Source of the DNA: a virus
Lineage: Duplodnaviria > Caudoviricetes
Reading direction: 5' to 3' (one strand)
IMG/VR virus record: IMGVR_UViG_3300001580_001418
Span: 30,081-94,080 of that record
Length of the DNA: 64,000 nucleotides
Shown one piece after another: positions 1-64,000 of this stretch; the stretch's first letter is position 1; the number at the start of each line of letters is the position of its first letter. The notes under the pieces are model-generated. The model saw nothing but the letters and a program-made list of their open reading frames with translations. It searched no databases and was not told the origin of the DNA. The translations under genes were made by a program, and so were the position numbers.

Positions 1-504
1 TCTCGATTGACTTAGGGCCACAAAGGCAATCAGCTTGCCAGCAGTTCCAGAAGCTGTCGTGGTCAATACCATGTACGTTACGGGCCCCCATGATCCGCCC
101 GTGGCAGAGAACGTCACCTGCTTGCTGGTAGCCATATAATCGCCCGAATCAAGAGCAAGCGTCGGCCATCCAACCGCACTCCGCTCAATCTCTTGGCGAG
201 CATAGCCATTCCCCGTCGGCTCGCCAACAAGATCAGCCATCGTATCGGTCTCCAGGGGCGTATCGTTATACAGGCCAAGATAAAACGTGGTGGGAAGGTT
301 CTGAGCGCGGAGATACCCATCGAGCATACTTTGCTCGCCCTCGTCCGCAAGCGCATTCTGCAGAACCTCGCTCCAAAGTAAATTGCCGTCCTTGTCCCGG
401 CACTCAATCTCATAAAACCCTATCCACGTCGCATGCTTCTTGCCTGAGAGCAGCGCCCTCAAAGCCATCTTCCAAGCTCTTTTTGAGAATAAACTTTCAA
501 ACAT
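1..504 (-). CDS. Phage tail/tail-fibre-associated structural protein (3' end runs off window; not in ORF track)
   Basis: ATG at 504 with AAAGGAGG RBS; open to position 1: MFESLFSK...TTFYLGLYNDTPLETDTMADLVGEPTGNGYARQEIER...VTFSATGGSWGPVT, a YLGL..P..GYARQ..TF..WG pattern typical of phage tail proteins. Confidence 0.75.
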   Translation of the reverse strand, partial: MFESLFSKRAWKMALRALLSGKKHATWIGFYEIECRDKDGNLLWSEVLQNALADEGEQSMLDGYLRAQNLPTTFYLGLYNDTPLETDTMADLVGEPTGNGYARQEIERSAVGWPTLALDSGDYMATSKQVTFSATGGSWGPVTYMVLTTTASGTAGKLIAFVALSQSR

Positions 505-520
505 CGTTTGACCCTCCTTT

Positions 521-534
521 CACGCTTTTGCGTA
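521..534. promoter_or_regulatory. Type-A operator-like palindrome CACGCTTTTGCGTA
   Basis: 1 mismatch to TACGC-N4-GCGTA; abuts the RBS of the gene starting at 504. Confidence 0.7.
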
Positions 535-579
535 ATATCAAGATAAAAAAATACCTACCCAATCGCCTACCAAGCTTCA

Positions 580-1143
580 TTACGACACTCTTATTTGATA
601 CTTATACTTCAACGTCAAAGCTTTCGTGCTTTGAATCAACACACCTGTCGGATTCACGTCCCTACACATCAAGAAATATTGTGCGATGGAATAAGTTCGG
701 GCAATTGCCCCAAACTCATAAACAGTTATGTCCGCACCCGAGCTGTTGGTAAAAATTCTTTGATGCTCAAAGTACCTCACACTGCCATCGGTCGTCGGGA
801 CAGTTGGCACTGTATCAGCCCCATAGGATAACTGACCAACCCCTGTCCCATGAGCAATTTTAGCCTGCAAAGCATAGTCCCCGGGTGCCACGGCATTCGT
901 GCCCGTGCCTACCACCAGACCAAAAAGGTCAGCCGCCGCAGCTGACATATAATGCATATTGTTATGAGTAGCCGCAGATGCATTCGACGTGTTGAGTGTA
1001 TTTAGAAACACAGCATTGCTCATCAAATCATACCACCAATAAATCATCGCATTCACTGGCGGATCGCAGATTTTTCTATACGCTAATCTGCCCGGAGCAC
1101 CTATTCTTCCAACATAAGCCTTTAACTCGATATTAAATCTCAC
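580..1143 (-). CDS. Tail paralog 6 (tail-collar-fibre/DUF3751-like fold)
   Basis: VGTGTNAV..GDYALQAKIAHGTG.GQL.Y ... FTNSSG.DITV.E.G ... RDV motif shared with five neighbours. Confidence 0.75.
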   Translation of the reverse strand: MRFNIELKAYVGRIGAPGRLAYRKICDPPVNAMIYWWYDLMSNAVFLNTLNTSNASAATHNNMHYMSAAAADLFGLVVGTGTNAVAPGDYALQAKIAHGTGVGQLSYGADTVPTVPTTDGSVRYFEHQRIFTNSSGADITVYEFGAIARTYSIAQYFLMCRDVNPTGVLIQSTKALTLKYKYQIRVS

Positions 1144-1763
1144 GGCAATGGAATCTCCATTCTATAATTAAAAAAATACTCGTCTCCTGGCTCAAACAGA
1201 ATCCCGTCTGGAACCACATCGCGTGCAAACATCCAGCTATACAGAGCACTGGTGAATACATAAAGCCCTACCTCAAAGATGCGTAGTGGGCTGGTGTGTT
1301 TGTTTTCCACCGCACGAACATTTTGCAGAAAACGCATGTTCTTTTGCGGACCGTTCACAGCGTAAATCGGATAGCCCATATCTTGAACTTTATAAAACAA
1401 CTGACCTGACCCGGTACCGTGTGCTACCAGTGCTCCAAGAGAATATTGCGACAAAGCTGGCGGTGCAGAGCCTGTGCCAAGCACTACCCCTTTATTTGTC
1501 TCGCCCACAGCGGCTAAGACCGTCGGTGTCATATTGTAATTCATACCCCTCAACGTATTCGTTATGTCTAACGACGTATATGCAGGCAGCTCGGTATATC
1601 TGGAATGAGTATACAGAAAATCAATCCAAGCCCGAGCAGGTGGATCATCAGGATTCGAATAGACCAAAACCTTCTTTTTACCTACCCGCTTGTAGACATA
1701 AAGTCCAAATCCAAACGAATACGCATTCGGCTCATGCGACTGACGTCGAGTAACACGTTTCAA
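1140..1763 (-). CDS. Tail paralog 5 (start uncertain: TTG 1763, or frameshifted ATG 1735)
   Basis: LGTGSAPP...YSLGALVAHGTGSGQLFY ... EVGLY ... ARDV. Confidence 0.7.
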   Translation of the reverse strand: MKRVTRRQSHEPNAYSFGFGLYVYKRVGKKKVLVYSNPDDPPARAWIDFLYTHSRYTELPAYTSLDITNTLRGMNYNMTPTVLAAVGETNKGVVLGTGSAPPALSQYSLGALVAHGTGSGQLFYKVQDMGYPIYAVNGPQKNMRFLQNVRAVENKHTSPLRIFEVGLYVFTSALYSWMFARDVVPDGILFEPGDEYFFNYRMEIPLP

Positions 1764-1860
1764 GGAAAAAGCTCCTCTCTAAGTAAATTATCGCCCCTCT
1801 TTTCGATGCATGTTTGCTTCTTTTCTTCTTTTTCTCTTCTATCAGTTTATATCGTCTCAT
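1732..1860 (-). CDS. Small basic spacer protein (42 aa), similar to 3029-3241
   Basis: RBS AAGGAGAAAGGG, ATG 1860: MRRYKLIEEKKKKRSKHASKRGAIIYLERSFFLETCYSTSVA*. Confidence 0.55.
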   Translation of the reverse strand: MRRYKLIEEKKKKRSKHASKRGAIIYLERSFFLETCYSTSVA

Positions 1861-1870
1861 CCCTTTCTCC

Positions 1871-2455
1871 TTACGGTGCGGTAACTTTTACCCTGTACGT
1901 GATAGTCAGTGTCTTGGTATCAAGCACATCAATCGCCGTACCGAGGACATCCCTACACATCAGCCAATACAAGGCTTGCCCTTCATATCTATCGACCAGA
2001 CCTATCTCGGCCACCGTTACTGTTGACCCTGAACCATTTGTAAACCCCCTAACCACTTCGCAATAACAATCATTTCCTACGATAGTCGGAGCAATAAGGG
2101 TCACAGCCCCATACTGCAGCTGGCCAGTTCCAGTTCCGTGGGCAATCTTCGTTGCAAGAGCATAGTCGCTTACGGTTACGGCCGTTGTTCCAGATCCAAC
2201 CATAACTCCATAGTTCGCATCCGCTGAGGCAGCGTTTACACACCATGCCTGTCCAGAACCTATCACGAAGGACCTATCAACATTGCTGGTATCCTTCATG
2301 GTATACCCGAGACCCGTGCCAATACAGTACAGCCACGGATTAAATCCCCTAACCGGCGGATCGTTCCGCTTTCTAAAGACCATCTTGCGATGCCTTCCAC
2401 CGAGGTCACTCAGATATCCAAAAGCATCGATTAGAATTCCATGGCTTCTTCTCAT
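1871..2455 (-). CDS. Tail paralog 4
   Basis: VGSGTTAVTVSDYALATKIAHGTGTGQLQYG ... FTNGSG ... EIGL ... RDV. Confidence 0.75.
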   Translation of the reverse strand: MRRSHGILIDAFGYLSDLGGRHRKMVFRKRNDPPVRGFNPWLYCIGTGLGYTMKDTSNVDRSFVIGSGQAWCVNAASADANYGVMVGSGTTAVTVSDYALATKIAHGTGTGQLQYGAVTLIAPTIVGNDCYCEVVRGFTNGSGSTVTVAEIGLVDRYEGQALYWLMCRDVLGTAIDVLDTKTLTITYRVKVTAP

Positions 2456-2464
2456 CTTCTTCTC

Positions 2465-3019
2465 CTAAATTGTCGTCTGAACCTTATAAACCACAATCAA
2501 AATCCCCTCAGCCGGTACCGTTATTCCGCCCGTTGTATCTCTTGCAAGTAAAAAATACCATCCACCATTCAACCCATAAATGCCTACCTCATTTACCGTC
2601 ACATCCCCACCAGATAGGTTGATAATCTGCCTATAACCCTCTGTTGTGTACGTGCTTCCCGATAAGGTCGGGGCGGACCAATAGTTAGCCGAATAATACA
2701 GTTGACCACTACCCGTTCCATGCGCAATCAACGTTTGGAGCGTATAATCGCTAACGGTAACCGCATTCGCGCCCGTGCCTACCACAATTCCATAGGCATT
2801 CCCAGCAGCAGGATTGATTACGATTGAAGTATGGACATAAGACCTCTGTGTCCCCGATACATCCTTCCAGTTTTGATTGACCATTGTAAAATGGGTATAA
2901 ATAGCATAAAGCATAGCTTGGACAAAAGGATCGTTCTTCTTTCTCAATGCCAGCTTTCTTTTTCCTTTTTGATCCACCAAATACATTTCTAATCGCAAGA
3001 ACGTTCCTTTTTTTCCCAC
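2465..3019 (-). CDS. Tail paralog 3
   Basis: VGTGANAVTVSDYTLQTLIAHGTGSGQLYY ... NLSGGDVTVNEVG ... ARD. Confidence 0.75.
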   Translation of the reverse strand: MGKKGTFLRLEMYLVDQKGKRKLALRKKNDPFVQAMLYAIYTHFTMVNQNWKDVSGTQRSYVHTSIVINPAAGNAYGIVVGTGANAVTVSDYTLQTLIAHGTGSGQLYYSANYWSAPTLSGSTYTTEGYRQIINLSGGDVTVNEVGIYGLNGGWYFLLARDTTGGITVPAEGILIVVYKVQTTI

Positions 3020-3028
3020 TGCGGCCTC

Positions 3029-3241
3029 CTATGTTACTTCCGTTGAATATTCCGACCCATAGCTACACGTTTTGGTCGGCCAACCTGGCGTCACGGCATT
3101 GGTTCCGGTCGACCCCCACGTCCCGGTCTTTAACAACGCATCTCCCAAAACCGCTTGATTGGGACCAGAGCCGTACGCACACGTTGGGCCAATTGCCTCA
3201 CCTTTATACTTTTCTTGTCCGAGTAGCTTTCTTCTTCTCAT
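3029..3241 (-). CDS. Small spacer protein (70 aa)
   Basis: ATGA-coupled to upstream gene; MRRRKL...TGTNAVTPG...YSTEVT. Confidence 0.6.
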   Translation of the reverse strand: MRRRKLLGQEKYKGEAIGPTCAYGSGPNQAVLGDALLKTGTWGSTGTNAVTPGWPTKTCSYGSEYSTEVT

Positions 3242-3810
3242 GTCGTTATGCTCATTTTATACCTTAAGGTAAATATTTTCCCGTTGTTCACCGTTACTCC
3301 CGACCCTAAAACATCTCTCGCAAGCAAATAATAATACGCGGCAGCCTCATACTTTGAGTAGAGCCCAGTCTCATTAATCGTCACATCACCACCCGATGAA
3401 TTGGTAAAAGGACGGTGGAACACCATCAAAGTCTCGCTCGCACCCACCGTAAATATCACTAGTTCCGTAATCCCGTACACCAGCTGGCCAGATCCGGTCC
3501 CTTTGGCTATTTTTGTCTGTAGAGCATAATCATCCACACCCACTGCATTCGTGCCTGAACCAACCACGGGACCATAAGCATCTTCGTCCCGAGGAGCATT
3601 GAGCAGCATAGCATATCCAATCCACGCCCACGGACTGCTCTGATCATTCCCATCCACCTTCTTCATTGGAACACTTACATCTCCCGTGAACATCGAATAC
3701 ATATACCAATGGAAAGCCTTCACCACTGGATCACACCTCTTCCTGAAAACAAGACGAGGCTTGCCTCCGCAACCACTCAGATAACCGCTCAATTCAATAT
3801 TGAATCTCAT
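3238..3810 (-). CDS. Tail paralog 2
   Basis: VGSGTNAVGVDDYALQTKIAKGTGSGQLVYG; N-terminus MRFNIEL identical to 580-1143. Confidence 0.75.
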   Translation of the reverse strand: MRFNIELSGYLSGCGGKPRLVFRKRCDPVVKAFHWYMYSMFTGDVSVPMKKVDGNDQSSPWAWIGYAMLLNAPRDEDAYGPVVGSGTNAVGVDDYALQTKIAKGTGSGQLVYGITELVIFTVGASETLMVFHRPFTNSSGGDVTINETGLYSKYEAAAYYYLLARDVLGSGVTVNNGKIFTLRYKMSITT

Positions 3811-4379
3811 ATCGAGGTTTCCATTCTGTACGTCACCGACATTGTTGCTCTATCCAGGATTGCAACGCCCGGGCTAACTAAATCCCTTGCCAACACGTAA
3901 TAATAGCTGCCATGAGTTCCATAAAGTCCCACTTCATTCACCGTTATAGAACCACCTGATAAATTCGTAAGCTCCCGGATAAACACCGATCTATACATAG
4001 AGCCTGTCGGCTTTGCAGGCTGCGTAACTGCCATTGCCTGGTAATACAATTGCCCGCTTCCTGAACCATGCGCGATTATTGTATCCAGCTTATAGGCATC
4101 AAGACTAATCGCTGCCGTCCCCGTTCCGACCACGATTCCATAACTTCCATTTGCAACTCCAGCGGTTATAGACATCCCGGTCTGATTCCAGTCACGGCTG
4201 GTGTTGGTGATGTCTTTTATGGCTATTGTCGTTACATTCCAAAAAATCCCATACATCAAATATATTAAAGCCTTCATGAACGGATCGTCATTGAGCTGGC
4301 GCACCAAACGAAATTCTTTCTCGTCCTCGTTCCTCAAACGAATGTCACAGTGAAGATTAAAAAGCTGTTTCTTTCCCAC
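3807..4379 (-). CDS. Tail paralog 1
   Basis: VGTGTAAISLDAYKLDTIIAHGSGSGQLYY; N-terminus MGKK like 2465-3019. Confidence 0.75.
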   Translation of the reverse strand: MGKKQLFNLHCDIRLRNEDEKEFRLVRQLNDDPFMKALIYLMYGIFWNVTTIAIKDITNTSRDWNQTGMSITAGVANGSYGIVVGTGTAAISLDAYKLDTIIAHGSGSGQLYYQAMAVTQPAKPTGSMYRSVFIRELTNLSGGSITVNEVGLYGTHGSYYYVLARDLVSPGVAILDRATMSVTYRMETSI

Positions 4380-4382
4380 TTC

Positions 4383-4874
4383 TCAGATTACCTCTCCATA
4401 GATATTCATCGAACCTGTCGAGATTGACTTGACTGCCAGCCTTATAGAGGTTGCCCCCATCACGTCGACCATCTTGACGGTGCCAAAATAATTTCCAGTC
4501 GAAGTTCTTCTCCACTGCGATGCAGTAAAGGCTATCTCCTCACCAACGCCGATTATGGCAGGCGTGGTTGCGCCATCATAAAATACTGGCACTATCACGC
4601 AATTCGCCCCTGCTGTGTTAAAATCCACCTCGATCAATAGCACTGACTTATCGCCAACCGTTATCGCTGTCGATGTCAGGGCTGAAAGATCTACACCATC
4701 AGCAGCTGATATCGTCGCCCTATTTGGCGCACTATAAAAAGTCGACGGCAGATGAAGCGAGGCAAAATCAAACTTTTGGATTAACCTGTCGTGGGAATCC
4801 CCCTGCTCGTGACCATCTCTCGCCCCAATATACGCCCCCGTTCCTACATTTATTCCTACCGCTCGTTCAGCCAA
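4383..4874 (-). CDS. Putative tail structural protein (likely TTG start at 4874)
   Basis: AAGGAGGTG RBS before TTG 4874; beta-rich Ala/Thr/Val composition; tail module context. Confidence 0.55.
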   Translation of the reverse strand: MAERAVGINVGTGAYIGARDGHEQGDSHDRLIQKFDFASLHLPSTFYSAPNRATISAADGVDLSALTSTAITVGDKSVLLIEVDFNTAGANCVIVPVFYDGATTPAIIGVGEEIAFTASQWRRTSTGNYFGTVKMVDVMGATSIRLAVKSISTGSMNIYGEVI

Positions 4875-4893
4875 GGTCTCCACCTCCTTTAGG

Positions 4894-5409
4894 TCAGTCA
4901 GGGTCCAACGTGATCTTCGGGATGAACCCATGACTATCAGGTAAGTATTGAGAAAAATCACTCCCACCAGTAAGTTCTTTCCACCACTCAATCACACCCT
5001 TTTCAGAAAGAACCTTATTGCCACACTTCAAACAGCCCCAATATGTCTTGTTCTTTCCATCCTTCGAATCGCTGCAACCACCACAAATCGGATGCAGTTG
5101 CATACATTTTTGTTTTCCACACTTTGGGCAGTCCATTTTTGGAAAAACATCCCTAAACAGGTTATAGTTTTTCTGCGTTCTCACTTCGCCAGTAGCTTCG
5201 TCAACCTCTCTTACTATCTGAACCTTCTCGTGAGGGCCTATAACAAGACCGTCTTCGCCTACGGGCGGCGCATTCGGGTCACGTTTCAATATCTTTAGCG
5301 GATCGTCGTTATAATGTTTTGTCCTATATTTTTTCACTCTATCGGCTGTCGTTTTTAATTCAGGATAAAATCTCTGCAATAACTTGTAGCGGTGAATCTT
5401 TTCTTCCAT
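4894..5409 (-). CDS. Multi-Cys zinc-ribbon protein in tail module
   Basis: CPKC, CGGC and CLKC motifs; likely ATG 5409. Confidence 0.6.
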   Translation of the reverse strand: MEEKIHRYKLLQRFYPELKTTADRVKKYRTKHYNDDPLKILKRDPNAPPVGEDGLVIGPHEKVQIVREVDEATGEVRTQKNYNLFRDVFPKMDCPKCGKQKCMQLHPICGGCSDSKDGKNKTYWGCLKCGNKVLSEKGVIEWWKELTGGSDFSQYLPDSHGFIPKITLDPD

Positions 5410-5420
5410 GTCAAACCCCC

Positions 5421-7373
5421 TTAAGAAAGTGCCCCGGGACAGCATTTATGTTCTTTCAACCACTGAGACCTAACGTCATAAACCCCACCGCAAGTGACGC
5501 ATATCCATCCGACACCTGGATGATACCATCGCCCTCGGCAATACTCCGGTGGCGCGCAGCATGTGGGCGGATTCCACGCACAGGTCGTTCCTTCCGTCCC
5601 CATAGCGCTACATCCGCCTCCGGGGTTGCTCCCATGGATAATGCAATACGATCTCCAGGCCCCGCCATCTTTACCAACAAAATCCCCCCTGCAATTATAA
5701 TTATCAAATCCCCATTGCCATCCAAGGCCAAAATGCCAGTTATAGCCTTGATCCAGCCAACTATAAAGATAGTCCGGATTTCGGCAGGAATCACACCAAG
5801 AACCCCAATATTGCTCATTCGCAACCCATACTTTTTTATAGGCAACCTCATTCGTATAAACAGCATTAATTGTCATATCGACTTGGTCTTCAGCACCACA
5901 GGCGTCTTGACAGGTTATCTTAATTGTCCACTTCTCACAGTTGTCCCATGAATCCTCATCCGGTGCAGTGTAGGTCGCTGACGTTGTGTCTTCGCTAACC
6001 TCGATCTCTCCTGGGCCATCAAGCGACCACGCAAACGGTGGGCATCCACCATCCTCAGCCGGTTCAACCCACAGGTCAACAACAGTTCCAGGACCGATCG
6101 TTTCCACGTCATCAGGTTCGGTATAAATAATCACCAGACGATCCCCTGGAAGCTTTAAGCAGCAATCAAAACTAATCATCTGGTCGTACCGACAGTACGG
6201 AACATCGTCTTCTCCGCTACCCATTTGAACGCTGAGGATCACCGTTCCGGATCCAGCTAACGGGTTTACCGCAAAATCAAATCGATACTCAGGCGGGTTT
6301 TCGGATATTTCCTGCACGTTGGACATTTGAACGTCGCAAATCGGCCCATTCCCATTGCAGTCGTGGAACCAATACGTAAGCGGGGCCATTGACCTCTCGG
6401 TGGGAGTGCAATCGTGATACCATCCCTTAACCGTGGCCTGATAGACTAAACCGGTTGCAATGGGACTTGGAGCATTGGCAAGAACATCACACCAGCACCC
6501 GACGTATAACAGCTCATCTTTCTCGCAGAACGGAACATTGTCGGGTCCAACAACCTCAACGTGTACGTTGAAAACCGCATACTTCTCATCTCCGTCTTCA
6601 ACCGTTGGAATAAAAACTATGTGGTCTTTGTCCTCGGAAATCATCTCGACCGAACAGGTCCCAACGCACGTCAAGACAGAAACATCCCAGGAGACAGTCA
6701 TGTCTTCCTCTTCCCGGTCAGAACTGCATCCAGCAAGAGAAAGATCTTTCGTTGCGGTTACTGTATCGCCTGAGCCGACCTTACTTCCTGGAGCAAGATC
6801 GATCGTCACCTCGCAGGTACACCCAAGTATTTTTACTCTCTTTGCGGTCGTACATTCCGGTGTCCCATCCACCCCCTCAAAGCTTGCAACCAGCGTGACA
6901 TAACAAAAATCTTCCCCTGTGTACGGATAAACCGAAGCTATATTTGGAGTCCACAGCAATTCCCATTCCGCTGGCGGGGCAATAATCGTCCCGCTGCACT
7001 TACCTTCAGAAACGATTTCCCACGTCGGGACCATTCCTTCGTACGACGATGGATTACAGCCCTTGTCGTATTCGATTTCGACCGTATGTGACGTATCTTC
7101 GCCATTCTTAACCTCAGAGGGTCCAACAATAGTTAAACGGCACCTACAATGCTTTCTTTCCTTTTCCTTCTTTTGGGTAATCTCACGCTTTACCTCAACG
7201 CTGCTCTGTTCTTTTTTGTATATCGGGAGCCACCGCCTGCAACTTCGATCAAAGACTAAGAGAACCGAATCTCCAACCTTGTAATTCCCTTCAACAACGT
7301 GGCCTTGCTTCGTCATAAAGGACGTACCACCAAGTTCCGCAATAACCTCGTCGTGTACAAAATCCTGCCTCAA
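5421..7373 (-). CDS. Cys-rich tail tip/adhesin-like protein with three tandem ~110-aa repeats
   Basis: About 38 Cys in 650 aa; repeats open with CxC and close with G.D..P.C; located after the hub gene. Confidence 0.65.
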   Translation of the reverse strand: MRQDFVHDEVIAELGGTSFMTKQGHVVEGNYKVGDSVLLVFDRSCRRWLPIYKKEQSSVEVKREITQKKEKERKHCRCRLTIVGPSEVKNGEDTSHTVEIEYDKGCNPSSYEGMVPTWEIVSEGKCSGTIIAPPAEWELLWTPNIASVYPYTGEDFCYVTLVASFEGVDGTPECTTAKRVKILGCTCEVTIDLAPGSKVGSGDTVTATKDLSLAGCSSDREEEDMTVSWDVSVLTCVGTCSVEMISEDKDHIVFIPTVEDGDEKYAVFNVHVEVVGPDNVPFCEKDELLYVGCWCDVLANAPSPIATGLVYQATVKGWYHDCTPTERSMAPLTYWFHDCNGNGPICDVQMSNVQEISENPPEYRFDFAVNPLAGSGTVILSVQMGSGEDDVPYCRYDQMISFDCCLKLPGDRLVIIYTEPDDVETIGPGTVVDLWVEPAEDGGCPPFAWSLDGPGEIEVSEDTTSATYTAPDEDSWDNCEKWTIKITCQDACGAEDQVDMTINAVYTNEVAYKKVWVANEQYWGSWCDSCRNPDYLYSWLDQGYNWHFGLGWQWGFDNYNCRGDFVGKDGGAWRSYCIIHGSNPGGGCSAMGTEGTTCAWNPPTCCAPPEYCRGRWYHPGVGWICVTCGGVYDVRSQWLKEHKCCPGALS

Positions 7374-7375
7374 AT

Positions 7376-7579
7376 CTAATCCTCTCCCATACAGATGCGG
7401 ATATGCTTACAGCCCATCCACGGAATCACAAGCCCCTTTGCGCCCTGATCAACTCCTACCGTCATATCGTTATTACCAACCACAAGCCCACTTTGAAGGC
7501 TGAAATTATTCCCAAAGCCAACTTCGATCGACGCCAGCTTTTCGTTTCGTTCCTTTTCCGCTTCTCTTCGTTTCATCAC
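7376..7579 (-). CDS. Small hypothetical tail protein
   Basis: ATGA-coupled ORF in the tail operon. Confidence 0.5.
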   Translation of the reverse strand: MMKRREAEKERNEKLASIEVGFGNNFSLQSGLVVGNNDMTVGVDQGAKGLVIPWMGCKHIRICMGED

Positions 7580-9495
7580 TCAACCTTTCCTTGCAGCGTA
7601 ATAACTGTCTGCATCTGCCCCGACTTGGCATCCTTACTTCTTGTCCAGCTCGCAATCATCCCGTCCCTCACCGTAACTGCCGGAATCTGCTCACCCCTAC
7701 CAGCAGGCAACGTCCCAAACTCAGCTCTCCATCCAATATCAACATCAACGTCCTTGGGCAACATCAACTGCCGTTCAATCGTATACTGATAACTCACAGC
7801 ATTCCTTTTTACTTCGGTAAGAAGTGCCGCAGCATCTGCCCAAGTACAAATATTTGGGTTGCTCACTACCAGTGCTGCAACGTCCATTGACCCTTGAGAA
7901 CTCGGCTTTTCTTCAGCATAAACCTGTAATTTTCTATAAGGTTTGGGGTGTTTTGGCACCCTTCCCTTTATATTGTCCACCGTTGAGGTATGCTTTCCAT
8001 CCCCAAGCTGTCTAAGCAAGCCACCGAGCGTCCTATGATACGTAACCTTCTGATACAAATCGTTCGTAATCTGCCTATAAAATACATATCTTTCCTCAAC
8101 TACTGCCCGAGCCATATATGGGCCGCCTGGGGCATCTCCCTCTTGCATCCACCACCAATCGCCAAGGTCCAATTCGTAATACGTTTCCTTCCCGTAACTT
8201 GTTTGCCTGAAGCAATCCGACTCCCGACTCATTGTCTCAGCAATAAGGTTTCCGTTCGGAGCGTAAACCCAGGTCTCCTCAATTTTATCCACCTTCTGTT
8301 TATAGTACCTACTTGGAGTAAATCCAGGGGCATAAACAAGCATCCATGTGTATCTGCCAGTCTCGGTTACTCTCTTAGTCATTCTTGGCTTGTCAAACTG
8401 CTCGTCCAAAAATTCATACGTGTACGTCTCCATTGAATCATACGTGGTCACATCGGGAAGCCCACTGACCGAGAGGAGACGATTCTGCGTCGTCACATGC
8501 CTCGACAGCAAAGCCTTGTTGTTCCCAAATGGGTCCAACCGCCAGTTTTCTTCGGTCGTCGTGTAATCGGACATCGGCTGCCCCATCGGTAACTGTACGT
8601 TGTATTCCCCCGTACCAGACAACCTTGTTCCGAGGAACCTGTTGACCGCACTCATATCTCCATTCATTCGTAAATACATCTGCATTCCGCTCTCAGACCC
8701 GATTGTATTCCTTACTATGACACTCTTTTCCGCTTCCACCCTACCCTTATATTTCGATCTATCCCATTCGCCCAACCCACCCATCACCTTGATATATGTC
8801 ACCTTGCTATCGTAGTTGAACGTTTCTTTTTGGCTCGCGTGGGAAATCTTATCGAAGGAAACCGAACCATTCCGATACGGCTGGTTGAAAATGTAAAGGA
8901 CTCCCTCATCGATATAAATCGTGGGTTTCAGAAAATTAACTACAGAAACGATCGTGTCAAAATAGGAAGACTGAATGTCCGCACTTACCTGCCTCAACCA
9001 GTACGAGCGCACGTTGCAAATTAATTGCAACCCCATTCTCGCCACCAAATCGATTATCACATCGCTTGACGACCACCCCCCGGCAAGCGTCCTCTCGTTG
9101 CACACCTTGATCAACGGGATATAATCAAGATACGAATAATCGACCACCATATTACTGCCAGAATTGGCAATCTGAAACTCTTCGAGTTCATTGGGGGTCA
9201 TCGACATATACATCAGGCTCTTCGATGGCGCCTTTCTAATAACATCCACCACCTTCGAGACCCCACCTATCACGGTCTGGTAACCCTCTGGACCAGAATT
9301 ATACTCCCGTGTCGTCACAAACCCATTTATTCCTCTTATCGTTATGTCAGACCCAGGCGGATAGCCAGCCTCAACACTCGGCAAGGTGAGCGAGAAATCT
9401 TCTCCAGCGGATTCTTTAGCCCTACTGATTACATAATCAGATACAGGCGTGATTCCGAATGATAATTCCTTAATATCAACCAATCGACCCATCAA
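7576..9495 (-). CDS. Putative tail hub/baseplate protein
   Basis: 639 aa, directly downstream of tape measure, ATGA-coupled. Confidence 0.6.
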   Translation of the reverse strand: MMGRLVDIKELSFGITPVSDYVISRAKESAGEDFSLTLPSVEAGYPPGSDITIRGINGFVTTREYNSGPEGYQTVIGGVSKVVDVIRKAPSKSLMYMSMTPNELEEFQIANSGSNMVVDYSYLDYIPLIKVCNERTLAGGWSSSDVIIDLVARMGLQLICNVRSYWLRQVSADIQSSYFDTIVSVVNFLKPTIYIDEGVLYIFNQPYRNGSVSFDKISHASQKETFNYDSKVTYIKVMGGLGEWDRSKYKGRVEAEKSVIVRNTIGSESGMQMYLRMNGDMSAVNRFLGTRLSGTGEYNVQLPMGQPMSDYTTTEENWRLDPFGNNKALLSRHVTTQNRLLSVSGLPDVTTYDSMETYTYEFLDEQFDKPRMTKRVTETGRYTWMLVYAPGFTPSRYYKQKVDKIEETWVYAPNGNLIAETMSRESDCFRQTSYGKETYYELDLGDWWWMQEGDAPGGPYMARAVVEERYVFYRQITNDLYQKVTYHRTLGGLLRQLGDGKHTSTVDNIKGRVPKHPKPYRKLQVYAEEKPSSQGSMDVAALVVSNPNICTWADAAALLTEVKRNAVSYQYTIERQLMLPKDVDVDIGWRAEFGTLPAGRGEQIPAVTVRDGMIASWTRSKDAKSGQMQTVITLQGKVE

Positions 9496-11795
9496 GATTC
9501 TCCCACCGCTGATCGTACCTCTTCGCGCAACTCGTCTTTTTCACCCCAGGTCTGTCCTTTGGGCGTTCTCTCTCCCCGAGTCTCCCTTGCTAAATTATTC
9601 GCTATGTCCTGAAGAAGTTTGGTGTTCGCGCTGATATTTTTCAGGCTGTCATTGTCCTCTGCGCCACGCTTATCCTCTTTCTCCATTTGCTTCAGCATTG
9701 ATTCGAGCGACTTGTTCATATATTCTTGGGCTTTAAAAAAGTCCCCCTTCCCCATAGCAATTCCAAACATTTCTTGGTAGGCTTTCCCAGCAACCCCATA
9801 CTCTTTTTTCTCCGTGGCCGTTCCAAGAACATCGGTGAGCATCTTTTCTCGCTCAACGCCAAATCCTTCCATTCGATACCTTTTCTCCTCTCCGATATCC
9901 CTCTTTTTGACATAACCCCGCCATTCCTCTGTCGTTATGGCTCCATAGTCCCACTTCTCCCGCATCGCCATGTTTTCCTTCTGCCGTCTTGTCTCTATAT
10001 CATAAGGGCTCTCCACTTCCTCGCGTCCAGCGAGAGCGCCAGCCATCGTCTTCCAAGATTGGTAATATCCAAGTCTCTGTTCTGGCTTCATTTCGAATGG
10101 CGTTGGTTCTTTCCACTCAGCCCCCATTATTCCAGCTTCTTCTTTGCTCTTAGGCGTCCAGAGTGGCTTCTTCATCCACTTCTCGAACTCACCCGGCTCG
10201 CGTTTAACCTCAAGACCCCTACGGCGCGTTTCTTCTTCCCAAATGGTATCGAACGTCTTAATATTTTTGAGCGCTTTTTTACCCTGTTCAACCCTCTCCT
10301 TGTCTGCATCTGACGGTTCCCATCCCTCAACTTTCTTTTTCGTACCCCATATACTTTGGGCCGTCTCTTCTAATGACTTGGCAAGACTAACGCCGCCGTC
10401 AACAATAAGGCCAATTATTTCAGCCCATCCTTGAAGCGCTGGTCCTGCTATACCCCCGATGAGCGCTCCCTTTGGTCCACCCATGGCATATCCAATCGCC
10501 GCACCACCAGCCGCTTCAATTCCGACGGCCTTAAGGGGATTCTCCAAGCGGTACGATTTCATCGATGCTTCTACTCCAGCCATGGCGCTTCCTATCGCAG
10601 GCAATAGAATTTCTGTAAATGCCGTGGCCGCCGTTTCCGCAACGAACTTGAAAGTAGCTTTCAATGCATTTGCGAGAGGCTCCTTGGCTTCAGCCCACAC
10701 CTTCGCTAATTCTTCCTGGGCGTTTGCCCAAACCTTTTTCAAAACATCAGCAAGATCACTCAAGGAAGAAATTCCTTCCCAGTCAATGCCTTTCGTAAAA
10801 ACATCCGCAATCCTATCTGCAACGCTTTCCAGGAAGGAATTAATCTGTTCGGTCCATTTCTGGACCTTATCGGTCTTAAAAAAACGATCAAGCGAATCGT
10901 TCAGTTTAAGCAGATAATCCACAACTTTTTGGTAAATTCCAGTCTTTCCGAGACGGTCTAACCACATCTCGTACTTATCTTTCACGTTTCCCATCTGTAT
11001 TCCGAGGTTCTTCGCCGCCATTGCCATCGTATCAGCACCGACAAATTCGTCTGTCCATGCCTTCAATGCTTTTATTGCTTCCTGCGGAGAGCCTTTCATC
11101 TGCTCCATCGTCATGTTTGCGCTACGTGCAATTGATTCTACTGGCACATCAAACCTAAACTGAAGGCTTCTCCAGTTCCCGGCAAGAGCCTCACGTATTG
11201 CCATCATTGCTCCAACAACGCCCTGCTCCGGTCTCATCGTAAGCATGCCCTGAATGATGTTCATGAAGTCTTTCATCAGCCTTACGTCGCCTTCCATCAG
11301 ACCAGTTTTCGTTGCCGGAATAAAGGCAAGGGACTGCATCGACTGCATGACGTCTTTGTACATGGCGGGATATTCGGCAGCATACTCCTTAGCAAAAGTG
11401 GATACCTTCTTCACTGCATCCCAGCTTTTCAACGCACCATACAGCGAAATCTCCATCTGTTGAAAACCTTCTGTGGTCTTCAGCATGGATGTCGTCCATG
11501 ATGTAAAACCGGCCACTGCAACACCACCAACAACGGCAGCCAGGGTGCCTACTACCGTTGTAACAGCCGCCGCTGTGGTGAGAAGAGTTCCAAGACCCGA
11601 GGCTGCCTGAGCCGCTCCACCCTTCATGCTTGTAAAAAGGGCAGATACTTCCTGCTCGGCCTTCTTGGCGCTCTCCGACATTGGGCGAAACCATTGCCCA
11701 CCACCATAAATTCGCGTGGCACCTTCTAACTCGAAAAGCTCGGACTTAATCTTTTGGAAACCGATTGATTCGTACTTTACTGTGATGTCGCCCAT
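9492..11795 (-). CDS. Tape measure protein
   Basis: Ala/Gly-rich helical protein with hydrophobic segments and a tape-measure-like block (FQQMEISL...FAKEYAAEYP...AIREALAGNWRSL); follows the chaperone pair. Confidence 0.85.
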   Translation of the reverse strand: MGDITVKYESIGFQKIKSELFELEGATRIYGGGQWFRPMSESAKKAEQEVSALFTSMKGGAAQAASGLGTLLTTAAAVTTVVGTLAAVVGGVAVAGFTSWTTSMLKTTEGFQQMEISLYGALKSWDAVKKVSTFAKEYAAEYPAMYKDVMQSMQSLAFIPATKTGLMEGDVRLMKDFMNIIQGMLTMRPEQGVVGAMMAIREALAGNWRSLQFRFDVPVESIARSANMTMEQMKGSPQEAIKALKAWTDEFVGADTMAMAAKNLGIQMGNVKDKYEMWLDRLGKTGIYQKVVDYLLKLNDSLDRFFKTDKVQKWTEQINSFLESVADRIADVFTKGIDWEGISSLSDLADVLKKVWANAQEELAKVWAEAKEPLANALKATFKFVAETAATAFTEILLPAIGSAMAGVEASMKSYRLENPLKAVGIEAAGGAAIGYAMGGPKGALIGGIAGPALQGWAEIIGLIVDGGVSLAKSLEETAQSIWGTKKKVEGWEPSDADKERVEQGKKALKNIKTFDTIWEEETRRRGLEVKREPGEFEKWMKKPLWTPKSKEEAGIMGAEWKEPTPFEMKPEQRLGYYQSWKTMAGALAGREEVESPYDIETRRQKENMAMREKWDYGAITTEEWRGYVKKRDIGEEKRYRMEGFGVEREKMLTDVLGTATEKKEYGVAGKAYQEMFGIAMGKGDFFKAQEYMNKSLESMLKQMEKEDKRGAEDNDSLKNISANTKLLQDIANNLARETRGERTPKGQTWGEKDELREEVRSAVGES

Positions 11796-11826
11796 TTATC
11801 GCTCCATTAAGAATATCGTTAAACTT

Positions 11827-12552
11827 CTAAGCCCTTCCCGTCTTTGTTGCCTCATCTATTTCGCTGAGAATCCGGTCAAGCTGTCCTTCGGCTCGAAGCT
11901 TATCTAAATACCATTCGGGTGGGCTTGCATCAGAATCTTGCCATCCAGGCGGGTAAAGTTTTGACCTCTTAATGTCGATCATGATCATCTTTTTTACGTG
12001 GTCTAATGTAAACGGTATCTTTTTCGTTTGCGCCTGCTTATAGAAAAGCCACAACTTATCGTTCATCGAACATCGCTTAGCCACAATGCCATACTTCCCA
12101 AGACAAGAATCGGCGCGCTCCTTATCCCACCTTTTCTCTGGTACCATCTTTGACCAGAACCGTTTCGAAACAGCAGTCTTCCCTGCCACCTGAGAATAAT
12201 CAAAATACTCGATGTCGAACGGGAATGCATAAAGAGGATCTTGCTGCCATCGTTCGGCCATTTTCTTTTTACTATCTCTATCCTTTTTCGCCTTCGGATC
12301 GTATCCCCACTGAACCATTGCCTGGCGTTCCATCTCTTTAAAGATTCTCCTCTGCATGTAATACCAATACATCCGGACCAACGGCCTCGTCATTTTGGTC
12401 TGGATGTATTCTCTGTTATACCCATACTGATGGGCAAAGGCTTCGTAAATTTCGCCTAAGCTGGGGTAGGTTCGGTCTTCTCTTTCTTCTCCTCTATCAC
12501 TGCTGAGGGCGCCTTCCCCATTCCTATCATCCCCAGCAGTTTCTGGAAATTT
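11827..12552 (-). CDS. Tail assembly chaperone, -1 frameshift extension (gpT-like)
   Basis: Frame is open from slippery A AAT TTC (12552-12546) through ...LGEIYEAFAHQYGYNREYIQTKMTRPLVRMY... to the stop at 11827. Confidence 0.7.
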   Translation of the reverse strand, partial: KFPETAGDDRNGEGALSSDRGEEREDRTYPSLGEIYEAFAHQYGYNREYIQTKMTRPLVRMYWYYMQRRIFKEMERQAMVQWGYDPKAKKDRDSKKKMAERWQQDPLYAFPFDIEYFDYSQVAGKTAVSKRFWSKMVPEKRWDKERADSCLGKYGIVAKRCSMNDKLWLFYKQAQTKKIPFTLDHVKKMIMIDIKRSKLYPPGWQDSDASPPEWYLDKLRAEGQLDRILSEIDEATKTGRA

Positions 12553-13004
12553 TCTTGGCTCTCCTTGGGAAGCCCTTCACTACTGAAGTTTTGCAGATAG
12601 AAGACCGCTGCAACGTGCTTCAATTGAAGAAGCGTGAGCTTACTTTTCACTTCCTCGACGGGAAGGTCAAGAATCATGTGAATCCAATCGGGGACCTTTC
12701 CACCCCCGATAATCGATTCAATAGGAGACTTTCTCATGTCAGAGAGCGCCTCCTTGTCTACTGGACACTCTTCGATCTTTTTCCCGACAGCATTTTTCAC
12801 TACCTTTCCACATTTCGGGCACTTCCGGTCGGGGTTGAAAATATCATCGAAATATAGTGCGATGTCTTTCGACACCAGCTCTAGCTGGCCTTCCCATAAC
12901 GGGTAAAGCTCGTACGCCTTTTCTCCAATCACAATAATTCGCTTATTTTGTTCTGGTAACAGCACTGCCAATTCATCTGGCACTGGAACTTCTTTTGCGC
13001 CCAT
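12456..13004 (-). CDS. Tail assembly chaperone (gpG-like) with CPKC motif
   Basis: Two genes upstream of tape measure; slippery heptamer near 3' end. Confidence 0.7.
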   Translation of the reverse strand: MGAKEVPVPDELAVLLPEQNKRIIVIGEKAYELYPLWEGQLELVSKDIALYFDDIFNPDRKCPKCGKVVKNAVGKKIEECPVDKEALSDMRKSPIESIIGGGKVPDWIHMILDLPVEEVKSKLTLLQLKHVAAVFYLQNFSSEGLPKESQENFQKLLGMIGMGKAPSAVIEEKKEKTEPTPA

Positions 13005-13067
13005 CGTCGTCTCCTCTTCCGGAGCTCAGGGGAAGCCATCTTCCCCTTGTCGCCCCTTCATTAAAGT

Positions 13068-13943
13068 TTATGCAATCGTGATCTTTGCAGACCATCCAAT
13101 CGAACTCTCGTTGATCGAAACCATACCCGCGGCATCCTTTGCAATAACACCGATGAAATAATCACCGGCATCCAGAGCGGCCAGCTCCATCGTCGCCTGA
13201 TCGAATTTCTGTGTCAGGTTTACACCCGAGGACGCCAGGCTTGCCTCACGATCGGCAACGGAAGCAAGGCTGTTCGGCTCAATCGAAGTCGGTACAATCG
13301 TTGCCTTGATGCAGTAAATATCGTAATACCTGATTACTGCATCGGCTGGTTTCGTCCATGCAACGGTGATTCCTCCAGAAACCGAACCGGTCCCACTAAC
13401 ACCACTTGGCGTGGTCGGCCTTTCAAGCTGTGCCTTAATCCCGGGCTGGCTATTCTCTCCAAGGGGAGATGCAAATGACTTCGCTTGCTGGACAATCCAG
13501 CCAACTTCCCCGTCCACAAGAAGAGCACCTTCACCAGTCGCTGGAATGGTAAGGTCTGCGCCAACCGTAGTCGGAATAAACCAGTCCTTCACGTTCCCGT
13601 ACTTATCCATCAACACGCATGGAACGTTCGCAACAAACCCCGCCAAATTAGCCGCAGGCGTCACGCTTAGCGTCGTCCCACCCGACGTGAACGCAGTGTC
13701 AATCAAACTCTGAGAAACATTACGTCGGATTCCAGATGGCCTGCCATCCAAAAGGTCAGCGATCAAATCATCTACATTCTCCATGATCGGTGACGCTCCG
13801 GATGCGGTCGCCTTTAAGAAAAAATTCTCAGTGGCACCTAACTCCGTATCCACCCGGTACCTTTCGATGTCAACCGTCACTTGAGTCAACGTCTGAACAC
13901 CGGTAATCGGGTTCGTATATTCAACCGAAATATTCTTTCCCAT
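13068..13943 (-). CDS. Virion structural protein with C-terminal FN3/Ig-like domain
   Basis: PTTPSGVS...ITVAWTKP....IRYYDIY...DYFIGVIAKDAAG FN3-like pattern; strong RBS. Confidence 0.6.
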   Translation of the reverse strand: MGKNISVEYTNPITGVQTLTQVTVDIERYRVDTELGATENFFLKATASGASPIMENVDDLIADLLDGRPSGIRRNVSQSLIDTAFTSGGTTLSVTPAANLAGFVANVPCVLMDKYGNVKDWFIPTTVGADLTIPATGEGALLVDGEVGWIVQQAKSFASPLGENSQPGIKAQLERPTTPSGVSGTGSVSGGITVAWTKPADAVIRYYDIYCIKATIVPTSIEPNSLASVADREASLASSGVNLTQKFDQATMELAALDAGDYFIGVIAKDAAGMVSINESSIGWSAKITIA

Positions 13944-13965
13944 TTCCTCATTCCTCCTTTCTAAA

Positions 13966-14250
13966 TTAAGTTGCTGTGTGTCTTCTCATCACGACTCGCG
14001 CGTTATAGAGATCGAGCGCTTCGTGAATCGCCTCTCTACCTACATCTCCAACAATCACCCATCCATCAACGGCTTCCGCCTCAAACTCCAGAATCTTTTC
14101 TTGCAGTTCAGCGGTCGTGATCCAGTGAAATCGGTATCCTTTCGTTTCGATAAAACCAAGCTCCTGAATCACTGATTCACCATCGATCGTCGGGGTCTCA
14201 GCGCGCCTCGCAGTCTTTAATGGTTTATCAAACACAGTTGAGTAGCCCAT
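13966..14250 (-). CDS. Hypothetical tail-module protein
   Basis: RBS plus ORF in tail operon. Confidence 0.5.
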   Translation of the reverse strand: MGYSTVFDKPLKTARRAETPTIDGESVIQELGFIETKGYRFHWITTAELQEKILEFEAEAVDGWVIVGDVGREAIHEALDLYNARVVMRRHTAT

Positions 14251-14261
14251 CTCTCACCCTC

Positions 14262-14275
14262 TACGCATCAGCGTA
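14262..14275. promoter_or_regulatory. Type-A operator-like palindrome TACGCATCAGCGTA
   Basis: Perfect TACGC-N4-GCGTA, intergenic, next to an RBS. Confidence 0.75.
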
Positions 14276-14297
14276 AAATCAAACCAAAAAAACTCAT

Positions 14298-15029
14298 TTA
14301 CGGCGTTCCCTCATCATCGTAAATCTCCACCGTCTCTTCGACGTTCGGCTTATCAGTCAGGTTCAAAGTCGTCGTTCTTGAAATCTTGTACCATTCGCTA
14401 ATCGCATCCAGCTCTACGACAGAAAACAGTTCAGGCGTAATCATGTTTTCCCTGGCCTGGGCCACCGTGTTCCCAATATACTTCGTCAGTTCAACGGTGA
14501 ACTTCTGCCAGTCAGTCACGCTCTTGCTCACCTCAACCCTATTGATATAAAGCCCGCTTTCGGAGATTATCGGTTCATCCCCTACTGCTGGTTTAATCAA
14601 TACCTGCCCAGCATACGTATTTCCCCGATCAGCGACCCCCATCCCTGCTGGCGGATCCCCCTTTCCATTAAGGGTAATCGTGATCTTCTTTCTAAAAAAG
14701 ATAAGACCATCTGTATACGTCAGCTTGTCCCCAAGAGAAGGCGACGTATCAGGCTGGGTCGCCAGCATGTGGGGAGTGGTCACTTCCTCTTCTTCGGACA
14801 TCGTTACTGTTTCCAGTGGCACCTCAAGGCTGTTCCTGGACGGATCTGTCGATTTTCCAATTCCATAAGCCTGCGCACAAAACGACGGGTTCCCTCTTCT
14901 CAAATTGTCGCTAAACTTCAAAGAGAAAATGTCCGTATCGAACCCATCCCGATACTCCAACTGCTCAGTCAAAAAGCCATGGCTCTCAGTCTCAACCGCA
15001 CCTGCACAACCAAACTTCGGATATCCCAT
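14298..15029 (-). CDS. Putative major tail (tube) protein
   Basis: ATG 15029 with AAAGGAGGTG RBS; acidic Thr-rich; follows terminator-like gene. Positional call only. Confidence 0.45.
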   Translation of the reverse strand: MGYPKFGCAGAVETESHGFLTEQLEYRDGFDTDIFSLKFSDNLRRGNPSFCAQAYGIGKSTDPSRNSLEVPLETVTMSEEEEVTTPHMLATQPDTSPSLGDKLTYTDGLIFFRKKITITLNGKGDPPAGMGVADRGNTYAGQVLIKPAVGDEPIISESGLYINRVEVSKSVTDWQKFTVELTKYIGNTVAQARENMITPELFSVVELDAISEWYKISRTTTLNLTDKPNVEETVEIYDDEGTP

Positions 15030-15045
15030 TTTCCCACCTCCTTTT

Positions 15046-15522
15046 TTATGGCAGGACAGATTCCCGCCAGACATAGACGTTATAATCAATCGCTTCCACG
15101 TTCACTGTATCCGCAGCGGCCTCGGGCAGTGACCGCGAACCCCTAAATCTTGGAATTAAGACGTTTCCTGTCGGCGTCGGGTTAAGCTCATCGTGAGAAA
15201 AATCAAGCAGTTCAATTACATCAATATTCAGCTCTTCCTGAACCTCATCGACCATTTTCACAAGCTCCACCCCATACTTGTCTTTTGCGATGATCGTATT
15301 GCAATTAATTTGCAAAAGGCTCACACAAAAGATCCCCTGCCCGACTCGGAATAGCGGAATATCTATCCACTTCCAATAACCAGAGACCTCATTCTTAATC
15401 CGTTCTTCTAACGTTTCATCCCCCGGTGCAGAATAGTTAATATAATAGTTCGCGCTCAATCGCTCCCTGAGAAACTTGTAAAAACTTCTTTTGATATTCA
15501 GCTCTCGGTCTTTATCTAACAT
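15046..15522 (-). CDS. Putative tail terminator/completion protein
   Basis: Follows gp10-like gene; size and LLQINCNT pattern; ATG 15522. Confidence 0.5.
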   Translation of the reverse strand: MLDKDRELNIKRSFYKFLRERLSANYYINYSAPGDETLEERIKNEVSGYWKWIDIPLFRVGQGIFCVSLLQINCNTIIAKDKYGVELVKMVDEVQEELNIDVIELLDFSHDELNPTPTGNVLIPRFRGSRSLPEAAADTVNVEAIDYNVYVWRESVLP

Positions 15523-15523
15523 T

Positions 15524-15973
15524 TCACACCCAAACGTTATGAATGTTCGAAAGAAGCCTCTCACCGATTTCTTTCGCAGATTTGTCAAGATCCTCTTGGG
15601 TCAATCTTACGAACCCCAACGGCTTCGTCCCTGGATGAAAAACCCTATGAGCAAAAATCGTCTCTCCATCAATTTCAAACTTCAGTGCTCCGCCTTCCTT
15701 TGCCTCGATAACGTGAGGCCGTGTCCCAAACTCAAGAAACGTTACTTCTTTCTCCTTACCATCAGGGCTAATTTCCCAAACAATCGCATTCTCCGTCTTG
15801 TGATAGTGAATCGTCCACGAAGCGGACGTCTTGCCTGTTTTTCTTGGCGTTCTTGCCGCAATAACTGTCAAAAAATACGTGGCAAGGGCATACGTTTGAG
15901 TCTCGGCAACAGAGAAAAGCCTCAATGTTCTTCTGATCTTTTCCTTCAGCTCTCTCGTCTCAACGCTTATCAA
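15524..15973 (-). CDS. HK97 gp10-like neck/tail completion protein
   Basis: RTPRKTGKTSASW...FLEFGTRPHVI...VFHPGTKP; TTGA-coupled start at 15973. Confidence 0.8.
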   Translation of the reverse strand: MISVETRELKEKIRRTLRLFSVAETQTYALATYFLTVIAARTPRKTGKTSASWTIHYHKTENAIVWEISPDGKEKEVTFLEFGTRPHVIEAKEGGALKFEIDGETIFAHRVFHPGTKPLGFVRLTQEDLDKSAKEIGERLLSNIHNVWV

Positions 15974-16380
15974 ACTGCCCTCCCAACCACCGTGGTCCTG
16001 CCAATGTCCACGTCCCAATACGGGACTTGAATAACCCTGTACGTTTTCCCCTGGTACATGATTTCGTCCGTCTCCTTCACTTCCTCGTAAAAAATGAACT
16101 TCATATCGGTCAACTCAATTTTCCCCCTGCTCGCCATCACTTCCCTTGTGCTAACCCTCGAAACGTAAACATCGAGATCTGCAAGGCCAGGCACCAATTC
16201 AGTAGTAGGCTCAATGCCGAGATCTGGTCTCCCTTCCTGAGTAACCGTATACCGTAGGATATCCGCCTTTTTATTAAACTGAAGGCTTCTCAATACGTCC
16301 CAACCCTTCCTGAGCAGCGTTCCAACCTCGGTCGCCTGCTCTTCTGTTATCCCATGGCTTGTCGTCGGGATCTTCCCCAT
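15970..16380 (-). CDS. Head closure/stopper protein
   Basis: G.IELTD.KF...DEI.YQGKTYRV pattern; position. Confidence 0.6.
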   Translation of the reverse strand: MGKIPTTSHGITEEQATEVGTLLRKGWDVLRSLQFNKKADILRYTVTQEGRPDLGIEPTTELVPGLADLDVYVSRVSTREVMASRGKIELTDMKFIFYEEVKETDEIMYQGKTYRVIQVPYWDVDIGRTTVVGRAV

Positions 16381-16383
16381 AAC

Positions 16384-17082
16384 CTACCCCACTATAAAAA
16401 CAGACCCACCAAATTTCTTCTCGAACCGAGCCTTGAAATCCTCAGCTTCCTTCATCAGCGAATCAGACGTGGCACCGAACGTTACTGACTCCCCATATCC
16501 AGAGACTGATTGAATCTCCTGTCCCTTCTTGCTCGCCATCATCTCTTTCGCTTCTCCTTTTGCCCACAGCATTAACGTATTCACATCTTCCTCTGGAAAC
16601 GTTTCTTCCGTATGGGCCTGCGTCCAAATGAAAATCACTTTCAGTCCAGTAGCATTGGGTGGCGGTATGAGCCTCAGCATCTTTGTAACCCTATCGTACT
16701 CAAAATCCCCCGTGAACATGGCCTTATACTGTTCGATGCGTTGCATATACTGAAGCCAAATTGAAGGATTGTCAAAGAGACTAATTCCCTCTAACCTACC
16801 CCAAACTGCCGAATCAGGCCAAAAGTCTTCTGGTAAAAACTGGCTGCTCACGTTATAAAACACTTCCTTCACCCTAAGTATTCGCTGCTTTCCAGAAAGG
16901 TCATAAAGGGCCTTGTCCTTCTCCGTGGCAACAAAATCCAGAACCTTGATTGGACTATGCTTCGAATACTCGGTAACCGCACTTATCACAGCGTCTTTGG
17001 CCTGATCGTCAGAGAGCTGCGCGGTCGTGAGATTTCCAAGTCCAAGTCTGAGCTTATCCTTCAGATCGTCCATTCTCGACAT
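16384..17082 (-). CDS. Head-tail adaptor/neck protein
   Basis: LKDKLRLGLG...LSDDQ...FEYDRVTKMLRLIPPP; position after capsid module. Confidence 0.6.
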   Translation of the reverse strand: MSRMDDLKDKLRLGLGNLTTAQLSDDQAKDAVISAVTEYSKHSPIKVLDFVATEKDKALYDLSGKQRILRVKEVFYNVSSQFLPEDFWPDSAVWGRLEGISLFDNPSIWLQYMQRIEQYKAMFTGDFEYDRVTKMLRLIPPPNATGLKVIFIWTQAHTEETFPEEDVNTLMLWAKGEAKEMMASKKGQEIQSVSGYGESVTFGATSDSLMKEAEDFKARFEKKFGGSVFIVG

Positions 17083-17410
17083 TTAACATCTCCTTCTCTC
17101 TTGAGAGAATTGCATCAAGCACGTCTCGATTGGTTTCTTCCTGCCCAAGTCTATCCAGATCCTCAAGGCTCGCCGCAACCTTAACTTGGGCAAGCTTTCT
17201 CCGGATCCTCTTTCCTTCGTCAACATCAGCCGTAAGCTTGATTCGTTCCTTCTCCTTGTCGATAAGCTCCCTTACATCCAACACCCCGCTCATATCCTCG
17301 GTATAGCTTTGCCCAGGCTTCAAATGAATCGGGTTAAAATGCCTGTCGTAAAAAATCTGCGGCACCTTTGTTTCGTTCTTAAAAACTCTCGTCTTCGTCG
17401 TCATTTTCAT
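17054..17410 (-). CDS. Hypothetical protein
   Basis: ATGA-coupled ORF. Confidence 0.5.
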   Translation of the reverse strand: MKMTTKTRVFKNETKVPQIFYDRHFNPIHLKPGQSYTEDMSGVLDVRELIDKEKERIKLTADVDEGKRIRRKLAQVKVAASLEDLDRLGQEETNRDVLDAILSREKEMLNVENGRSEG

Positions 17411-18057
17411 GCCTCCTTTAATACGAAAATTTTGTTTCCGTGGGTTTCAAATATCTGTGTATATCCGAACCTGCCAAAGATTCCTCCATGTTCAATGGTT
17501 TCATCCAGGCACACCACTTCAAATCGGTGGTGCTCCAAAAGCGGCCCTTCCCTTTCAACCACAATGACCTTTGGTCTATAATTGCTCTTCTCGAAAAGGT
17601 TTTTTATTATCCTGTAATCCAGTCCTTCCGTGTCTACAGATAGCAAGTCAAGGTCTATTGGAATCCCTTCCTCCTCCAGGACATCGGATAATGTTCTTGT
17701 CATAATCTCCCCTTTTTCTTCAGATTCCTGCTCAAAAACCAAGGAATTGTGCCCCGGGGTTTTGTGTATATATGTCGTCGCAACTTCCCTCAAATCGGAT
17801 ACCGCAATATTCAGAATCTTGATGTTTTTTCTTTCTTTCACCGCCTCTCTCAACGGATCCCAAAAAACTTCAACGGGCATTGGCTCAATCAAAAGACCTC
17901 CCCAATTGCCGGACACAATCAAGTCGTAAGTGTTCGACAGCTCTATTCCGAAAGCCCCCACATCGACAAGCAATCTATATTTCGGGCGAACTTCCTCGAA
18001 GTACCTTCTCAAAAAATTCCCTTCTCCAAACTGGCTATGATCGATCTCATCCATCAC
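17407..18057 (-). CDS. FkbM-family SAM methyltransferase
   Basis: VDVGAFG..SNT...GLLIEP...NIAVSD...DLLSVDTEGLD..I...RPKVIVVE. Confidence 0.88.
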   Translation of the reverse strand: MMDEIDHSQFGEGNFLRRYFEEVRPKYRLLVDVGAFGIELSNTYDLIVSGNWGGLLIEPMPVEVFWDPLREAVKERKNIKILNIAVSDLREVATTYIHKTPGHNSLVFEQESEEKGEIMTRTLSDVLEEEGIPIDLDLLSVDTEGLDYRIIKNLFEKSNYRPKVIVVEREGPLLEHHRFEVVCLDETIEHGGIFGRFGYTQIFETHGNKIFVLKEA

Positions 18058-18566
18058 GCTTTCCTGATAACAATCTCGAAACTGTACTTATCCGCATGGG
18101 CACTCTCATAAATAATCGAATAGGAAACGCCCAAGGACGAAAGCACTCGCTTTACATAATCCAGGCTGAAATTTGAAACCTTGTGCGCCTCGTTATAACC
18201 TTGCCCCGTCAATTTACAGTGATCTCTATACTTCTGTTCTTCAGGACAATACAGGATCAAGGACCCACTCTGTTTGATGACCCTCAGCCATTCCCTCAAT
18301 ACCGGACCAGTCTCTCCTTCCGGGAAATCTTCAAGCAGATGGGACGAATAAACATAGTCCAGCACCCCATCTTTGAACCAATATAAATTCCTGGCATCTC
18401 CGTGGAGATTCTGGGGACTACTCCCAACCTCAGCATAAGGAATATCCAGGTCTACAGTAATTGCACTTGGGACAATCGGGTCTCCTCCAAACCCTATGTC
18501 CAACCCGTCTCCAAGACAAAACTTTTTAAGCCTCTCCCTGCAAATACTCGACTCGGATGGATACAC
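18054..18566 (-). CDS. Class I SAM methyltransferase (Methyltransf_11-like)
   Basis: GLDIGFGG...DYVYSSHLLED...LREWLRVIKQSGSLILYCP. Confidence 0.88.
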   Translation of the reverse strand: MYPSESSICRERLKKFCLGDGLDIGFGGDPIVPSAITVDLDIPYAEVGSSPQNLHGDARNLYWFKDGVLDYVYSSHLLEDFPEGETGPVLREWLRVIKQSGSLILYCPEEQKYRDHCKLTGQGYNEAHKVSNFSLDYVKRVLSSLGVSYSIIYESAHADKYSFEIVIRKA

Positions 18567-18579
18567 TGTTCACCCCTTC

Positions 18580-19617
18580 TTACATAAACGCAAACCTTTT
18601 GATTCCAATCTTTATTTCATCGATAATTTTATCGGTATCCGATTTCCTCAAACAGTCCACCGTACCTTTACACCGGGTCTGTCGTCCGAAGCAAGACTCA
18701 CAGCCAACCATCTCTGCCAGGTCGATCGAGTGATAATTTCTATGGTGAGCCATCTTCTCTTTGGCCCTCGTATGTCCAAACATGGCAATAATCGGAGTCT
18801 TCGTGCAGTGGGCAATCCATAAGGCACCACTATCCATCGTTATGGCAACGTCAGCACCATCTATAAGTGCAGCAGCCTCATGGAAGGTCGTCTGTCCGGC
18901 AAGATTGCAAATACCTTTTACTTTAATGTCTTGCTTGAAATTGTGGACCATAATCACCGAACAAACCTTCGATAGTTCGTCGGCTATCCTTATTACCTTC
19001 TCGAAAGGAAAGCTATTAAACCACATCGCTCCAGATAACTGCATAACAGCGACAGGCCTTCCATTTTCCCTACGCGTCTCAACGATCGTTTTCGCCCAGT
19101 TTTTTTCGACATCACTGTACGGGAGCGAGAAGATTGGTTCCTTCGGAACAGGCCAACCGACAAAATCGCAGTTAATATCCAGTCTGTGTTTATAGCTATA
19201 AGCGTTCCCAGCATGGTCCTTTTCAACAACTCCATCCAGGTAATATCCGACATCATAACGCTGAAACTGGACGCTATTTTTCCCGATCGATTTAACCAAA
19301 TCCCAATACTTAAAAAGGCTTAAAAACCCATCAGCGGTAGCAAACACCACCTTGCTCTCCGGATAGGCTTCCTTCAACGAATTGATAAGGGGAGTTAAAA
19401 CGAGGATGTCACCGAGCGCGTAGGTTCTCCACAGGCAAATACTGGCATCTGGATTCCGCCGCATGAATTCGTCAAGGCGTACCCCATCGGAAAGGCTCGG
19501 CAGATGAATGGATGCCACCGCCTCATCGTCAAAGCAAAAACGTGGAAACACGGTTACCGGCTCCATGCTTGGGAACCGATAAAATACTTCTACTACTTTC
19601 GACGTATTGAATCTCAT
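18580..19617 (-). CDS. GT9-family (heptosyltransferase-like) glycosyltransferase
   Basis: RTYALGDILVLTPLINSLKEAYP...AAALIDGADVAITMDSGALWIAH...IAMFGHT...CESC..C...C; ATG 19617 with GGAGG. Confidence 0.88.
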   Translation of the reverse strand: MRFNTSKVVEVFYRFPSMEPVTVFPRFCFDDEAVASIHLPSLSDGVRLDEFMRRNPDASICLWRTYALGDILVLTPLINSLKEAYPESKVVFATADGFLSLFKYWDLVKSIGKNSVQFQRYDVGYYLDGVVEKDHAGNAYSYKHRLDINCDFVGWPVPKEPIFSLPYSDVEKNWAKTIVETRRENGRPVAVMQLSGAMWFNSFPFEKVIRIADELSKVCSVIMVHNFKQDIKVKGICNLAGQTTFHEAAALIDGADVAITMDSGALWIAHCTKTPIIAMFGHTRAKEKMAHHRNYHSIDLAEMVGCESCFGRQTRCKGTVDCLRKSDTDKIIDEIKIGIKRFAFM

Positions 19618-19633
19618 CGTTACCTCCGCACTC

Positions 19634-19688
19634 AAAATAAGGAAGCAGGGCGAGCTGCAATCTAATTGCAACCTACAGCCCACCCTGC
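19634..19688 (-). terminator. Intrinsic terminator after the capsid gene
   Basis: GCAGGGTGGGCTG...CAGCTCGCCCTGC hairpin followed by TTCCTTATTTT on the minus strand. Confidence 0.6.
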
Positions 19689-19702
19689 TCGGGGGGATTA
19701 TC

Positions 19703-20824
19703 TTACGATGAGCTCAATGTCACTGTTGCAAAGCAGTCGCCTTGCACACACTTTTTTGCGTACCGGCTCATCATGCCCCTGACAGGCTGCATGGTATTCG
19801 GGTCGATCAGGAGCGGAGTCGTGTACAGCGGTATATACGGAGCATAGACATACCCCGTGTCAAGCCAGGATCCTCCCTTGAACCCAAGGAGCATCTTGTT
19901 GGTCTGATACCAAGGGTGCTTATAAACGACGAACCTATTCTTCAGGACGCCGAATCTGTGGATGCCTACATTGAAAAGCGCATCATCGACCGTCTCTTCG
20001 AGTTTGAAGCCCTCGAGCTTTTCAAGACGGGTGCAGGTGTCCGAATCAGACACGATCCATGTGGCGTTCCGATACCTCTTTTTGAAAATGAGGTTATTCG
20101 CATCGATGATCGCATCATACAGGGTCGCCTTATAGATCTTCGGATCGATGTTGATCCACGGAGCAATAGCGGGCATATTGATGTTCCAGTTCACGTTCCC
20201 AGCGCTCGCATTCAAGGTCATGTCGTCGATGATGATCATATCGACTTCTCTGATGATTTCATCGCCAGTCACTGCCATCAGCTCGCTCTCGGCATCGAGT
20301 CCATGATAAGCTCGGAGATCCTGCTGGGCCTCAATCGTCCACTTTGCCTTCAGGGCCTTTTCTTCAGCGCTGATGTCAACGCTCGAAATGTGAAAATTAA
20401 TTTCAGCAATATCGCCAGTCTCAGGCGTCCTGTCAGCGTAGTTCTTTGCAAGGGCACCTGCCTGATCAAGGCGATCGTCAACAGCGATGCTCCCCTTTGC
20501 AGTCCCATACCTGAAATCCAAGAAGAAAGCCTTTCCGGTCGGTTGGGACATCGGCTGCACAGAACAAAGATTCTGAGCGATCAACTTCGGGAAGATCCGC
20601 CGAACCAATGGAAATGCAAACGTCGGGAACGCACCAACATTGGTGATCTGCGAAGTCTCCTGCAAATAATTCAGATACCATTCCATGTTCTCCAAGAGAA
20701 CCTCGGTCTGCAGACGTTTCTGCTTTCCAAGGGGAGACCCATCCTCAATGCCCTCGGTAAGATAAGCCCACTTCTTGGTCCTCTCAGCGTTTTCCTCGAT
20801 CAAATACTTCATTTTGGGGTCCAT
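19703..20824 (-). CDS. Major capsid protein, T4 gp23-like family
   Basis: FPLVRRIFPKLIA..LCSVQPMSQPTGKAF.LDFRY; LKAKWTIEAQQDLRAYHGLDAESEL; GYVYAPYIPL; RGMMSRYA; true start ATG 20824. Confidence 0.95.
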   Translation of the reverse strand: MDPKMKYLIEENAERTKKWAYLTEGIEDGSPLGKQKRLQTEVLLENMEWYLNYLQETSQITNVGAFPTFAFPLVRRIFPKLIAQNLCSVQPMSQPTGKAFFLDFRYGTAKGSIAVDDRLDQAGALAKNYADRTPETGDIAEINFHISSVDISAEEKALKAKWTIEAQQDLRAYHGLDAESELMAVTGDEIIREVDMIIIDDMTLNASAGNVNWNINMPAIAPWINIDPKIYKATLYDAIIDANNLIFKKRYRNATWIVSDSDTCTRLEKLEGFKLEETVDDALFNVGIHRFGVLKNRFVVYKHPWYQTNKMLLGFKGGSWLDTGYVYAPYIPLYTTPLLIDPNTMQPVRGMMSRYAKKCVQGDCFATVTLSSS

Positions 20825-20857
20825 ATTCGAAATTCCTCCTTTCAAGTGTGTTTTGTT

Positions 20858-20871
20858 TACGCATTTGCGTC
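20858..20871. promoter_or_regulatory. Type-A operator-like palindrome TACGCATTTGCGTC
   Basis: 1 mismatch; upstream of the capsid RBS. Confidence 0.65.
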
Positions 20872-20885
20872 CGTTCTGAAAAAAC

Positions 20886-20927
20886 AAAAAGCCTGAGCAA
20901 TCCCCCATTGGGGACTTTCCCAGGCTT
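20886..20927 (-). terminator. Terminator-like hairpin between protease and capsid genes
   Basis: AGCCTGGG.AAGTCCCC AATG GGGGATT.CTCAGGCT followed by T-tract. Confidence 0.6.
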
Positions 20928-20964
20928 CTCACCGTCGTCTTCGCCTGTTAAACTTCCTTAAAGC

Positions 20965-22305
20965 TTATGCAGTGCCGGCAGCAGTCTTTTTCCGAGCGAC
21001 ATCTTCAGGAACACCAGCGATCTGTCTCTCTCGGATTTTCTTCGCATCCATTTCGGCATCATGCTTATCCTCGTCCAGAACCTCACCCTTTCCCTTCGGC
21101 TTCTCTTTCTTGGGGTCCAATTCCTCAACGAGTTTCTGGATCCGTCCCTCTTCTGCAACAACCTTCTTGTCTACTTCGTCAACGGTCTTGCAATCGGCAA
21201 GGGCTTCCACAAGAAGCTTCTCGTGCTTCTTGCCAGCAGTCACTTCCAGGATCCTCTTCTGAACCTTCTCCTTCTCAGTAACCGATTTCTTCTCGTTCTC
21301 CATCTGCTCTTTCAGGGCCTTGTTCTCGGTTTCAAGACCAGACACTTTCCCTTCGAGTTCGCCCATCCTCTCCGCTATTCCTTCTTCCTCATCACTCTCC
21401 AATGCCCCCTCGGGCATATAGGGCTTAATCAGTTTCCCGATTTCGACGAAGGTTCCCATCATCCCCTGAAATTCCTCAGAATTCTTCACTTCCTCGATCA
21501 CCTCTTTCTTGACCTCTTCCTTCTTTGCCTCAACTTCCTTCAAAATCCTGGCATCGAAGTCTTTCTGCATCGTCTCGCGAATCTCCTTCTCCTTCTTCTC
21601 CACAGATTCCTTGACGAGCTGCTCACAAAGGTCAGGATAAGCCTTCCTCAACTCCTCAATGTTTTTAATTTCCATACTCGATGAACCTCCTTTCGTTTTT
21701 TGTGTTTCGCAGATTTCCTGCTTGCAGCCATCACATGGACCGCATTCTAAAATGTTTACCACTTCCACTTGCTCAGTAACTTGAGTGACCACGGCATCTT
21801 TCGTCGACTGCCCAATCACAAAATCAAACGTCTTGAGCGTCAAATCCTCTTGAACAATGTCCGCCATCTTCCCTTGCCAGTTGCCCTTTAGAACAGAACC
21901 AAAGGCTCTACTCGAAAGTCCAATCCTGCCACCAGCTCGAATAATCTCCTGCAAATTTTTTCCGCCAGGCTCAGTATTTAAAACGGTCGCCTCTCCAAAA
22001 TAAACCTTTCTCCCCTCAAGGACCTGCTTCTCAATCCCGGTCAGCATGGCAGCGGTATTCTTGATCGTTGATTTCCCATCTCCTGGATGATCAGCTTCAC
22101 CATAAACGCTATTCTCCGCCATCATAGGTTTCAGCTTCTCTATTTCGCGGTCAAGAATATGCTCACGATACACACGACCGTTACCATTTATTTCGTCTGC
22201 AACCGTAAAAATTCCTTTCACTCGCATCCTGCCACCATTCTTTGCAGAAGCCTCTTCGAGAATGGTAAAGGCAACCGGCATCGTCTCGATCAATAGTTCT
22301 TTCAC
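20965..22305 (-). CDS. Prohead protease (T4 gp21/U9-like) fused to coiled-coil scaffold
   Basis: GIFTVADEINGNGRVY, GEADHP, IGLSSRAFGS, TFDFV; Glu/Lys-rich C-terminal half; GTG 22305 with AGGAGGTG. Confidence 0.92.
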   Translation of the reverse strand: MKELLIETMPVAFTILEEASAKNGGRMRVKGIFTVADEINGNGRVYREHILDREIEKLKPMMAENSVYGEADHPGDGKSTIKNTAAMLTGIEKQVLEGRKVYFGEATVLNTEPGGKNLQEIIRAGGRIGLSSRAFGSVLKGNWQGKMADIVQEDLTLKTFDFVIGQSTKDAVVTQVTEQVEVVNILECGPCDGCKQEICETQKTKGGSSSMEIKNIEELRKAYPDLCEQLVKESVEKKEKEIRETMQKDFDARILKEVEAKKEEVKKEVIEEVKNSEEFQGMMGTFVEIGKLIKPYMPEGALESDEEEGIAERMGELEGKVSGLETENKALKEQMENEKKSVTEKEKVQKRILEVTAGKKHEKLLVEALADCKTVDEVDKKVVAEEGRIQKLVEELDPKKEKPKGKGEVLDEDKHDAEMDAKKIRERQIAGVPEDVARKKTAAGTA

Positions 22306-22350
22306 CCTCTCACCTCCTTTCTGTAAGCGTAACCACAAGACAAAACACTT

Positions 22351-22836
22351 TTAAAAAGCCAGCCCAATCGCTATACCAGCAATCACTGTGATTACCAGGC
22401 CAACCTTTTCCCAAAACACCTTTTTGTCCAACTGCTTCCGAAGCTTCTCATTCTGTTCGGAATATCGATCAGCCAACTTCTCCTCTGCCCTTGCCATCTC
22501 TTGGTAAAACTCCGCCCGCTCAACCTGGATCTTCCGTCTCTCCTCGCTAATCTCCAGAAGCGAATCCTTCATCTTTAGCTGTTCCTTGAGATTCGTTACC
22601 TCTTCTCTTAGATCGGCGTTCTCTTTTCGCAATAACGGAGCCTCTTTCCATGTTTGAAAGACCTCACCAGAGTCGCGCTGATCAGTCCAAACCCCATACT
22701 CAACGGGGCTTGGGCTTGGGGCAGACAGTGGCTGACTTGATGCCACTCTTGCGAAACTCAGTAACAATGCCATCAACAGAATCGGGAATAGTAATAGCTT
22801 CCCTCTCCTTCTTGTATTGGGCAATCCTCGTTTCAA
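22351..22836 (-). CDS. Spanin-like membrane coiled-coil protein
   Basis: N-terminal hydrophobic signal, coiled coil, C-terminal TM; overlaps the previous gene. Confidence 0.5.
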   Translation of the reverse strand: MKRGLPNTRRRGKLLLFPILLMALLLSFARVASSQPLSAPSPSPVEYGVWTDQRDSGEVFQTWKEAPLLRKENADLREEVTNLKEQLKMKDSLLEISEERRKIQVERAEFYQEMARAEEKLADRYSEQNEKLRKQLDKKVFWEKVGLVITVIAGIAIGLAF

Positions 22837-23098
22837 GGATACTGACCTCCTTCTGTTTCTTTTTTAGCCTATCGTTCAGGCTATTGATTTGATCCTCATA
22901 ATCTTTCTCTTTGGTTTGCCATATCGTCTCAAGCGAATCACGTTCACCCATTAATTGCTGAACGGTTGCCTTAGCCTCTTCCAGCTTTTTGTCAAGCTCT
23001 CTCGCGGACGCCCCACGACTCCAGACGTAATACCCGCCACCAACCAAAGTGCATACTATCACCACACCAATTATTACTTTCCACTTAAGAGGTATCAC
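22700..23098 (-). CDS. i-spanin (Rz)-like protein
   Basis: N-terminal TM plus coiled coil, downstream of endolysin. Confidence 0.6.
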   Translation of the reverse strand: MIPLKWKVIIGVVIVCTLVGGGYYVWSRGASARELDKKLEEAKATVQQLMGERDSLETIWQTKEKDYEDQINSLNDRLKKKQKEVSILETRIAQYKKEREAITIPDSVDGIVTEFRKSGIKSATVCPKPKPR

Positions 23099-23226
23099 TG
23101 TCCCTCCGTTTTCTTGTGGGCAATCTTATCCCACAGCTTTCCAAATAAAACCTTGAGCTGCTCTTTGTATTTATGCGCATATGCACCAGCAGCAAACGAA
23201 ACCACAATGATCACAATCGTCCTCAT
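23095..23226 (-). CDS. Small membrane protein (43 aa) in lysis cassette
   Basis: MRTIVIIVVSFAAGAYAHKYKEQLKVLFGKLWDKIAHKKTEGQ; translationally coupled on both sides. Confidence 0.55.
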   Translation of the reverse strand: MRTIVIIVVSFAAGAYAHKYKEQLKVLFGKLWDKIAHKKTEGQ

Positions 23227-23873
23227 ACGAATCCTCCTCCCTTGTAAAGCGGGACCCATCGATCAAGAATTTTTTCCACGTAATCCCTATTCTCTTCGAT
23301 CGCCCACGAAGCCCTTTTTGAAAAATGTTCGACATTGCAGATCCAACGTCCCCCGTCCTTTCCGTTTAAAACGGCCAGATCTTTATCCTTCAGAACCCAA
23401 CCATATCCACCGTTATAACCTGACAGCGAAAATCTCCAGCGATTATCGTCATCACGAGCAAACGAACAGCGATCGTGGAGCCACTTATCGTATTTGACCA
23501 GTGCCCGGATGGCCCACCTCACATCAAGCGGATTGTTATCCCCAAGGTCTGCCGGATATAATCGTGAAATCCAATCCGCCGTATCAGGCGTAAATTGAGC
23601 CAAACCTGATGCATAAACGCTCTTGGCATCTGGATTCCAACTGCTCTCCTGATGAATCTGCGCATAGAAAACTGTTCCATCTTGATCCAACCCCCAATGA
23701 TAGTTAACTTCAGCTCGTACCGTTCGCTTCAGGCGATACGCCAATGCCGGAATTCTCGGATCTCGAATTTCAATTGCTGGCTCAACCTTCGGAGTCGCCA
23801 CTTCCGGCGTCTCAATGGCAGGCTTACTACACCCCCAATAAAACACCAAGAATAACAGCGGCCATAACCGCAC
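23223..23873 (-). CDS. Endolysin, lytic transglycosylase (SLT) family, with N-terminal hydrophobic segment
   Basis: AQIHQESSWNPDAKS..ASGLAQFTPDTA...SGYNGGYG...ENRDYV; start uncertain (GTG 23873 proposed). Confidence 0.88.
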   Translation of the reverse strand: MRLWPLLFLVFYWGCSKPAIETPEVATPKVEPAIEIRDPRIPALAYRLKRTVRAEVNYHWGLDQDGTVFYAQIHQESSWNPDAKSVYASGLAQFTPDTADWISRLYPADLGDNNPLDVRWAIRALVKYDKWLHDRCSFARDDDNRWRFSLSGYNGGYGWVLKDKDLAVLNGKDGGRWICNVEHFSKRASWAIEENRDYVEKILDRWVPLYKGGGFV

Positions 23874-24150
23874 CCCGAAGGATGCACGCACCAATAAACT
23901 TTTGAGCATCAGGCACCTCATTCTTCTTATCCTCCGCAAGCAGAGCCGAGAGACTCATGTACGGGTACAGGGCCTTCACAACGATATGCCCAATCACTGC
24001 TCCAGCGATCCCCAGCATCAACTTATACAATGCAAGTCTGGCCGTACTCTGCGGTGCAGCGACAAACTGGAAAAGCAGGTAGAGCACCACCGTCAGAACG
24101 ATCAACCACTTCACAGTCAAAAAAGCCCTGACAATCGCATACTTCTTCAC
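23827..24150 (-). CDS. Holin (3 TM)
   Basis: Three hydrophobic segments, directly upstream of endolysin. Confidence 0.75.
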   Translation of the reverse strand: MKKYAIVRAFLTVKWLIVLTVVLYLLFQFVAAPQSTARLALYKLMLGIAGAVIGHIVVKALYPYMSLSALLAEDKKNEVPDAQKFIGACILRGAVMAAVILGVLLGV

Positions 24151-24275
24151 TCGCCACCACCCCCCATCTCCATATCGTAGGATTCTTTACAATCGGCTTT
24201 TATTGACTTCTTCTCGCTGTCGGTAAATTCCTCAGAATCGTCAACCATTTTGAGAATGTCATCTAAAATGCTCAT
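24147..24275 (-). CDS. Small acidic protein (42 aa)
   Basis: RBS GGAGGT, MSILDDILKMVDDSEEFTDSEKKSIKADCKESYDMEMGGGGE; GTGA-coupled to holin. Confidence 0.55.
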   Translation of the reverse strand: MSILDDILKMVDDSEEFTDSEKKSIKADCKESYDMEMGGGGE

Positions 24276-24278
24276 CTC

Positions 24279-25001
24279 TTACCTCCCCACTGGTCTTGCG
24301 GCAGTCTTAACCGCCGTGAGACCGGCACCAACGACCTGCGAACCCGCACCTTTTGCGGAACCCACGGCCTTACTTCCGCTTGCCTTTATTTGGCTGAACA
24401 CCGCATTCGCCCTCGCTTGCAAACTGATTGCAACGTGCATGGCAGCTCGAGATTCTTTCCCGGTAGAACCCTTCGCCTTGTTAACAGCAGCCCTTCTCAT
24501 TCCTTCAAGGGCACCGATCTTCTTGTTGGCTGAGAGTCCATTTGCGTCCAGCTTTCCCTGCTGAGCCTTCGGTATGTACGACTCGTTATACTTCTGGATA
24601 CCATGTTTCAAGACTTGCGTCTTATTGGCACCGCTCAGCTTACTATAATTTGCCGTGTCCAGCTTTCCTCGAGCATTATAGAATTCCCTTGCGTGAATCT
24701 TTTCGCCACCAACAGTGACCTTGTGGGCAGAGATGCCGGAACCACCGACACGTTCTTTACGAAACTTTTCCCAAAACTTTTTTTCGTTCGAAGTCATCGC
24801 ACGAGCCTTGGGAAGCTCGCCCCAACCTTTTCCTGTTGTCTTACCACTTTTGGCAGCACCACTCTTTCTACCACCGCCCAGCGAACCGCCCCTCATCCCC
24901 GGTCTTCCCTTGTGGCCCCAATTCCCACTTCCGGCGCCGCCTTCAAAGAGCCTCACCTTAACCTCAGAGACAATGCTCTTTACAAATTCCTGGTTGATCA
25001 T
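24279..25001 (-). CDS. Tagged basic protein (putative capsid-internal cargo 4)
   Basis: RLFE-GGAGSGNWGHKGRPGMRGGSL tag; Lys/Ala/Gly-rich. Confidence 0.7.
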   Translation of the reverse strand: MINQEFVKSIVSEVKVRLFEGGAGSGNWGHKGRPGMRGGSLGGGRKSGAAKSGKTTGKGWGELPKARAMTSNEKKFWEKFRKERVGGSGISAHKVTVGGEKIHAREFYNARGKLDTANYSKLSGANKTQVLKHGIQKYNESYIPKAQQGKLDANGLSANKKIGALEGMRRAAVNKAKGSTGKESRAAMHVAISLQARANAVFSQIKASGSKAVGSAKGAGSQVVGAGLTAVKTAARPVGR

Positions 25002-25015
25002 CTCTTATCTCCTTT

Positions 25016-25693
25016 TCAGTCAAAGAACAGCCGGCCCTTAATATCTTCAGCCCACTCTTTCGCAAGGAATTTGACTTGCTTCTCGAGCTCCCTACCCGTC
25101 GAAAGCCTTACTTCGTCGCCTACGACCGAATACGGAACCTCAAAATACTTCCCGTCGTCAGTCGAGACAAAAATCTTTTTTGGAAATGTGGACACAATAT
25201 CAGGATACTTCCCATAAAGCTGGCTATCCTTCAGGGCAGCATAAAGCTTGTCACGCAGATCCTCAAAGCTTCCCTTTATCCCACGAAGGCCATTACCTCC
25301 GACCGCAACAACTTCACCTTTTTGCTCTCCTATACCCATCTTTCTCCTCCTTTTCGACATCACTGACCCCCAACATTTTTCAGTCACTCTTGGGGCAATA
25401 TTGGCAATCATCGAAGTCTCCTTCACCTCTTTTTTTTCAGCCTTCCCGGGCTTAAACAGAATCGGCTTAATCTTATGCTTCTTGAGCCATGCCTTCGCCT
25501 GATCAACCGTGAACTTGTCCATCTCGAAACGATACGTCTGCGCAGTCATCGGACCATTGGGTCCATCTTTCTTCAACTTTCCGGTAATCAGATTAATCCC
25601 TGGCTTAATCTCGATCGTGGCCCACATGTCTTTGCCATCAAGAAACTCACCTGGATCCTTCACCCTGCCACTATGCCAATTTGCCAGAGGCAT
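25016..25693 (-). CDS. Head-associated hypothetical protein
   Basis: MPLANWHSGRVKDP...QTYRF....FT.DQAKAWLKKH; C-terminal GSFEDLRDKL...YFEVPYSVVGDEV; head module context. Confidence 0.6.
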   Translation of the reverse strand: MPLANWHSGRVKDPGEFLDGKDMWATIEIKPGINLITGKLKKDGPNGPMTAQTYRFEMDKFTVDQAKAWLKKHKIKPILFKPGKAEKKEVKETSMIANIAPRVTEKCWGSVMSKRRRKMGIGEQKGEVVAVGGNGLRGIKGSFEDLRDKLYAALKDSQLYGKYPDIVSTFPKKIFVSTDDGKYFEVPYSVVGDEVRLSTGRELEKQVKFLAKEWAEDIKGRLFFD

Positions 25694-25901
25694 TTTCCTC
25701 ACCCCCAAAATTGAACATTGCCTTCACCTCTAAGGGTTCGCACCACAACTCGAACTTCATCCTGCCAATAATCCCGTCATAAAGAGGCAACGTAATGTTT
25801 CCTTGCGCTCCACCTTCTGCAAGCTTTCGAATCGCAGCCAACGTCTCATCCAGAATCTGTTTCTTCTCTTCGGGTGTTTTATGCTCTTTCCTGAAGCCCA
25901 T
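25671..25901 (-). CDS. Small hypothetical protein
   Basis: RBS GGAGG; follows cargo 3. Confidence 0.55.
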   Translation of the reverse strand: MGFRKEHKTPEEKKQILDETLAAIRKLAEGGAQGNITLPLYDGIIGRMKFELWCEPLEVKAMFNFGGEENASGKLA

Positions 25902-25915
25902 TTTAGCCCTCCACC

Positions 25916-26248
25916 TTACCGATAAATTTTGCTAACAAGCTTTCGTCCCACAAAAATATTAACCAACCTCTTCAATATCTTTATTGGATTACCGGACGCA
26001 GCAACCTCAACATTTCGCATAGTCCGCGCAGCTCTCCAGAGCTTTCCGCTAAGCTTTGGAATCCGGATGCTTCCCCTCTCCCCTTTAAGAATTGCCCGGG
26101 CTATCGATCTACCCTTAGTCGGCAGGCTGCCTCCTCTTCTCCCCGGTCTTCCCTTGTGGCCCCAATTCCCACTTCCGGCGCCGCCTTCGAAAAGGTCTGC
26201 TAAAACACCAGAAGAAATATCTTTCACAATTGCGTAATTTTCAGACAT
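25916..26248 (-). CDS. Tagged Arg-rich protein (putative capsid-internal cargo 3)
   Basis: DLFE-GGAGSGNWGHKGRPGRRGGSL tag. Confidence 0.7.
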   Translation of the reverse strand: MSENYAIVKDISSGVLADLFEGGAGSGNWGHKGRPGRRGGSLPTKGRSIARAILKGERGSIRIPKLSGKLWRAARTMRNVEVAASGNPIKILKRLVNIFVGRKLVSKIYR

Positions 26249-26258
26249 AAAAATACCT

Positions 26259-26528
26259 CTACACGATCATCACGTCAGACGCGCGGAGATAAGGATTGTC
26301 ATAGCGAAACTTCAGCATCGATAAGAACTTCTCCCCATCCTTCGGGTAAAACTTCTTCACCTTTGGTTTCGTATAATCCTTAATGCCGTATTCAGTCAGT
26401 TCGTCAAGGATCTGCTTCGGCGTTTCACCAACCGCAATCATTTTCTTACCATTCCAAACAATCGACCCTACTGCTGTGTCCCTGTCACTCTTAAAGTCGT
26501 ACCCGTAGAAAACAACCTTTGCAGCCAT
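26259..26528 (-). CDS. Small protein, candidate kinase immunity factor
   Basis: Overlaps the 3' end of the kinase gene; RBS GGAGGG. Confidence 0.55.
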   Translation of the reverse strand: MAAKVVFYGYDFKSDRDTAVGSIVWNGKKMIAVGETPKQILDELTEYGIKDYTKPKVKKFYPKDGEKFLSMLKFRYDNPYLRASDVMIV

Positions 26529-27649
26529 CCTAATCCCTCCACTAAACCCTTCACTTTGTCCGGCGTATAGCCATGCTTTTCAGTCCATGGCTTGTGCCAC
26601 TCAAATCGTTCCTTCGGAAAATATTTCATGTTTACCAATTCGGCGGCTCTATCAAACGTCTTTTTCGCAAAAGACGGGTTACTCATCATCGAAGCCAGTC
26701 TCTTCTCGAGAGCCGGCCTATTCGAAAGCAATCTCTTGACGGCAGCTTTAACTTCCATCGGAATGGGCCTATCTTCCACCATCGGAATCGTTGACGATAC
26801 GATCTTATCAGACTTCCAGAACGTCAGCGCATTATCGATTGCCCACGTCTTACCGTTCTTGTCAACAACGTAATTCCCTGGATGCCTGTCTTGGTTTCCG
26901 ATGATAAAATCGAAAGCAGTGATCTTCGCCATATCGACATACTTAAACTTTCCACCCGCAGCAATATGCTTTGACCCAATCTGTCCTTCAACAAAGTGCA
27001 TCACACTGCCTTTCTCTTTCCCTTTGCCCCTTCCAACATCCACCTCTCTGTAAACAACAGGCGGAACAACACCAAAGCCAAGCATCTTGTCGAACTCGTA
27101 CGCAGCTACTTCCTTCCGCGCTCTGTTGTCCATCGTCTTAAAAACACCCTTACGTCCATCCACGTTCATGACAAAGGTCGGTGTGACTCCTCCGCCAAGA
27201 CTTTTCACGTTTGAAATAACACCAGTCGTAAGATCCTTCTGCACTTTCATCTGGATCTCAGTCTTAAGCCCTACAGATGAAGCCACGCTGCTGGCATTCA
27301 AGCCAACCTTCGTTGATGCAACCGCGCTACCACTACTCAGTCCAGCCTTCGTTAATGCCCTCTGGTATCGTCCTTCTGGCTGACCAGGATACTTGCTCTT
27401 AATATACGAGAGCGCCTGAGCAGAATCACCGATACCTTTACTCTTGATCTTCGTTGCCATTTCACGCGAATAAACTCGTTTCTCTCCGCCAACAACGTGA
27501 GCAGAAATTCCACCACTACCGCCACCACCACCCAACGAACCACCTTTCATTCCTGGACGCCCTTTGTGCCCCCAATTGCCTGAGCCTGGACCGCCTTCAA
27601 GAATTTCCGCAGACAAATCCTTTATCAGTGCATATTCAGCCAACAACAT
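26468..27649 (-). CDS. Tagged HipA/PI3-PI4-kinase-like protein (putative cargo 2)
   Basis: EILE-GGPGSGNWGHKGRPGMKGGSL; GVFK, KEVAAY..DKMLGFGVVPP, FDFIIGNQDRHPGN, AIDN kinase motifs; likely start 27649 or 27643. Confidence 0.82.
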   Translation of the reverse strand: MLLAEYALIKDLSAEILEGGPGSGNWGHKGRPGMKGGSLGGGGGSGGISAHVVGGEKRVYSREMATKIKSKGIGDSAQALSYIKSKYPGQPEGRYQRALTKAGLSSGSAVASTKVGLNASSVASSVGLKTEIQMKVQKDLTTGVISNVKSLGGGVTPTFVMNVDGRKGVFKTMDNRARKEVAAYEFDKMLGFGVVPPVVYREVDVGRGKGKEKGSVMHFVEGQIGSKHIAAGGKFKYVDMAKITAFDFIIGNQDRHPGNYVVDKNGKTWAIDNALTFWKSDKIVSSTIPMVEDRPIPMEVKAAVKRLLSNRPALEKRLASMMSNPSFAKKTFDRAAELVNMKYFPKERFEWHKPWTEKHGYTPDKVKGLVEGLGWLQRLFSTGTTLRVTGTQQ

Positions 27650-27893
27650 CAATCCCCATTTCCTCGAGCGTATCGACCACCGCATCGGGATAACCGGTCT
27701 CGCCGGGTTTAACCATTTTGGTCCCATCGACAGTGACGCTCCCAACTTCATCTGAAACCTTTAACGCCATGGCTTTACCATTTAAACCAGAAAACTTCGG
27801 ATTTTGAGAAACCAATCTTACGATATTTCCCTCAATCATTAAGACCACTATCGCTGTTCCATCGCTACTTATTCCGTACTTCATCCCTTTCAT
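27636..27893 (-). CDS. Small protein, candidate peptidase immunity factor
   Basis: ATGA-coupled to the MuF-peptidase gene. Confidence 0.55.
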   Translation of the reverse strand: MKGMKYGISSDGTAIVVLMIEGNIVRLVSQNPKFSGLNGKAMALKVSDEVGSVTVDGTKMVKPGETGYPDAVVDTLEEMGIDVVG

Positions 27894-29677
27894 GACACAA
27901 ACACCTTCTTGTAGATTTCGGCTATCTTCGGGGCCTTTCTCTCAAGTCTTCCTCTGTCAACTACGTACATTGCATAACCCTCAGCAAAACCTTCGCGCGG
28001 CTTAGAAGACCCATATCTCGTAATCTTTCCCTTACTGGCATTTGCTACCCAAACGGCGCGTACAACTCCAAATATCTCCGCAACGGAATGACCGAATTCA
28101 TGTAGAAACGTTGACTTTGAAACTCCACGTGCAAGCACTATCTCACCACTATTGCTATCATGGAATCCATCGACGCTTTTCCAAAGCTTACCACCAGCTC
28201 TCAGGTTGGCAAGGTCAGTAACCTCTGCCACTCCACTCAAAAAAGTTATGGCCCTTACCTCCGTCCCGACCAGGTGTTTCTCAGGCAACATAGCCAACGT
28301 CTCATGCACAAACTTCTTATCCGCATCACTTCCAGAAACAAGAAGTTTCTTTGAATCAAGAATCTTCTTGACCTTATCAGGCGTTAATCCATATCCACCC
28401 CTCTGCACTCTTGTGGCCGGGAAAATAACGACACCAGACTTTAGGAGCGCCCTCCCATATCTCTCCTGAGGCTGCCCAGGAAATTTATTTCTCAACACAG
28501 CTACCGCTTCGCCTAGACCAAACTTCTTACCCTGGCCTGCCATCTCACCCTTTAACCAATCGGCCATCTGACTTGATCCAATTGCCCCATGCCCAGCAAT
28601 ACCACCACCAGGGAGACTGCCACCACGCATCCCAGGACGACCCTTGTGCCCAAAATTACCAGAGCCGGGGCCGCCTTCGAGAAGCAATTCTTTTTTAACC
28701 TCTTCAACGATCGATTCAACAAACTTCGTTTTCTGAACTTGCCCGCCCGGCACATAATAAATCTTGTGCTTCTCCATGAAGTCGATCATATCGGCGTTCA
28801 GATCACGACGCATCCGAATCAGTTCCTTCTTCTGATCACCACTTGTGGCACTGATCATTCCTCTAAGTCGATCAATCTCGGATGACATTTGACCAAGTTT
28901 GTCACGTTCATTGTCAGACGGTAGGCGATAACCTTGAGGCGGGGCAACCAGCTTCGGACCTTTAATGACGTACAGTTCAGGCTTTGGCTTTTCCTCCGCA
29001 TACTCAAAACGGAGCTCGCACCTGCAATTAGAAAGACAGCGCGAAGTGCCATCTCTCGGGACGGCAGGCAATGTCTTTTTTGTATATGGGCCACCCGCAG
29101 CAAGTCTGATACAGTCATCACAATGCCTCGCCTCCCTTAAAATCCATCGAATCTTCACAAACTCAGGAGACCCATCAACCTTACCATGATGAAAAACACC
29201 ATCCAGCGTCTCTGTATACATGGACAGACGGTCTTCTATGCCCATGACCAATGCGTTCTTCTTAATGTCCTCGACGAATCTACCAAGGTATCCGAACTCT
29301 TCGGCCTCGGCACCTTTCAACCACGTCTTGTCCTGTTCCCAAATCCCGAATGGATTCCCAACAGACTTAATTCCTAATCCATAAGCCTTCTCCCAGGCAT
29401 CCTTAATCTCAGAATGCCACAGCGTCTCCATCACTTCAGCTGTGATTTCTCCCTTCTGATAAGAACCAAGAATACCGAACAGGGCATCCTTGAACTCTTC
29501 TTTTAAGCCGTCATAATCGGAGACAGCCTGTGCAATCATCTTCTTGTCCAGATTCGTACGCAGACTTCCTATCAACCTAACAAGCGTGGACATGAGAATC
29601 GCCTTCTCGTTGGCAAACGTTCTCCGGCCACCAAATGATTTGCCTTCTGTCAGGTTGCAAGCTAATTGCAAACTCAT
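27890..29677 (-). CDS. MuF/gpF-like minor head protein with internal tag and C-terminal zincin metallopeptidase (cargo 1)
   Basis: Directly after portal; HCDDC...P.VPRDG...CLSNCRC MuF-like motif; LLLE-GGPGSGNFGHKGRPGMRGGSL; TFLHEFGH...EGFAE. Confidence 0.8.
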   Translation of the reverse strand: MSLQLACNLTEGKSFGGRRTFANEKAILMSTLVRLIGSLRTNLDKKMIAQAVSDYDGLKEEFKDALFGILGSYQKGEITAEVMETLWHSEIKDAWEKAYGLGIKSVGNPFGIWEQDKTWLKGAEAEEFGYLGRFVEDIKKNALVMGIEDRLSMYTETLDGVFHHGKVDGSPEFVKIRWILREARHCDDCIRLAAGGPYTKKTLPAVPRDGTSRCLSNCRCELRFEYAEEKPKPELYVIKGPKLVAPPQGYRLPSDNERDKLGQMSSEIDRLRGMISATSGDQKKELIRMRRDLNADMIDFMEKHKIYYVPGGQVQKTKFVESIVEEVKKELLLEGGPGSGNFGHKGRPGMRGGSLPGGGIAGHGAIGSSQMADWLKGEMAGQGKKFGLGEAVAVLRNKFPGQPQERYGRALLKSGVVIFPATRVQRGGYGLTPDKVKKILDSKKLLVSGSDADKKFVHETLAMLPEKHLVGTEVRAITFLSGVAEVTDLANLRAGGKLWKSVDGFHDSNSGEIVLARGVSKSTFLHEFGHSVAEIFGVVRAVWVANASKGKITRYGSSKPREGFAEGYAMYVVDRGRLERKAPKIAEIYKKVFVS

Positions 29678-31245
29678 CTATTAATCTCCAGGTCCACCAA
29701 ATCCCTCAGCGTCTCGACAAGATTCATCATCTGCATCGTCACGATATGAAAACCATCGGATCGATTCAATCCGTTACTTCCATCTTCCTTCTGAGAAACC
29801 ATCGCCAAAGGATTCAAGCCACCTACTTGAGGGGTCGTCATTCCCGTCGCCCCGGCAGCCCTCAGTGACGGCGTTGTTGCTTTTTTAGGGGATGGTGAGG
29901 TAAGGGGTGCAGGTTTATCTTTTAATACGGCAGCAATTTCTTCATCGGGCAAGCCAAGAAAAGTCCGAAGAATGAACTCATCGCCAAGGATTTGCATATC
30001 AACCTTGTAAATCTTAGCAACCTCGGCCTTCAGCTTCTCCATTGTCCATTTCCGCATCTCGTCAACCATCGAGATCGGCTCAAAGCTAATTTCGTACAGT
30101 CCCTTCGTTGAAGCGATGCCTCGAAGTATCAGCTGATAATCGATGATCTGGATCAAACCCGTTCGTAACGCCTTCCGAATCCTTCCAACGGTCCGCGCAA
30201 ACTGAATGTCCTCTTCAACGATCGTGGCCTTCGCCTTCACGTCTTTCTCAAGGCCAACAAATGCCTTCGGGACCTTCAACCCTGCGAACAGCTTCGTCTG
30301 GAAATATTCCACGTCTCGGATGTTGCCAAGATTAGTTGCACCCTGCAGAACATTAACGTCAGCTTTCGATTCTTTCGTTACTCCGAGGAAAAAATCCTCT
30401 TCCGCAGACAGCGGGTTTTGGGTCGTTTCAAGCTGCCCCGTCACGGGGTTAACCATCCTCTTCTTCTTAAACTCTCTCTTTACGTCTTCGACATATGACT
30501 TTCTCTCTTCTCTGTCCAGACCATCAACATCAACCAAAATTTTATATCTCAGATGGGACCGCGTCAGCCGACCAATCACCATCCCATCTTCCATCATTTG
30601 CAGTTGCTTATAGACCCGGCGGATCGATTTCATCACGCTCTCGCCGTAAAGTTTCTTTTGCCCACCATTCCTCCAATGAACTATCTGCCATTTCTCGAAC
30701 TCAGCAACGCTAACGGTTCCGCTTTCATCCTTCTGTACGTATGGTTTTTCGGCATCACGACCATACTCATCCACTTCCCTGTGCATCATTGCCGGTTCAA
30801 GGGGCTTTAATCGGTCAATCCATCCTTCCGAATCAACAACCACCTCGTCGAACTCGTCTCCCATTTTGGATAAATTTCTTGCAGTATCCCAAATCGTCTC
30901 CTGGATCTTCGTCCTATCAAACAGCTCGTCTATAATGTTTTGGACTCTCGGGTTCTTACTCTTCACCTCAATTGCATTACCCGTCTTCCCTTTCTCCTTT
31001 GTTGCATTGTCAGCGTACAGGTCAAGGGCTGTCGAAATTTCAGGATACTCCTCGTCCATGATCAGGTAATCGATATATTTCGCTTTCCTCGTGCGCTCAA
31101 TCTTGATTTTCTTATAGTAGAGACTCGCAGCAAAGCTTTCGAAGCTGGTCTCGGTCGTCTCTTCCCTCTTCTTTGGTGGCGTGGCAAGTTTCGACAATGC
31201 CGCGCTTATCCTATCAATCAACGGGATGTTAATTTTTACTTCCAT
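29674..31245 (-). CDS. Portal protein, T4 gp20-like
   Basis: MDEEYPEISTALD, MEDGMVIGRLTRS..RYKILVDV, EEDFFL, LQGATNLGNIRDVEYFQTKLFAGLKVP. Confidence 0.93.
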   Translation of the reverse strand: MEVKINIPLIDRISAALSKLATPPKKREETTETSFESFAASLYYKKIKIERTRKAKYIDYLIMDEEYPEISTALDLYADNATKEKGKTGNAIEVKSKNPRVQNIIDELFDRTKIQETIWDTARNLSKMGDEFDEVVVDSEGWIDRLKPLEPAMMHREVDEYGRDAEKPYVQKDESGTVSVAEFEKWQIVHWRNGGQKKLYGESVMKSIRRVYKQLQMMEDGMVIGRLTRSHLRYKILVDVDGLDREERKSYVEDVKREFKKKRMVNPVTGQLETTQNPLSAEEDFFLGVTKESKADVNVLQGATNLGNIRDVEYFQTKLFAGLKVPKAFVGLEKDVKAKATIVEEDIQFARTVGRIRKALRTGLIQIIDYQLILRGIASTKGLYEISFEPISMVDEMRKWTMEKLKAEVAKIYKVDMQILGDEFILRTFLGLPDEEIAAVLKDKPAPLTSPSPKKATTPSLRAAGATGMTTPQVGGLNPLAMVSQKEDGSNGLNRSDGFHIVTMQMMNLVETLRDLVDLEINR

Positions 31246-31264
31246 ATCCAATCCTTTCAATCGT

Positions 31265-31278
31265 TACGCATGTGCGTA
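31265..31278. promoter_or_regulatory. Type-A operator-like palindrome TACGCATGTGCGTA
   Basis: Perfect match upstream of portal. Confidence 0.75.
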
Positions 31279-31288
31279 TTATCCGCAC

Positions 31289-31330
31289 AAAAAATAGGCG
31301 CTCCCGACAGCCCAACGCCGAAAGCGCCTA
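31289..31330 (-). terminator. Intrinsic terminator upstream of portal
   Basis: TAGGCGCTTTCGGCG-loop-TGTCGGGAGCGCCTA followed by TTTTTT. Confidence 0.75.
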
Positions 31331-31380
31331 CAAAAAAGGAGAGACAGTGATGGTTTCGCTTATATCATACAATGCACCTT

Positions 31381-31408
31381 AACATACAAGAATTAGAAAA
31401 CTTGTCAA
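31381..31408 (-). promoter_or_regulatory. sigma70-like promoter of the head operon
   Basis: TTGACA-N16-TATGTT in an AT-rich intergenic gap. Confidence 0.55.
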
Positions 31409-31455
31409 TACACAAAAATCCCTACCGCTACATATGCTATCAAGTGACACATAAA

Positions 31456-31632
31456 TTAAGCCTTGAACCCGTCGAGATCGACCCTCTCTCGGACGAGAAT
31501 CAATTCAATCGTATGAAAAACAGACTTGCAGTGCCGACACTTTCTCTTCCTCTTCACTAAACCATTTTTTGCCTGCCATGTTCGTAGAACCTTTTTGGGA
31601 GCACTCGTGTTCTTACATTCTGGACACTTCAT
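31456..31632 (-). CDS. Small zinc-ribbon protein (NrdR-N/Ogr-Delta-like), 58 aa; not in ORF track
   Basis: MKCPEC...V.RT......RKRKCRHCKSVFHTIE; RBS GAGGGAAGG. Confidence 0.7.
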   Translation of the reverse strand: MKCPECKNTSAPKKVLRTWQAKNGLVKRKRKCRHCKSVFHTIELILVRERVDLDGFKA

Positions 31633-31644
31633 CCTTCCCTCCTC

Positions 31645-33606
31645 TCACTTCCCGAGTAACCATTTTGTCTCTTCCAACTTTCTTTTAATTTCATCATCAG
31701 CCGCAGATTCAGTAATCCCAAGGGACGGCGCAACGGGTTCTACCACCTTCTTCGTCTCGCAGTTATGGACCACTCCTGCAAGGCTATCCGCCATGTCCTT
31801 CGATCCACTCGGTCTGTGATCGACCTTCCCTTTTCGCTTATTCCATTCTAACTGCCTCAGCTCGTTCACCCCGACGGGATGCAAATATCCTTTTAGCCTT
31901 GTCTCATAGAGCGCCATCTTTAATCGGCTATAGGGCTGCGTGTTAACGTCAACACTCAACTCTTCAACATTCATGCCCTTATCTTTCAACTGCTGTTGCG
32001 TGTCTTTCGATTGGAAAGAGTCCATCGTTATCAAGGCAAACCTAAATCCCATCTCCTTCAGCTCAAAAATCAACTGCCTAATATCGCCCAGGATGATCTC
32101 TCCGGCGGGGGGCGGAACAATACGCAACCACAGATCGACATAAATCACGGGAAGCATTTCGACAAACGCTTCCCTTCTCGTTTTTGGTTCCAACGTTCCA
32201 GGTTCAATAATCTGTATCGTTCTCCAACGTGTCCTTTCCTCGTAATGGCTCGGGTGCCCCATACAAAACCCTGCCGCATCACCGCTGATCGAAGGGTCAA
32301 TATGGACATAGCGTCTCGTTTTGGGATTTACTTTCGGTCTCAAGCCTTCAAACTTCACTACCCCAAGTTCATCCACTTCCTTCACCCACTGGCACAACAC
32401 ATCTCTCAAAACATAGGCGCCGTCCCTCAGCGTCGTTTCGTAGGCGCTAAACGGATGCCTTCGATTATCCTCATACATTTTTGCAATCATATCCCTCTTC
32501 GTAATGAATGGTTCGATCGCAACGGTGGCCTTACCCGCAAGATCTCTCAGGGATCCTTCCATGTCAATTTCGAAGTCATGTCTGAACTCAATCGGGACCG
32601 CTATCTTTTCCTCTTCCTCTCCAAGCACTTCCTCGTCTTTCGGTATTCTTCCAAGGCCGGACTCTCTGTTGAAGAAGATGATGAACTTCTCTTCGCTATA
32701 AGTACCATCGGGCTTCGTGTCCCAAACAGCATAATTCCTTACAAACACGTTCTTGTGTCCTTGATACAGGGCCGCTTTCCTTTCCATAAAATCATCTGGG
32801 TACTGAGCGCTACTTAATGCCATGAGCTTCCCGGGCAAGTTCCCGAACCTCAAATAACGTGTCTCCATCCTTCGAAGCAGTGCAGTGAACACTACTTCAG
32901 CCTGGTCATAAAGCCTCTTCCCGCCACGGAGTCTTGCCGTCTGCGATCGCTCTACGATCGGCATAAAATTCGCCTCGTCCATGGCCGCAGCAAACGTATT
33001 CATACCAATAACCTGTGACTGCGTACATGCTGCCAGCAAGACATTGTTCGGAAATCTGAGCTCGGTTGCAAAATCCTGGTACGGGAAAACGGTTCTGAAA
33101 TACTCGCTTCCCTTAATCTTTCCTTTCAGTCCTTCAAAAATAACTCTCTTCGCTTGCGTGTGCGTCACCGACACGTTGGCAAAAAAGAGCTTGTCTTCCT
33201 TAACCATCCGATACGTCTTTTGGGGATTCTTTAAACACGAGACTTCATAAATAATTCTCGCAATCGCAATCTCGGAAAACGTTGACTTCCCCCAACCAAT
33301 AGACCCACCGAACAACCCAAGGAAGTATTCATTTCCTGGGTCAAAAAACTCGATGAGGTCATCCACAAGCTTAGGGTAAACCGTATCAATAATCCCAAGA
33401 TAGTACGGCTCCTTCAGAAACGTATACATATCTACTGGCTTCTCAATATAATCGATGCTTCTCAGGTCATCTTCGATCTTGCTCTTTCCAATCCCAACGT
33501 ACTCCTCGAGAGCTTTTATAAAAAGGTCTGCTTCTTCTGGACTCTTAAACCCACTTAACGCTTTTTCGATCAGCACAGGGTCAATCAATTTTTCTATCTC
33601 AGGCAT
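31645..33606 (-). CDS. terL: Terminase large subunit
   Basis: GGSIGWGKST Walker A, AAMDEANF Walker B, YVHIDPS RNase H-like motif, KVDHRPSGSKDMADSLAG. Confidence 0.93.
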   Translation of the reverse strand: MPEIEKLIDPVLIEKALSGFKSPEEADLFIKALEEYVGIGKSKIEDDLRSIDYIEKPVDMYTFLKEPYYLGIIDTVYPKLVDDLIEFFDPGNEYFLGLFGGSIGWGKSTFSEIAIARIIYEVSCLKNPQKTYRMVKEDKLFFANVSVTHTQAKRVIFEGLKGKIKGSEYFRTVFPYQDFATELRFPNNVLLAACTQSQVIGMNTFAAAMDEANFMPIVERSQTARLRGGKRLYDQAEVVFTALLRRMETRYLRFGNLPGKLMALSSAQYPDDFMERKAALYQGHKNVFVRNYAVWDTKPDGTYSEEKFIIFFNRESGLGRIPKDEEVLGEEEEKIAVPIEFRHDFEIDMEGSLRDLAGKATVAIEPFITKRDMIAKMYEDNRRHPFSAYETTLRDGAYVLRDVLCQWVKEVDELGVVKFEGLRPKVNPKTRRYVHIDPSISGDAAGFCMGHPSHYEERTRWRTIQIIEPGTLEPKTRREAFVEMLPVIYVDLWLRIVPPPAGEIILGDIRQLIFELKEMGFRFALITMDSFQSKDTQQQLKDKGMNVEELSVDVNTQPYSRLKMALYETRLKGYLHPVGVNELRQLEWNKRKGKVDHRPSGSKDMADSLAGVVHNCETKKVVEPVAPSLGITESAADDEIKRKLEETKWLLGK

Positions 33607-33616
33607 AGGCTATCCT

Positions 33617-33630
33617 CACACAATTGCGTA
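33617..33630. promoter_or_regulatory. Type-A operator-like site CACACAATTGCGTA
   Basis: 2 mismatches; abuts the terL RBS. Confidence 0.6.
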
Positions 33631-33644
33631 AATTCAATACAAAC

Positions 33645-34406
33645 TTAAACGCACCGATGCGTTGACTTTCTTTCCTCTACGTAGTCACGATCAGACAAAA
33701 TGCAGTTCTTCACATCATTCGTCGTTCTTTTATCAACAACCGCGTAAATTTCTTCTGACCTTACATTTCTAAAATACGGACGCATGAACCTCGGATTGAA
33801 CGTCCCCATCACATCTTTATAAACACTCGACACGGTATTCCATTTGAACGTCGACATTTCCAAATCCATCTCATACCGATCAGCAAGCCTCAAGACGTTA
33901 TACTCGTACAGCCTCTTATCGAACGACTCGCTCCGGTTCCAGTAATACGGATACTCCCGGTAGAAATGCTGAGCCACCTCGAGCCTCGACAAAAAATTGT
34001 GATCAGGATGCTTAAACCCCATGGGACCAATGACAAGGCCTTCGCACAACCCTGTCACCTTATCCCTCAACTCCCATGGTGTCGTCTTGTTCATAATCGA
34101 AAACTGCGTGAAAAAGTCTTTCACAAACGTAGACCGTTCTTTTCTTTCCTCGGCGCCCCCGCCCTTCATGATCATCGTCAGATTCAGATCAACCACCTGA
34201 AACTTTATCTTACTAAAAAACGGGGAAATGACGGACGTCGGGATCTGCGAAATCCCTGCCCCAACACTAAAAAAACTGATGATCTTTAGCCGCTTCAGCG
34301 TACACTCTGACTCAAGATAAAGCATCGTCCCGAGCATATTGAGGCAGAAGTCATCGTGGTGCGGTTCCAAAACGGTTATCGTGTCATAAGCCTTTAACGA
34401 ATTCAT
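33645..34406 (-). CDS. PIG-L/LmbE-like deacetylase
   Basis: VLEPHHDD, GFKHPDH and YREYPY motifs. Confidence 0.7.
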   Translation of the reverse strand: MNSLKAYDTITVLEPHHDDFCLNMLGTMLYLESECTLKRLKIISFFSVGAGISQIPTSVISPFFSKIKFQVVDLNLTMIMKGGGAEERKERSTFVKDFFTQFSIMNKTTPWELRDKVTGLCEGLVIGPMGFKHPDHNFLSRLEVAQHFYREYPYYWNRSESFDKRLYEYNVLRLADRYEMDLEMSTFKWNTVSSVYKDVMGTFNPRFMRPYFRNVRSEEIYAVVDKRTTNDVKNCILSDRDYVEERKSTHRCV

Positions 34407-35187
34407 CCCTTACCTTTCCTGCCTCTTCTTCCGTTGGCAGTTCGTAATAATCTTCGGCCTTCATTTTCAGGCCGAGCTTTCCGTACCTCTCCATCCGGTT
34501 CAACGGATGGACCTGAATGTAATGCTCTCCGGGGCCCGGCTGATACGATTGAGCTATCAGGCCAAGCGTCTTCACAATTCGATTTGCCTTATACATCCAA
34601 TAGCAATCTTCCGTGATGTTCATATCGCTCCGCGTCATCAGCGCAGACATGCATCGATGGAATATCTTCGAAATCATTTGAAGGCCTTCGGCAAAGATCT
34701 TAATTGAGTCCTTCCCAAACATCTGCTTATAGAAATCATCTCCCTTATCGACCAGCGTCTTGAAGTACATTTCGAACATATCGGTCTTTTCTCGCTCAAC
34801 CTTGAAATAAACCAGCTTCACCTTTGGCTTTATCATCACAAGTTTATTCGCAACCGCCATCTCTACACATCTTGCAACGTATCCTGGCTCCAAACAATCA
34901 TCACTATCGAGCAGTCCAAAATAATCTCCCTTCAGCACAGCCAGGAGACAATTCGTTGCGAATCCCCTTCCCACGTTTTGGCTGCTTCCGATTGTTCTCC
35001 AGTCTGTCGAGCACTGCTCTTTAATTATCGGGTAGGCATCCAGCCCACCGTCCCGGCAAAACGTAACCAGCAAATTCTTATACGTCTGCCTGTTGATGCT
35101 GGCAACCGCCCGGCCAAGCTCTGACATCATCAGGACTTCATCTTCGTAAAAATACCTAACAAGAATCTCTACCAACGGCTCGCCCAT
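34384..35187 (-). CDS. GT2-family glycosyltransferase
   Basis: RAVASINRQTYKN...DGG...NVGRGFATN...GDYFGLLDSDD...EDC. Confidence 0.85.
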   Translation of the reverse strand: MGEPLVEILVRYFYEDEVLMMSELGRAVASINRQTYKNLLVTFCRDGGLDAYPIIKEQCSTDWRTIGSSQNVGRGFATNCLLAVLKGDYFGLLDSDDCLEPGYVARCVEMAVANKLVMIKPKVKLVYFKVEREKTDMFEMYFKTLVDKGDDFYKQMFGKDSIKIFAEGLQMISKIFHRCMSALMTRSDMNITEDCYWMYKANRIVKTLGLIAQSYQPGPGEHYIQVHPLNRMERYGKLGLKMKAEDYYELPTEEEAGKVRDEFVKGL

Positions 35188-35315
35188 CGCTATCTCCCGT
35201 TACATCAAATTGCAAAAACCGGATATGGAAAAGGTTTGGCTCCACCCGAAAGCATTTGGTACGTGCAAATACTTCAAGGGCATTCATGATTTTTCATCCA
35301 TAGAGAGCCCAATGG

Positions 35316-35738
35316 CTACTGGCTCAGCGCTGAGCCTTCTTGTTCCTTGTATCCGCCTCTTTCAGGAGCATCCTTCTCAGGGTTTCCCAATCCTTTTTCC
35401 TCTCCACTGCGATCTGATAATCGAATCCCTCCACTACTTTCCCGTCTTTCCTTAGTTGAAGGACTATTACGTCTTTGCTCAAGTGCTCGTAAACGTCGAA
35501 CATCTATGTGTCCCCCTTTTTTAAGCTTATCGATTTTCTTAATGACGCATCTACATACCACAATCCGATTCGTTTTGGTATTCCTTCCTTCAGACCCGCG
35601 ACCATAGCAGTACTTACAGTTCGGATTGGGGGCGATGTTCACCGTCACCTCGTCAAAGCCACTCACATCCTTCTTCTTGGCTGTCGGATCTTCGCCCTTC
35701 CCTTCGTCGACATACGTTGGCTTTTCTTCGGTATCCAT
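35316..35738 (-). CDS. Hypothetical protein with CxxC..GxG..CxC zinc motif
   Basis: NCKYCYGRG...VCRCV. Confidence 0.5.
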   Translation of the reverse strand: MDTEEKPTYVDEGKGEDPTAKKKDVSGFDEVTVNIAPNPNCKYCYGRGSEGRNTKTNRIVVCRCVIKKIDKLKKGGHIDVRRLRALEQRRNSPSTKERRESSGGIRLSDRSGEEKGLGNPEKDAPERGGYKEQEGSALSQ

Positions 35739-35751
35739 CAGACAGCTCCTT

Positions 35752-36000
35752 TCAGCTTTTCTCCATGAGGAGAGTTCGAGTGTCGTCTCCCTCTTCCACC
35801 CCAACTATCTCGTAATCATAAATGTCGATATACTTCATGTCGGATAGTCGAACGCGCACCATCCCCTTCGTCAAATACTCTTCGGACGCTTTCCCAATCC
35901 CTGGGATAAACGACATTCTTGTCCGAGGCCCAACCTCAAGGATCATCATCTCGTGTCCGCTGAGCTTGTGCTTCACCTTCATGCCGGCTTTCAGTTCCAT
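35752..36000 (-). CDS. Small hypothetical protein
   Basis: RBS; LKAGMKVKHKLSG. Confidence 0.5.
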   Translation of the reverse strand: MELKAGMKVKHKLSGHEMMILEVGPRTRMSFIPGIGKASEEYLTKGMVRVRLSDMKYIDIYDYEIVGVEEGDDTRTLLMEKS

Positions 36001-36016
36001 CTTCTCACCCCCTTCC

Positions 36017-36559
36017 CTAAAAGAAGAAATCCATACTCAACACTTTCTGATCGATCGCATACGCGGGCTTCCCGAACACTGTCTTTACATTCTCTTCCCT
36101 GATAAACAGTTCGCCTGGGATGCAACCTTTGAACGTAAATGTCGGGTACAGGCCAAACATCAGGGCGTAGAGATCGCACATCCCGCGTCCCTTCGTCTCG
36201 AGATCTGCACAGAGCATCCCGTTCTGGTGCCCCGTGTATTTCACGTCAACGGTCTTTTTGACACACTCGCCCTCAATCCACAGCGTGAGGAAATGATCAT
36301 AAAAGGCATACTTGCGGTCCCACGCCATGTAGCAATTGAAGAGCTTCGCAAACGCCATCTGAGCGCCCATCGTCTGTCGGAGCCTGAGAGGATCCTTCGT
36401 GCTGTTCCAAACGCCCCGAGCCTTATCAGTTTTTATCCAGTCGTCAACGATCAGCTCTACCATGTGGCACTCATACTTATCGAGCGTGACGGTGTATTTC
36501 TCCACCACTGGCTTCCTGCCAAATTCATGAGCATCAAGTTTTACGGGCTGACCGTTCAC
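36017..36559 (-). CDS. Putative PD-(D/E)xK nuclease-like protein
   Basis: GAQMAFAKLFN...D...VDVKYT. Confidence 0.5.
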   Translation of the reverse strand: MNGQPVKLDAHEFGRKPVVEKYTVTLDKYECHMVELIVDDWIKTDKARGVWNSTKDPLRLRQTMGAQMAFAKLFNCYMAWDRKYAFYDHFLTLWIEGECVKKTVDVKYTGHQNGMLCADLETKGRGMCDLYALMFGLYPTFTFKGCIPGELFIREENVKTVFGKPAYAIDQKVLSMDFFF

Positions 36560-36569
36560 GGTATCACCT

Positions 36570-36704
36570 TACGCTTTTGCGTATATTCATGGCGTAAAAA
36601 ATCCCATCATTCCATGATGCAATTACTTGCATGTAGCTATCGTTCCCGTCTGCAATCAATTGCAAATGCCGTTCGTCACGTTTCAGTTTTGCAATCAATA
36701 TGCA
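36570..36704. promoter_or_regulatory. Regulatory cluster: one type-A and three type-B palindromes
   Basis: TACGCTTTTGCGTA 36570-83; TGCAATTACTTGCA 36618-31; TGCAATCAATTGCA 36651-64; TGCAATCAATATGCA 36690-704. Confidence 0.7.
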
Positions 36705-36706
36705 CA

Positions 36707-37090
36707 TCAAGCCTTCCCTACCTTCCTTGGTGGAACCAGTACCTTGTTACCCTTGACCAGTATCGTTTCAGGATAGACCTCTTGCAGATCTTTCACTTCC
36801 CGGGTCAGCGTCAATGCGGCGCCACCTTCAGGCCTATACTTATCCAACCTGTTCATCATTGCTTCAAGCATGCTTCTCGAATCCTGGTCGCATTTCTCTT
36901 CGGCCCAGTTCTCCGCCCAAATACACAGGATCCTCAGCTCATGCCAGTTGATCTTGATTTCCACGTCCTGACTTATTGACATTGGCAAACCTTTGGACCC
37001 GCACTTCGGGCAACAGCTCACGTTTTTCGTCTCGTCTTCACTGAACTCCCTATAGCACTTCGTACATCTGATCGTCTTTTCCTCACTCAT
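36707..37090 (-). CDS. Zinc-ribbon hypothetical protein
   Basis: CTKC...CCPKCGS. Confidence 0.55.
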   Translation of the reverse strand: MSEEKTIRCTKCYREFSEDETKNVSCCPKCGSKGLPMSISQDVEIKINWHELRILCIWAENWAEEKCDQDSRSMLEAMMNRLDKYRPEGGAALTLTREVKDLQEVYPETILVKGNKVLVPPRKVGKA

Positions 37091-37947
37091 CACACACCTT
37101 CCTTTATCATTAACTCTGAATCCCTGTCCCACTGATCATTCAAAATCCCCGCTCCCCCGAAAAACACCAGCACCACACCCACGGTGACCATCCACACCAC
37201 ACCGATCAATACCAACCTGATCATCTCTATTCCTCTCTTTCTCCCTTGGCCTCAATCACTTCATCCTCTCCCCTTGACTCAGGTATCTCCACGTCCACCC
37301 GATACCTTGTTGCCCGCCATGGTTTTGGCATCCTTGGCACTTTCGTAAACTCCAGGCTGTTTGGTTCTGACCATGCCCAGACATCAACCCAAAGACTCAC
37401 CTTCATAACCGCTCTCCCGACCCTACGCAGTTGTGAGCCCCATCCGAGCATACTCATACCTACAGAACCAAACCCTAAACACTTCCCTTTCAAGCCCCAT
37501 GAGTCTTTCCCTCACCAGCCACCACCTTTTATCCATGTCTCTCCTCTCCGGACAACCTAAAAGACTGTCTGATGTTTTACTGGTTGTCCTACGGACAAAT
37601 GTTCCACTGTTCTATGTTTTTTACGGGCAGATACTGCTTTCAGACGACAACAACAGCAGGGAGTCATGAAAATTGCTACGGCTGTCTGTCTCACCTCTAA
37701 GCTATCAATCAATCGGTCAATCATGCTTAGCAAAGTTCCCGCTGTCCGGTTTGCCTCGAGGCGCGTTCTTCCAGTTGCCAGTCAGCTCGGTCAGCCTGCG
37801 GATCGCTGCCCATACTCTCGTCCTTCTTCTCGATCCGCCCTTCATCCCTGCGAGCATATCAAGGACCTTCAAACACCCTTCTTCCTCACTTACTTTCCAT
37901 CTCAAACGTACTTTAGGCATGTCTGCGACCTCTCTAATGTGCCTTAA

Positions 37948-38685
37948 CTACCCAAATGGCAGCTCTTCCTTGCTACTTTCGGACTCTCGGACACTGTCAC
38001 TCTCCGCTCGGACAACCTCAGCCTCAACTACTTCCTCGCTCGCCTTCTCAATCCTTCTCTCTTCGATCTCCATGACCCTGATCTTGCTCTTGACCATGTC
38101 CAATGCCTGCAACACCCTCTTCCTTGCCTCATACGTTAACGTTTCAAAGCGCTTGCCATCACCTACTTCATCAGGCGGTCTCTTACCCAGGCCCATCTCA
38201 CCCTCAACCTCAAAGGCAAACTTCAGGATCTCTCGGGCCTCTGCAACGTCAGACGTCAAGGTGCGTATCAGGTAGCCCATCGTAATCTCTACCTTCCTAC
38301 CTGCCTTCACTCTCTCCATCTGTAGCTCATACAACTCACTTATCTCCTCAAGGACGTTCAATAGCTTACGTTTCTTGGTCCTGTCTGTTACCTCTGCCTC
38401 TTTAGTCTCTTCAACTTCTTTCCTCAGCTTTTCTATCTCTACCTGTGCCTTCTTCTGCTCGGGCTGGGAATCACCAACAGCCATTAACTCTCTCTCCCTG
38501 GCTACCATTCTGCGCACACTGTCAGTCTTATGGACTAACAGCTCTTTAGCCTCACCCTGAATCCACTTGGCTATGACTCCCGACTTATCACCTGCTCTGA
38601 TCTTTAGCTGCACCTCGGGCCAGCACTTCAGATCTGTAAGCCTACCCACAACTTGCTTGCTACCACGATCGACGTTGTTTTCCAC
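37948..38685 (-). CDS. Putative terminase small subunit / HTH coiled-coil protein
   Basis: N-terminal HTH-like WPEVQLKIRAG..SGVIAKWIQ then coiled coil; upstream of terL; flanked by repeat clusters. Confidence 0.45.
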   Translation of the reverse strand: MENNVDRGSKQVVGRLTDLKCWPEVQLKIRAGDKSGVIAKWIQGEAKELLVHKTDSVRRMVARERELMAVGDSQPEQKKAQVEIEKLRKEVEETKEAEVTDRTKKRKLLNVLEEISELYELQMERVKAGRKVEITMGYLIRTLTSDVAEAREILKFAFEVEGEMGLGKRPPDEVGDGKRFETLTYEARKRVLQALDMVKSKIRVMEIEERRIEKASEEVVEAEVVRAESDSVRESESSKEELPFG

Positions 38686-38995
38686 TACAACCCCCTGTTA
38701 TTCCCACATTTTTTCCAGACAGCCAGCCAAAGAGCCAGTATGCAAAAAGTTCACGTTTCCCCATCGTCTCCGTGTGCAATCGCCAATGCCTTACCTTCGT
38801 CAAGCCTTCTGCCATTCCTTTACCACTCCCTGCTCTCTCTTTTCATTAGTGCTGCAATGCTCCTCTGTGCCTACCATATCGTCTGGTTGAAAATACTCTT
38901 GATCACAACTCTCTTCTCTCTCCAATGCCTCTTCATCTGTTTTAAACCCCCCATGGTCTCGTTATGCAATTACTTGCAAGACATCTACCTTTTCC

Positions 38996-39072
38996 CGGAC
39001 ACGCCTTCTGTCCGTTGTCCGTTCGGACAGCCTGTCTAGTCCGTTTCGGACAGGGCCACCCAACTTCGGACG
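38996..39072. repeat. Cluster of CGGACA/TGTCCG direct and inverted repeats
   Basis: CGGACA 38996, 39024, 39047; TGTCCG 39009, 39016; GTCCG 39039; CGGAC 39067. Confidence 0.75.
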
Positions 39073-39075
39073 TCG

Positions 39076-39447
39076 TTATTCGCCGATATTGATAAAGGCG
39101 TCCCTATCATAGAACGCCGCTTTGTAAAAGATCGACGCCCTAACCTTTCCACTCTCATCAATCAGGTGAGACCACATGGGATGTTCGGTCGCCCTCAGTC
39201 TCCATCCTTCTGGAAGCTTCACGTTAAAGAACAGTTCGTCATTGCCCTTTCCGATGATCTCAATTCCCATCTTCTCGTACTCTTTTTCAATCCATGCTCC
39301 CATAGGATGATTGATCTTAGCGGGAAGCTGGCATGACTGTACCAACTGCATCTGACCCTCTTTCTCCTGTCGTTCAATCGCTCCTGGATTTCCACCCATC
39401 AACCATTCAGTATGGGGACTTTTCGTGGTATCCTCTATCTCCTTCAT
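39076..39447 (-). CDS. Conserved phage hypothetical protein
   Basis: LPEGWRL.ATEHPMWS.L.DE.G..RASIFYKAAFYDRDA. Confidence 0.6.
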   Translation of the reverse strand: MKEIEDTTKSPHTEWLMGGNPGAIERQEKEGQMQLVQSCQLPAKINHPMGAWIEKEYEKMGIEIIGKGNDELFFNVKLPEGWRLRATEHPMWSHLIDESGKVRASIFYKAAFYDRDAFINIGE

Positions 39448-39482
39448 CTTTCTTCTCCTCTCGTCCGCTTGCAATTAATTGC

Positions 39483-39686
39483 TCATCTGATCGATCCGAG
39501 ACAGCACTTCTTAAACTTCTTCCCACTCCCACAAGGGCACGGTTCGTTTCGCCCTACCTTCGGTGGCTTTCGGGCCATCTGCTTCTCCGTTGGCTTTAAC
39601 CCCATCTGTTTGAAAAATCTTCTCTCATCACGGCCAAGCAGCCTTACGTTTTTCTCCGGCACTATCCTACCATCCCTCGTATCCAT
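39483..39686 (-). CDS. SEC-C motif protein
   Basis: [20 protein letters not shown]. Confidence 0.85.
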
Positions 39687-42131
39687 CGGTTCCTCCCTTC
39701 TCTACCGGCCATGCAAGGCCTCGTCATGTCTTACACTGTCGGTGCATTTTGATAAATAGCCTGCTCTGGTAGATCGCCACCGGGACCGGCCCCATGAAGA
39801 CAGGTTCTTCCCGGCCACATCGCAGGCATTGGTTTACCCACGCCACCGGACCGGGAAACTTCTTTAAAACTTCCGCCTTCTGACAACTCACAATCCAATC
39901 ATTGTTTGATTTTTTCATTGACCAAGGCCCCCTTTCTACTCAGGTTCATCCTGGGCAGTAAACGCGATCCTCATGTCCTCCACGTTAATGAAAATGTTGC
40001 ACCCATCGCGGTATTGCTCTTCGTTTTTAACCTTCCACTTCGCAAGGGCTATCAGATCCTCAAGGCTCCCCACCTCGATGGTCCACCACTCCCACCCATC
40101 TAACGGACCTCCTTCAGTCTTGAGCTTACAATCAGGCAATGGCGCCTCTTGCAGGTTCCCGTGGACCCACTTCGTTGGGTACTGATCTTCCACTTTAAAC
40201 TTCATCATCCACCTCTTTTATGGCATCAAGTGCCCTAAATAGTTCAAACTGGACTGAACCCTTATTTATCGTCTCATCGGGTATTGCTATCGTTAGCCGT
40301 AAGGCAGCATCTATATGAGACTTTGCATCTCTAATCACCTGCCTCAGCAATTGATACTCTTCAACTATCCCGTTCAAGTATTTAATCTTCGTTGCCATCG
40401 TCCCTCCATGCAATCAGTTGCAATAGTCTTCTACATTAAAGCCTTTCACTGCTTCCAGCCTCTGCCTCGTCACTTCTCGCTTTCCTTGCCTTACGAATCG
40501 TCGCAATCTTCTTCTTCAGCCGCTTCGGTCCATCCAACCCCAACCCAAAAACTTCCCCCAATCCCTTCTCTTGCCACCCTCGGTCTATGAGGCTGGCTAA
40601 ACCCCCAACCCCTTCATAAAACAAGGGCATGTTCCCATTCTTACCTTCCCAAATCTTTCTACCCGCTTCCCTCAACCTTTCCTTCTGTCTTTTCGTCATC
40701 GTCTTTCCTCCTTTCAATTATGGAGCTACATTCTTACGTCTTTTCAATAATCCTATCAGCTCAATCAGAGCCCGGGCAGTCGTGGCAATCGATCCGACCA
40801 CCACTAAACCTTCACTGATAACCTTTCCCCAATCCGTTTTCTTAACTGGAATCGTTTCGGCATGTCTGCTATAGCTCTTAATTTCCACCTTCTTCTGCGT
40901 CAATGGCACATGGACAAACAAAACCACTAACCCAATGCACAGGACTGGCACCCAAAACTTTAGGCTCAAGATCTTTCGTACTCGGTTCATTTCATCATCT
41001 CCCTTCTATTCCACCGGGACAGTCCAGACTCCCCTTGTATCTATCCACGTAATCCAACTTTCAATATCCCAATACACCGTACAGACAGGTGGAACAGGAC
41101 ATTCGTACAAATTTTGATAATATGCCTCTACCTTCTTCATCTCAAATCTCCTTGCAATCAATTGCAACTAATCCCCCATGCTCCATCTCGGCGATAAACC
41201 ATTTTTCCCAACGCTTTCCTTAATGCGCACATCAACATCCTCTTTCCCGTGGTCGGTAAACAGTTTCGCTGCGTACTCAATCACTTCTTCCTTCGATCCT
41301 ACCTTGCTTACTCGGGATCCACTTTTCCCTTCTGAGGCAGTAAGGCTATCCAGGTCGCAAAACCCAAGCGTGTCAATCTCCCCGTGGACAAACAGGTCAT
41401 ACTCTTCGAAGCCAGGGATAACAACTGGCTCTCCCTTAACTTCAATCCATCCCTTGACAGTGTGCCAAACGAAATACTCATCCTTTACCTTCTTCATCTT
41501 CGGTCTCCTCTCTTCCCTACACTGCCCATCTATCGCTTCTTCCTATCGGTGGCCTCTCGATTACCCTTTCAATCAATTCCCCACCGTCCCGCAGTGCACT
41601 TAATTGCAAACACTTACACTGCCCCATCAGGTACCCGCACCCAACGCACTCATACAGCATACGACAACCATTGACCTTGATCTTTTTCACCTTCCCGCCG
41701 CAGACGGAGCAACCCCTATCTTTCCTTCGGTTCTTTCTATCAACTACCCGTTTCACTGCTTCGCTCCTTTGATTCAAAATCGATTTCAGCCCTCATCGCT
41801 TCCATAGAGGATTTGAAGTCCATCTTCATCTTCGGTAACGTATCGTTCAGCACAATGCATCCGCAGACATTGCAAAGCGCCATCCACTGTTTGAAAATAC
41901 ATCCCTCGTAGACTTCGATCTTTACGAAGTCATCTCCTTGCCTAATATCGGTTCCGCAGGTCCTGCACTTTACCTTGCCGCCCATAGTTCACCCCCACTC
42001 TATTATTCCCTGGCGTTCTTTCAAACCCACCCGGGTCGTTTCTTACAGGCCTTCCAGACAGATTTTTAACCTCGACCACAGTTGCTTCCCTGCAGCCAAA
42101 ACATTTGCCTGTGCATTCTCTGAATCTCTTC

Positions 42132-43043
42132 CTACACTCCACTCGGATCTGAACAAGAGCCATCTACCTGCCCTCCTTTTATGATTTTTTGGACAGCTTC
42201 TTGTAACCTTGTCTTATCGTCCTCCTCCATCTTGACCACCAGCTTCATTTTCCTTGCGTCAACCAGAGACTTCATTGCAGCTTCAATGATTCTATTAAGC
42301 TCCGTCGGTGGCAGTGCATCAACCTCCCATGAACTTGCTCCATACTTTTTGATAAACTCCTTCGAGCGTGGATCTTTCCTCTTTGCTGGGTTCGGCGGCG
42401 GGTTATACACCCTGACCTGATCAAGCGTGAGAGCAACTTTCACAACAGCCAGGTCGACACCGAACATCTCCATTCTCTCCTTGATATCCCTCACCATGTC
42501 CTCACCGCTCGGGTCAAAATCACCGAGATACAGTAAAACACCGCTTTTCCCGTCATTCTCAAGAAACCGTCTCGACGACTCGTACATCGCGGATTGAGAG
42601 GAATACCCTCTATTCACCATCAGCGTCACATGATACTTTTTCGCAAGCGGACGCAGAACACCGGCCAATGCATCCTTTTCGACCCACAGCTCAACGTAAT
42701 ATTTCTGGTCCACCCATCTCGGCAGGCGGTAAGAATATAAGGCTGCGTCCACCAACTCTCCGAGATCCTTGAATTCGGTCGGAACACTGGGCACCCGGAT
42801 ACGGTCCTCAATGGCATCCCAGTCTATATAACCAGCAAGACGTGCATCACTCACCAAGCTCGACAGATTCTTGTATGCCCGCTCAGCATTCAGAATGATG
42901 TTTCTACTCACCAATTGATAATATAGCTGTCTAAGCGTCAGCGTCAGGCCCTGCCTTTGGTACTCATCAACGACGTCATTACAGCTCTCTATCAGCTCCA
43001 GTGATGCTTCCGTAAACGCTCTCTCTTTGAAAACCTCTTTCAT
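42132..43043 (-). CDS. Toprim-fold (Topo VI-A/JetD-like) protein
   Basis: LTLRQLYYQLV winged helix; VELWVEKDAL, LYLGDFDPSG, WEVDAL. Confidence 0.8.
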   Translation of the reverse strand: MKEVFKERAFTEASLELIESCNDVVDEYQRQGLTLTLRQLYYQLVSRNIILNAERAYKNLSSLVSDARLAGYIDWDAIEDRIRVPSVPTEFKDLGELVDAALYSYRLPRWVDQKYYVELWVEKDALAGVLRPLAKKYHVTLMVNRGYSSQSAMYESSRRFLENDGKSGVLLYLGDFDPSGEDMVRDIKERMEMFGVDLAVVKVALTLDQVRVYNPPPNPAKRKDPRSKEFIKKYGASSWEVDALPPTELNRIIEAAMKSLVDARKMKLVVKMEEDDKTRLQEAVQKIIKGGQVDGSCSDPSGV

Positions 43044-43271
43044 AAGCGACTACCTTGTCTTCCCCTTGAAAATCTCCTCAAGCTTCTCTTCTTGCCCGGG
43101 CGTTAGATCCCCTTTCGTCTCCATCCTCTCTTTTGTGGACTCGACGAATCCAATCTCCCACTCGGTAAGCTTATCTTCGTCAAGACCGTCAATGATCCAC
43201 TCAAACCTCTGTTGGTCCACCTTTCATCTCCTCAACTACCCTCATTTCTTCATCCACCTCTCGTTCTATCT

Positions 43272-43466
43272 CTACCTCTCCAAGGGGCGGTCAATGTGAT
43301 TCCTCGATGCAACCCGATCGAGCAACTGCGTCACGCTTTTGTTTGTGTACTGGGTCAGCTCGAGTAGCACGCACTTCTGCACTTCTTTCACCTGGGCGAT
43401 GTTGACCTGAACCTTCTTTCCTTCCATCTCCGTTATTTTTATTGCCAATTTGTTTTGATTAATCAT
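43272..43466 (-). CDS. Small protein resembling the HU/IHF N-terminal helices
   Basis: MINQNKLAIKITEMEG...VNIAQVKEV. Confidence 0.4.
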   Translation of the reverse strand: MINQNKLAIKITEMEGKKVQVNIAQVKEVQKCVLLELTQYTNKSVTQLLDRVASRNHIDRPLER

Positions 43467-43978
43467 CCTTTCTCACCTCCTTTTGCTTTGACATCTAAAT
43501 CGAATCGCTTGGCCTCACGTTCCCTTAACCTCTGCACTTCTCCTGCCAAGCTCTGAAGTTCGTACTGCATTCTTGGCAACTCGTGCTCAAGGACAGAAAC
43601 ATAAGTCCAGAGCCAAGCAAGGGACTTCCTTTTTTGAAAATTTATTGCCCTCTTCTTAACCTCAAGGCGTCTCCCCCAAGAATCGTTCTCGTCACTCACC
43701 CACATCAAACCAAAGGGCTTCTCTATCTCTTCGGATTGAATGAGTCCCTTTGGGCAAATAATTGTCAAGGACGACAGGAACCTCGTGTACAAAGTCCATT
43801 TCTTATCTTTATTGAAATCGTTTCTGTCCACCTTGACCTCAAACCCTCGTATCCACTTATGGACTGTGTCAACGTACATGGCGTCTATTCTTAGATCACC
43901 CCACGTAAATTCTGGCACGTAGATATTGTGGAACGACGCTCTCTGAAGCAAAATTCTCTGAATGTCGCCCGCTGTCAC
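43463..43978 (-). CDS. MmcB-like PD-(D/E)xK nuclease
   Basis: PEF..GDLRIDA...GFEVKVDRNDF.KDKKW..Y...GLI..EEI...GL. Confidence 0.75.
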   Translation of the reverse strand: MTAGDIQRILLQRASFHNIYVPEFTWGDLRIDAMYVDTVHKWIRGFEVKVDRNDFNKDKKWTLYTRFLSSLTIICPKGLIQSEEIEKPFGLMWVSDENDSWGRRLEVKKRAINFQKRKSLAWLWTYVSVLEHELPRMQYELQSLAGEVQRLREREAKRFDLDVKAKGGEKG

Positions 43979-45082
43979 TTTGCCTCCCTAACCTTACTGC
44001 ACGAACGGCACTGCCATTTCTTCCCCTTCACCAGGGTCTTCCATCTGCTTGTTTTACATTTCTCACAAGGCCTTGGCTTCTCCATTACTTTCCTCTCGTT
44101 ATTCCGGGCTGCTTCATCCTTTCGGGATTCTTGTATGCAAATCTCTCAAACTCTGAGATTCGTTCTGTGACCCCTAAAATCTGATGGTCAGTACACCCTG
44201 CCTCAATGGAGATTTGCAAATACGTTTTGAGCATGTCTACTGCGAGATTGTCCCTTGCACGAAACAGAATCATTGGCTCGTCATCCGGAACTTCTTCCCC
44301 GTTCGATGTCTTAATGATCTTTTCTCCTTCGATGTGGTACTTCGGGTCAATTACCTTCACTCCTCATCACCTCCATCCATTCGTCTCGCAAACTCCATGA
44401 CCCTGCCTTCCATCCTTTCGATCACGGTTGGGTCGTCAGCCCATCCAATAGCCCACACAAACAAATGCTGCGAGATACACAAGTCCCTGTTGAGCCCGCA
44501 GCGTTCATCTCGCTTACAACCAACACAAAAACTGACCTGCCCCATTCCAATCCCGGCCATCGTCTCGAGCATGGTACTCTCCCCCTTGATTGAAAATGTT
44601 TCACGTGACACGCATTTGCGTAAAATCAGTGCAAAATTTTATCTATGCCATACCTTTGATCTTTCCGTACACCCTGCAGATCGTTTGACCAAAGTCATTC
44701 AAACTGTAGGTCACGTCATAATCTTCCTGTGCCTTATGACAGGCGTTTCCTACCTTGAACCCTACGGGGATCCCACCAGCAAATATCATCTCGATAGGAC
44801 AGCCGTGACATCTGTTCGGCTCAGAAATGAAAATAGGTTTATCCTTCTTCCAACCCAGCAATCCTTACACCTCGTTCCCTTCGACATCGCTTACAGTATA
44901 AATTCCCAAACGCCACAGCCCCACAATCAGGACAAATAGGATGCTTATGAGGACCCACTTCTTGGCAGAGTAAAAATGGGCACGGTCCATCGAATATTGA
45001 AAATTCCACCAACTTAAGCGTATGACCAACGTTTTCGTTTCCCTTATCCATCTTACGAGCCTCTGCTTTATCTCAGCACTTA

Positions 45083-45766
45083 TCATTTCTTATTCAGCAA
45101 CCTCTCCAGGTTAGACTTCTGCCTGATCTCAACCTTCATCTCATTTATGCCACGGATCAGCTTCAACACCTTGGAACCGTCAGGCTCCTTCAATCCATGA
45201 CCCTTGCTATCGGCCCCGATCGTGACAAACTCAGGCCTTATCATCTCAATGATGCGAAGCAGATTCGGCAGATCAAAGTCCATGATCGGCTCCATTGTTA
45301 CGAACCTTCTCGACGGGTAGAGGTTAATCATCGCCCCCACTCTTTCCTCAATCGGTGGTGCCTTCGTCTGAAAACCTTTAGGATACCTATCCGTCTCAAT
45401 TGTTGTTCCCAAAAGAGTCCGCGCAGCTCGTGTGAACACAAACTCACTAAACCTTCCTGGGTTCTTGCTCTGGAAGACGTATACGTTATCGGGGTAGGCT
45501 GTACACCTCATCAGCACTTCATCGATCCATTTTTTGGGCACCCATGGCCCCCACATATCACAGAGATGGCCGACAAAAATAATCCTTCCTTTTCCAAGCT
45601 TGGTCTCTATGTCTTTCTCGTCAAGCCTTACCGAATAATCTTGACCCGACCTCTTGGCCATGGTTCTGGCATAGCAGTAAGGACACTCAAACTCGCAGCC
45701 CTTTATGGGTGACCACATGTGGGATACCCATGGGTACATATTTCCTCTCGACTTTGTCAGCGCCAT
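45083..45766 (-). CDS. DUF5131 / phage gp37-gp68 radical-SAM-like protein
   Basis: WSPIKGCEFECPYCYA, IFVGHLCDMW, FQSKNP, FVTMEP, VTIGA. Confidence 0.85.
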   Translation of the reverse strand: MALTKSRGNMYPWVSHMWSPIKGCEFECPYCYARTMAKRSGQDYSVRLDEKDIETKLGKGRIIFVGHLCDMWGPWVPKKWIDEVLMRCTAYPDNVYVFQSKNPGRFSEFVFTRAARTLLGTTIETDRYPKGFQTKAPPIEERVGAMINLYPSRRFVTMEPIMDFDLPNLLRIIEMIRPEFVTIGADSKGHGLKEPDGSKVLKLIRGINEMKVEIRQKSNLERLLNKK

Positions 45767-45935
45767 CTTCTACTCCTTTCCTCCCCTTTTGAAGCTTCCC
45801 CAAAGCCTCAAGTAATACTTCTTCCGCTTCTCATGGAATCGGATCCAACGAGGCGGAATCCCTCTTTCCTCACAGACCTTCTCTACACGCCATCGATCCT
45901 TCGATACGATATATCGGGCGCCATTCGGTGCAACC

Positions 45936-46394
45936 CTACTTACCAGTGCTTTTCCCATCTAACATCACCGCGCACTGAACCATATTCTCCCACGCAACCT
46001 CTTTAACAATAGGCTTAGGTACTTCAAACAGCCCAAGTGCCCCCTTGAATGGAAAAGGCTTCTTGAACCGGACTGCGTTTCGTAACACAAACCCATAGGG
46101 ACCAAAGAACCAGGGCGAATCGTACTGCCTCACACAATTAATTACATCCACCATGCCGACAATCGCTCCATAGGAAATCTCGTGGTGATGCTCTGACGGT
46201 AGCCCGCGCGGAATAAGAATCCTGTGCTTCTTCACCAAATGCGACAAAATAAATTCTTCTCCTTCGGCGTCCCACTTCTTCGATGCATGAATAAGTAGCT
46301 GGCCTCGGTACTTCGTTGCCCACTTTCTATTCTCGACGTCCTTGCCATTGAAAATTAACCAAGCCCACGGTTGCTTCAAACTGAGAGCTTTCAT
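45936..46394 (-). CDS. ASCH domain protein
   Basis: ALSLKQPWAWLIFNGKDVENRKWATKYRGQLLIHAS...KGALGLF. Confidence 0.92.
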   Translation of the reverse strand: MKALSLKQPWAWLIFNGKDVENRKWATKYRGQLLIHASKKWDAEGEEFILSHLVKKHRILIPRGLPSEHHHEISYGAIVGMVDVINCVRQYDSPWFFGPYGFVLRNAVRFKKPFPFKGALGLFEVPKPIVKEVAWENMVQCAVMLDGKSTGK

Positions 46395-46978
46395 CGGCCA
46401 ATCTCTCCAAGCAGGTATTTTAGGGCACGCCGGACAATTTCTGGATCATCTTTTAGCGCACCGAGTCCCTTGTTGCACCTTCCACATAAAATTCCGCGCA
46501 CTTTACCAGTTTCATGACAATGATCTATGTGCGGGCGAAAACCCCGCCTATCTTTCGGCGGCTGCCCACATATCGCACATGCGCCCTCTTGCTCGGCCAG
46601 AATACGCTCATACTCATCAATATTAATTCTATAATGTTTTCTTAAATGGAACTCTCGGCGGCTCCGCTCCCAACTACTCGGATTAGCAGCAATCCACTGG
46701 CGCATCTCAATTCGAGCACACATTTTGCACCGGCGCGGGTTGGATTTCGACATAAAACGTAAACCCTTACTTTCGCCACAACGCCCACATATCGGTAGAG
46801 CATTCAGCAAATGATCACGATATGCTGATTCAGCCTCTATGCGTCTTGAAAATGATCCTTGAGACCATCCGCACATACAATCAACTCGCCATCCCAAGGC
46901 AGGAGAATGACGAGGGGACAGCACAGGACTTAATGGAACCACATTTCTTCTATGTCCTACAAATGTTCGACCACCCAT
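46391..46978 (-). CDS. Endonuclease VII-family HNH nuclease
   Basis: QEGACAICG...HIDHCHETGKVRGILCGRCNKGLG.LKDDP. Confidence 0.9.
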   Translation of the reverse strand: MGGRTFVGHRRNVVPLSPVLSPRHSPALGWRVDCMCGWSQGSFSRRIEAESAYRDHLLNALPICGRCGESKGLRFMSKSNPRRCKMCARIEMRQWIAANPSSWERSRREFHLRKHYRINIDEYERILAEQEGACAICGQPPKDRRGFRPHIDHCHETGKVRGILCGRCNKGLGALKDDPEIVRRALKYLLGEIGR

Positions 46979-46994
46979 AATTGACCTTCTTGAA

Positions 46995-47072
46995 TCAGTT
47001 CACACCGGCAGCCATCGCAACGCAGACTTGCCCACACATTTTGCTAAACGGGGGTTGAAAAAGATGTTCCAT
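46995..47072 (-). pseudogene. Truncated C39-like cysteine peptidase fragment (25 aa)
   Basis: MEHLFQPPFSKMCGQVCVAMAAGVN*; Q-x6-CG..CVAM catalytic-Cys motif, then a stop. Confidence 0.5.
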
Positions 47073-48582
47073 TCCCCTACATTGTAATGATTGGCGATTT
47101 CTTTATCTCTTTCCACAGCATTGCGTTTATAATAACCAGTAGCGCTTTCATGATTTCTTCAGGCCCCATCAACTTACCCTGCAGGTCTGCATCGTCAAAT
47201 TCATCCACCAAAAGCACCACCTTGACCCTTCCTTTTAAGGGCGACCCAACAAGCCTTTTGACTTCATCTGGAAAATACTGGTCAGGCATAACCTCCTCCT
47301 CTTTGAATGGTGGCGGGGCAGCCAATCCTCAACAATTTCCCCTCAGAATTTGTTTAAGTACAAAGCCACCCCACCACGCAGCTATCCTCCCTTAACGTCC
47401 TTGACCACCTTTTTTACAAAGCTCGTGAGCGCATCAGCAAACGGGATCTCCTTCACTTCTTTCAATATCCTTTGCCGCTCTTCTGCTGTTAGCTTAAAAT
47501 CCCTTAGTCCTTCCACCAGGGCAGCCTTCGCTTCGTTCAGCTCCTTCTTTCCCTGTTTGCTGTTATTCAGCGCCACAAAAATCAAAATGATAAACACGAC
47601 GGTCAAAATCAACAGCCACAAAAACAACGCTCCAACTGGACTCATACCTCTCACCTCCTTTCCTATCCTGGCGTACCAGGATTAGTCGGTTCATCCTTCT
47701 TGCCCCATATTGAGGTAGCCCCTTTATAGGCAAGCCATGTTCCAAACGACAGCCCGAAAATCCCCGTGATAAATCCACCCGTCTTCTCCAAATTCTTCGT
47801 CAAGGACTCGAAAAACAGACTGATAAACCACATCCCATAAACCAAGACGGTCTCACATAGGGCAACAAACCAGCCTTCAATACTTCCATTACGGACAATC
47901 TTCAGCTTTGCCATCAATCTCTCCTTTGAGGTCAACTACCTCGTAGAATCGTTGTTATGTTGCTTTATCGTTAGCGAATGCCTGTAATCGATCAATTAAA
48001 CAAAGATGACATTGGCACTTATCGCCCATGCTAATTATCTTGCAACCTCCGGAGCGTATGGCCCTCCATTGTTCCCTTAGTCGAGCAGCAATGGCAGAAG
48101 GGCAACATAACAAATCACTTGAGCGGACACTTGATAAATCGGTGTCCCGTTCTTCGTTGATCCAAACATCTCCGGGGCGAGAATTTAAACCGTGGTTTTC
48201 TCCTTTAACGGATACCCATGCCATATTGACCCCTTTCGCCTTAGCGTAAATTCAGAGCAAAAAAATCCGTTCACTCATTTCTGGTCAACCAGCGCCTGAT
48301 AAGACCTGTCATTCACGTCCCTGAAACACTCCACGCAAACGTACTTCCTAACACAACCGTCCTGGTCGGGCACCGAGACATGCTTCATCGTCCTCTGCCA
48401 CCACCACTTCTTGCATAAATAGCATTGATCGAAAACCTCAATCTCTTCCCTGTTTTCTTCCTCTACTGTTTTTAATGCCATTATTACCCCCAAATTTGAG
48501 CCGTAGAGCCACGTTTAGACATCGTTAACCCTTTGGGTTGATGGGTTTATATGTGGGTATTTTGCAATCAATTGCATACAGC

Positions 48583-49428
48583 CTAAACCTTCCTAAGCTC
48601 TCCCTCTGTCGGCCACGCTATTCCTTCTGGCATCTTCACTTTGGACAGCTTTCCCATCGTATCGCTAACCTCTTTCTTACGGTTAAAGGCCATGATAAGA
48701 ATTTCATTCAGAACAGAATCGAGCGTAACCTTGTTTAGGACACATTCGTTTGCTATCATCTTCATGGTTGAAAATAACGGCTTGTCCATCCTTATCCAAA
48801 GGTTTTCCTTCCCACCAAAATCGAAGACCATAAACGCATAGGGCAGGGTCGAACCATACTCAGTGAACAATCTATTCAAAATCGTTGACAGGTCTTCCAT
48901 CGTCTTGATTTGGTCTTTCACCTGATCAAACCTTTCTTTCAGGTCCTTGCTTGGCAACCCCTGCTTCACCTTCAACAGCATCCTGTCCCATTCGGCCTGG
49001 TTGAGAAAGCCCATCGACTCTTTAAGAATTTCCTCGCTATACTTTTCAGAGAGGCTCATGTACATATCCACAAACTTCTTCGCGTCGATCTTGCCATGAA
49101 TCATGTTGAGCCGCATCGTCTGAAACTTTGCGAGATCTTCGTCGATCTGACCTTCCTCATAGACTACCGCACCAATCATCTTCTCTCCTGTCAGCCTTGC
49201 TGCCTTCCATCGATGCTCACCACCAACAATCATGTACGTTCCATCACTCTTCTTCACCACCGTGATCGGCACGGCGCCAGGCAACGACTGATAGTTCTGC
49301 ACCAAGAGATTAAACTCTTTCTCATCCATGACATTGGGATTCCATGCATTCGGCACCACCCTTTCAATTGGAATCTCCATCATCTTCCCTCTAATCTTTC
49401 CGTCTTCTTTAGCCTCGGCTCTTTTCAT
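48583..49428 (-). CDS. ParB/Srx-like nuclease-domain protein
   Basis: IPIERVVPNAWNPNVM...PITV...YMIVGGEHRWKAA. Confidence 0.85.
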   Translation of the reverse strand: MKRAEAKEDGKIRGKMMEIPIERVVPNAWNPNVMDEKEFNLLVQNYQSLPGAVPITVVKKSDGTYMIVGGEHRWKAARLTGEKMIGAVVYEEGQIDEDLAKFQTMRLNMIHGKIDAKKFVDMYMSLSEKYSEEILKESMGFLNQAEWDRMLLKVKQGLPSKDLKERFDQVKDQIKTMEDLSTILNRLFTEYGSTLPYAFMVFDFGGKENLWIRMDKPLFSTMKMIANECVLNKVTLDSVLNEILIMAFNRKKEVSDTMGKLSKVKMPEGIAWPTEGELRKV

Positions 49429-50830
49429 AAAGCACCTCTCCCGACTCAACGTCGTATTTGAAATCAAAACCAAGAACCCTGTGCAGACCAAAATGGATTT
49501 GGTAATCACTCGAATACCTCAAGGCATTTACCCTTGCCCTTCTTTGCTTACGAAAAATCCGCCCCTTTTCGGCCATAATTGCCTTCAAACCATTCAGGGT
49601 GAAGCTATCGCCCAACTGCTCGATGCATTCCTTCATTAAACCGATTGTCGGACTCCCGGGCCTCTTGGCAGAATCAGTTTCTTCAACTGCCAGCTCCCTA
49701 AACTGTCCATACATCTGTCCAGCCTGGTACTTCGTATCAATAATCGACCTTATCCCTTCGAGCACGGTCACCCTTTCATCATAGTGCCGATACAGGTCAG
49801 CAAGCATCCCCGCTGCCTCTGTCATGTTATTGAAAAAATAAGGATAGTCCTTCGGGATTTGCGACAAGCTCCATGGCCTTCTCCGGAACAAACCTATCAG
49901 CCCAATATACATCTGCTCCCAAAACCCAACTGGAAATCCTTCCCTGTCACTGTTTGCCACAAATACGTGCGCCCTCGATGCCAACTCAAGATACTGTTCC
50001 CTATTCATGTCGCAATACAACTCAATCTTCCGGTTCCGGTCGAACTTCTCTCCACCAATATACCGTTTCGCAAGCATATCCGGCGTGCTGGTACAGATAA
50101 CGATCTTCACGTTCATTCCCATCGAGTACAGTCTATCGTAAAGCTCCACCACTTCATCGGCCTTCTTGACCGCATTCACTCTAGCTCCAAAGAACATCGT
50201 GAACACAGAATTCTTGGGCCTTCCAGCATACTTTTTGAGAATATCGGTAGGGACGCCCACGGCAGCAACTACACTTCTTTCATCGATCCTTTTCGCTTCA
50301 GACGGGGACATCCACTTCATCGCATACTCAATCGCAACCATCTTCTCATTCATCGTTAAAAAGATCGTCCTTGCGAGCGAATAGCCAAACACACAGAGCC
50401 TCGAAATAACCACCGACCCCTCAACCCGGGCGAACTTATCTTCAACGCCCGGCTCAAAGCATACCGTTGGGATCCCCCCTTCTCCAATGTCGCACAGAAG
50501 GGCACTCATGTACGGAATCACTGCTGGAGACGACGTCATCAACACATCGGAGAAATACTTTCCACCGCGCCGATTGAATAAGTCATAGAGCTTCGGGTCG
50601 AAATCAGCGAGACCGTTGTAAAACGAATCTACCTTGTGGACTCTTACATACTGGACATGGTCAATCGGCTCTAACTCCTTATCCGTGCTCCAATGAGGAA
50701 CAAGCATATAGACGTAATCGCCCATCGACGCAAAAACTTTCGCCATGTCTGTATAAAGGATAAAATTGCTTTCCCCTCTCAGATTTTTCTTTCCAGTATG
50801 GGGTTGCAATAACCAGATCAGCCTTGTCAT
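49409..50830 (-). CDS. GT-B (GT4-like) glycosyltransferase
   Basis: FGARVNAVKK...REQYLELASRAHVFVANSDREGFPVGFWEQ. Confidence 0.8.
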   Translation of the reverse strand: MTRLIWLLQPHTGKKNLRGESNFILYTDMAKVFASMGDYVYMLVPHWSTDKELEPIDHVQYVRVHKVDSFYNGLADFDPKLYDLFNRRGGKYFSDVLMTSSPAVIPYMSALLCDIGEGGIPTVCFEPGVEDKFARVEGSVVISRLCVFGYSLARTIFLTMNEKMVAIEYAMKWMSPSEAKRIDERSVVAAVGVPTDILKKYAGRPKNSVFTMFFGARVNAVKKADEVVELYDRLYSMGMNVKIVICTSTPDMLAKRYIGGEKFDRNRKIELYCDMNREQYLELASRAHVFVANSDREGFPVGFWEQMYIGLIGLFRRRPWSLSQIPKDYPYFFNNMTEAAGMLADLYRHYDERVTVLEGIRSIIDTKYQAGQMYGQFRELAVEETDSAKRPGSPTIGLMKECIEQLGDSFTLNGLKAIMAEKGRIFRKQRRARVNALRYSSDYQIHFGLHRVLGFDFKYDVESGEVLYEKSRG

Positions 50831-51279
50831 TTCTTATGCTCCAACATCTTGAACCCGCTTTCCTCGATGGCCTCAAACAGTGTCTTATCATCAGCGCCTA
50901 CAAAATATGGCAAGAACACTTCTTCGGCCTTCACCATTCCTGTCCTTACATATGCTAACTGAGCCTCAATCCATCGATACGTCTGTCGCCACGCAATTTT
51001 CTTGGCTTTTCTAATATCGTCCTCGCTTGGCCCCCTCTCCCGGACCCTTCTTTCCCTCAGTCGATCCAGAACCGCCTTCCACTTACAGGGCACTCGAAAG
51101 GGCAAGCGTAGCTTCGTCGCCGGAAGTTCAAGTTCAAAGAACACCTGCTCAACCTCACCATTCTCATATTCAAGATGGATGCTCTTTGCACCATACTTAC
51201 CAAGCACCTTTTGAATATCACCGACGGTCTGCTCGGCACTCTTCCTGGACTTTTCCATCCAAAGCCGTTCCATCATCCT
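50827..51279 (-). CDS. Conserved phage hypothetical protein
   Basis: DIQKVLGKYGA...AWRQTYRWIEAQLA...EEVFLPY. Confidence 0.6.
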   Translation of the reverse strand, partial: RMMERLWMEKSRKSAEQTVGDIQKVLGKYGAKSIHLEYENGEVEQVFFELELPATKLRLPFRVPCKWKAVLDRLRERRVRERGPSEDDIRKAKKIAWRQTYRWIEAQLAYVRTGMVKAEEVFLPYFVGADDKTLFEAIEESGFKMLEHKK

Positions 51280-51545
51280 TCCCCTTTCCTCTTCTTTTCC
51301 CTCTTCGTCCATCCACGATTGAAAATAACGATGGTGCTATCCTTCGCTGTGCTGCATGTGCCAAGCCTTCAATCTCTATCAAATTCATTCCGTAAGGAAA
51401 CTCCCTGTCTTTATGGCTTTCAAAGAAAGCAATCGCTTCTCGAATCAATGCGTCCCACTTTGGGTTCTTCTCGACATGCCCCAAACTAATATCCGCATTA
51501 AAATCTTCCCGAACTGCGTAGTACAAGGCTTCCCTGAACCTCTTC

Positions 51546-51851
51546 TCATCCATGGAACTTCACCACCATATCAACCACTTCTATCTTCAGCTCGTTCCTC
51601 TCAACAGCATCGTGGCAGATCGTACAGAGCGTTAGCACGTTCCCGGGCTCATCTCCGCCCAACTGCGACCGCTTCTTCAAATGATGGGGAGTTAAATTTC
51701 TCATCGAGCCACAAAACGGATTCCTACACTTCCACTTATCCCTTCGGAATATCCCCTCGATGAAATCCTTATAATCATCTCCCCTGAGCCTCTCTCTATG
51801 TGGTTTGAGCAAGGATTTCTCCCGTTCCTGCATCGATGACCTCCCCGACAA
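51546..51851 (-). CDS. HNH endonuclease
   Basis: RDKWKCRNPFCG...LTPHH..KRSQLG.D...NVLTLCTICH. Confidence 0.85.
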   Translation of the reverse strand: MSGRSSMQEREKSLLKPHRERLRGDDYKDFIEGIFRRDKWKCRNPFCGSMRNLTPHHLKKRSQLGGDEPGNVLTLCTICHDAVERNELKIEVVDMVVKFHG

Positions 51852-52719
51852 AATTTACTTTCATAATCACTCCAATCTTATTAAGCAATCCAACCACCAC
51901 CTTTTGCTTCGACCCACCGTCATCGCTTTCATACGTTGCCCTGAACTCCGCACAAATCATCTCGAGCTGATACGATCTGCTATCAGAACCCGTCAGTCTT
52001 CTGGAAATCTCAAGAGCACGCTCCACATTCTCCACCTGTTCCTCGTAAAGCCTGAAAGCAATCACTTGCGGGACCTTATCCGCTTCTTCCTTCGTGATCT
52101 TTCCAAGCGCAAACTTCACCATGCTATTCAAGACCTGGACGCTCACCTTCTTTTCCTTCGCCATACCGAGCCAATAGCTTACGTTCTGAGCATTCACGAT
52201 CGGGAGCAATTCCTTCAGCTTCGTCCATCCGATCCCCTTCCTCTCCGCCTCTTCCACGTCCAGGGGAGAAAACTTCGCGTAAATATCTTTCAGATACGTC
52301 GCCGTTCTCCACTTTATATCGAGCACACCGTTGCAGAACTCCCGCCAATCATGGTAGCCGGCGTCCACGTAATACTGCTTAGCGAAAATGACGTACAGGA
52401 CTTCTCCCAACTCCCAAAACTTACCTTCAATATCATCCTTGATGAACATGGCCTTGGCGATTAGCTGGCTTGCTTCTTCAGGATCCTTCTTCCGCTCAAC
52501 CTCGGGCTCGCAAGGCGAAACAATAACCCCATCAATCACAACACCTTCCTCTGACGTAGGAACGGGCATCTTATTCGCTCTTGCCTTTGCCGCATTTAGC
52601 TCGGCCTCGGGAACCTCTTTCAGTTCACTACACTCCTCACGGGACTCACACACCGTAAGACATACCTCAAGTGAAACCTTCCTTTCCCCTCTCGCTGGAC
52701 ACATCACATAACCCGACAT
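51796..52719 (-). CDS. Phage DNA-binding hypothetical protein
   Basis: FWELGEVL...Y..AGY.DWREFC...L.IK.RTA..L..IY helical motif. Confidence 0.55.
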   Translation of the reverse strand: MSGYVMCPARGERKVSLEVCLTVCESREECSELKEVPEAELNAAKARANKMPVPTSEEGVVIDGVIVSPCEPEVERKKDPEEASQLIAKAMFIKDDIEGKFWELGEVLYVIFAKQYYVDAGYHDWREFCNGVLDIKWRTATYLKDIYAKFSPLDVEEAERKGIGWTKLKELLPIVNAQNVSYWLGMAKEKKVSVQVLNSMVKFALGKITKEEADKVPQVIAFRLYEEQVENVERALEISRRLTGSDSRSYQLEMICAEFRATYESDDGGSKQKVVVGLLNKIGVIMKVNFVGEVIDAGTGEILAQTT

Positions 52720-52739
52720 TTGCCACCTCCATTTTCAGA

Positions 52740-53177
52740 TTAGATTTCCTTAACCTCTATCCCATGTACCGCAAGCATTAGCTTCTTTTTGAGAACGTAG
52801 TCCCTCGTCTTCTTCCCCTTCACATCCTCAACAACCATGGTGCCCCCCTTAATATCTCCGATGGCATTAAATTCTGATGCCAAATATTTAAAATCAGCGA
52901 CATACTTACATATCTTCTTACCCTTAACCTCTAACAGAAACCTCGGATGAACAATCAGGCCACAAATGGCCCCCAACTTCTGCATCATCAGGAGCTGCAA
53001 ATACCTATTCGCCTCTTTTTTACTATCGAACGTGTAGCCATCCAGTCGAATCTTCTGGTTCATATACTTCGAAAGCACGGCTCCACAAACTATGCACCGC
53101 CTAGCTCTAATCTCATTCGCAACACCGCATTTCGAACACTTCCTACCGACACCCATGCTTCGAACCACTATTGCCAC
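52740..53177 (-). CDS. DUF1064-family nuclease with N-terminal zinc ribbon
   Basis: SKY.NQK...DG.TFDSKKEA.RY...YVADF.Y...VVEDVKG..T..Y.LKKKLM. Confidence 0.85.
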   Translation of the reverse strand: MAIVVRSMGVGRKCSKCGVANEIRARRCIVCGAVLSKYMNQKIRLDGYTFDSKKEANRYLQLLMMQKLGAICGLIVHPRFLLEVKGKKICKYVADFKYLASEFNAIGDIKGGTMVVEDVKGKKTRDYVLKKKLMLAVHGIEVKEI

Positions 53178-53807
53178 TTAATCACCCCCTAACTGCACCC
53201 TAAATTTTTCTGCATTCGCAATCACAAGGTTTACGTACTTATCTGGTTTTTTACTTACAAATCCGCCATACACCGTAAGCACCTTTTTCATGTCACCATA
53301 CTGCTTTAACAGGTCTCCGAGATACCTTACGCCAATCCTTACGTTCAAAGCAGGACTATGCTTCGTACTCTGTCCCCTAAGCGAATCTGTTGAAACATAG
53401 TGGTTCCAAGTCGCTGGCATCACTTGCATCAGACCCCTGGCTCCTTCGGAGCTAACAGCATTCGGGTTGAACTCAGACTCTACAGTCATAACGCCAAGAA
53501 CCACATGGATCGGCACCTTGCTTGACCTTGCCTCATCTATCACTACGTCGGCCACCTCCAGTGCCTGCCCTACCGTCATGGGCTTATTTCTCAAGATCTC
53601 CAACAGGGCGTACCGGCACTCAAGCTCTACCAAATGGTGCCTTACCACTCCATAGCTGGCTCTGATCAAATCGATTTCAATCTTGCTCACCCACGGGAGA
53701 AACAGGACGAACGCCGTCAACAAAATCCCAAGCCCATGAATGATAAATCCTCTTTTCTTGATCTTCCTAACCACCCTTTGATGCGTCTCCAATAAAATGA
53801 TCGACAT
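53178..53807 (-). CDS. Membrane-anchored lytic transglycosylase (SLT)
   Basis: N-terminal TM; VMTVESEFNPNAVSSEGARGLMQVMPAT...NVRIGVRYL. Confidence 0.88.
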   Translation of the reverse strand: MSIILLETHQRVVRKIKKRGFIIHGLGILLTAFVLFLPWVSKIEIDLIRASYGVVRHHLVELECRYALLEILRNKPMTVGQALEVADVVIDEARSSKVPIHVVLGVMTVESEFNPNAVSSEGARGLMQVMPATWNHYVSTDSLRGQSTKHSPALNVRIGVRYLGDLLKQYGDMKKVLTVYGGFVSKKPDKYVNLVIANAEKFRVQLGGD

Positions 53808-54043
53808 CTCACACCTCCTCGCTTTTTTCTTTCATAAGCTCAGCCAGTCGCCTTCGAGTAGCTTCTCCGAACAAATGCTCAACGTGAATCTCCCACTTCC
53901 GTTTTGAGGCTTCGGCTACGGCATCGCCTACGGTTGAAAATGTAAGCTTTTCGGCTTTCGGTCCTACCAGCAACACCTTTGCATCAATGGTCTCAATCAA
54001 CATGGCTTTCGGACCACCATTCAGCAACGCATAATGCATAAAA

Positions 54044-54706
54044 TCAACCTCCCTTCCTTCGATAATCGTCACCATCAAGATACAGAACCCTGCATATCCC
54101 AAACAGCCGAGACACTATAGCGTCATCAAGCCTCTCCTTCGCAAGCGTCTCCGGATCGTAATTCGATGTGACCGACGTCCGCAGGCCCAATATCTCTCTA
54201 CGGTCAAAGATCATAAACAGCTTCTCCTGAACCGTTTCGGACGGCTTTTCCTTGCCCAAATCATCAATCACCAAATATTCAATCTCGCAGCAATTCTCTA
54301 AGATCTGGAGCTTTTCTCCAGACATGAGATCTTCGCGAACCTTCTTCAAAAGCCACGGTGCAGAAAAGAACGCTACCGAAACCCCTTGCGTCATGGCCGC
54401 ATTAACGCTTGCAGCAAGCAGGTGCGTCTTTCCTCTTCCGGGCAACCCAATCAGAAAAAAAGACCCATCCTTCATCACTTCGTCTCTGGCCTTCTTCTGT
54501 TTTGGTGTTTTGGGATGATAATTCTCGAAGGTCTTCTCCCGTAGGCTTCCCACCAGCCCACTTTGCTCCATCAGCCCTTCCATCTTTCTCTTCAAGACCT
54601 CTTCCTTCAGGCACACACACTGCTTCACCATATTCGTGCCAAGAACAGACACCCATCCGGTCCCGTCGCACTCACACTTCTTTTTCGTATTTGCTGAAGT
54701 CGCCAA
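54044..54706 (-). CDS. DnaC/IstB-like ATPase (helicase loader)
   Basis: TFENY, GLPGRGKTHL, LVIDDLGKE, VTSN, IVSRL. Confidence 0.92.
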   Translation of the reverse strand: MATSANTKKKCECDGTGWVSVLGTNMVKQCVCLKEEVLKRKMEGLMEQSGLVGSLREKTFENYHPKTPKQKKARDEVMKDGSFFLIGLPGRGKTHLLAASVNAAMTQGVSVAFFSAPWLLKKVREDLMSGEKLQILENCCEIEYLVIDDLGKEKPSETVQEKLFMIFDRREILGLRTSVTSNYDPETLAKERLDDAIVSRLFGICRVLYLDGDDYRRKGG

Positions 54707-55598
54707 CGCCTATCGGCCTCCTTTCCTTCGTCATTACCAATCGGTTAACCATCGTTTTGAAAACTCCAATCGTATAGCCAGCCTTCTTTACAAAAGCATC
54801 TTCCTCTTTCAAAAACCTTAGCGCCAACCCCTTCAGTTCGGAGAGTGAAAAAACCCTCAACATCTCACCAACAAGCTTGTAATCCTTGCCACCCCGAAGA
54901 TAGGGACTTTTCTTCAATTCCTGATACGTCTTGCAATACCAGTCCACAAACTCCTTCGTACCGCTCTGACCATCTGTCTTTTTTGTGCAAAAAAACTGCT
55001 GAACCTTTTCCGTCACGCTTGCAGTCAAATGTTTTACCGTCCCATTCGGGACCGCAGACCCACCAAACAACGGAAACTTTCTATTGACGAAGGCATCAAA
55101 CTGCGGGACAAATTCGGGGATGCCAAATGCGGATAACTCGATGCCCTGTGGCTGGAACTTATTCAACAGCAAAACAAAAACTGCCTTATCGTGTTCATTT
55201 AGCTTCGGGAATGACGCATAGAACTTTTCCTCTAACTGTGCTCCCTTCCGGCTATACTTATCCTGGTAGTGGTGAAAATTCGCATTCCAAAGATACTCTT
55301 TGCCGTTCAGGGTGCATGACTTTACCAGTTCGGAAGCAAGCAAGGTTTCTTTCTCTTGCCGCCATAGTGTTACCTTATCCGTCGCTCCATTAAATTCCTG
55401 ACTTTGATAAATCGCACCGATAATCTCGATTTCGGTCAAGGGCGTTAATCCCTTCGACACAAGGCCTGGGAATGTTTCATGGTCAGACAGGCAATAAAGT
55501 TTCCACCATCTCCACCTTAGCCCATCGCCTTTTAACCTCTGTAGGCGCTCGCCATGAAAACCTTTTTTGAGAAACTTAATATAAGCTTCTCCAGCCAC
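54672..55598 (-). CDS. Putative phage replication initiator
   Basis: Directly upstream of and overlapping the DnaC-like gene; N-terminal YIKF..WWKLYCL..G..NFHHYQ pattern. Confidence 0.6.
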   Translation of the reverse strand: MAGEAYIKFLKKGFHGERLQRLKGDGLRWRWWKLYCLSDHETFPGLVSKGLTPLTEIEIIGAIYQSQEFNGATDKVTLWRQEKETLLASELVKSCTLNGKEYLWNANFHHYQDKYSRKGAQLEEKFYASFPKLNEHDKAVFVLLLNKFQPQGIELSAFGIPEFVPQFDAFVNRKFPLFGGSAVPNGTVKHLTASVTEKVQQFFCTKKTDGQSGTKEFVDWYCKTYQELKKSPYLRGGKDYKLVGEMLRVFSLSELKGLALRFLKEEDAFVKKAGYTIGVFKTMVNRLVMTKERRPIGVGDFSKYEKEV

Positions 55599-55637
55599 CT
55601 AACACCCCCAATTTCCCATATCTTAGACCCCGTCTAA

Positions 55638-55651
55638 TTCACAATTGCGTA
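55638..55651. promoter_or_regulatory. Type-A operator-like site TTCACAATTGCGTA
   Basis: Intergenic before the initiator gene; identical to the 26223-26236 copy. Confidence 0.6.
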
Positions 55652-55671
55652 TCTAAAAGACAAAAAAATTC

Positions 55672-56049
55672 CTAAAAGGGGACATCATCGTCGGGGCCGG
55701 GGGATTCGCTTTCCCCGCGTTCCTTCTTCTTGGTTAAAAAATGGACTTTATCAGCGATGATTTCGGTTACCTTCTTCTTCTCTCCATCCTTTTCATACTC
55801 TCGGCTCCTCAGCTTCCCTACGACAAGAACACCATCCCCTTTGCCAAGGTATTGACCGCACGTCTCCGCAAGGTTTGAAAAGCAAACCACGCGAACCCAT
55901 TCCAATCTCGATTCTTCTTCCCCATCCTTCTTCCACTTTTCCGACATCGCCAAACTGAATGAAGCTATTGCCATCCCTGTCTGCAGGTGCTTTACCTCAG
56001 GGGCATTCCCCACGTTCCCGCCCAAAACAACAAGATTGATTCCTCTCAT
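55672..56049 (-). CDS. ssb: Single-stranded DNA-binding protein
   Basis: NLVVLGGNVG..PE...W.RVVCF..LAE....YL.KGD.V.V.GKL..R.YE...DDDVPF. Confidence 0.95.
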   Translation of the reverse strand: MRGINLVVLGGNVGNAPEVKHLQTGMAIASFSLAMSEKWKKDGEEESRLEWVRVVCFSNLAETCGQYLGKGDGVLVVGKLRSREYEKDGEKKKVTEIIADKVHFLTKKKERGESESPGPDDDVPF

Positions 56050-56061
56050 TTCGCTCTCCTT

Positions 56062-58428
56062 CTAAGCGTACTCTTCGCCCACTGTTACTGACGTTCCCTT
56101 GCCACCATTCTTTTCAAAAACCAGCCTCGTAGGAAAAACATCCATTGCTCTTTCCACATGCGTTATCACACCCATGAACTCGAACCGCTTCCTTAATTCC
56201 CTCATCGCCTCTTTCATATCTTCCACGCCCTCAACATCGAGGGGGCCAAATGGTTCGTCAGCCAGCAAGCTATCAATACTGACCCCTCTTCTGTGGGCAA
56301 ACACTTCACCAATCGCAAGCCTCAAGGCAATCGCCGCTCTTAACTTCTCACCACCCGACAGAAACTTATATTCCTTTCCCCCCTCATCATCCTCAAAGAC
56401 CAAATGGATTTCATCTTTGACTTTCTTCGTCGTCTTCGTCATCTTGTCGGTCTTTATCGTCACCCTTAATCCCTTCGAACTTATCATCGACAGAATCTCA
56501 TTTGCCGTATTCTCCACGGCACCAATCCCTCTCGACACCAGCATGTACGGGATCTGCTTAAATGCTTCCTCAAGCATTTGATAAAGTGCCCTCTTCACGC
56601 TTAGTTCTTCGGTCTCTTTATCGTCGGCCACGATCTGCACCCTCAATGTCTCCATCTGAGCCAGCGCAGCTTCGATAAATCCAATCTTCTTTGTCAGCTC
56701 GTCCCTTCTTGCTACTGCTTCTTCAATTTGTTTGCAAATCGATTGCAACTCCCTCTCGGGCTCAGCCCTGGAAACGAGCGATTTATTTAACTTTTCGATT
56801 TCCTTCTTGCCTCGCTCAATCTCCTTTAGGATTTCACTGCATCGTACCGATAGGTTCTTCTCTTCTTCTATCAGTTTTGGTAATTCCCCTTCGGCAAGAC
56901 TCACCTCGGGCAAGAGCTTCGTGTATTTCTTAATGTCCTCAAGGGATGATTTCTTCCCGGCAATAAGAGCTTCCTTCCCCTGGCGTTCCCTGACTACTAC
57001 AGCAACCTTCTCCTTAAACCCTTCAAGCTCTTTCTCTAATTGTTTCCTCAGCATCCCTATGCGCTCATCAAACACTCTTTTCTTCTCATTAAAGGCAACC
57101 AGCCTTAGATCGGCATTAGCTATTGCCTTCTCCGAACGCTCCTTCTCTTCCTTAATTTCATTCTCCAGTTCGGGGATCCTTCGTTTTGCTACGACTGCAT
57201 CTTTGATAAACCGGCACGTCTCGTTCACATAGGCAGGGTCAAAATCGGGATGGCATTGGACACCTTTCAGCTTATCAGCGTCAAGGCACATCTGCTTCAA
57301 CTGCTCTTCCTTGCGTCCGATCTTCGCAAGTTCCTTATTCGCTTCGCCAAGCTCGCGTCTCGCTACTTCTACGTCACCATCGACACTTTTCCTTTCAGCT
57401 TCGATCCTCTCAACCTCGGCCTGGTTCTGTTTTCTTAATGTAGCCTCTTCATCTCTAATCTCATCGGCCTTTTTGATTAAAGCCTTAACTTCAACCTCTA
57501 TCTGCTCAATTTCACGATTGACTGCTTTCTCTTCCTCAACCTTTTGATACACAACATCCTTATTTTTCACAATCTTCGTGTATCGGTCTATCTTCCCAAT
57601 GATGCTACTGTGCTGATCTCCTATCGTTTTTAAATCCTTATCAGCCTGAGCCTGATACGTTTTGGCCTTTTCAACCTCTCTCACCATCGCATCAAAAGCC
57701 CCAAGCTTCTTCTGTAGGTCCGACTTTTTCTTTTCCATTCCACCAACGCCTACAGACTCTTTCTCCAATTGCTTTTTGAGACCATCCATCTGCTTTGCGT
57801 TCTCTGCAATCTCCCAAACCCTTTGCTGATTTACGCTGCATCTCTCTTCGAGCATCTTTATTCTTTCCTTCTTCTCGCTAACCACATCTCTTGCCATCTG
57901 CTCAAATTCCTCATACATCTCTAAATCCCAAATCTTCGAAAAGAGCTCCATCCTTTCGGACGGTGAAGCTTTACAGAAGAAATCTGCCTCCCCCTGCTCA
58001 ATGATGCTCGACCTGACCAGCGTGTCGAAATCAGTTCCGATCGTCTTCCTTATCAGAGACCCCGTCTCTCCAATCGAGCCACCCGTCAGCATCCGCACCA
58101 CATTGCCGCCCTTATCAATTTGATAAAATTCAAGGGCAGACGACCCACGTGCAGTCTTTTTACTTCTCTTGCGAACAACTCGGAATAACTCTTCGCCAAG
58201 GGCAAAATCGAACTCCACGGTCATCATGTCTTTCCCATTCCGTATATAACCGTCCATGTCGCCACTTCTTCCTTGCCCAAACAGGGCAACGAGTGGGGCA
58301 TCGACCATCAGGCTTGACTTCCCCACACCGTTTGGGCCGACAACAACGACCGCATCGTAACCTTCAAACTTTACCTCAGTCTCTACGTGGCTAAGAAAAT
58401 CCACAGCCTTAATCCGTACGAACCGCAT
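56062..58428 (-). CDS. SbcC/Rad50-like SMC ATPase
   Basis: GPNGVGKSS, long coiled coils, LSGGE signature, LLADEPFGPLD, VITH. Confidence 0.93.
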   Translation of the reverse strand: MRFVRIKAVDFLSHVETEVKFEGYDAVVVVGPNGVGKSSLMVDAPLVALFGQGRSGDMDGYIRNGKDMMTVEFDFALGEELFRVVRKRSKKTARGSSALEFYQIDKGGNVVRMLTGGSIGETGSLIRKTIGTDFDTLVRSSIIEQGEADFFCKASPSERMELFSKIWDLEMYEEFEQMARDVVSEKKERIKMLEERCSVNQQRVWEIAENAKQMDGLKKQLEKESVGVGGMEKKKSDLQKKLGAFDAMVREVEKAKTYQAQADKDLKTIGDQHSSIIGKIDRYTKIVKNKDVVYQKVEEEKAVNREIEQIEVEVKALIKKADEIRDEEATLRKQNQAEVERIEAERKSVDGDVEVARRELGEANKELAKIGRKEEQLKQMCLDADKLKGVQCHPDFDPAYVNETCRFIKDAVVAKRRIPELENEIKEEKERSEKAIANADLRLVAFNEKKRVFDERIGMLRKQLEKELEGFKEKVAVVVRERQGKEALIAGKKSSLEDIKKYTKLLPEVSLAEGELPKLIEEEKNLSVRCSEILKEIERGKKEIEKLNKSLVSRAEPERELQSICKQIEEAVARRDELTKKIGFIEAALAQMETLRVQIVADDKETEELSVKRALYQMLEEAFKQIPYMLVSRGIGAVENTANEILSMISSKGLRVTIKTDKMTKTTKKVKDEIHLVFEDDEGGKEYKFLSGGEKLRAAIALRLAIGEVFAHRRGVSIDSLLADEPFGPLDVEGVEDMKEAMRELRKRFEFMGVITHVERAMDVFPTRLVFEKNGGKGTSVTVGEEYA

Positions 58429-59617
58429 CTCCTTCTCCTTTTCCCATCTTCCAGCGATACTCAATCTCTTTCGCTGCTTCTATGAGCCTGTCAATAAACA
58501 TTCCAACGCCTTCTTTTTCCTTCCCCCATATCCTCACCGCCTCCTCTACGGATGGTTCTTGCGATATACCGCCTTCCTCAACCCTGACCGTCTCGGACTC
58601 TACCTCAACAGCATTTTTGATAAATGGGAAATGCAAGGCCTTGATCTTTCGCACCACATCATCATACTCATGCCTCTGGACTCTGCCCTTTATCCGAATC
58701 GCAATCTCAGTATTGGCACCATCAAGCGTCTTCGCGCCGTCCGTCAAAAACTCCTTGGCGCTCAGGGTCAAATACTTTCTCGCAGGCAGCTCAATAAACT
58801 GCTCTTCAATCCTGGTCCATCCAACCTCACCGTCCGGGCAAACCTCATACACCTTGAACCCCGCTTTCGTATCCTCTTCTCCAAACCCACCTCTGTATAT
58901 CGCTCCAGAATAAAATTCCTGTGGCATATGCAAATGCCCAAGCAGAACAAGATCAAACTTCTCGAGACATTCCTTCCTAATGGAAATATCAAACGGTGGA
59001 ACTGTCTGATCGGGGCTGTACATTCCACTGGCAACGGTGAAATGGCCCACCAGGACATTTAGCGCGTATCGGTCAAGCTGTGCGCTGAACCCTGACAGAA
59101 TTTCTTCCATCTTAAAGCCTACAAAACGGCTCAATTCCTCAGGGGATATGGTTTTGTATTGGGGGACGGTATAAAGTGCGGATTTCCGCGGGTACGGCAA
59201 GGTAAAGACTTGGATCTTTCGTTGTTTTGATAATATGGGGATTATTTCTGGGCGGTCAGATACATAAATGCCATTTTTTCTTAACCCACTTCCAAACACG
59301 GAAAGGGCATTGGCAAGCTCTCCACCTTTCCCGCCTTCATGGTTTCCACGGACGATCACAACGGGAGCAAACTCAGAAAGCCTTTCGATGGCCTCAACCG
59401 CTACCTTAATCGCAACGTTTTCAGGATTAGGCTTATCGAAAAGGTCGCCCGAGATGGAGATCAGGTCAGTCTCATTTTCAGCAACATAGTCGCATATCGC
59501 CCCCACCGATTGGATCTTGTCCCATAGACACAAATTCACCCCATCCCTCGTTACATAACGTCCGGCAATCGTCCCCGAATTGGTGAGATGCCAGTCCGCC
59601 GAATGCACCACATTCAT
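58409..59617 (-). CDS. SbcD/Mre11-like metallophosphoesterase nuclease
   Basis: HSADWHL, GDLFD, GNHE, LVGH, LGHLH. Confidence 0.93.
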   Translation of the reverse strand: MNVVHSADWHLTNSGTIAGRYVTRDGVNLCLWDKIQSVGAICDYVAENETDLISISGDLFDKPNPENVAIKVAVEAIERLSEFAPVVIVRGNHEGGKGGELANALSVFGSGLRKNGIYVSDRPEIIPILSKQRKIQVFTLPYPRKSALYTVPQYKTISPEELSRFVGFKMEEILSGFSAQLDRYALNVLVGHFTVASGMYSPDQTVPPFDISIRKECLEKFDLVLLGHLHMPQEFYSGAIYRGGFGEEDTKAGFKVYEVCPDGEVGWTRIEEQFIELPARKYLTLSAKEFLTDGAKTLDGANTEIAIRIKGRVQRHEYDDVVRKIKALHFPFIKNAVEVESETVRVEEGGISQEPSVEEAVRIWGKEKEGVGMFIDRLIEAAKEIEYRWKMGKGEGDAVRTD

Positions 59618-59634
59618 TTCTCTGTCTCCTTTTT

Positions 59635-60684
59635 TTATTCAAAGGGTAACTCTTCAACATCAGGCATCCCTTTCAGGCGATCGTGGAACTTCACTCTTTC
59701 CACGTCAGTAAAGCTGTCGACGGGCTTTTTTAGTTTCGATTCATCATAGCCCTTCTTTCCCATCAACTTCTTCAAATGCTCAGCTTGCCCCTTGGCATCC
59801 ATCTCTTCAAAGGGCTTCTCCTGGGCTGGCTCAGGGACCTTCTCGGGGGCCTTCTTGTCCTCATCTTCTGCACCAGTTAGCGTTACATCAATCACTCCAT
59901 GTTCGGGTTGATAATCTATCATGCTTCTCTCAGACGACGGACCAAACAAAACATTCGTTGCATCAAGGCCTTGCCTCAAAAGCAGGTCTCTTACTTTCGG
60001 GTCGCTTACATCTGGCGAGAAGGCAATTTTCGGAACCACAAAAGGCTTTTCCAATTCCTCTCTCTTATACGTGCTCTTCAATCCAAGGATCAGTCGGATA
60101 ACCCTGTCCATTGCTCCTGTCGAAGCAAGCTGCAGACGAAACTTCCTCTTCTGAAGCATGTCCCGCTTCACGGACTTCTCGACGTAACTCTTTCGGTCAT
60201 CTTCAGTCCACTTCTCGTTCTTCTGCTTCTTCTCCTTCATCAACGCCTGGCTCTTCTGCTCATACGAATCGCGAATTTCTTCTCCCACAACTTTCAGATC
60301 CAGCATGTATTCGGCATTCCGAATCATGTAGGTCCCATCTTCCTTTCTTACCGCAGCCTCAGCCTTGTAAGAAATAATATCAGGGTTGTTCCCATCGTCA
60401 GTCCTTCCGGAATTCTTCGCATTCCAGATAATGCCAGCAGCGAAAGCAATCTTATTGAGGGCCACAGCCCTTAATGAAAAACTGCCACTCCCCAGGACAA
60501 CCTCATAGACTTCACCACCAGCCTTCGGATCGGGGTTAATCCTCACAATTTCCAAAACAGGTTTGTGAAATGGTGAAATCTCCTGTATCGTAACCGTCGG
60601 AACCAGCACGTTATACTGGTTCTTTTTACGATACTCTTCCAACTCCGCCTGAAACTTCTCAAGCGACTTCACTGCATTTTCCAT
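59635..60684 (-). CDS. Putative recombination/ssDNA-annealing protein
   Basis: Upstream of SbcCD-like pair; acidic C-terminal ELPF tail like SSB; ASTGAMDRVIR..LGLKSTY. Confidence 0.4.
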   Translation of the reverse strand: MENAVKSLEKFQAELEEYRKKNQYNVLVPTVTIQEISPFHKPVLEIVRINPDPKAGGEVYEVVLGSGSFSLRAVALNKIAFAAGIIWNAKNSGRTDDGNNPDIISYKAEAAVRKEDGTYMIRNAEYMLDLKVVGEEIRDSYEQKSQALMKEKKQKNEKWTEDDRKSYVEKSVKRDMLQKRKFRLQLASTGAMDRVIRLILGLKSTYKREELEKPFVVPKIAFSPDVSDPKVRDLLLRQGLDATNVLFGPSSERSMIDYQPEHGVIDVTLTGAEDEDKKAPEKVPEPAQEKPFEEMDAKGQAEHLKKLMGKKGYDESKLKKPVDSFTDVERVKFHDRLKGMPDVEELPFE

Positions 60685-60731
60685 TTGGATTCTCCTTTCT
60701 CCCCTTTAGGGGCTTTGCAATCGGTTGCAAC

Positions 60732-60929
60732 CTACACCTTCATACATCCTTTCACCTTGTGCGCCACAATCCACGCATCAACATCCTTCCCCACAAAACG
60801 AAGCATTCCGCCAATCCGAACATGAGGCATGATCCCAGCCTTGCACTTCTTGTATACCCACGACGGCGATACATTCAGTTTCTCCGACACCTCGTTGATG
60901 GTAAGAAATCCGTTGTCCATATCAAACAT
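60732..60929 (-). CDS. Excisionase-like HTH protein
   Basis: LTINEVSEKLNVSPSWVYK....G.MPHVRIGG.LRF. Confidence 0.88.
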   Translation of the reverse strand: MFDMDNGFLTINEVSEKLNVSPSWVYKKCKAGIMPHVRIGGMLRFVGKDVDAWIVAHKVKGCMKV

Positions 60930-61221
60930 CTCCTTCCCTTGGTTTACCCCTATCTAACTCCTCTACAAAATTCATTACCTCCCACAATTTTCTTGCCTGC
61001 TCCTTAATCAGTCGAAAATCGCCAGCATCCTTGCTACCATTCGAGAGATACAGTTCTGCAATCTCGAAAAGTTTCTGTAACTCAGGGATTTTCCAGCCTC
61101 TTTCTCCATTTAACTTTCGGCTTAGCTCAGGCTCAGAAATTCCAAGTTTTAAGGCAACGGCTTTCTGTCCGCCTGCCTTTGCAATTGCCAACCTGAACTC
61201 TTTTGATAAATCAACTGACAA
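60922..61221 (-). CDS. Cro-like HTH regulator
   Basis: GQKAVALKLGISEPELSRKLNGER; divergent from repressor. Confidence 0.8.
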   Translation of the reverse strand: MSVDLSKEFRLAIAKAGGQKAVALKLGISEPELSRKLNGERGWKIPELQKLFEIAELYLSNGSKDAGDFRLIKEQARKLWEVMNFVEELDRGKPREGDV

Positions 61222-61231
61222 CTTTATTACC

Positions 61232-61260
61232 TTGACTTTCTTTGGCTTACTTTATATACT
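61232..61260 (+). promoter_or_regulatory. Repressor (lysogenic) promoter
   Basis: TTGACT-N17-TATACT. Confidence 0.8.
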
Positions 61261-61264
61261 TTGT

Positions 61265-61353
61265 TACGCTTTAGCATATTTTGTATATTGTGGTGTATCA
61301 ATGAACTAACACAATAGCGTAAATATGTCAAGTAAATAATACGCAGGAGCGTA
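61265..61353. promoter_or_regulatory. Three type-A operators and a leftward (lytic) promoter
   Basis: TACGCTTTAGCATA 61265-78; AACACAATAGCGTA 61308-21; TACGCAGGAGCGTA 61340-53; minus-strand TTGACA at 61331-61326. Confidence 0.75.
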
Positions 61354-61357
61354 ACTT

Positions 61358-62170
61358 ATGGACAAAAAAAGAGAATCTTCTCACACTTTCTTTATCGACC
61401 GCCTCTGCGATGCAGCAGAACGCCACATCGGAGCGAATAAACACGATCGCGGCTTCAAAAGGGCGTTAGCCAAAGCTCTCGAGGCACGGGACAGCACCGT
61501 CCAAAGATGGTTCGGTGGGTCATTTCCCGAGGCAGAATACATTGTCAGAATACACCAAAAATTCGGCATCACACCAAACCAACTATTCGGAATCGAAAAT
61601 GGCGGTGAAAAAATCAAATCGCTTGACTTGCACAAGGTCAAATTTATCGTTGCAGCCAGGGACAAAAACTTACCCGAATGCTATCTTGACCCCGAAAAAT
61701 ACAGCGTCGGCCCAATCCTTAAGGATTCAAAATCAGCCTGCCACCCAGACAACATCGACGAAGCCGACATCGACTCCTGGGGCATTAGCCGGAAAGACCT
61801 CGTTCTGCACCGCGAAAATGTATACGGAGTCATCGCTCCAGAAAGGATCGGTATGAGCATGTGGCCCGTCATCAAGCCCGGCGACATGATGGTCATCGAT
61901 GCATCCGACAAATCACTTATTGACGGTGGCATATTTGCACTCTGCATCAAAAACGGAGAATTTACCGTCAGACAGATCAAGAAGGTCGAAAACAGCCTAA
62001 TTCTAATTCCCTGGTTCCTCAGGCAATACCAGGTCGAAATGATAAACCTAGACGAATATCCAAATGTCGTTATTGGAAGGGTCATTTTTTCCCTGACATA
62101 CCTTATGGCGCTCGGTTCAGAACCGCCACCAGAAACCATCACTGCATCTATCCTTAGTAGCAAAAAGTAG
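61358..62170 (+). CDS. CI-like repressor (HTH + S24-like domain)
   Basis: RALAKALE..DSTVQRWFGG.FP...GITPNQL.G HTH; GMSMWPVIKPGDMMVID...VIGRV. Confidence 0.88.
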   Translation: MDKKRESSHTFFIDRLCDAAERHIGANKHDRGFKRALAKALEARDSTVQRWFGGSFPEAEYIVRIHQKFGITPNQLFGIENGGEKIKSLDLHKVKFIVAARDKNLPECYLDPEKYSVGPILKDSKSACHPDNIDEADIDSWGISRKDLVLHRENVYGVIAPERIGMSMWPVIKPGDMMVIDASDKSLIDGGIFALCIKNGEFTVRQIKKVENSLILIPWFLRQYQVEMINLDEYPNVVIGRVIFSLTYLMALGSEPPPETITASILSSKK

Positions 62171-62177
62171 CAAGCGT

Positions 62178-62282
62178 CCATGGCATACATCCCTATAAGG
62201 ATACGAAATCAAAACTGTATCATTGAAAGATAAACAAAACCCAATCGTCGGGAAAGTTATATGCTCAATCAGTCATCATTAA
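62178..62282 (+). pseudogene. Relic of a second repressor C-terminus
   Basis: PWHTSL*GYEIKTVSLKDKQNPIVGKVICSISHH* aligns with repressor PWFLRQYQVEMINLDEYPNVVIGRVIFSLTYL. Confidence 0.6.
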
Positions 62283-62297
62283 CCCATTCATAAAAAA

Positions 62298-62639
62298 ATG
62301 AGCATTGGTATCGCATTCTCGTGGATAGTCTTCTCTTTTATGGTAGCTGCTTTCGCTCACTATAAACGTCGTAGTTTAATTGGTTGGCTCGCAGCTTCAT
62401 TGGCATTTTCACCTATCATCACCTGCATCATTCTCCTTTGCCTAGACGACAATCCGGATTTGAAAAAATGCCCAAAATGTGCCGAATACGTTCGCGAAGA
62501 AGCCTCTCTGTGCCGGTTCTGCAACTTCGCTTTCTCAGATCAAACAGAAAAAGATAATCTCCCTAGACGCTCCAAATTTAGAACCCGGCAACAATATGAG
62601 AAATGGAAAGAGGCCAGAGCCCGTCATCTCTCTAAATAA
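62298..62639 (+). CDS. Membrane protein with zinc ribbon (lysogenic operon)
   Basis: Two TM segments then KKCPKCAE......LCRFC. Confidence 0.75.
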   Translation: MSIGIAFSWIVFSFMVAAFAHYKRRSLIGWLAASLAFSPIITCIILLCLDDNPDLKKCPKCAEYVREEASLCRFCNFAFSDQTEKDNLPRRSKFRTRQQYEKWKEARARHLSK

Positions 62640-62641
62640 CT

Positions 62642-63745
62642 ATGGCATCAATCCAAAAAAGTTCCGAAAAGGGCTATCGTATCTATTGGCGTCTCTATCT
62701 TTCAAATGGGACCTACAAAGAGAAATATAAAACCTCAAGGTCAAAAACCATCCTTAACGAACTCCTACACGACATAGCAAAGATCGAAATCCTTTCCCGC
62801 CGGAACGAACTTTCTCAGGAAGATGCCGTCAGAGCCTTTCACCTCAAGCTAATTAGTAAAGAAGAACTCTCTCTTCTTGGCCCAAACATGCAGGATCCAA
62901 CCGACCACTATCTCCATGAACTTAGAGCAGACTTCGAAACCAAATCAAAAGCGGAATCTTCCACCATGTACTGCCATGGAGCAAATCTCTCCAAGGCAAA
63001 CATCTTAGACGAAGCCTTCAAAGACACTTCCCTTCGCAACATCTCGCCCGAGCATATTGAAGAATTCAGGGCAGACAGGAAGAAAGCTGTCACTAACACA
63101 ACAATCAACCAAGACCTTAAAGCTCTCAGGAAATATTTGGACATTGCAGTCAATAAGGGCTACATCAAAGAAAACCCTGCGCGTAAGGTCAAACTTCTCC
63201 GCGAACCCAAGAACCGAATCCCAAGGTGCTTCTATCCAGACGAACTCAAACAATTCTTCAAAGCGATAAAGAATTTTAAGCACTTTCTTCATGGAGATTT
63301 CAGCTTCATCGTACGATTTCTGATCTACACAGGACTCAGACGCTCCGAACTCTGCAATCTCAAACCCGAAAACATTAAACTTCATCTTCGGCAGATCCAC
63401 CTTCTCGGCAAGGGGCAAAAAGCAAGGGTCGTAGGCATCAACAAATCCCTCATCCCCGAACTCAAGAAAAGAATCAAAAACGAATACATTATTGATCACT
63501 CAATCCATCCTTCTTCGATCAGCCGGGCGTTCAAGGTGGCATGCAGACGTATTAATTTACCAAATGCCCTGACCCTTCATTCGCTACGCCATACATACAT
63601 CTCATATCTGCTCCAAAAGGGCGTACCCCCTAAACAGGTCAGGGAACTCGCAGGCCACTTTAGCCTATCCATCACTGACAGATACACTCATGCCCTTCCC
63701 TCCAATAAGATAATAGAGGACGTCCTCGACTTCGGCCAAGTGTAG
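62642..63745 (+). CDS. int: Tyrosine recombinase (phage integrase)
   Basis: YTGLRRSEL, GKGQKAR, HSLRHTY, LAGHFSLSITDRYTH. Confidence 0.96.
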   Translation: MASIQKSSEKGYRIYWRLYLSNGTYKEKYKTSRSKTILNELLHDIAKIEILSRRNELSQEDAVRAFHLKLISKEELSLLGPNMQDPTDHYLHELRADFETKSKAESSTMYCHGANLSKANILDEAFKDTSLRNISPEHIEEFRADRKKAVTNTTINQDLKALRKYLDIAVNKGYIKENPARKVKLLREPKNRIPRCFYPDELKQFFKAIKNFKHFLHGDFSFIVRFLIYTGLRRSELCNLKPENIKLHLRQIHLLGKGQKARVVGINKSLIPELKKRIKNEYIIDHSIHPSSISRAFKVACRRINLPNALTLHSLRHTYISYLLQKGVPPKQVRELAGHFSLSITDRYTHALPSNKIIEDVLDFGQV

Positions 63746-63760
63746 CCAAAGTGTAGCCAA
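63739..63760. repeat. Tandem 11-bp direct repeat AGTGTAGCCAA x2 (candidate integrase arm-type sites)
   Basis: Exact repeats at 63739-49 and 63750-60, between int and the tRNA. Confidence 0.65.
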
Positions 63761-63886
63761 CCCCTACCAAATTATCTGATTTTCACCACTACGTACACAA
63801 TTGCGAAACTTCTCAGGTGGGACCGTAACCCTGCGTCAAAGGCATGTAAGCATTATACTTTCCCGATACTATTCGGGAATTGAAGT

Positions 63887-63962
63887 TGGTGGTCCCAAGG
63901 GGATTCGAACCCCTGTTACCGACGTGAGAGGCCGGTGTCCTAGACCACTAGACGATGGGACC
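63887..63962 (-). tRNA. tRNA-Glu (anticodon CTC), integration target
   Basis: GGTCCCATCGTCTAGTGGTCTAGGACACCGGCCTCTCACGTCGGTAACAGGGGTTCGAATCCCCTTGGGACCACCA; cloverleaf, T-loop GTTCGAA, encoded CCA. Confidence 0.97.
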
Positions 63963-64000
63963 GATCTTAACAAAACCATTCTCAATAATCAATGATCAAT

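Follow-up and report, generated by a model that had tools for sequence, protein, structure and literature searches.

The source record is a single prophage of 94,080 bp integrated in tRNA-Glu, and the window analyzed here is a stretch of 64,000 nucleotides of it. A cI-type repressor gene and a gene for a Cro-like protein diverge from a region that contains three copies of the 14-bp palindrome TACGC-N4-GCGTA, and further copies are dispersed among the lytic genes (Table 1).

Four perfect copies were found against 0.02 expected, and four or more occurred in 0/100 shuffles. Copies with no more than one mismatch number 9, against 0.57 expected. Two-mismatch sites alone are not significant (30 in 94 kb, about 39 expected by base counting). 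The consensus, TACGCAATTGCGTA with the half-site WACRC, is a perfect 14-bp inverted repeat, AATT center included, and not an asymmetric 13-bp site as in L5. As a control, 267 kb of unrelated phage contigs were searched; they contain one perfect and two one-mismatch copies, none with the flank described below.

The perfect and one-mismatch copies listed in an earlier note on this DNA are all present and enriched. Its variants at 26223, 33617 and 55638 can be believed, since they share the oriented flank of the other modules; their PWM scores are 35–42, while shuffles reach at most 19.4. The variant at 61308 is credible because its position is kept in relatives. At 37424, where a weaker inverted copy had been reported, there is no recognizable copy and the entry is dropped. 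The copy at 63794 sits close to att, in a stretch conserved in its entirety in a relative (L037), and should probably also be removed from the set. The 14-mer itself is real, but the unit that functions is probably an oriented cassette of about 32 nt rather than the 14-mer on its own.

Table 1. Repressor genes, palindromes and modules. Positions are those of the window unless marked contig.
Feature	Position	Strand	Remarks
cI-type repressor gene (270 aa)	61358..62170	+	candidate reader of the palindrome
Cro-like protein gene (DUF739)	60922..61221	-	heads the leftward lytic transcript; second candidate reader
OA, perfect palindrome	61340..61353		AGGA spacer holds the cI ribosome-binding site; 4 nt before cI ATG
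OB, one half ACAC-type	61308..61321		between -35 and -10 of the leftward (cro) promoter
OC	61265..61278		overlaps second leftward promoter TTGATA-17-TATGCT, 61301-61273
Perfect palindrome copies	14262, 31265, 36570, 61340
One-mismatch palindrome copies	521, 20858, 44609, 48235, 61265
Four further sites	contig 12466, 16712, 16762, 21443		in the prophage's 30 kb to the left of the window
Doubtful copy	63794..63807		2 mismatches, no T-tract; between integrase end and tRNA-Glu att site
Module	55638..55668	-	palindrome 55638-55651, T7 run 55662-55668; between SSB (55672-56049) and 308-aa gene preceding DnaC-like loader
Module	48235..48265	-	palindrome 48235-48248, T7 run 48259-48265; start codon of 89-aa gene 10 nt after palindrome
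Module	44609..44636	-	palindrome 44609-44622, T4 run 44633-44636; before small gene, start ~44572
Module	36570..36601	-	perfect palindrome 36570-36583, T6 run 36596-36601; upstream of 180-aa gene without assigned function (36017-36559)
Module, weak T-tract	33617..33630	-	palindrome 10 nt before start of large terminase (31645-33606)
Module + true intrinsic terminator	31265..31331	-	perfect palindrome 31265-31278, T6 run 31289-31294; hairpin 31294-31331 (-23.7 kcal/mol) upstream; portal start (31245) after palindrome
Module	26223..26253	-	palindrome 26223-26236, T5 run 26249-26253; palindrome inside first codons of 110-aa gene (start 26248)
Module + true intrinsic terminator	20858..20927	-	palindrome 20858-20871, T runs 20879-20890; hairpin 20891-20927 (-26.8 kcal/mol) upstream; major capsid gene start (20824) after
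Module	14262..14292	-	perfect palindrome 14262-14275, T7 run 14286-14292; between stop codon and ribosome-binding site of 94-aa gene
Module	521..551	-	palindrome 521-534, T7 run 545-551; before fiber-like gene (start 504; Pfam Gp80)

The cI/cro switch

The three switch copies lie at -18 (OA), -50 (OB) and about -93 (OC) from the cI ATG, with center-to-center spacings of 32 and 43 bp, or about 3 and 4 helical turns. OB occupies the 17-nt spacer of the leftward cro promoter, which has a perfect TTGACA and a TAGTTC-type -10, and its position is conserved together with TTGACA in relatives. The half of OC that is read first in the leftward direction, TATGCT, is also the -10 of the second leftward promoter. 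Read leftward, OA is preceded at the module distance by a T7 run (61364-61370) within cI codons 3–5. About 15 metagenomic loci keep the layout of the switch; their CI proteins are 37–91% identical and have the recognition helix in common. Thus three copies in the switch, one of them over the cI ribosome-binding site, are found as the earlier note described, at positions that relatives share. Divergent cI and cro genes with several palindromic sites overlapping both promoters make this a lambda-like switch, in which three operators are interleaved with promoters and the repressor has an S24 C-terminal domain. Operators of lambdoid phages are confined to OL and OR, whereas here copies are spread over the late genes.

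The N-terminus of CI has a helix-turn-helix with an invariant S-T-V/I-Q-R-W-F helix, and its homologues are annotated as XRE-type HTH proteins. The C-terminus is S24/LexA-like (Peptidase_S24, E=7e-8; LexA structures matched over residues 163–239). Its nearest cultured relatives are the cI proteins of phi80 and HK225, at 25–28% identity (phi80 28%). By alignment, the serine of the Ser-Lys dyad is present (GMSM) and an arginine occupies the place of the catalytic lysine, the VTVK lysine of LexA, which we take to be Lys156. The same alignment places an arginine there in at least 90% of 22 CI homologues, so that, as far as alignment can tell, CI lacks the Ser-Lys catalytic dyad for RecA-stimulated self-cleavage. 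CI is the sole repressor at the switch, and Pfam and PHROGs scans of 66 proteins found no gp71-like protein. The phage had been called unrelated to L5, and this agrees with a CI/LexA-type S24 repressor that is no kin of L5 gp71.

Oriented modules between lytic genes

There are 13 dispersed modules, 10 of them in the window. In each, over about 32 nt, a T-run (-17 to -11) is followed by a spacer of 10 nt and then the palindrome. The T fraction across 21 modules is 0.67–0.86 at positions -17 to -11 relative to the palindrome; it is 0.05 at -10 and 0.0 at -20. The palindrome follows 10 nt after 5 of the 12 T7 runs in the prophage, and runs of five or more T occur in 9/12 module-bearing gaps compared with 14/47 other gaps. 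The T-tract is weak or absent in 3/13 of the prophage's own modules (contig 12466, and 33617 and 44609 of the window) and in 3/7 modules of the relative G2. Every one of the 13 dispersed modules points with transcription, as does OA, and no module is reversed (coin-flip probability about 2e-4). Polarity rests wholly on the flank, since a symmetric dimer has no intrinsic polarity.

Modules are placed after a stop codon and before the next ribosome-binding site, with one exception that lies within the first codons of a gene. At nine modules the stop codon is 3–45 nt upstream of the palindrome, and the start codon follows 10–40 nt downstream. The claims that the sites are polar and intergenic, just upstream of ribosome-binding sites or start codons, are therefore upheld, and the T-tract that had been described upstream of them is more sharply bounded than was stated. 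Two T-tracts, at portal and capsid, are the tails of true intrinsic terminators, each with a stable G+C-rich hairpin before the T-run. The other 11 modules and OA have folding energies of -2.5 to -13.1 kcal/mol, against a background mean of -6.2 (sd 3.2). The flank might be a duplication relic rather than a functional part, because its sequence resembles the cI 5' end beside OA. Two exact TGCAA-N4-TTGCA sites (36618, 36651) lie just upstream of the 36570 module.

Relatives with and without modules

The relative G2 (64.7 kb) has 7 co-oriented modules. The relative G1 (53.6 kb) has none, and the same genes are joined directly or through a terminator alone. At the capsid junction G2 keeps terminator and palindrome and G1 only the terminator. 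At the portal junction the module is conserved in another relative (L003), and G1 keeps the terminator without the palindrome. At the junction before the 94-aa gene the whole module is absent from G1, where the stop codon is joined straight to the ribosome-binding site. The 26223 module is conserved in G2. Because G2 has seven modules and G1 joins the same genes without one, the module is an optional cassette and not the promoter of the downstream gene. The downstream genes therefore need no module for their expression.

The G1 and G2 fragments lack the cI region; the recognition helix is invariant in the CI family. Relatives that do include the switch were also compared. L037, with a CI 37% identical, has the same switch and a perfect module 9.1 kb into the lytic side. 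L036, which has divergent operators, has no dispersed copies in 9 kb.

A proposed repressor roadblock and its alternatives

We consider that the modules may be repressor roadblocks which stall RNA polymerase on the U-tract, like the stoperators of L5, and give this reading about an even chance. We infer what binds the palindrome, that it hinders elongation and what the T-tract does. The palindrome would be bound as an operator by a dimeric CI-type repressor and probably by Cro too; three copies would form the cI/cro switch, and at least 13 more would stand in oriented cassettes of about 32 nt between lytic genes. In the lysogen, bound repressor would stop polymerases that come in from promoters of the host, from prophage genes active during lysogeny or from leaky phage promoters. 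The geometry would set the RNA 3' end of the stalled enzyme on the U-tract, and the weak rU:dA hybrid would favor pausing, backtracking and release. In this way the cassette would act as a repressor-dependent conditional terminator, reinforced at portal and capsid by a real terminator hairpin. Once the repressor was inactivated the blocks would vanish, and the leftward gene array of 91 kb would be read through. Several points count against a roadblock: L036 has no dispersed copies, some modules have a weak T-tract or none, and Cro at the dispersed sites would be counter-productive in lytic growth unless its binding were weak.

The modules could instead be ordinary promoter operators, as in P1 and SPbeta, where the repressor blocks initiation at promoters of the lytic units that we failed to recognize. 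We regard this as unlikely. Such networks are known, with 22 C1 operators in P1 (PMC8546580) and SPBRE sites in promoter regions bound by MrpR of SPbeta (PMC10516654), and both resemble the present case in having one master repressor and sites scattered across a large genome. The places of the modules also make sense as limits of transcription units (replication, packaging, portal, capsid and fiber genes), and two lie 86–102 nt downstream of strong sigma-70-like sites. However, 11/13 modules have no above-background sigma-70-like site in the 150 nt upstream, a count to be read knowing that the host's own promoters may differ, and no -35/-10 register fits the modules. The T-run comes a few nt after a stop codon and the palindrome is followed directly by a ribosome-binding site, which leaves no space for a promoter. 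The capsid, portal and 94-aa genes of G1 manage at junctions without a module. Unlike the sites of P1 and SPbeta, which are in promoter regions, most modules have no recognizable promoter, and the repressor families differ. Control of elongation fits better than control of promoters, because the sites are mostly not at recognizable promoters.

A phage-specific promoter, served by a phage-encoded or phage-modified polymerase or sigma factor or dependent on an activator bound to the palindrome, has a slight probability. The conserved, oriented motif of about 32 nt directly before ribosome-binding sites is reminiscent of T7-type promoters, but Pfam and PHROGs scans of the 66 proteins found no phage RNA polymerase or sigma gene. 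With the start codon just 10–20 nt from the palindrome, a dimer would sit on the transcription start. Orthologous junctions of G1 have no modules, and the same palindrome is the operator of the switch. That last identity also bears on the proposal that another phage protein reads the sites for another purpose, to which we assign a small probability. Candidates are Cro alone, an HTH_17 protein, an HTH-M78 regulator, a partition or nucleoid-organizing protein, or an antiterminator with its loading site, and the prophage does encode several other DNA-binding proteins and a ParA-like ATPase. Dispersed centromere-like palindromes occur in phage-plasmids such as N15, which also counts for this proposal. 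Against it, three fixed copies in the switch, at the cI ribosome-binding site and in the cro promoter spacer, are the signature of an immunity repressor. A partition role would leave the polarity and the position before ribosome-binding sites unexplained, and the TGCAA-N4/5-TTGCA family at contig 22.1–22.3 kb, about 3 kb from parA, is a better candidate for it. The module might, finally, act in mRNA, with the U-tract and a 5-bp hairpin forming an RNase processing or stabilizing element or a translational operator. Its sense orientation is invariable, it always lies in a 5' untranslated or intercistronic region, and several variants (A to G and C to T in the 3' half) would still pair as G-U. 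Yet the hairpins, when forced, are worth just -1.4 to -5.3 kcal/mol, and for four modules the folding energy is about 0. The loop, rich in A/T, is a palindrome in its own right, which suits a DNA site, and the same sequence functions on both strands in the promoter region of the switch. We give the mRNA reading a very slight probability.

The roadblock reading has its closest precedent in the stoperators of cluster A mycobacteriophages, bound by L5 gp71 and the TipsytheTRex repressor (PMC9283540). There too, many immunity-repressor sites lie outside promoters in short intergenic gaps, with a copy at the early promoter and an orientation tied to transcription, and an elongation block is the proposed role. 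The L5 sites are asymmetric 13-mers bound by a monomer with HTH and Stoperator domains, whereas here the site is a 14-bp palindrome and the candidate reader a dimeric CI/LexA-type S24 protein. Polarity comes here from a separate T-run 11–17 nt upstream. L5 has more than 20 sites in 52 kb, compared with about 13 in 94 kb here. The prophage system is not a member of the L5 stoperator family. Dispersed repressor sites are already known outside L5, in P1 and SPbeta, and the novelty is smaller than the earlier note implied.

To our knowledge, the mechanism of prophage-wide silencing through dispersed repressor sites has been characterized mainly for the stoperators of actinobacteriophages and, in P1 and SPbeta, for promoter operators. 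The present case adds a classical CI/LexA-type repressor as candidate reader, sites at gene junctions without recognizable promoters, and a T-run whose position matches the RNA 3' end of a roadblocked polymerase. If this is confirmed, a switchable terminator of simple and portable design could be made from an operator and a U-tract. It would also be clear what shields a 94-kb, one-strand prophage from read-through when a host tRNA gene lies directly upstream of it.

The proposed working principle resembles the termination of RNA polymerase I, where the enzyme halts within a T-rich stretch, 15 bp before it would reach the Reb1 site, and a hairpin lies further upstream (PMC12366685). Terminators of the Reb1/Nsi1/TTF-I kind share the order of T-rich stretch, about 10–15 bp and protein-binding site, with or without a hairpin. 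The likeness goes no further than principle, the system being eukaryotic with another polymerase and no homology, and its upstream hairpin has a counterpart at just 2/13 modules. Tentatively, and with some doubt, the cassette could be a bipartite hairpin-free terminator for bacterial RNA polymerase, in which a U-tract that promotes release precedes a protein roadblock by a fixed distance; it would be active only with repressor and insertable between genes. Bacteria would then have their own version of the Reb1/T-rich terminator, and stoperators would have evolved independently a second time, with a symmetric CI operator.

The oriented 22-bp intergenic repeats of T1, Stevie and TLS have also been likened to stoperators (PMC4319613, PMC11447400). 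They differ from the modules in belonging to virulent phages without a repressor and in having an asymmetric motif of unknown function, and they share with them a dispersed, intergenic position and co-orientation with transcription.

Palindrome copies and the module around them

Four perfect copies of the palindrome TACGC-N4-GCGTA were found in the window against 0.02 expected, and nine copies with at most one mismatch against 0.57 expected. Every perfect and one-mismatch copy in the earlier note was found where it had been placed, far above expectation. Two-mismatch matches were no commoner than chance and were accepted only with other supporting evidence. The sequence claimed at 37424 was not recognisable as a copy, and the one at 63794 is a doubtful candidate. 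Unrelated phage contigs are a weak control for motif frequency, and the record holds prophage only.

Read in the transcribed direction, the dispersed copies align over ~32 nt comprising a T-run, a ~10-nt spacer (G.ccTGAWWt) and the palindrome, whose upstream half-site is more strongly conserved than its downstream half-site. A matrix made from the dispersed sites gave 16 matches, all on the transcribed strand and 0 on the other. Dispersed sites scored 34–46 and shuffled sequence at most 19.4; these scores are circular, as the matrix derives from the same sites, while the one-sided flank is not. The polarity that had been read from an upstream T-tract was borne out by 21 modules from the prophage and the related phage G2 (64.7 kb; IMGVR_UViG_3300032069_000010), in which the T fraction is 0.67–0.86 at -17 to -11 relative to the palindrome and is confined there (0.05 at -10, 0.0 at -20). 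Of the 12 T7 runs that the entire prophage has on its coding strand, 5 are followed by the palindrome after 10 nt.

The upstream ORF ends 3–45 nt before the palindrome at 9/13 dispersed modules; at the others it is 86–177 nt away or there is no close ORF. Downstream of the palindrome, at a distance of 10–40 nt, come a Shine-Dalgarno sequence and a start codon, in keeping with the siting just upstream of an RBS or start codon described earlier. Module 26223 has its palindrome within the first codons of a gene. The conserved TGA at -9 was considered as the stop codon of the upstream gene; it does not lie in that gene's frame, and the true stops precede the T-run.

The prophage and its cI/cro switch

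The virus record is 94,080 bp long, and the window is its right-hand 64 kb. A tRNA-Glu gene lies at the right end of the record and its 3' portion is partly repeated at contig 36-83, at the far left end, so the whole record is a single prophage flanked by att repeats. The prophage is integrated at tRNA-Glu(CTC) and spans ~93.9 kb. Transcription of the tRNA gene runs into the prophage, in the sense direction for cro and antisense to int and cI. Along the whole window GC skew is strongly negative, and nearly all genes are leftward, beginning at the cro-like gene (60922-61221); only cI, one small ORF and the integrase gene are rightward. No GenBank phage matched the prophage at the DNA level, and no RNA polymerase or sigma factor gene was detected in the annotation of its proteins. 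A 180-aa protein encoded upstream of the packaging genes was considered as a late regulator and gave no informative match. A row of similar ~190-aa genes (window 580-4991) adjoins the fibre-like gene.

Features of the prophage and its terminase–portal region (window coordinates)
Feature	Position	Strand or direction	Remark
tRNA-Glu(CTC)	63887-63962	minus	just beyond tyrosine integrase; Rfam match
Tyrosine integrase	62642-63745	rightward	
Early/replication genes			SbcCD-like, SSB, DnaC-like loader, endonuclease VII, topoisomerase-like protein
Large terminase	31645-33606		
NrdR-like zinc-ribbon ORF, 58 aa	31456-31632	minus	PF22811, E=9e-9
Strong sigma-70-like promoter	31408-31381	minus	TTGACA-16-TATGTT
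Strong terminator	31294-31331	minus	~45 nt after the promoter
Portal	29674-31245		
Protease	20965-22305		
Major capsid protein	19703-20824		
Fibre-like gene	ends at 504		Pfam Gp80 fibre domain; follows module 521
Genes left of the window			helicase, methyltransferase, ParA-like, HTH-M78
TGCAA-N4-TTGCA	36618-36664, 38965, 40409, 41153, 48563, 60716		
TTGCAA-N5-TTGCAA	9014, 15299, 19655, 24417, 29655, 56732		

The cI/cro switch contains three palindrome copies, one over the cI RBS, as the earlier note had it. The cI Shine-Dalgarno sequence falls within the spacer of OA (61340). A promoter directed at cro has a perfect TTGACA and a TAGTTC-type -10, and the 17 nt between them are filled by OB (61308). 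OC (61265) overlaps another leftward promoter, TTGATA-17-TATGCT, at its -10. CI (61358-62170) has an S24/LexA-like C-terminal domain. Its matches among GenBank phages are limited to the cI of phi80 and HK225 and to YP3, at 25–28% identity. An S-T-V/I-Q-R-W-F helix is invariant in 21 CI homologues. In 15/17 metagenomic loci encoding homologues 37–91% identical, operator copies occupy two or three of the positions -18, -50 and ~-93 from the cI start, and TTGACA recurs with them. It is mainly because this architecture is conserved that the palindrome is assigned to the immunity repressor and Cro. In the relative L036 the operators are divergent and 0 dispersed copies occur in 9 kb. The recognition helix is invariant among CI homologues; the records of G2 and of a second related phage, G1 (53.6 kb), are without cI.

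CI keeps the S24 catalytic serine (GMSM) and has arginine at residue 205, which aligns with the catalytic lysine of LexA. The same replacement is found in nearly all 22 CI homologues, so self-cleavage may have been lost. A protein with HTH_3 and Peptidase_M78 (ImmA/IrrE-like) domains is encoded at contig 23210-24367 and could be a protease that inactivates CI.

Promoter, terminator or barrier

Whether the module is a promoter was examined by assigning the role of -35 or -10 to the T-run, to TGAWWT, to either half-site and to the downstream flank; no register yields both hexamers of a sigma-70 promoter. A strong promoter-like site lies within 150 nt upstream of 2/13 modules against a background rate of 0.8%, and apart from these two sites the quantitative scan gave no enrichment at modules. 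The spacings also do not fit ECF, sigma-H, sigma-54 or sigma-28 consensus promoters. Strong hairpins precede the T-run at the portal and capsid gene modules; at these 2/13 only, the T-run is the tail of an intrinsic terminator. An RNA hairpin formed by the module itself would be weak (forced energies of -1.4 to -5.3 kcal/mol) and four modules have none, so an RNA structure is unlikely to be the functional element. The tRNA was the sole Rfam match.

Orthologous gene junctions in related phages are more informative than the promoter scan. G2, whose capsid protein is 80% identical, has seven modules, all co-oriented with its genes, and G1 (75% identical) has none. The same intrinsic terminator lies upstream of the capsid gene in all three phages. 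In G1 the ribosome-binding site comes directly after the T-run, whereas the prophage and G2 have the palindrome inserted at this point. At the portal junction, compared between the prophage and G1 as the G2 portal match begins at residue 70, G1 has a terminator without the palindrome, in contrast to the prophage. Before a 94-aa gene, stop codon and ribosome-binding site adjoin in G1, and the prophage has a whole 36-nt module. At contig 21443 a module is present in the prophage and none in G2. Because these junctions exist without it, the module is an optional cassette unneeded for expression of the downstream gene. This speaks against a promoter and favours an element with a negative or insulating role.

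The module at contig 21443 is inserted in the 5' leader of a 65-aa gene (contig 21443-21600; G2 ~18270-18380). A sigma-70-like promoter precedes this gene in both phages (TTGACA-17-TAGCGT in the prophage, TAGTGT in G2), forming a natural pair with and without the module. Where the prophage carries module 14262, upstream of window gene 13966-14250, G2 (~34523-34590, before the orthologue) has a T7 run and then a different G+C-rich palindrome of ~18 nt. T-runs may be combined with other inverted repeats.

A repressor bound to the palindrome would be a roadblock for leftward-moving polymerases. A roadblocked polymerase would keep its RNA 3' end ~11–18 nt behind the obstacle, the distance familiar for bacterial polymerase from EcoRI-Q111 and LacI roadblocks. 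The T-run covers precisely -17 to -11, which would place the stalled complex on a U-rich hybrid. RNA polymerase I stops within a T-rich stretch, 15 bp short of the Reb1 site, and its termination involves roadblock, T-rich stretch and upstream hairpin acting jointly (PMC12366685). At the portal and capsid modules, the hairpin before the T-run would complete the same three-part layout. Read leftward, OA has a T-run, encoded by cI codons 3–5, at the spacing found in modules, and could stop read-through from the host tRNA-Glu gene that points into the prophage. The T-run could instead aid binding through DNA bending, or it could be a relic of a duplicated OA/cI 5' segment, which the module flank resembles. 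We infer the roadblock over a T-run from the geometry of the sites. The earlier note had proposed that the repressor blocks transcription genome-wide. The observation behind it is confirmed and its interpretation is partly supported: the same palindrome lies in a conserved switch, and the modules are polar and mostly without a recognisable promoter, which would fit a block to elongation.

The stoperators of mycobacteriophage L5 are functionally closest, with short intergenic gaps, transcription-linked orientation and silencing of elongation (PMC9283540). L5 differs in two defining features, an asymmetric site and a monomeric gp71-type repressor, neither of which the prophage shares. The 22 dispersed operators of the single P1 master repressor (PMC8546580) and the SPBRE/MrpR operators of SPbeta (PMC10516654) lie in promoter regions, and T1-like phages carry oriented intergenic repeats of no assigned role (PMC4319613, PMC11447400). 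New in the prophage is a symmetric CI-type operator coupled to a precisely placed T-run, with no recognisable promoter at most modules and with cassette-like gain and loss.

A second palindrome family and the terminase–portal region

A second dispersed family, independent of TACGC-N4-GCGTA, comprises TGCAA-N4-TTGCA, mostly ahead of ribosome-binding sites in the early region, and TTGCAA-N5-TTGCAA, often within late genes. About six copies cluster in a non-coding stretch to the left of the window (contig 22121-22350); the parA-like gene is ~3 kb away and the gene of the HTH-M78 regulator ~1 kb. This family also occurs in G1, G2 and L036, and may be the site of a second regulator or a centromere.

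The interval from terminase to portal gene (window 31286-31632, minus strand) contains three features in succession: the zinc-ribbon ORF, the promoter and the terminator. The latter two are predicted to give a short RNA of ~85 nt. Since conserved terminators precede both the capsid and the portal gene, some antitermination seems to be needed, and the short promoter–terminator unit recalls lambda PR'-tR' (6S RNA) and Q-type antitermination.

Follow-up and report, generated by a model that had tools for sequence, protein, structure and literature searches.

Four genes between the portal and the prohead protease of an uncultured temperate phage encode the same 21-residue glycine-rich tag. This tag follows a probable cut site each time and is widespread in phages. 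We therefore regard it as a probable mark of enzymes that are carried in the capsid and injected together with the DNA. With moderate confidence, and on the basis of sequence, we propose that the tagged proteins are effectors that would be carried in the head, trimmed there by a protease and probably delivered to the host. The window analyzed is a stretch of 64,000 nucleotides in a virus record of 94,080 nt (IMGVR_UViG_3300001580_001418, positions 30,081 to 94,080), and coordinates are those of the window.

A tagged cassette in the head module

The record encodes exactly four copies of the tag, E-GG(A/P)GSGN(W/F)GHKGRPGxxGGSL. A six-frame regular-expression scan placed all four on the minus strand, and a tag profile recovered the same four and no others, in agreement with the first-pass annotation, which had listed four genes with a common tag of ~22 aa between the portal and the lysis and protease genes. 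The flanks before the tags are LLLE, EILE, DLFE and RLFE.

29674..31260 (-), T4-type portal (gp20-like), upstream end of the cargo cassette (Pfam Portal_T4, E=7e-55)
28676..28726 (-), internal leader-like segment of the 595-aa protein, ending L-L-E (alignments A1 and A3)
28613..28675 (-), tag copy 1, GGPGSGNFGHKGRPGMRGGSL; 28613-28678 from Glu to Leu (regular expression, profile, codon comparison)
27636..27893 (-), 85-aa acidic small ORF after the peptidase domain (synteny)
27596..27649 (-), leader of the kinase protein, 18 aa, acidic, ending I-L-E (tag scan, ribosome-binding site, pI)
27533..27595 (-), tag copy 2; 27533-27598 from Glu to Leu (regular expression, profile, codon comparison)
26259..26528 (-), 89-aa small ORF overlapping the 3' end of the kinase gene, after the kinase in relatives too
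25916..26248 (-), 110-aa protein: 21-aa leader ending L-F-E, tag copy 3, 67-aa part of pI 12
26123-26185 (-), tag copy 3; 26123-26188 from Glu to Leu (regular expression)
25671..25901 (-), 76-aa small ORF after the 110-aa protein, also in relatives (synteny)
25016..25708 (-), 230-aa protein, a fifth gene inside the array, without a tag here
24279..25001 (-), 240-aa protein: 20-aa leader ending L-F-E, tag copy 4, glycine-rich 198-aa part of pI 10.8
24879-24941 (-), tag copy 4; 24879-24944 from Glu to Leu (regular expression)
24147..24275 (-), 42-aa acidic small ORF; in relative L002 its position is taken by an ORF of equal size
20965..22305 (-), prohead protease (S77, gp21-type) with a long coiled-coil, scaffold-like tail (Pfam, phrog_207)
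19703..20824 (-), gp23-type major capsid protein (Pfam Gp23, E=4e-60)

The prohead protease matches Peptidase_S77 (PF03420) with 55.5 bits against a cut-off of 27 (E=6.8e-15), and in an alignment with Krischvirus gp21 the N-terminal LLIE, His73 and Ser131/132 are invariant. The capsid protein has an L-x-E site directly before a conserved ITNVG block (alignment A8). Between cassette and protease the head module is interrupted by lysis genes (holin-like, SLT), an arrangement that counts against the role proposed below. An integrase is present, consistent with the temperate lifestyle that had been annotated.

Three of the tags follow short leaders of 18, 21 and 20 aa, whose starts (27649, 26248 and 25001) each have a ribosome-binding site upstream. 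The leaders are acidic (pI 4.2-6.1). They had been described as short and amphipathic; their shortness holds, and because their helical hydrophobic moment is low (0.10-0.40) the second label is weakly supported. The part behind the tag is basic in all four proteins (pI 9.9-12.0), including the two annotated as very basic, of 67 aa (pI 12) and 198 aa (pI 10.8).

The peptide is under selection

A motif of 22 aa that recurs in this way cannot have arisen by chance. In five of the six pairs of copies, which differ at 2-3 residues, just 1-5 of 14-15 degenerate codons are common to both members and exact nucleotide runs extend over only 8-11 nt. Since nearly all synonymous sites differ in these five pairs, we conclude that the peptide itself is under selection.

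This comparison bears on the idea that the repeat acts chiefly at the DNA level, as a hook for the recombination by which cargo is swapped, its peptide having no role. An exact run of 49 nt is indeed common to the copies at 26123-26188 and 24879-24944, cargo content varies among close relatives (four to seven tags each), and relatives differ in whether the 230-aa gene is fused at the leader; where fused, it is joined in frame to leader, tag and basic domain (P0004, P0005 and a 650-aa fusion in L002). The codon comparison nevertheless largely refutes a hook as the main function, and the peptide is kept across phage lineages without DNA similarity. We regard this explanation as very improbable, although recombination may remain as an occasional side effect.

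A peptidase and a kinase behind the tag

In the 595-aa protein (27890-29677, minus strand) the tag is internal, its Glu being residue 334, and a carrier domain takes the place of the short leader. The domains of this protein and of the 393-aa kinase protein are as follows.

28718..29677 (-), N-terminal carrier domain of the 595-aa protein, MuF-like by position and a C-x-x-NCRC motif only
28430..28576 (-), small helical module with a PGQPxxRYxRAL motif (BLASTP, models)
27893..28378 (-), C-terminal zinc metallopeptidase domain, HExxH, M34-like fold (model, Foldseek, VIA Z)
26615..27253 (-), kinase core of the 393-aa protein (26468-27649), type II PI4-kinase-like (Pfam, VIA, Foldseek)

The 595-aa protein had been called MuF-like. 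Its place after the portal and its CxxNCRC motif fit that name, but homology is weakly supported: the protein has no Pfam match to MuF at E<=0.1, and hhalign of the carrier against a true MuF (L036, PF04233 with 57.7 bits) aligned 13 columns, the motif alone, with a probability of 37%. The carrier matches phrog_24776 (E=1e-6), and a protein atlas gave a lead only, PF04233 in 27% of the members of one cluster.

At the other end of the protein, the annotated HExxH metallopeptidase has the predicted fold of an M34 zinc peptidase. The model (pLDDT 84.4) matches PPEP-3 in Foldseek (E=7.6e-6) and reaches VIA Z scores of 14.0 to 1yqy (160 aa, rmsd 3.2), 12.7 to 9g0j and 12.5 to 6fpc. In an alignment of eight sequences, H167, E168, H171, E203, E207 and Y209 are invariant, which supplies the M34 pattern of HExxH, downstream Glu ligand (E203/E207) and catalytic Tyr. 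No Pfam or NCBIfam family, M34 included, matches the domain at threshold; by its modelled structure alone, it is M34-like (anthrax lethal factor / Pro-Pro endopeptidase).

The kinase protein was annotated as HipA/PI3K-like, of which the kinase assignment stands and HipA is the poorer fit. Pfam PI3_PI4_kinase matches residues 268-324 of the long ORF with 28.8 bits against a cut-off of 27.1, and the DRHxxN catalytic loop is intact (D254, R255, H256, N259 and D272 are invariant). The best Foldseek match of the model is 4hnd, and its VIA Z score is 16.8 to 4pla (PI4KII alpha), whereas HipA chains score 9.4-10.2; the Pfam and NCBIfam output for this protein contains no HipA family. Type II PI4-kinases are thus the closer relatives (16.8 versus ~10). 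Tag copy 2 has a pLDDT of ~27 in this model and is therefore disordered in it.

The two enzymes have the helical module in common (BLASTP, 43% identity over 102 aa, tag included). It forms three helices in structure models, is also present in a GNAT-like cargo protein of L001, and matches other cargo proteins.

Small partner genes

A small ORF after each tagged gene had been annotated, and all four are present and stay with their partners in relatives. The 85-aa ORF lies behind the peptidase in L002, L008 and L001, including where the peptidase is a separate gene. Such constancy is what a polymorphic toxin/immunity array, as had been suggested, would show, the enzymes acting as toxins on competing bacteria or on the infected cell and each small ORF encoding the immunity protein for its enzyme. 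MuF toxin genes usually have small ORFs downstream (PMC5576092), in another lineage tags precede a Zeta toxin and a weak match to CdiA_C, and the integrase is also in keeping with such an array. However, the 85-aa and 89-aa ORFs are paralogues, which weakens this reading, as the catalytic folds of their partners are unrelated. The peptidase and kinase proteins have the helical module in common, and the small proteins could bind it as chaperones or adaptors. Small ORFs also stand behind the non-enzymatic basic proteins; none has a Pfam family above cut-off, and the protein atlas yielded no lead for the one examined there. We consider a toxin/immunity array unlikely.

The tag is widespread in phage head modules

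The tag is not confined to this phage. A profile search found it in 3,822 protein clusters, with up to 10 copies per protein, and its main use overall is as a repeated domain separator in giant phage proteins. Window proteins have two parts only, whereas those of relatives and other tag bearers have 5-10 modules. In every lineage examined, tags adjoin portal, MuF, protease or capsid genes. The enzymes behind tags are of host-modifying kinds: zinc peptidase, kinase, GNAT, DRAT-like ADP-ribosyltransferase and Zeta toxin kinase. The tag has no matching description among Pfam and NCBIfam models or in the literature searched.

The residue before the tag changes with the head protease

T4 gp21 cleaves after L/I-X-E and in this way strips T4 internal proteins of a capsid targeting sequence of 10 residues (PMC9026906). 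Across the 10 loci of the T4-like clade, a count that takes in the distant complete genome L064 with its unrelated leaders, Glu precedes 32/32 tags and Leu/Ile occupies P3 in 30/32. The L/I-x-E flank annotated in the window thus extends to the clade, and as a sequence motif it is the T4 gp21 cleavage rule.

From lineage to lineage the tag is unchanged and the residue before it is Glu, Asp, Leu/Ala, Lys, Arg or Asn; in 87 of 106 multi-tag proteins this residue does not vary between copies. Asp precedes all tags (30/30) in records with a strong match to a DUF2213 protease, and Leu/Ala precedes 22 of 25 in those with a divergent DUF2213. A tabulation of co-occurrence with gp21-type proteases had been suggested. 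S77 was detected in [LI]xE records only. In one lineage (L021, L026 and L059) [LI]xE precedes the tags as well, but S77 is not detectable in near-complete genomes. Judged from these sequences, the pre-tag residue goes with the family of the phage's own head protease: Glu is paired with S77, Asp with DUF2213 and Leu/Ala with divergent DUF2213. Each class amounts to essentially a single clade, so that this link is confounded with phylogeny.

The lineage pattern bears on two other explanations. One is that the tag is the site of a dedicated peptidase, either the M34-like domain or a host protease acting after injection. The zinc peptidase lies directly behind tag 1, its nearest solved relatives cleave at prolines, and the prolines of the tag are conserved; metallopeptidase domains have also been proposed to process polyvalent proteins (PMC5512222). 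Against this, the domain is confined to a narrow clade (five homologues among 5.8 billion proteins; L001, L002 and L008 alone among 58 loci) while the tag is in thousands of clusters, and the lineage-specific flank goes with the prohead protease family. A dedicated peptidase is therefore quite improbable in our judgement.

The other explanation is that the tag is never cut and acts as a flexible hinge, or as a peptide that binds DNA, portal or scaffold and tethers modules, the preceding residue being part of the motif. About 20 invariant residues are far beyond what a protease needs, the tag is predicted to be disordered, and the cargo is basic; we also take the GRP core of the tag to resemble AT-hooks. 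A common partner would, however, not account for the switch of the preceding residue between lineages, and in the S77 clade the flank coincides with the known gp21 rule. With next to no net charge, the general consensus tag, GGPGSGNFGHAGRPGEVGGS, would be ill suited to binding DNA. We find an uncleaved hinge or binding peptide an unlikely account.

Comparison with known systems

The closest likeness is to the internal proteins of T4 (IPI-III, Alt). The head set is the same (gp20-type portal, S77 protease and gp23-type capsid protein), a short N-terminal propeptide ends in L/I-x-E, and the cargo is basic, variable and includes enzymes. The leaders presumably resemble the capsid targeting sequences of T4 internal proteins. 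T4 Alt is an injected ADP-ribosyltransferase, and DRAT-like domains occur behind tags in relatives of the phage studied here. In contrast to T4, in which the cargo lacks a conserved segment after the cut, the tag here is invariant; the leaders have 18-21 aa rather than 10; and the cassette lies between portal and protease, with a small partner ORF per gene and an integrase in the phage.

Among giant phages of the phiKZ type (201phi2-1, phiKZ, SPN3US), an S77-family protease likewise cleaves after Glu in many internal proteins of the head, which lose their propeptides, but the motif is S/A-x-E with no further determinants, and no conserved downstream tag is reported.

Polyvalent proteins (Iyer, Burroughs, Anand, de Souza, Aravind 2017, PMC5512222) string effectors such as ParB, GNAT, ADP-ribosyltransferase, peptidase and kinase together in head-module proteins, often with MuF, and are thought to be delivered with DNA and processed. 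The words 'linker' and 'glycine' are absent from the text of that paper. Its proposed processor is a metallopeptidase, whereas here the tagged genes are separate and the flank points to the prohead protease; the 595-aa protein matches no Pfam family at E<=0.1, MPTase-PolyVal included, and its peptidase fold is nearest M34. MuF toxins of temperate phages (Jamet et al. 2017, PMC5576092) are also encoded after the portal by a gene with a C-terminal enzyme, followed by a small ORF, a pattern present here as M34-like peptidase plus 85-aa ORF. Unlike them, three of the four tagged genes lack any MuF part, and PMC5576092 describes no tag or cleavage.

Proposed role of the tag

We propose that the stretch encodes, as one cassette, cargo proteins that reside inside the T4-type head of a temperate phage. 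Each cargo opens with a short acidic leader ending in (Leu/Ile)-x-Glu, or in two cases with a carrier domain instead, followed by the invariant, disordered glycine-rich tag. The resident gp21-type (S77) protease would most likely cut after the Glu during prohead maturation, removing the leader or freeing the cargo from its carrier, and every basic cargo would then have an identical GG(A/P)GSGN... N-terminus, remain among the DNA that fills the head and probably reach the host along with it. In other lineages the tag splits the domains of giant head-module polyproteins, and the preceding residues would fit the head protease of each. Packaging, the exact cut and injection are steps that we infer, as is a role of the tag beyond that of an accessible cut site. 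Since a protease site needs few residues, cleavage alone is insufficient to explain 20 invariant ones, and we know of no gp21 substrate with such a tag. The tag could dock the protease, or may act after cleavage in retention or exit.

A broader reading, possible though doubtful, is that GGxGSGN(F/W)GHxGRPGxxGGS, with its 21 residues, is a universal portable signal of tailed phages, maintained in lineages whose head proteases differ because it serves a need common to all capsid cargo. Prohead proteases share an assemblin-type fold, on which it might dock; alternatively, as a flexible N-terminus after cleavage, it might start exit through portal and tail. That the few pre-tag residues are the cleavage code of each lineage's own protease, as this reading holds, is equally tentative. 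The link between residue and protease predicts that DUF2213-type head proteases cleave after Asp.

Phages inject proteins along with their DNA. To our knowledge, a sequence rule for the proteins loaded into heads exists only for T4 and a few giant phages. If our proposal is correct, the tag, under strong selection as a peptide and present in head modules and in thousands of clusters, would be a rule for reading capsid cargo from metagenomes, including kinases, peptidases, acetyltransferases, ADP-ribosyltransferases and Zeta-type kinases, and the idea of polyvalent proteins would gain a concrete processing code. Laboratory systems would also gain a short handle with which to package foreign proteins into phage particles and, if the signal is universal, leader plus tag would be a general handle to load heads and deliver protein into bacteria.

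Tagged genes within the head region of the phage

The 94,080-nt IMG/VR virus record, of which the window is the final 64 kb, has an estimated completeness of ~70%. We searched it for the tag, a 21-residue glycine-rich peptide that follows a glutamate. A six-frame scan of the window identified E-GG(A/P)GSGN(W/F)GHKGRPGxxGGSL in four copies and no others, and a tag profile run over the whole record retrieved the same four, in agreement with the four tagged genes reported in the first-pass annotation. Eighteen columns are invariant across the four copies. Three are preceded by acidic N-terminal leaders of 18, 21 and 20 residues that end in (Leu/Ile)-x-Glu, with plausible ribosome-binding sites, and the remaining copy lies inside a 595-aa protein, at its residue 334. 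Every gene of the cargo region is on the minus strand.

Gene order around the tagged genes (window coordinates)
31645-33606, minus strand: large terminase, first in the gene order
29674-31260, minus strand: T4-type portal, after the terminase
27890-29677, minus strand: 595-aa protein, followed by an 85-aa ORF
26468-27649, minus strand: 393-aa kinase, followed by an 89-aa ORF
25916-26248, minus strand: 110-aa basic protein, followed by a 76-aa ORF
25016-25708, minus strand: 230-aa protein, between the 76-aa ORF and the 240-aa gene
24279-25001, minus strand: 240-aa basic protein, followed by a 42-aa ORF
22351-24150, minus strand: lysis-like block with a holin-like protein, an SLT transglycosylase and two coiled-coil membrane proteins
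20965-22305, minus strand: S77 prohead protease with a scaffold-like tail
19703-20824, minus strand: gp23-type capsid protein
about 63230-63697, plus strand: tyrosine integrase (PF00589, 89 bits), near the record end

Five of the six tag pairs have only 1-5 of 14-15 degenerate codons in common, with 2-3 residue differences. Thus, it is the peptide and not the DNA that is conserved, and this synonymous-site saturation rules out a DNA-level repeat as the main explanation of the tag. An exact run of 49 nt common to the 110-aa and 240-aa genes points to a recent exchange between these two.

A second junction motif, G-G-I-S-A-H-(K/V)-V, follows a glycine run behind the tag in the window (27511, 24737 and 28603, minus strand) and also occurs in the relatives L002 and L008 and in the tag-bearing locus L056. 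It repeats within basic proteins of the clade, at times twice per protein, and may be another module boundary.

The head module is split by the lysis-like block, which separates the cargo cassette from the protease. The major capsid gene is followed at once by a family-9 glycosyltransferase and two methyltransferases (Methyltransf_11 and FkbM type), at 17407-19683 on the minus strand; L002 likewise has a glycosyltransferase and an FkbM-type methyltransferase downstream of its capsid gene. A virion component may be modified by these enzymes. It is reasonable to call the phage temperate because of the tyrosine integrase near the record end. The pairing of a T4-type head with a temperate lifestyle is unusual, and one relative, L007, has a record classified as a provirus.

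The cut-site flank in the T4-like clade

The T4 protease gp21 cleaves L/I-X-E after the glutamate, and its cut removes a 10-residue capsid targeting sequence from the T4 internal proteins, in which residues 8 and 10 govern processing (PMC9026906). The protease of the window is genuinely related to gp21 (Pfam, 55.5 bits) and, based on alignment, retains the N-terminal LLIE motif of gp21 and the aligned His and Ser. An L-x-E site lies just ahead of the conserved core of the capsid protein in all three relatives compared.

We defined a T4-like clade of 10 loci grouped by the portal type that they have in common with the window. Across these loci, glutamate precedes all 32 distinct tags, and the residue two positions earlier is Leu or Ile in 30 and Phe in 2. 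The count includes L064, a complete 92.8-kb genome that encodes an S77 protease and whose leaders are unrelated to those of the window.

Cargo domains and downstream ORFs

The last 160 residues of the 595-aa protein were modelled with confidence (pLDDT 84.4), and Foldseek matched the model to M34 zinc peptidases (E about 1e-5). Structural comparison gave Z 14.0 for the anthrax lethal factor catalytic domain and Z 12.7 and 12.5 for Pro-Pro endopeptidases. The few homologues of the domain all retain the HExxH motif, a Glu downstream of it and a Tyr. The domain is predicted to be M34-like by structure only, since no sequence family in Pfam or NCBIfam reaches threshold. The kinase is above the Pfam PI3_PI4_kinase threshold and is structurally nearest to type II PI4-kinase (Z 16.8, versus about 10 for HipA). 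All four post-tag parts are basic (pI 9.9-12.0), in contrast to the acidic leaders, and a small helical module right behind the tag is common to the peptidase protein and the kinase.

The first-pass annotation had proposed leader plus tag as a capsid-loading signal of toxin/immunity cassettes, with a MuF-like first gene and a HipA/PI3K-like kinase. This interpretation holds in part: the gp21-type protease and the flank rule support it, whereas the kinase is closer to PI4-kinase than to HipA and MuF homology of the 595-aa protein is not established (no Pfam match, and no clear support from BLASTP or hhalign).

The 85-aa ORF lies behind the peptidase domain in the relatives L001, L002 and L008, even where the domain is a separate gene. 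Similarly, in relatives the 89-aa ORF comes after the kinase and the 76-aa ORF after the 110-aa protein. Because the small ORFs stay behind the same partners, we consider the pairing conserved. An Atlas search with the 89-aa ORF gave sub-threshold matches only. Despite the unrelated catalytic folds of their partners, the products of the 85-aa and 89-aa ORFs are paralogous (E=9e-7 over 32 residues), so a putative shared chaperone or adaptor role would fit these sequences at least as well as putative specific immunity.

Several relatives have irregular genes in this region. The provirus homologue of the 595-aa gene (L007:7709-11530) contains an intein (Intein_splicing) that carries a DUF559 endonuclease. 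Portal ORFs of L008 (1423-5100; 1,225 aa) and of L009, another relative (6505-9042; 846 aa), are far longer than the 528 aa of the window portal, which suggests insertions or fusions. In the 181-kb relative L001 (14762-15945), the leader with its tag, the GISAH segment and the kinase each occupy a separate frame; either the gene is broken or the assembly has a frameshift within a run of glycine codons. The tag-only small ORFs in L001 are probably frameshift artefacts, as the expected continuation is in another frame.

Distribution of the tag

A profile built from 12 tags was searched against 1.84 billion representative proteins and retrieved 3,822 at E<=0.001, including 62 at E<=1e-30. The top matches are proteins of 1,000-3,000 residues in which up to 10 tags separate modules of roughly 150-300 residues. 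These modules seldom match Pfam, although ParB and GNAT domains were seen. We found the tag in 58 IMG/VR loci and in 33 loci of bacterial or archaeal assemblies, mainly from Clostridia and also from Proteobacteria, Acidobacteria, Elusimicrobia and Chloroflexi; candidate prophages with the tag lie in Clostridiales bacterium CCNA10 and Oxalobacter paraformigenes HOxBLS. Two layouts were observed: strings of tags within giant proteins, or tags near the N-terminus of consecutive genes, as in the window. In every annotated lineage the tagged genes adjoin terminase, portal, MuF, protease or capsid genes. The domains behind the tags include GNAT, a DRAT-like ADP-ribosyltransferase, a Zeta toxin kinase and a weak CdiA_C match.

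One tag-bearing contig, L077, is binned with an archaeon (Methanomassiliicoccales MAG); given that it is only 4.3 kb long, mis-binning is likely. A tblastn search of GenBank phages with a typed consensus tag and a four-tag protein gave no match, which is hardly informative on cultured phages, as the low-complexity filter of BLAST probably masks the tag.

The flank varies with the protease family

Of 106 proteins with >=3 tags, 87 have one and the same residue ahead of all their tags. Between proteins this residue varies, being Lys, Leu, Arg, Asn or Glu. We scored protease families in 33 tag-bearing records. S77 is present in only three, all of the [LI]xE type (tags preceded by Leu/Ile, any residue, Glu). 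A strong match to the DUF2213 head protease was found in 15 records, and in each of them Asp precedes the tag (30 of 30 tags). Four records have a divergent DUF2213 domain, and all are of the Leu/Ala type (22 of 25 tags), usually with Arg/Lys two residues earlier. In three of these four, L042 (973 aa), L046 (1,290 aa) and L058 (1,935 aa), the domain is inside the tagged polyprotein, so that cleavage at the tags would free the protease along with the other modules.

Two other candidates were considered as processing enzymes. The S78 (HK97-type) protease is absent from all 33 records. The M34-like HExxH peptidase is confined to the clade of the window, too narrow a distribution for a general tag processor. 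No S77 was detectable in the [LI]xE lineage of L021, L026 and L059, including in a search for a hidden S77 in L026 and L059, and a Pfam scan of neighbouring genes found no protease in the Lys-, Arg- and Asn-type lineages.

Such a pattern would arise if the flank formed the P-side of the site cut by the head protease of each phage, with the tag as a P'-side common to all. Since each flank class is essentially one clade, the association cannot yet be separated from shared descent.

Role of the tag

No Pfam, PHROG or NCBIfam model covers the tag. A literature search of 8.4 million full texts with tag motif strings, and with 'GRPG' and 'phage', returned nothing relevant, and term searches (linker, glycine and cleavage wording) of the polyvalent-protein (Iyer et al. 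2017, PMC5512222) and MuF-toxin (Jamet et al. 2017, PMC5576092) papers found no description of it in the text that those terms reach. Within the literature and family libraries searched, this widely conserved tag is previously undescribed.

We infer cleavage, packaging and injection of the tagged proteins. The arrangement in the window would work in the manner of the T4 internal proteins, which carry a capsid targeting sequence, and of the polyvalent proteins, and it overlaps with that of the MuF polymorphic toxins. The tag is predicted to be disordered (pLDDT about 27), and in net charge its general consensus is nearly neutral. Its 20 invariant residues exceed what a cut site needs. Head proteases could dock on the tag or gain access to the site through it. 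Alternatively, the tag could act after trimming, for instance by giving the cargo a flexible N-terminus with which to leave through the portal.
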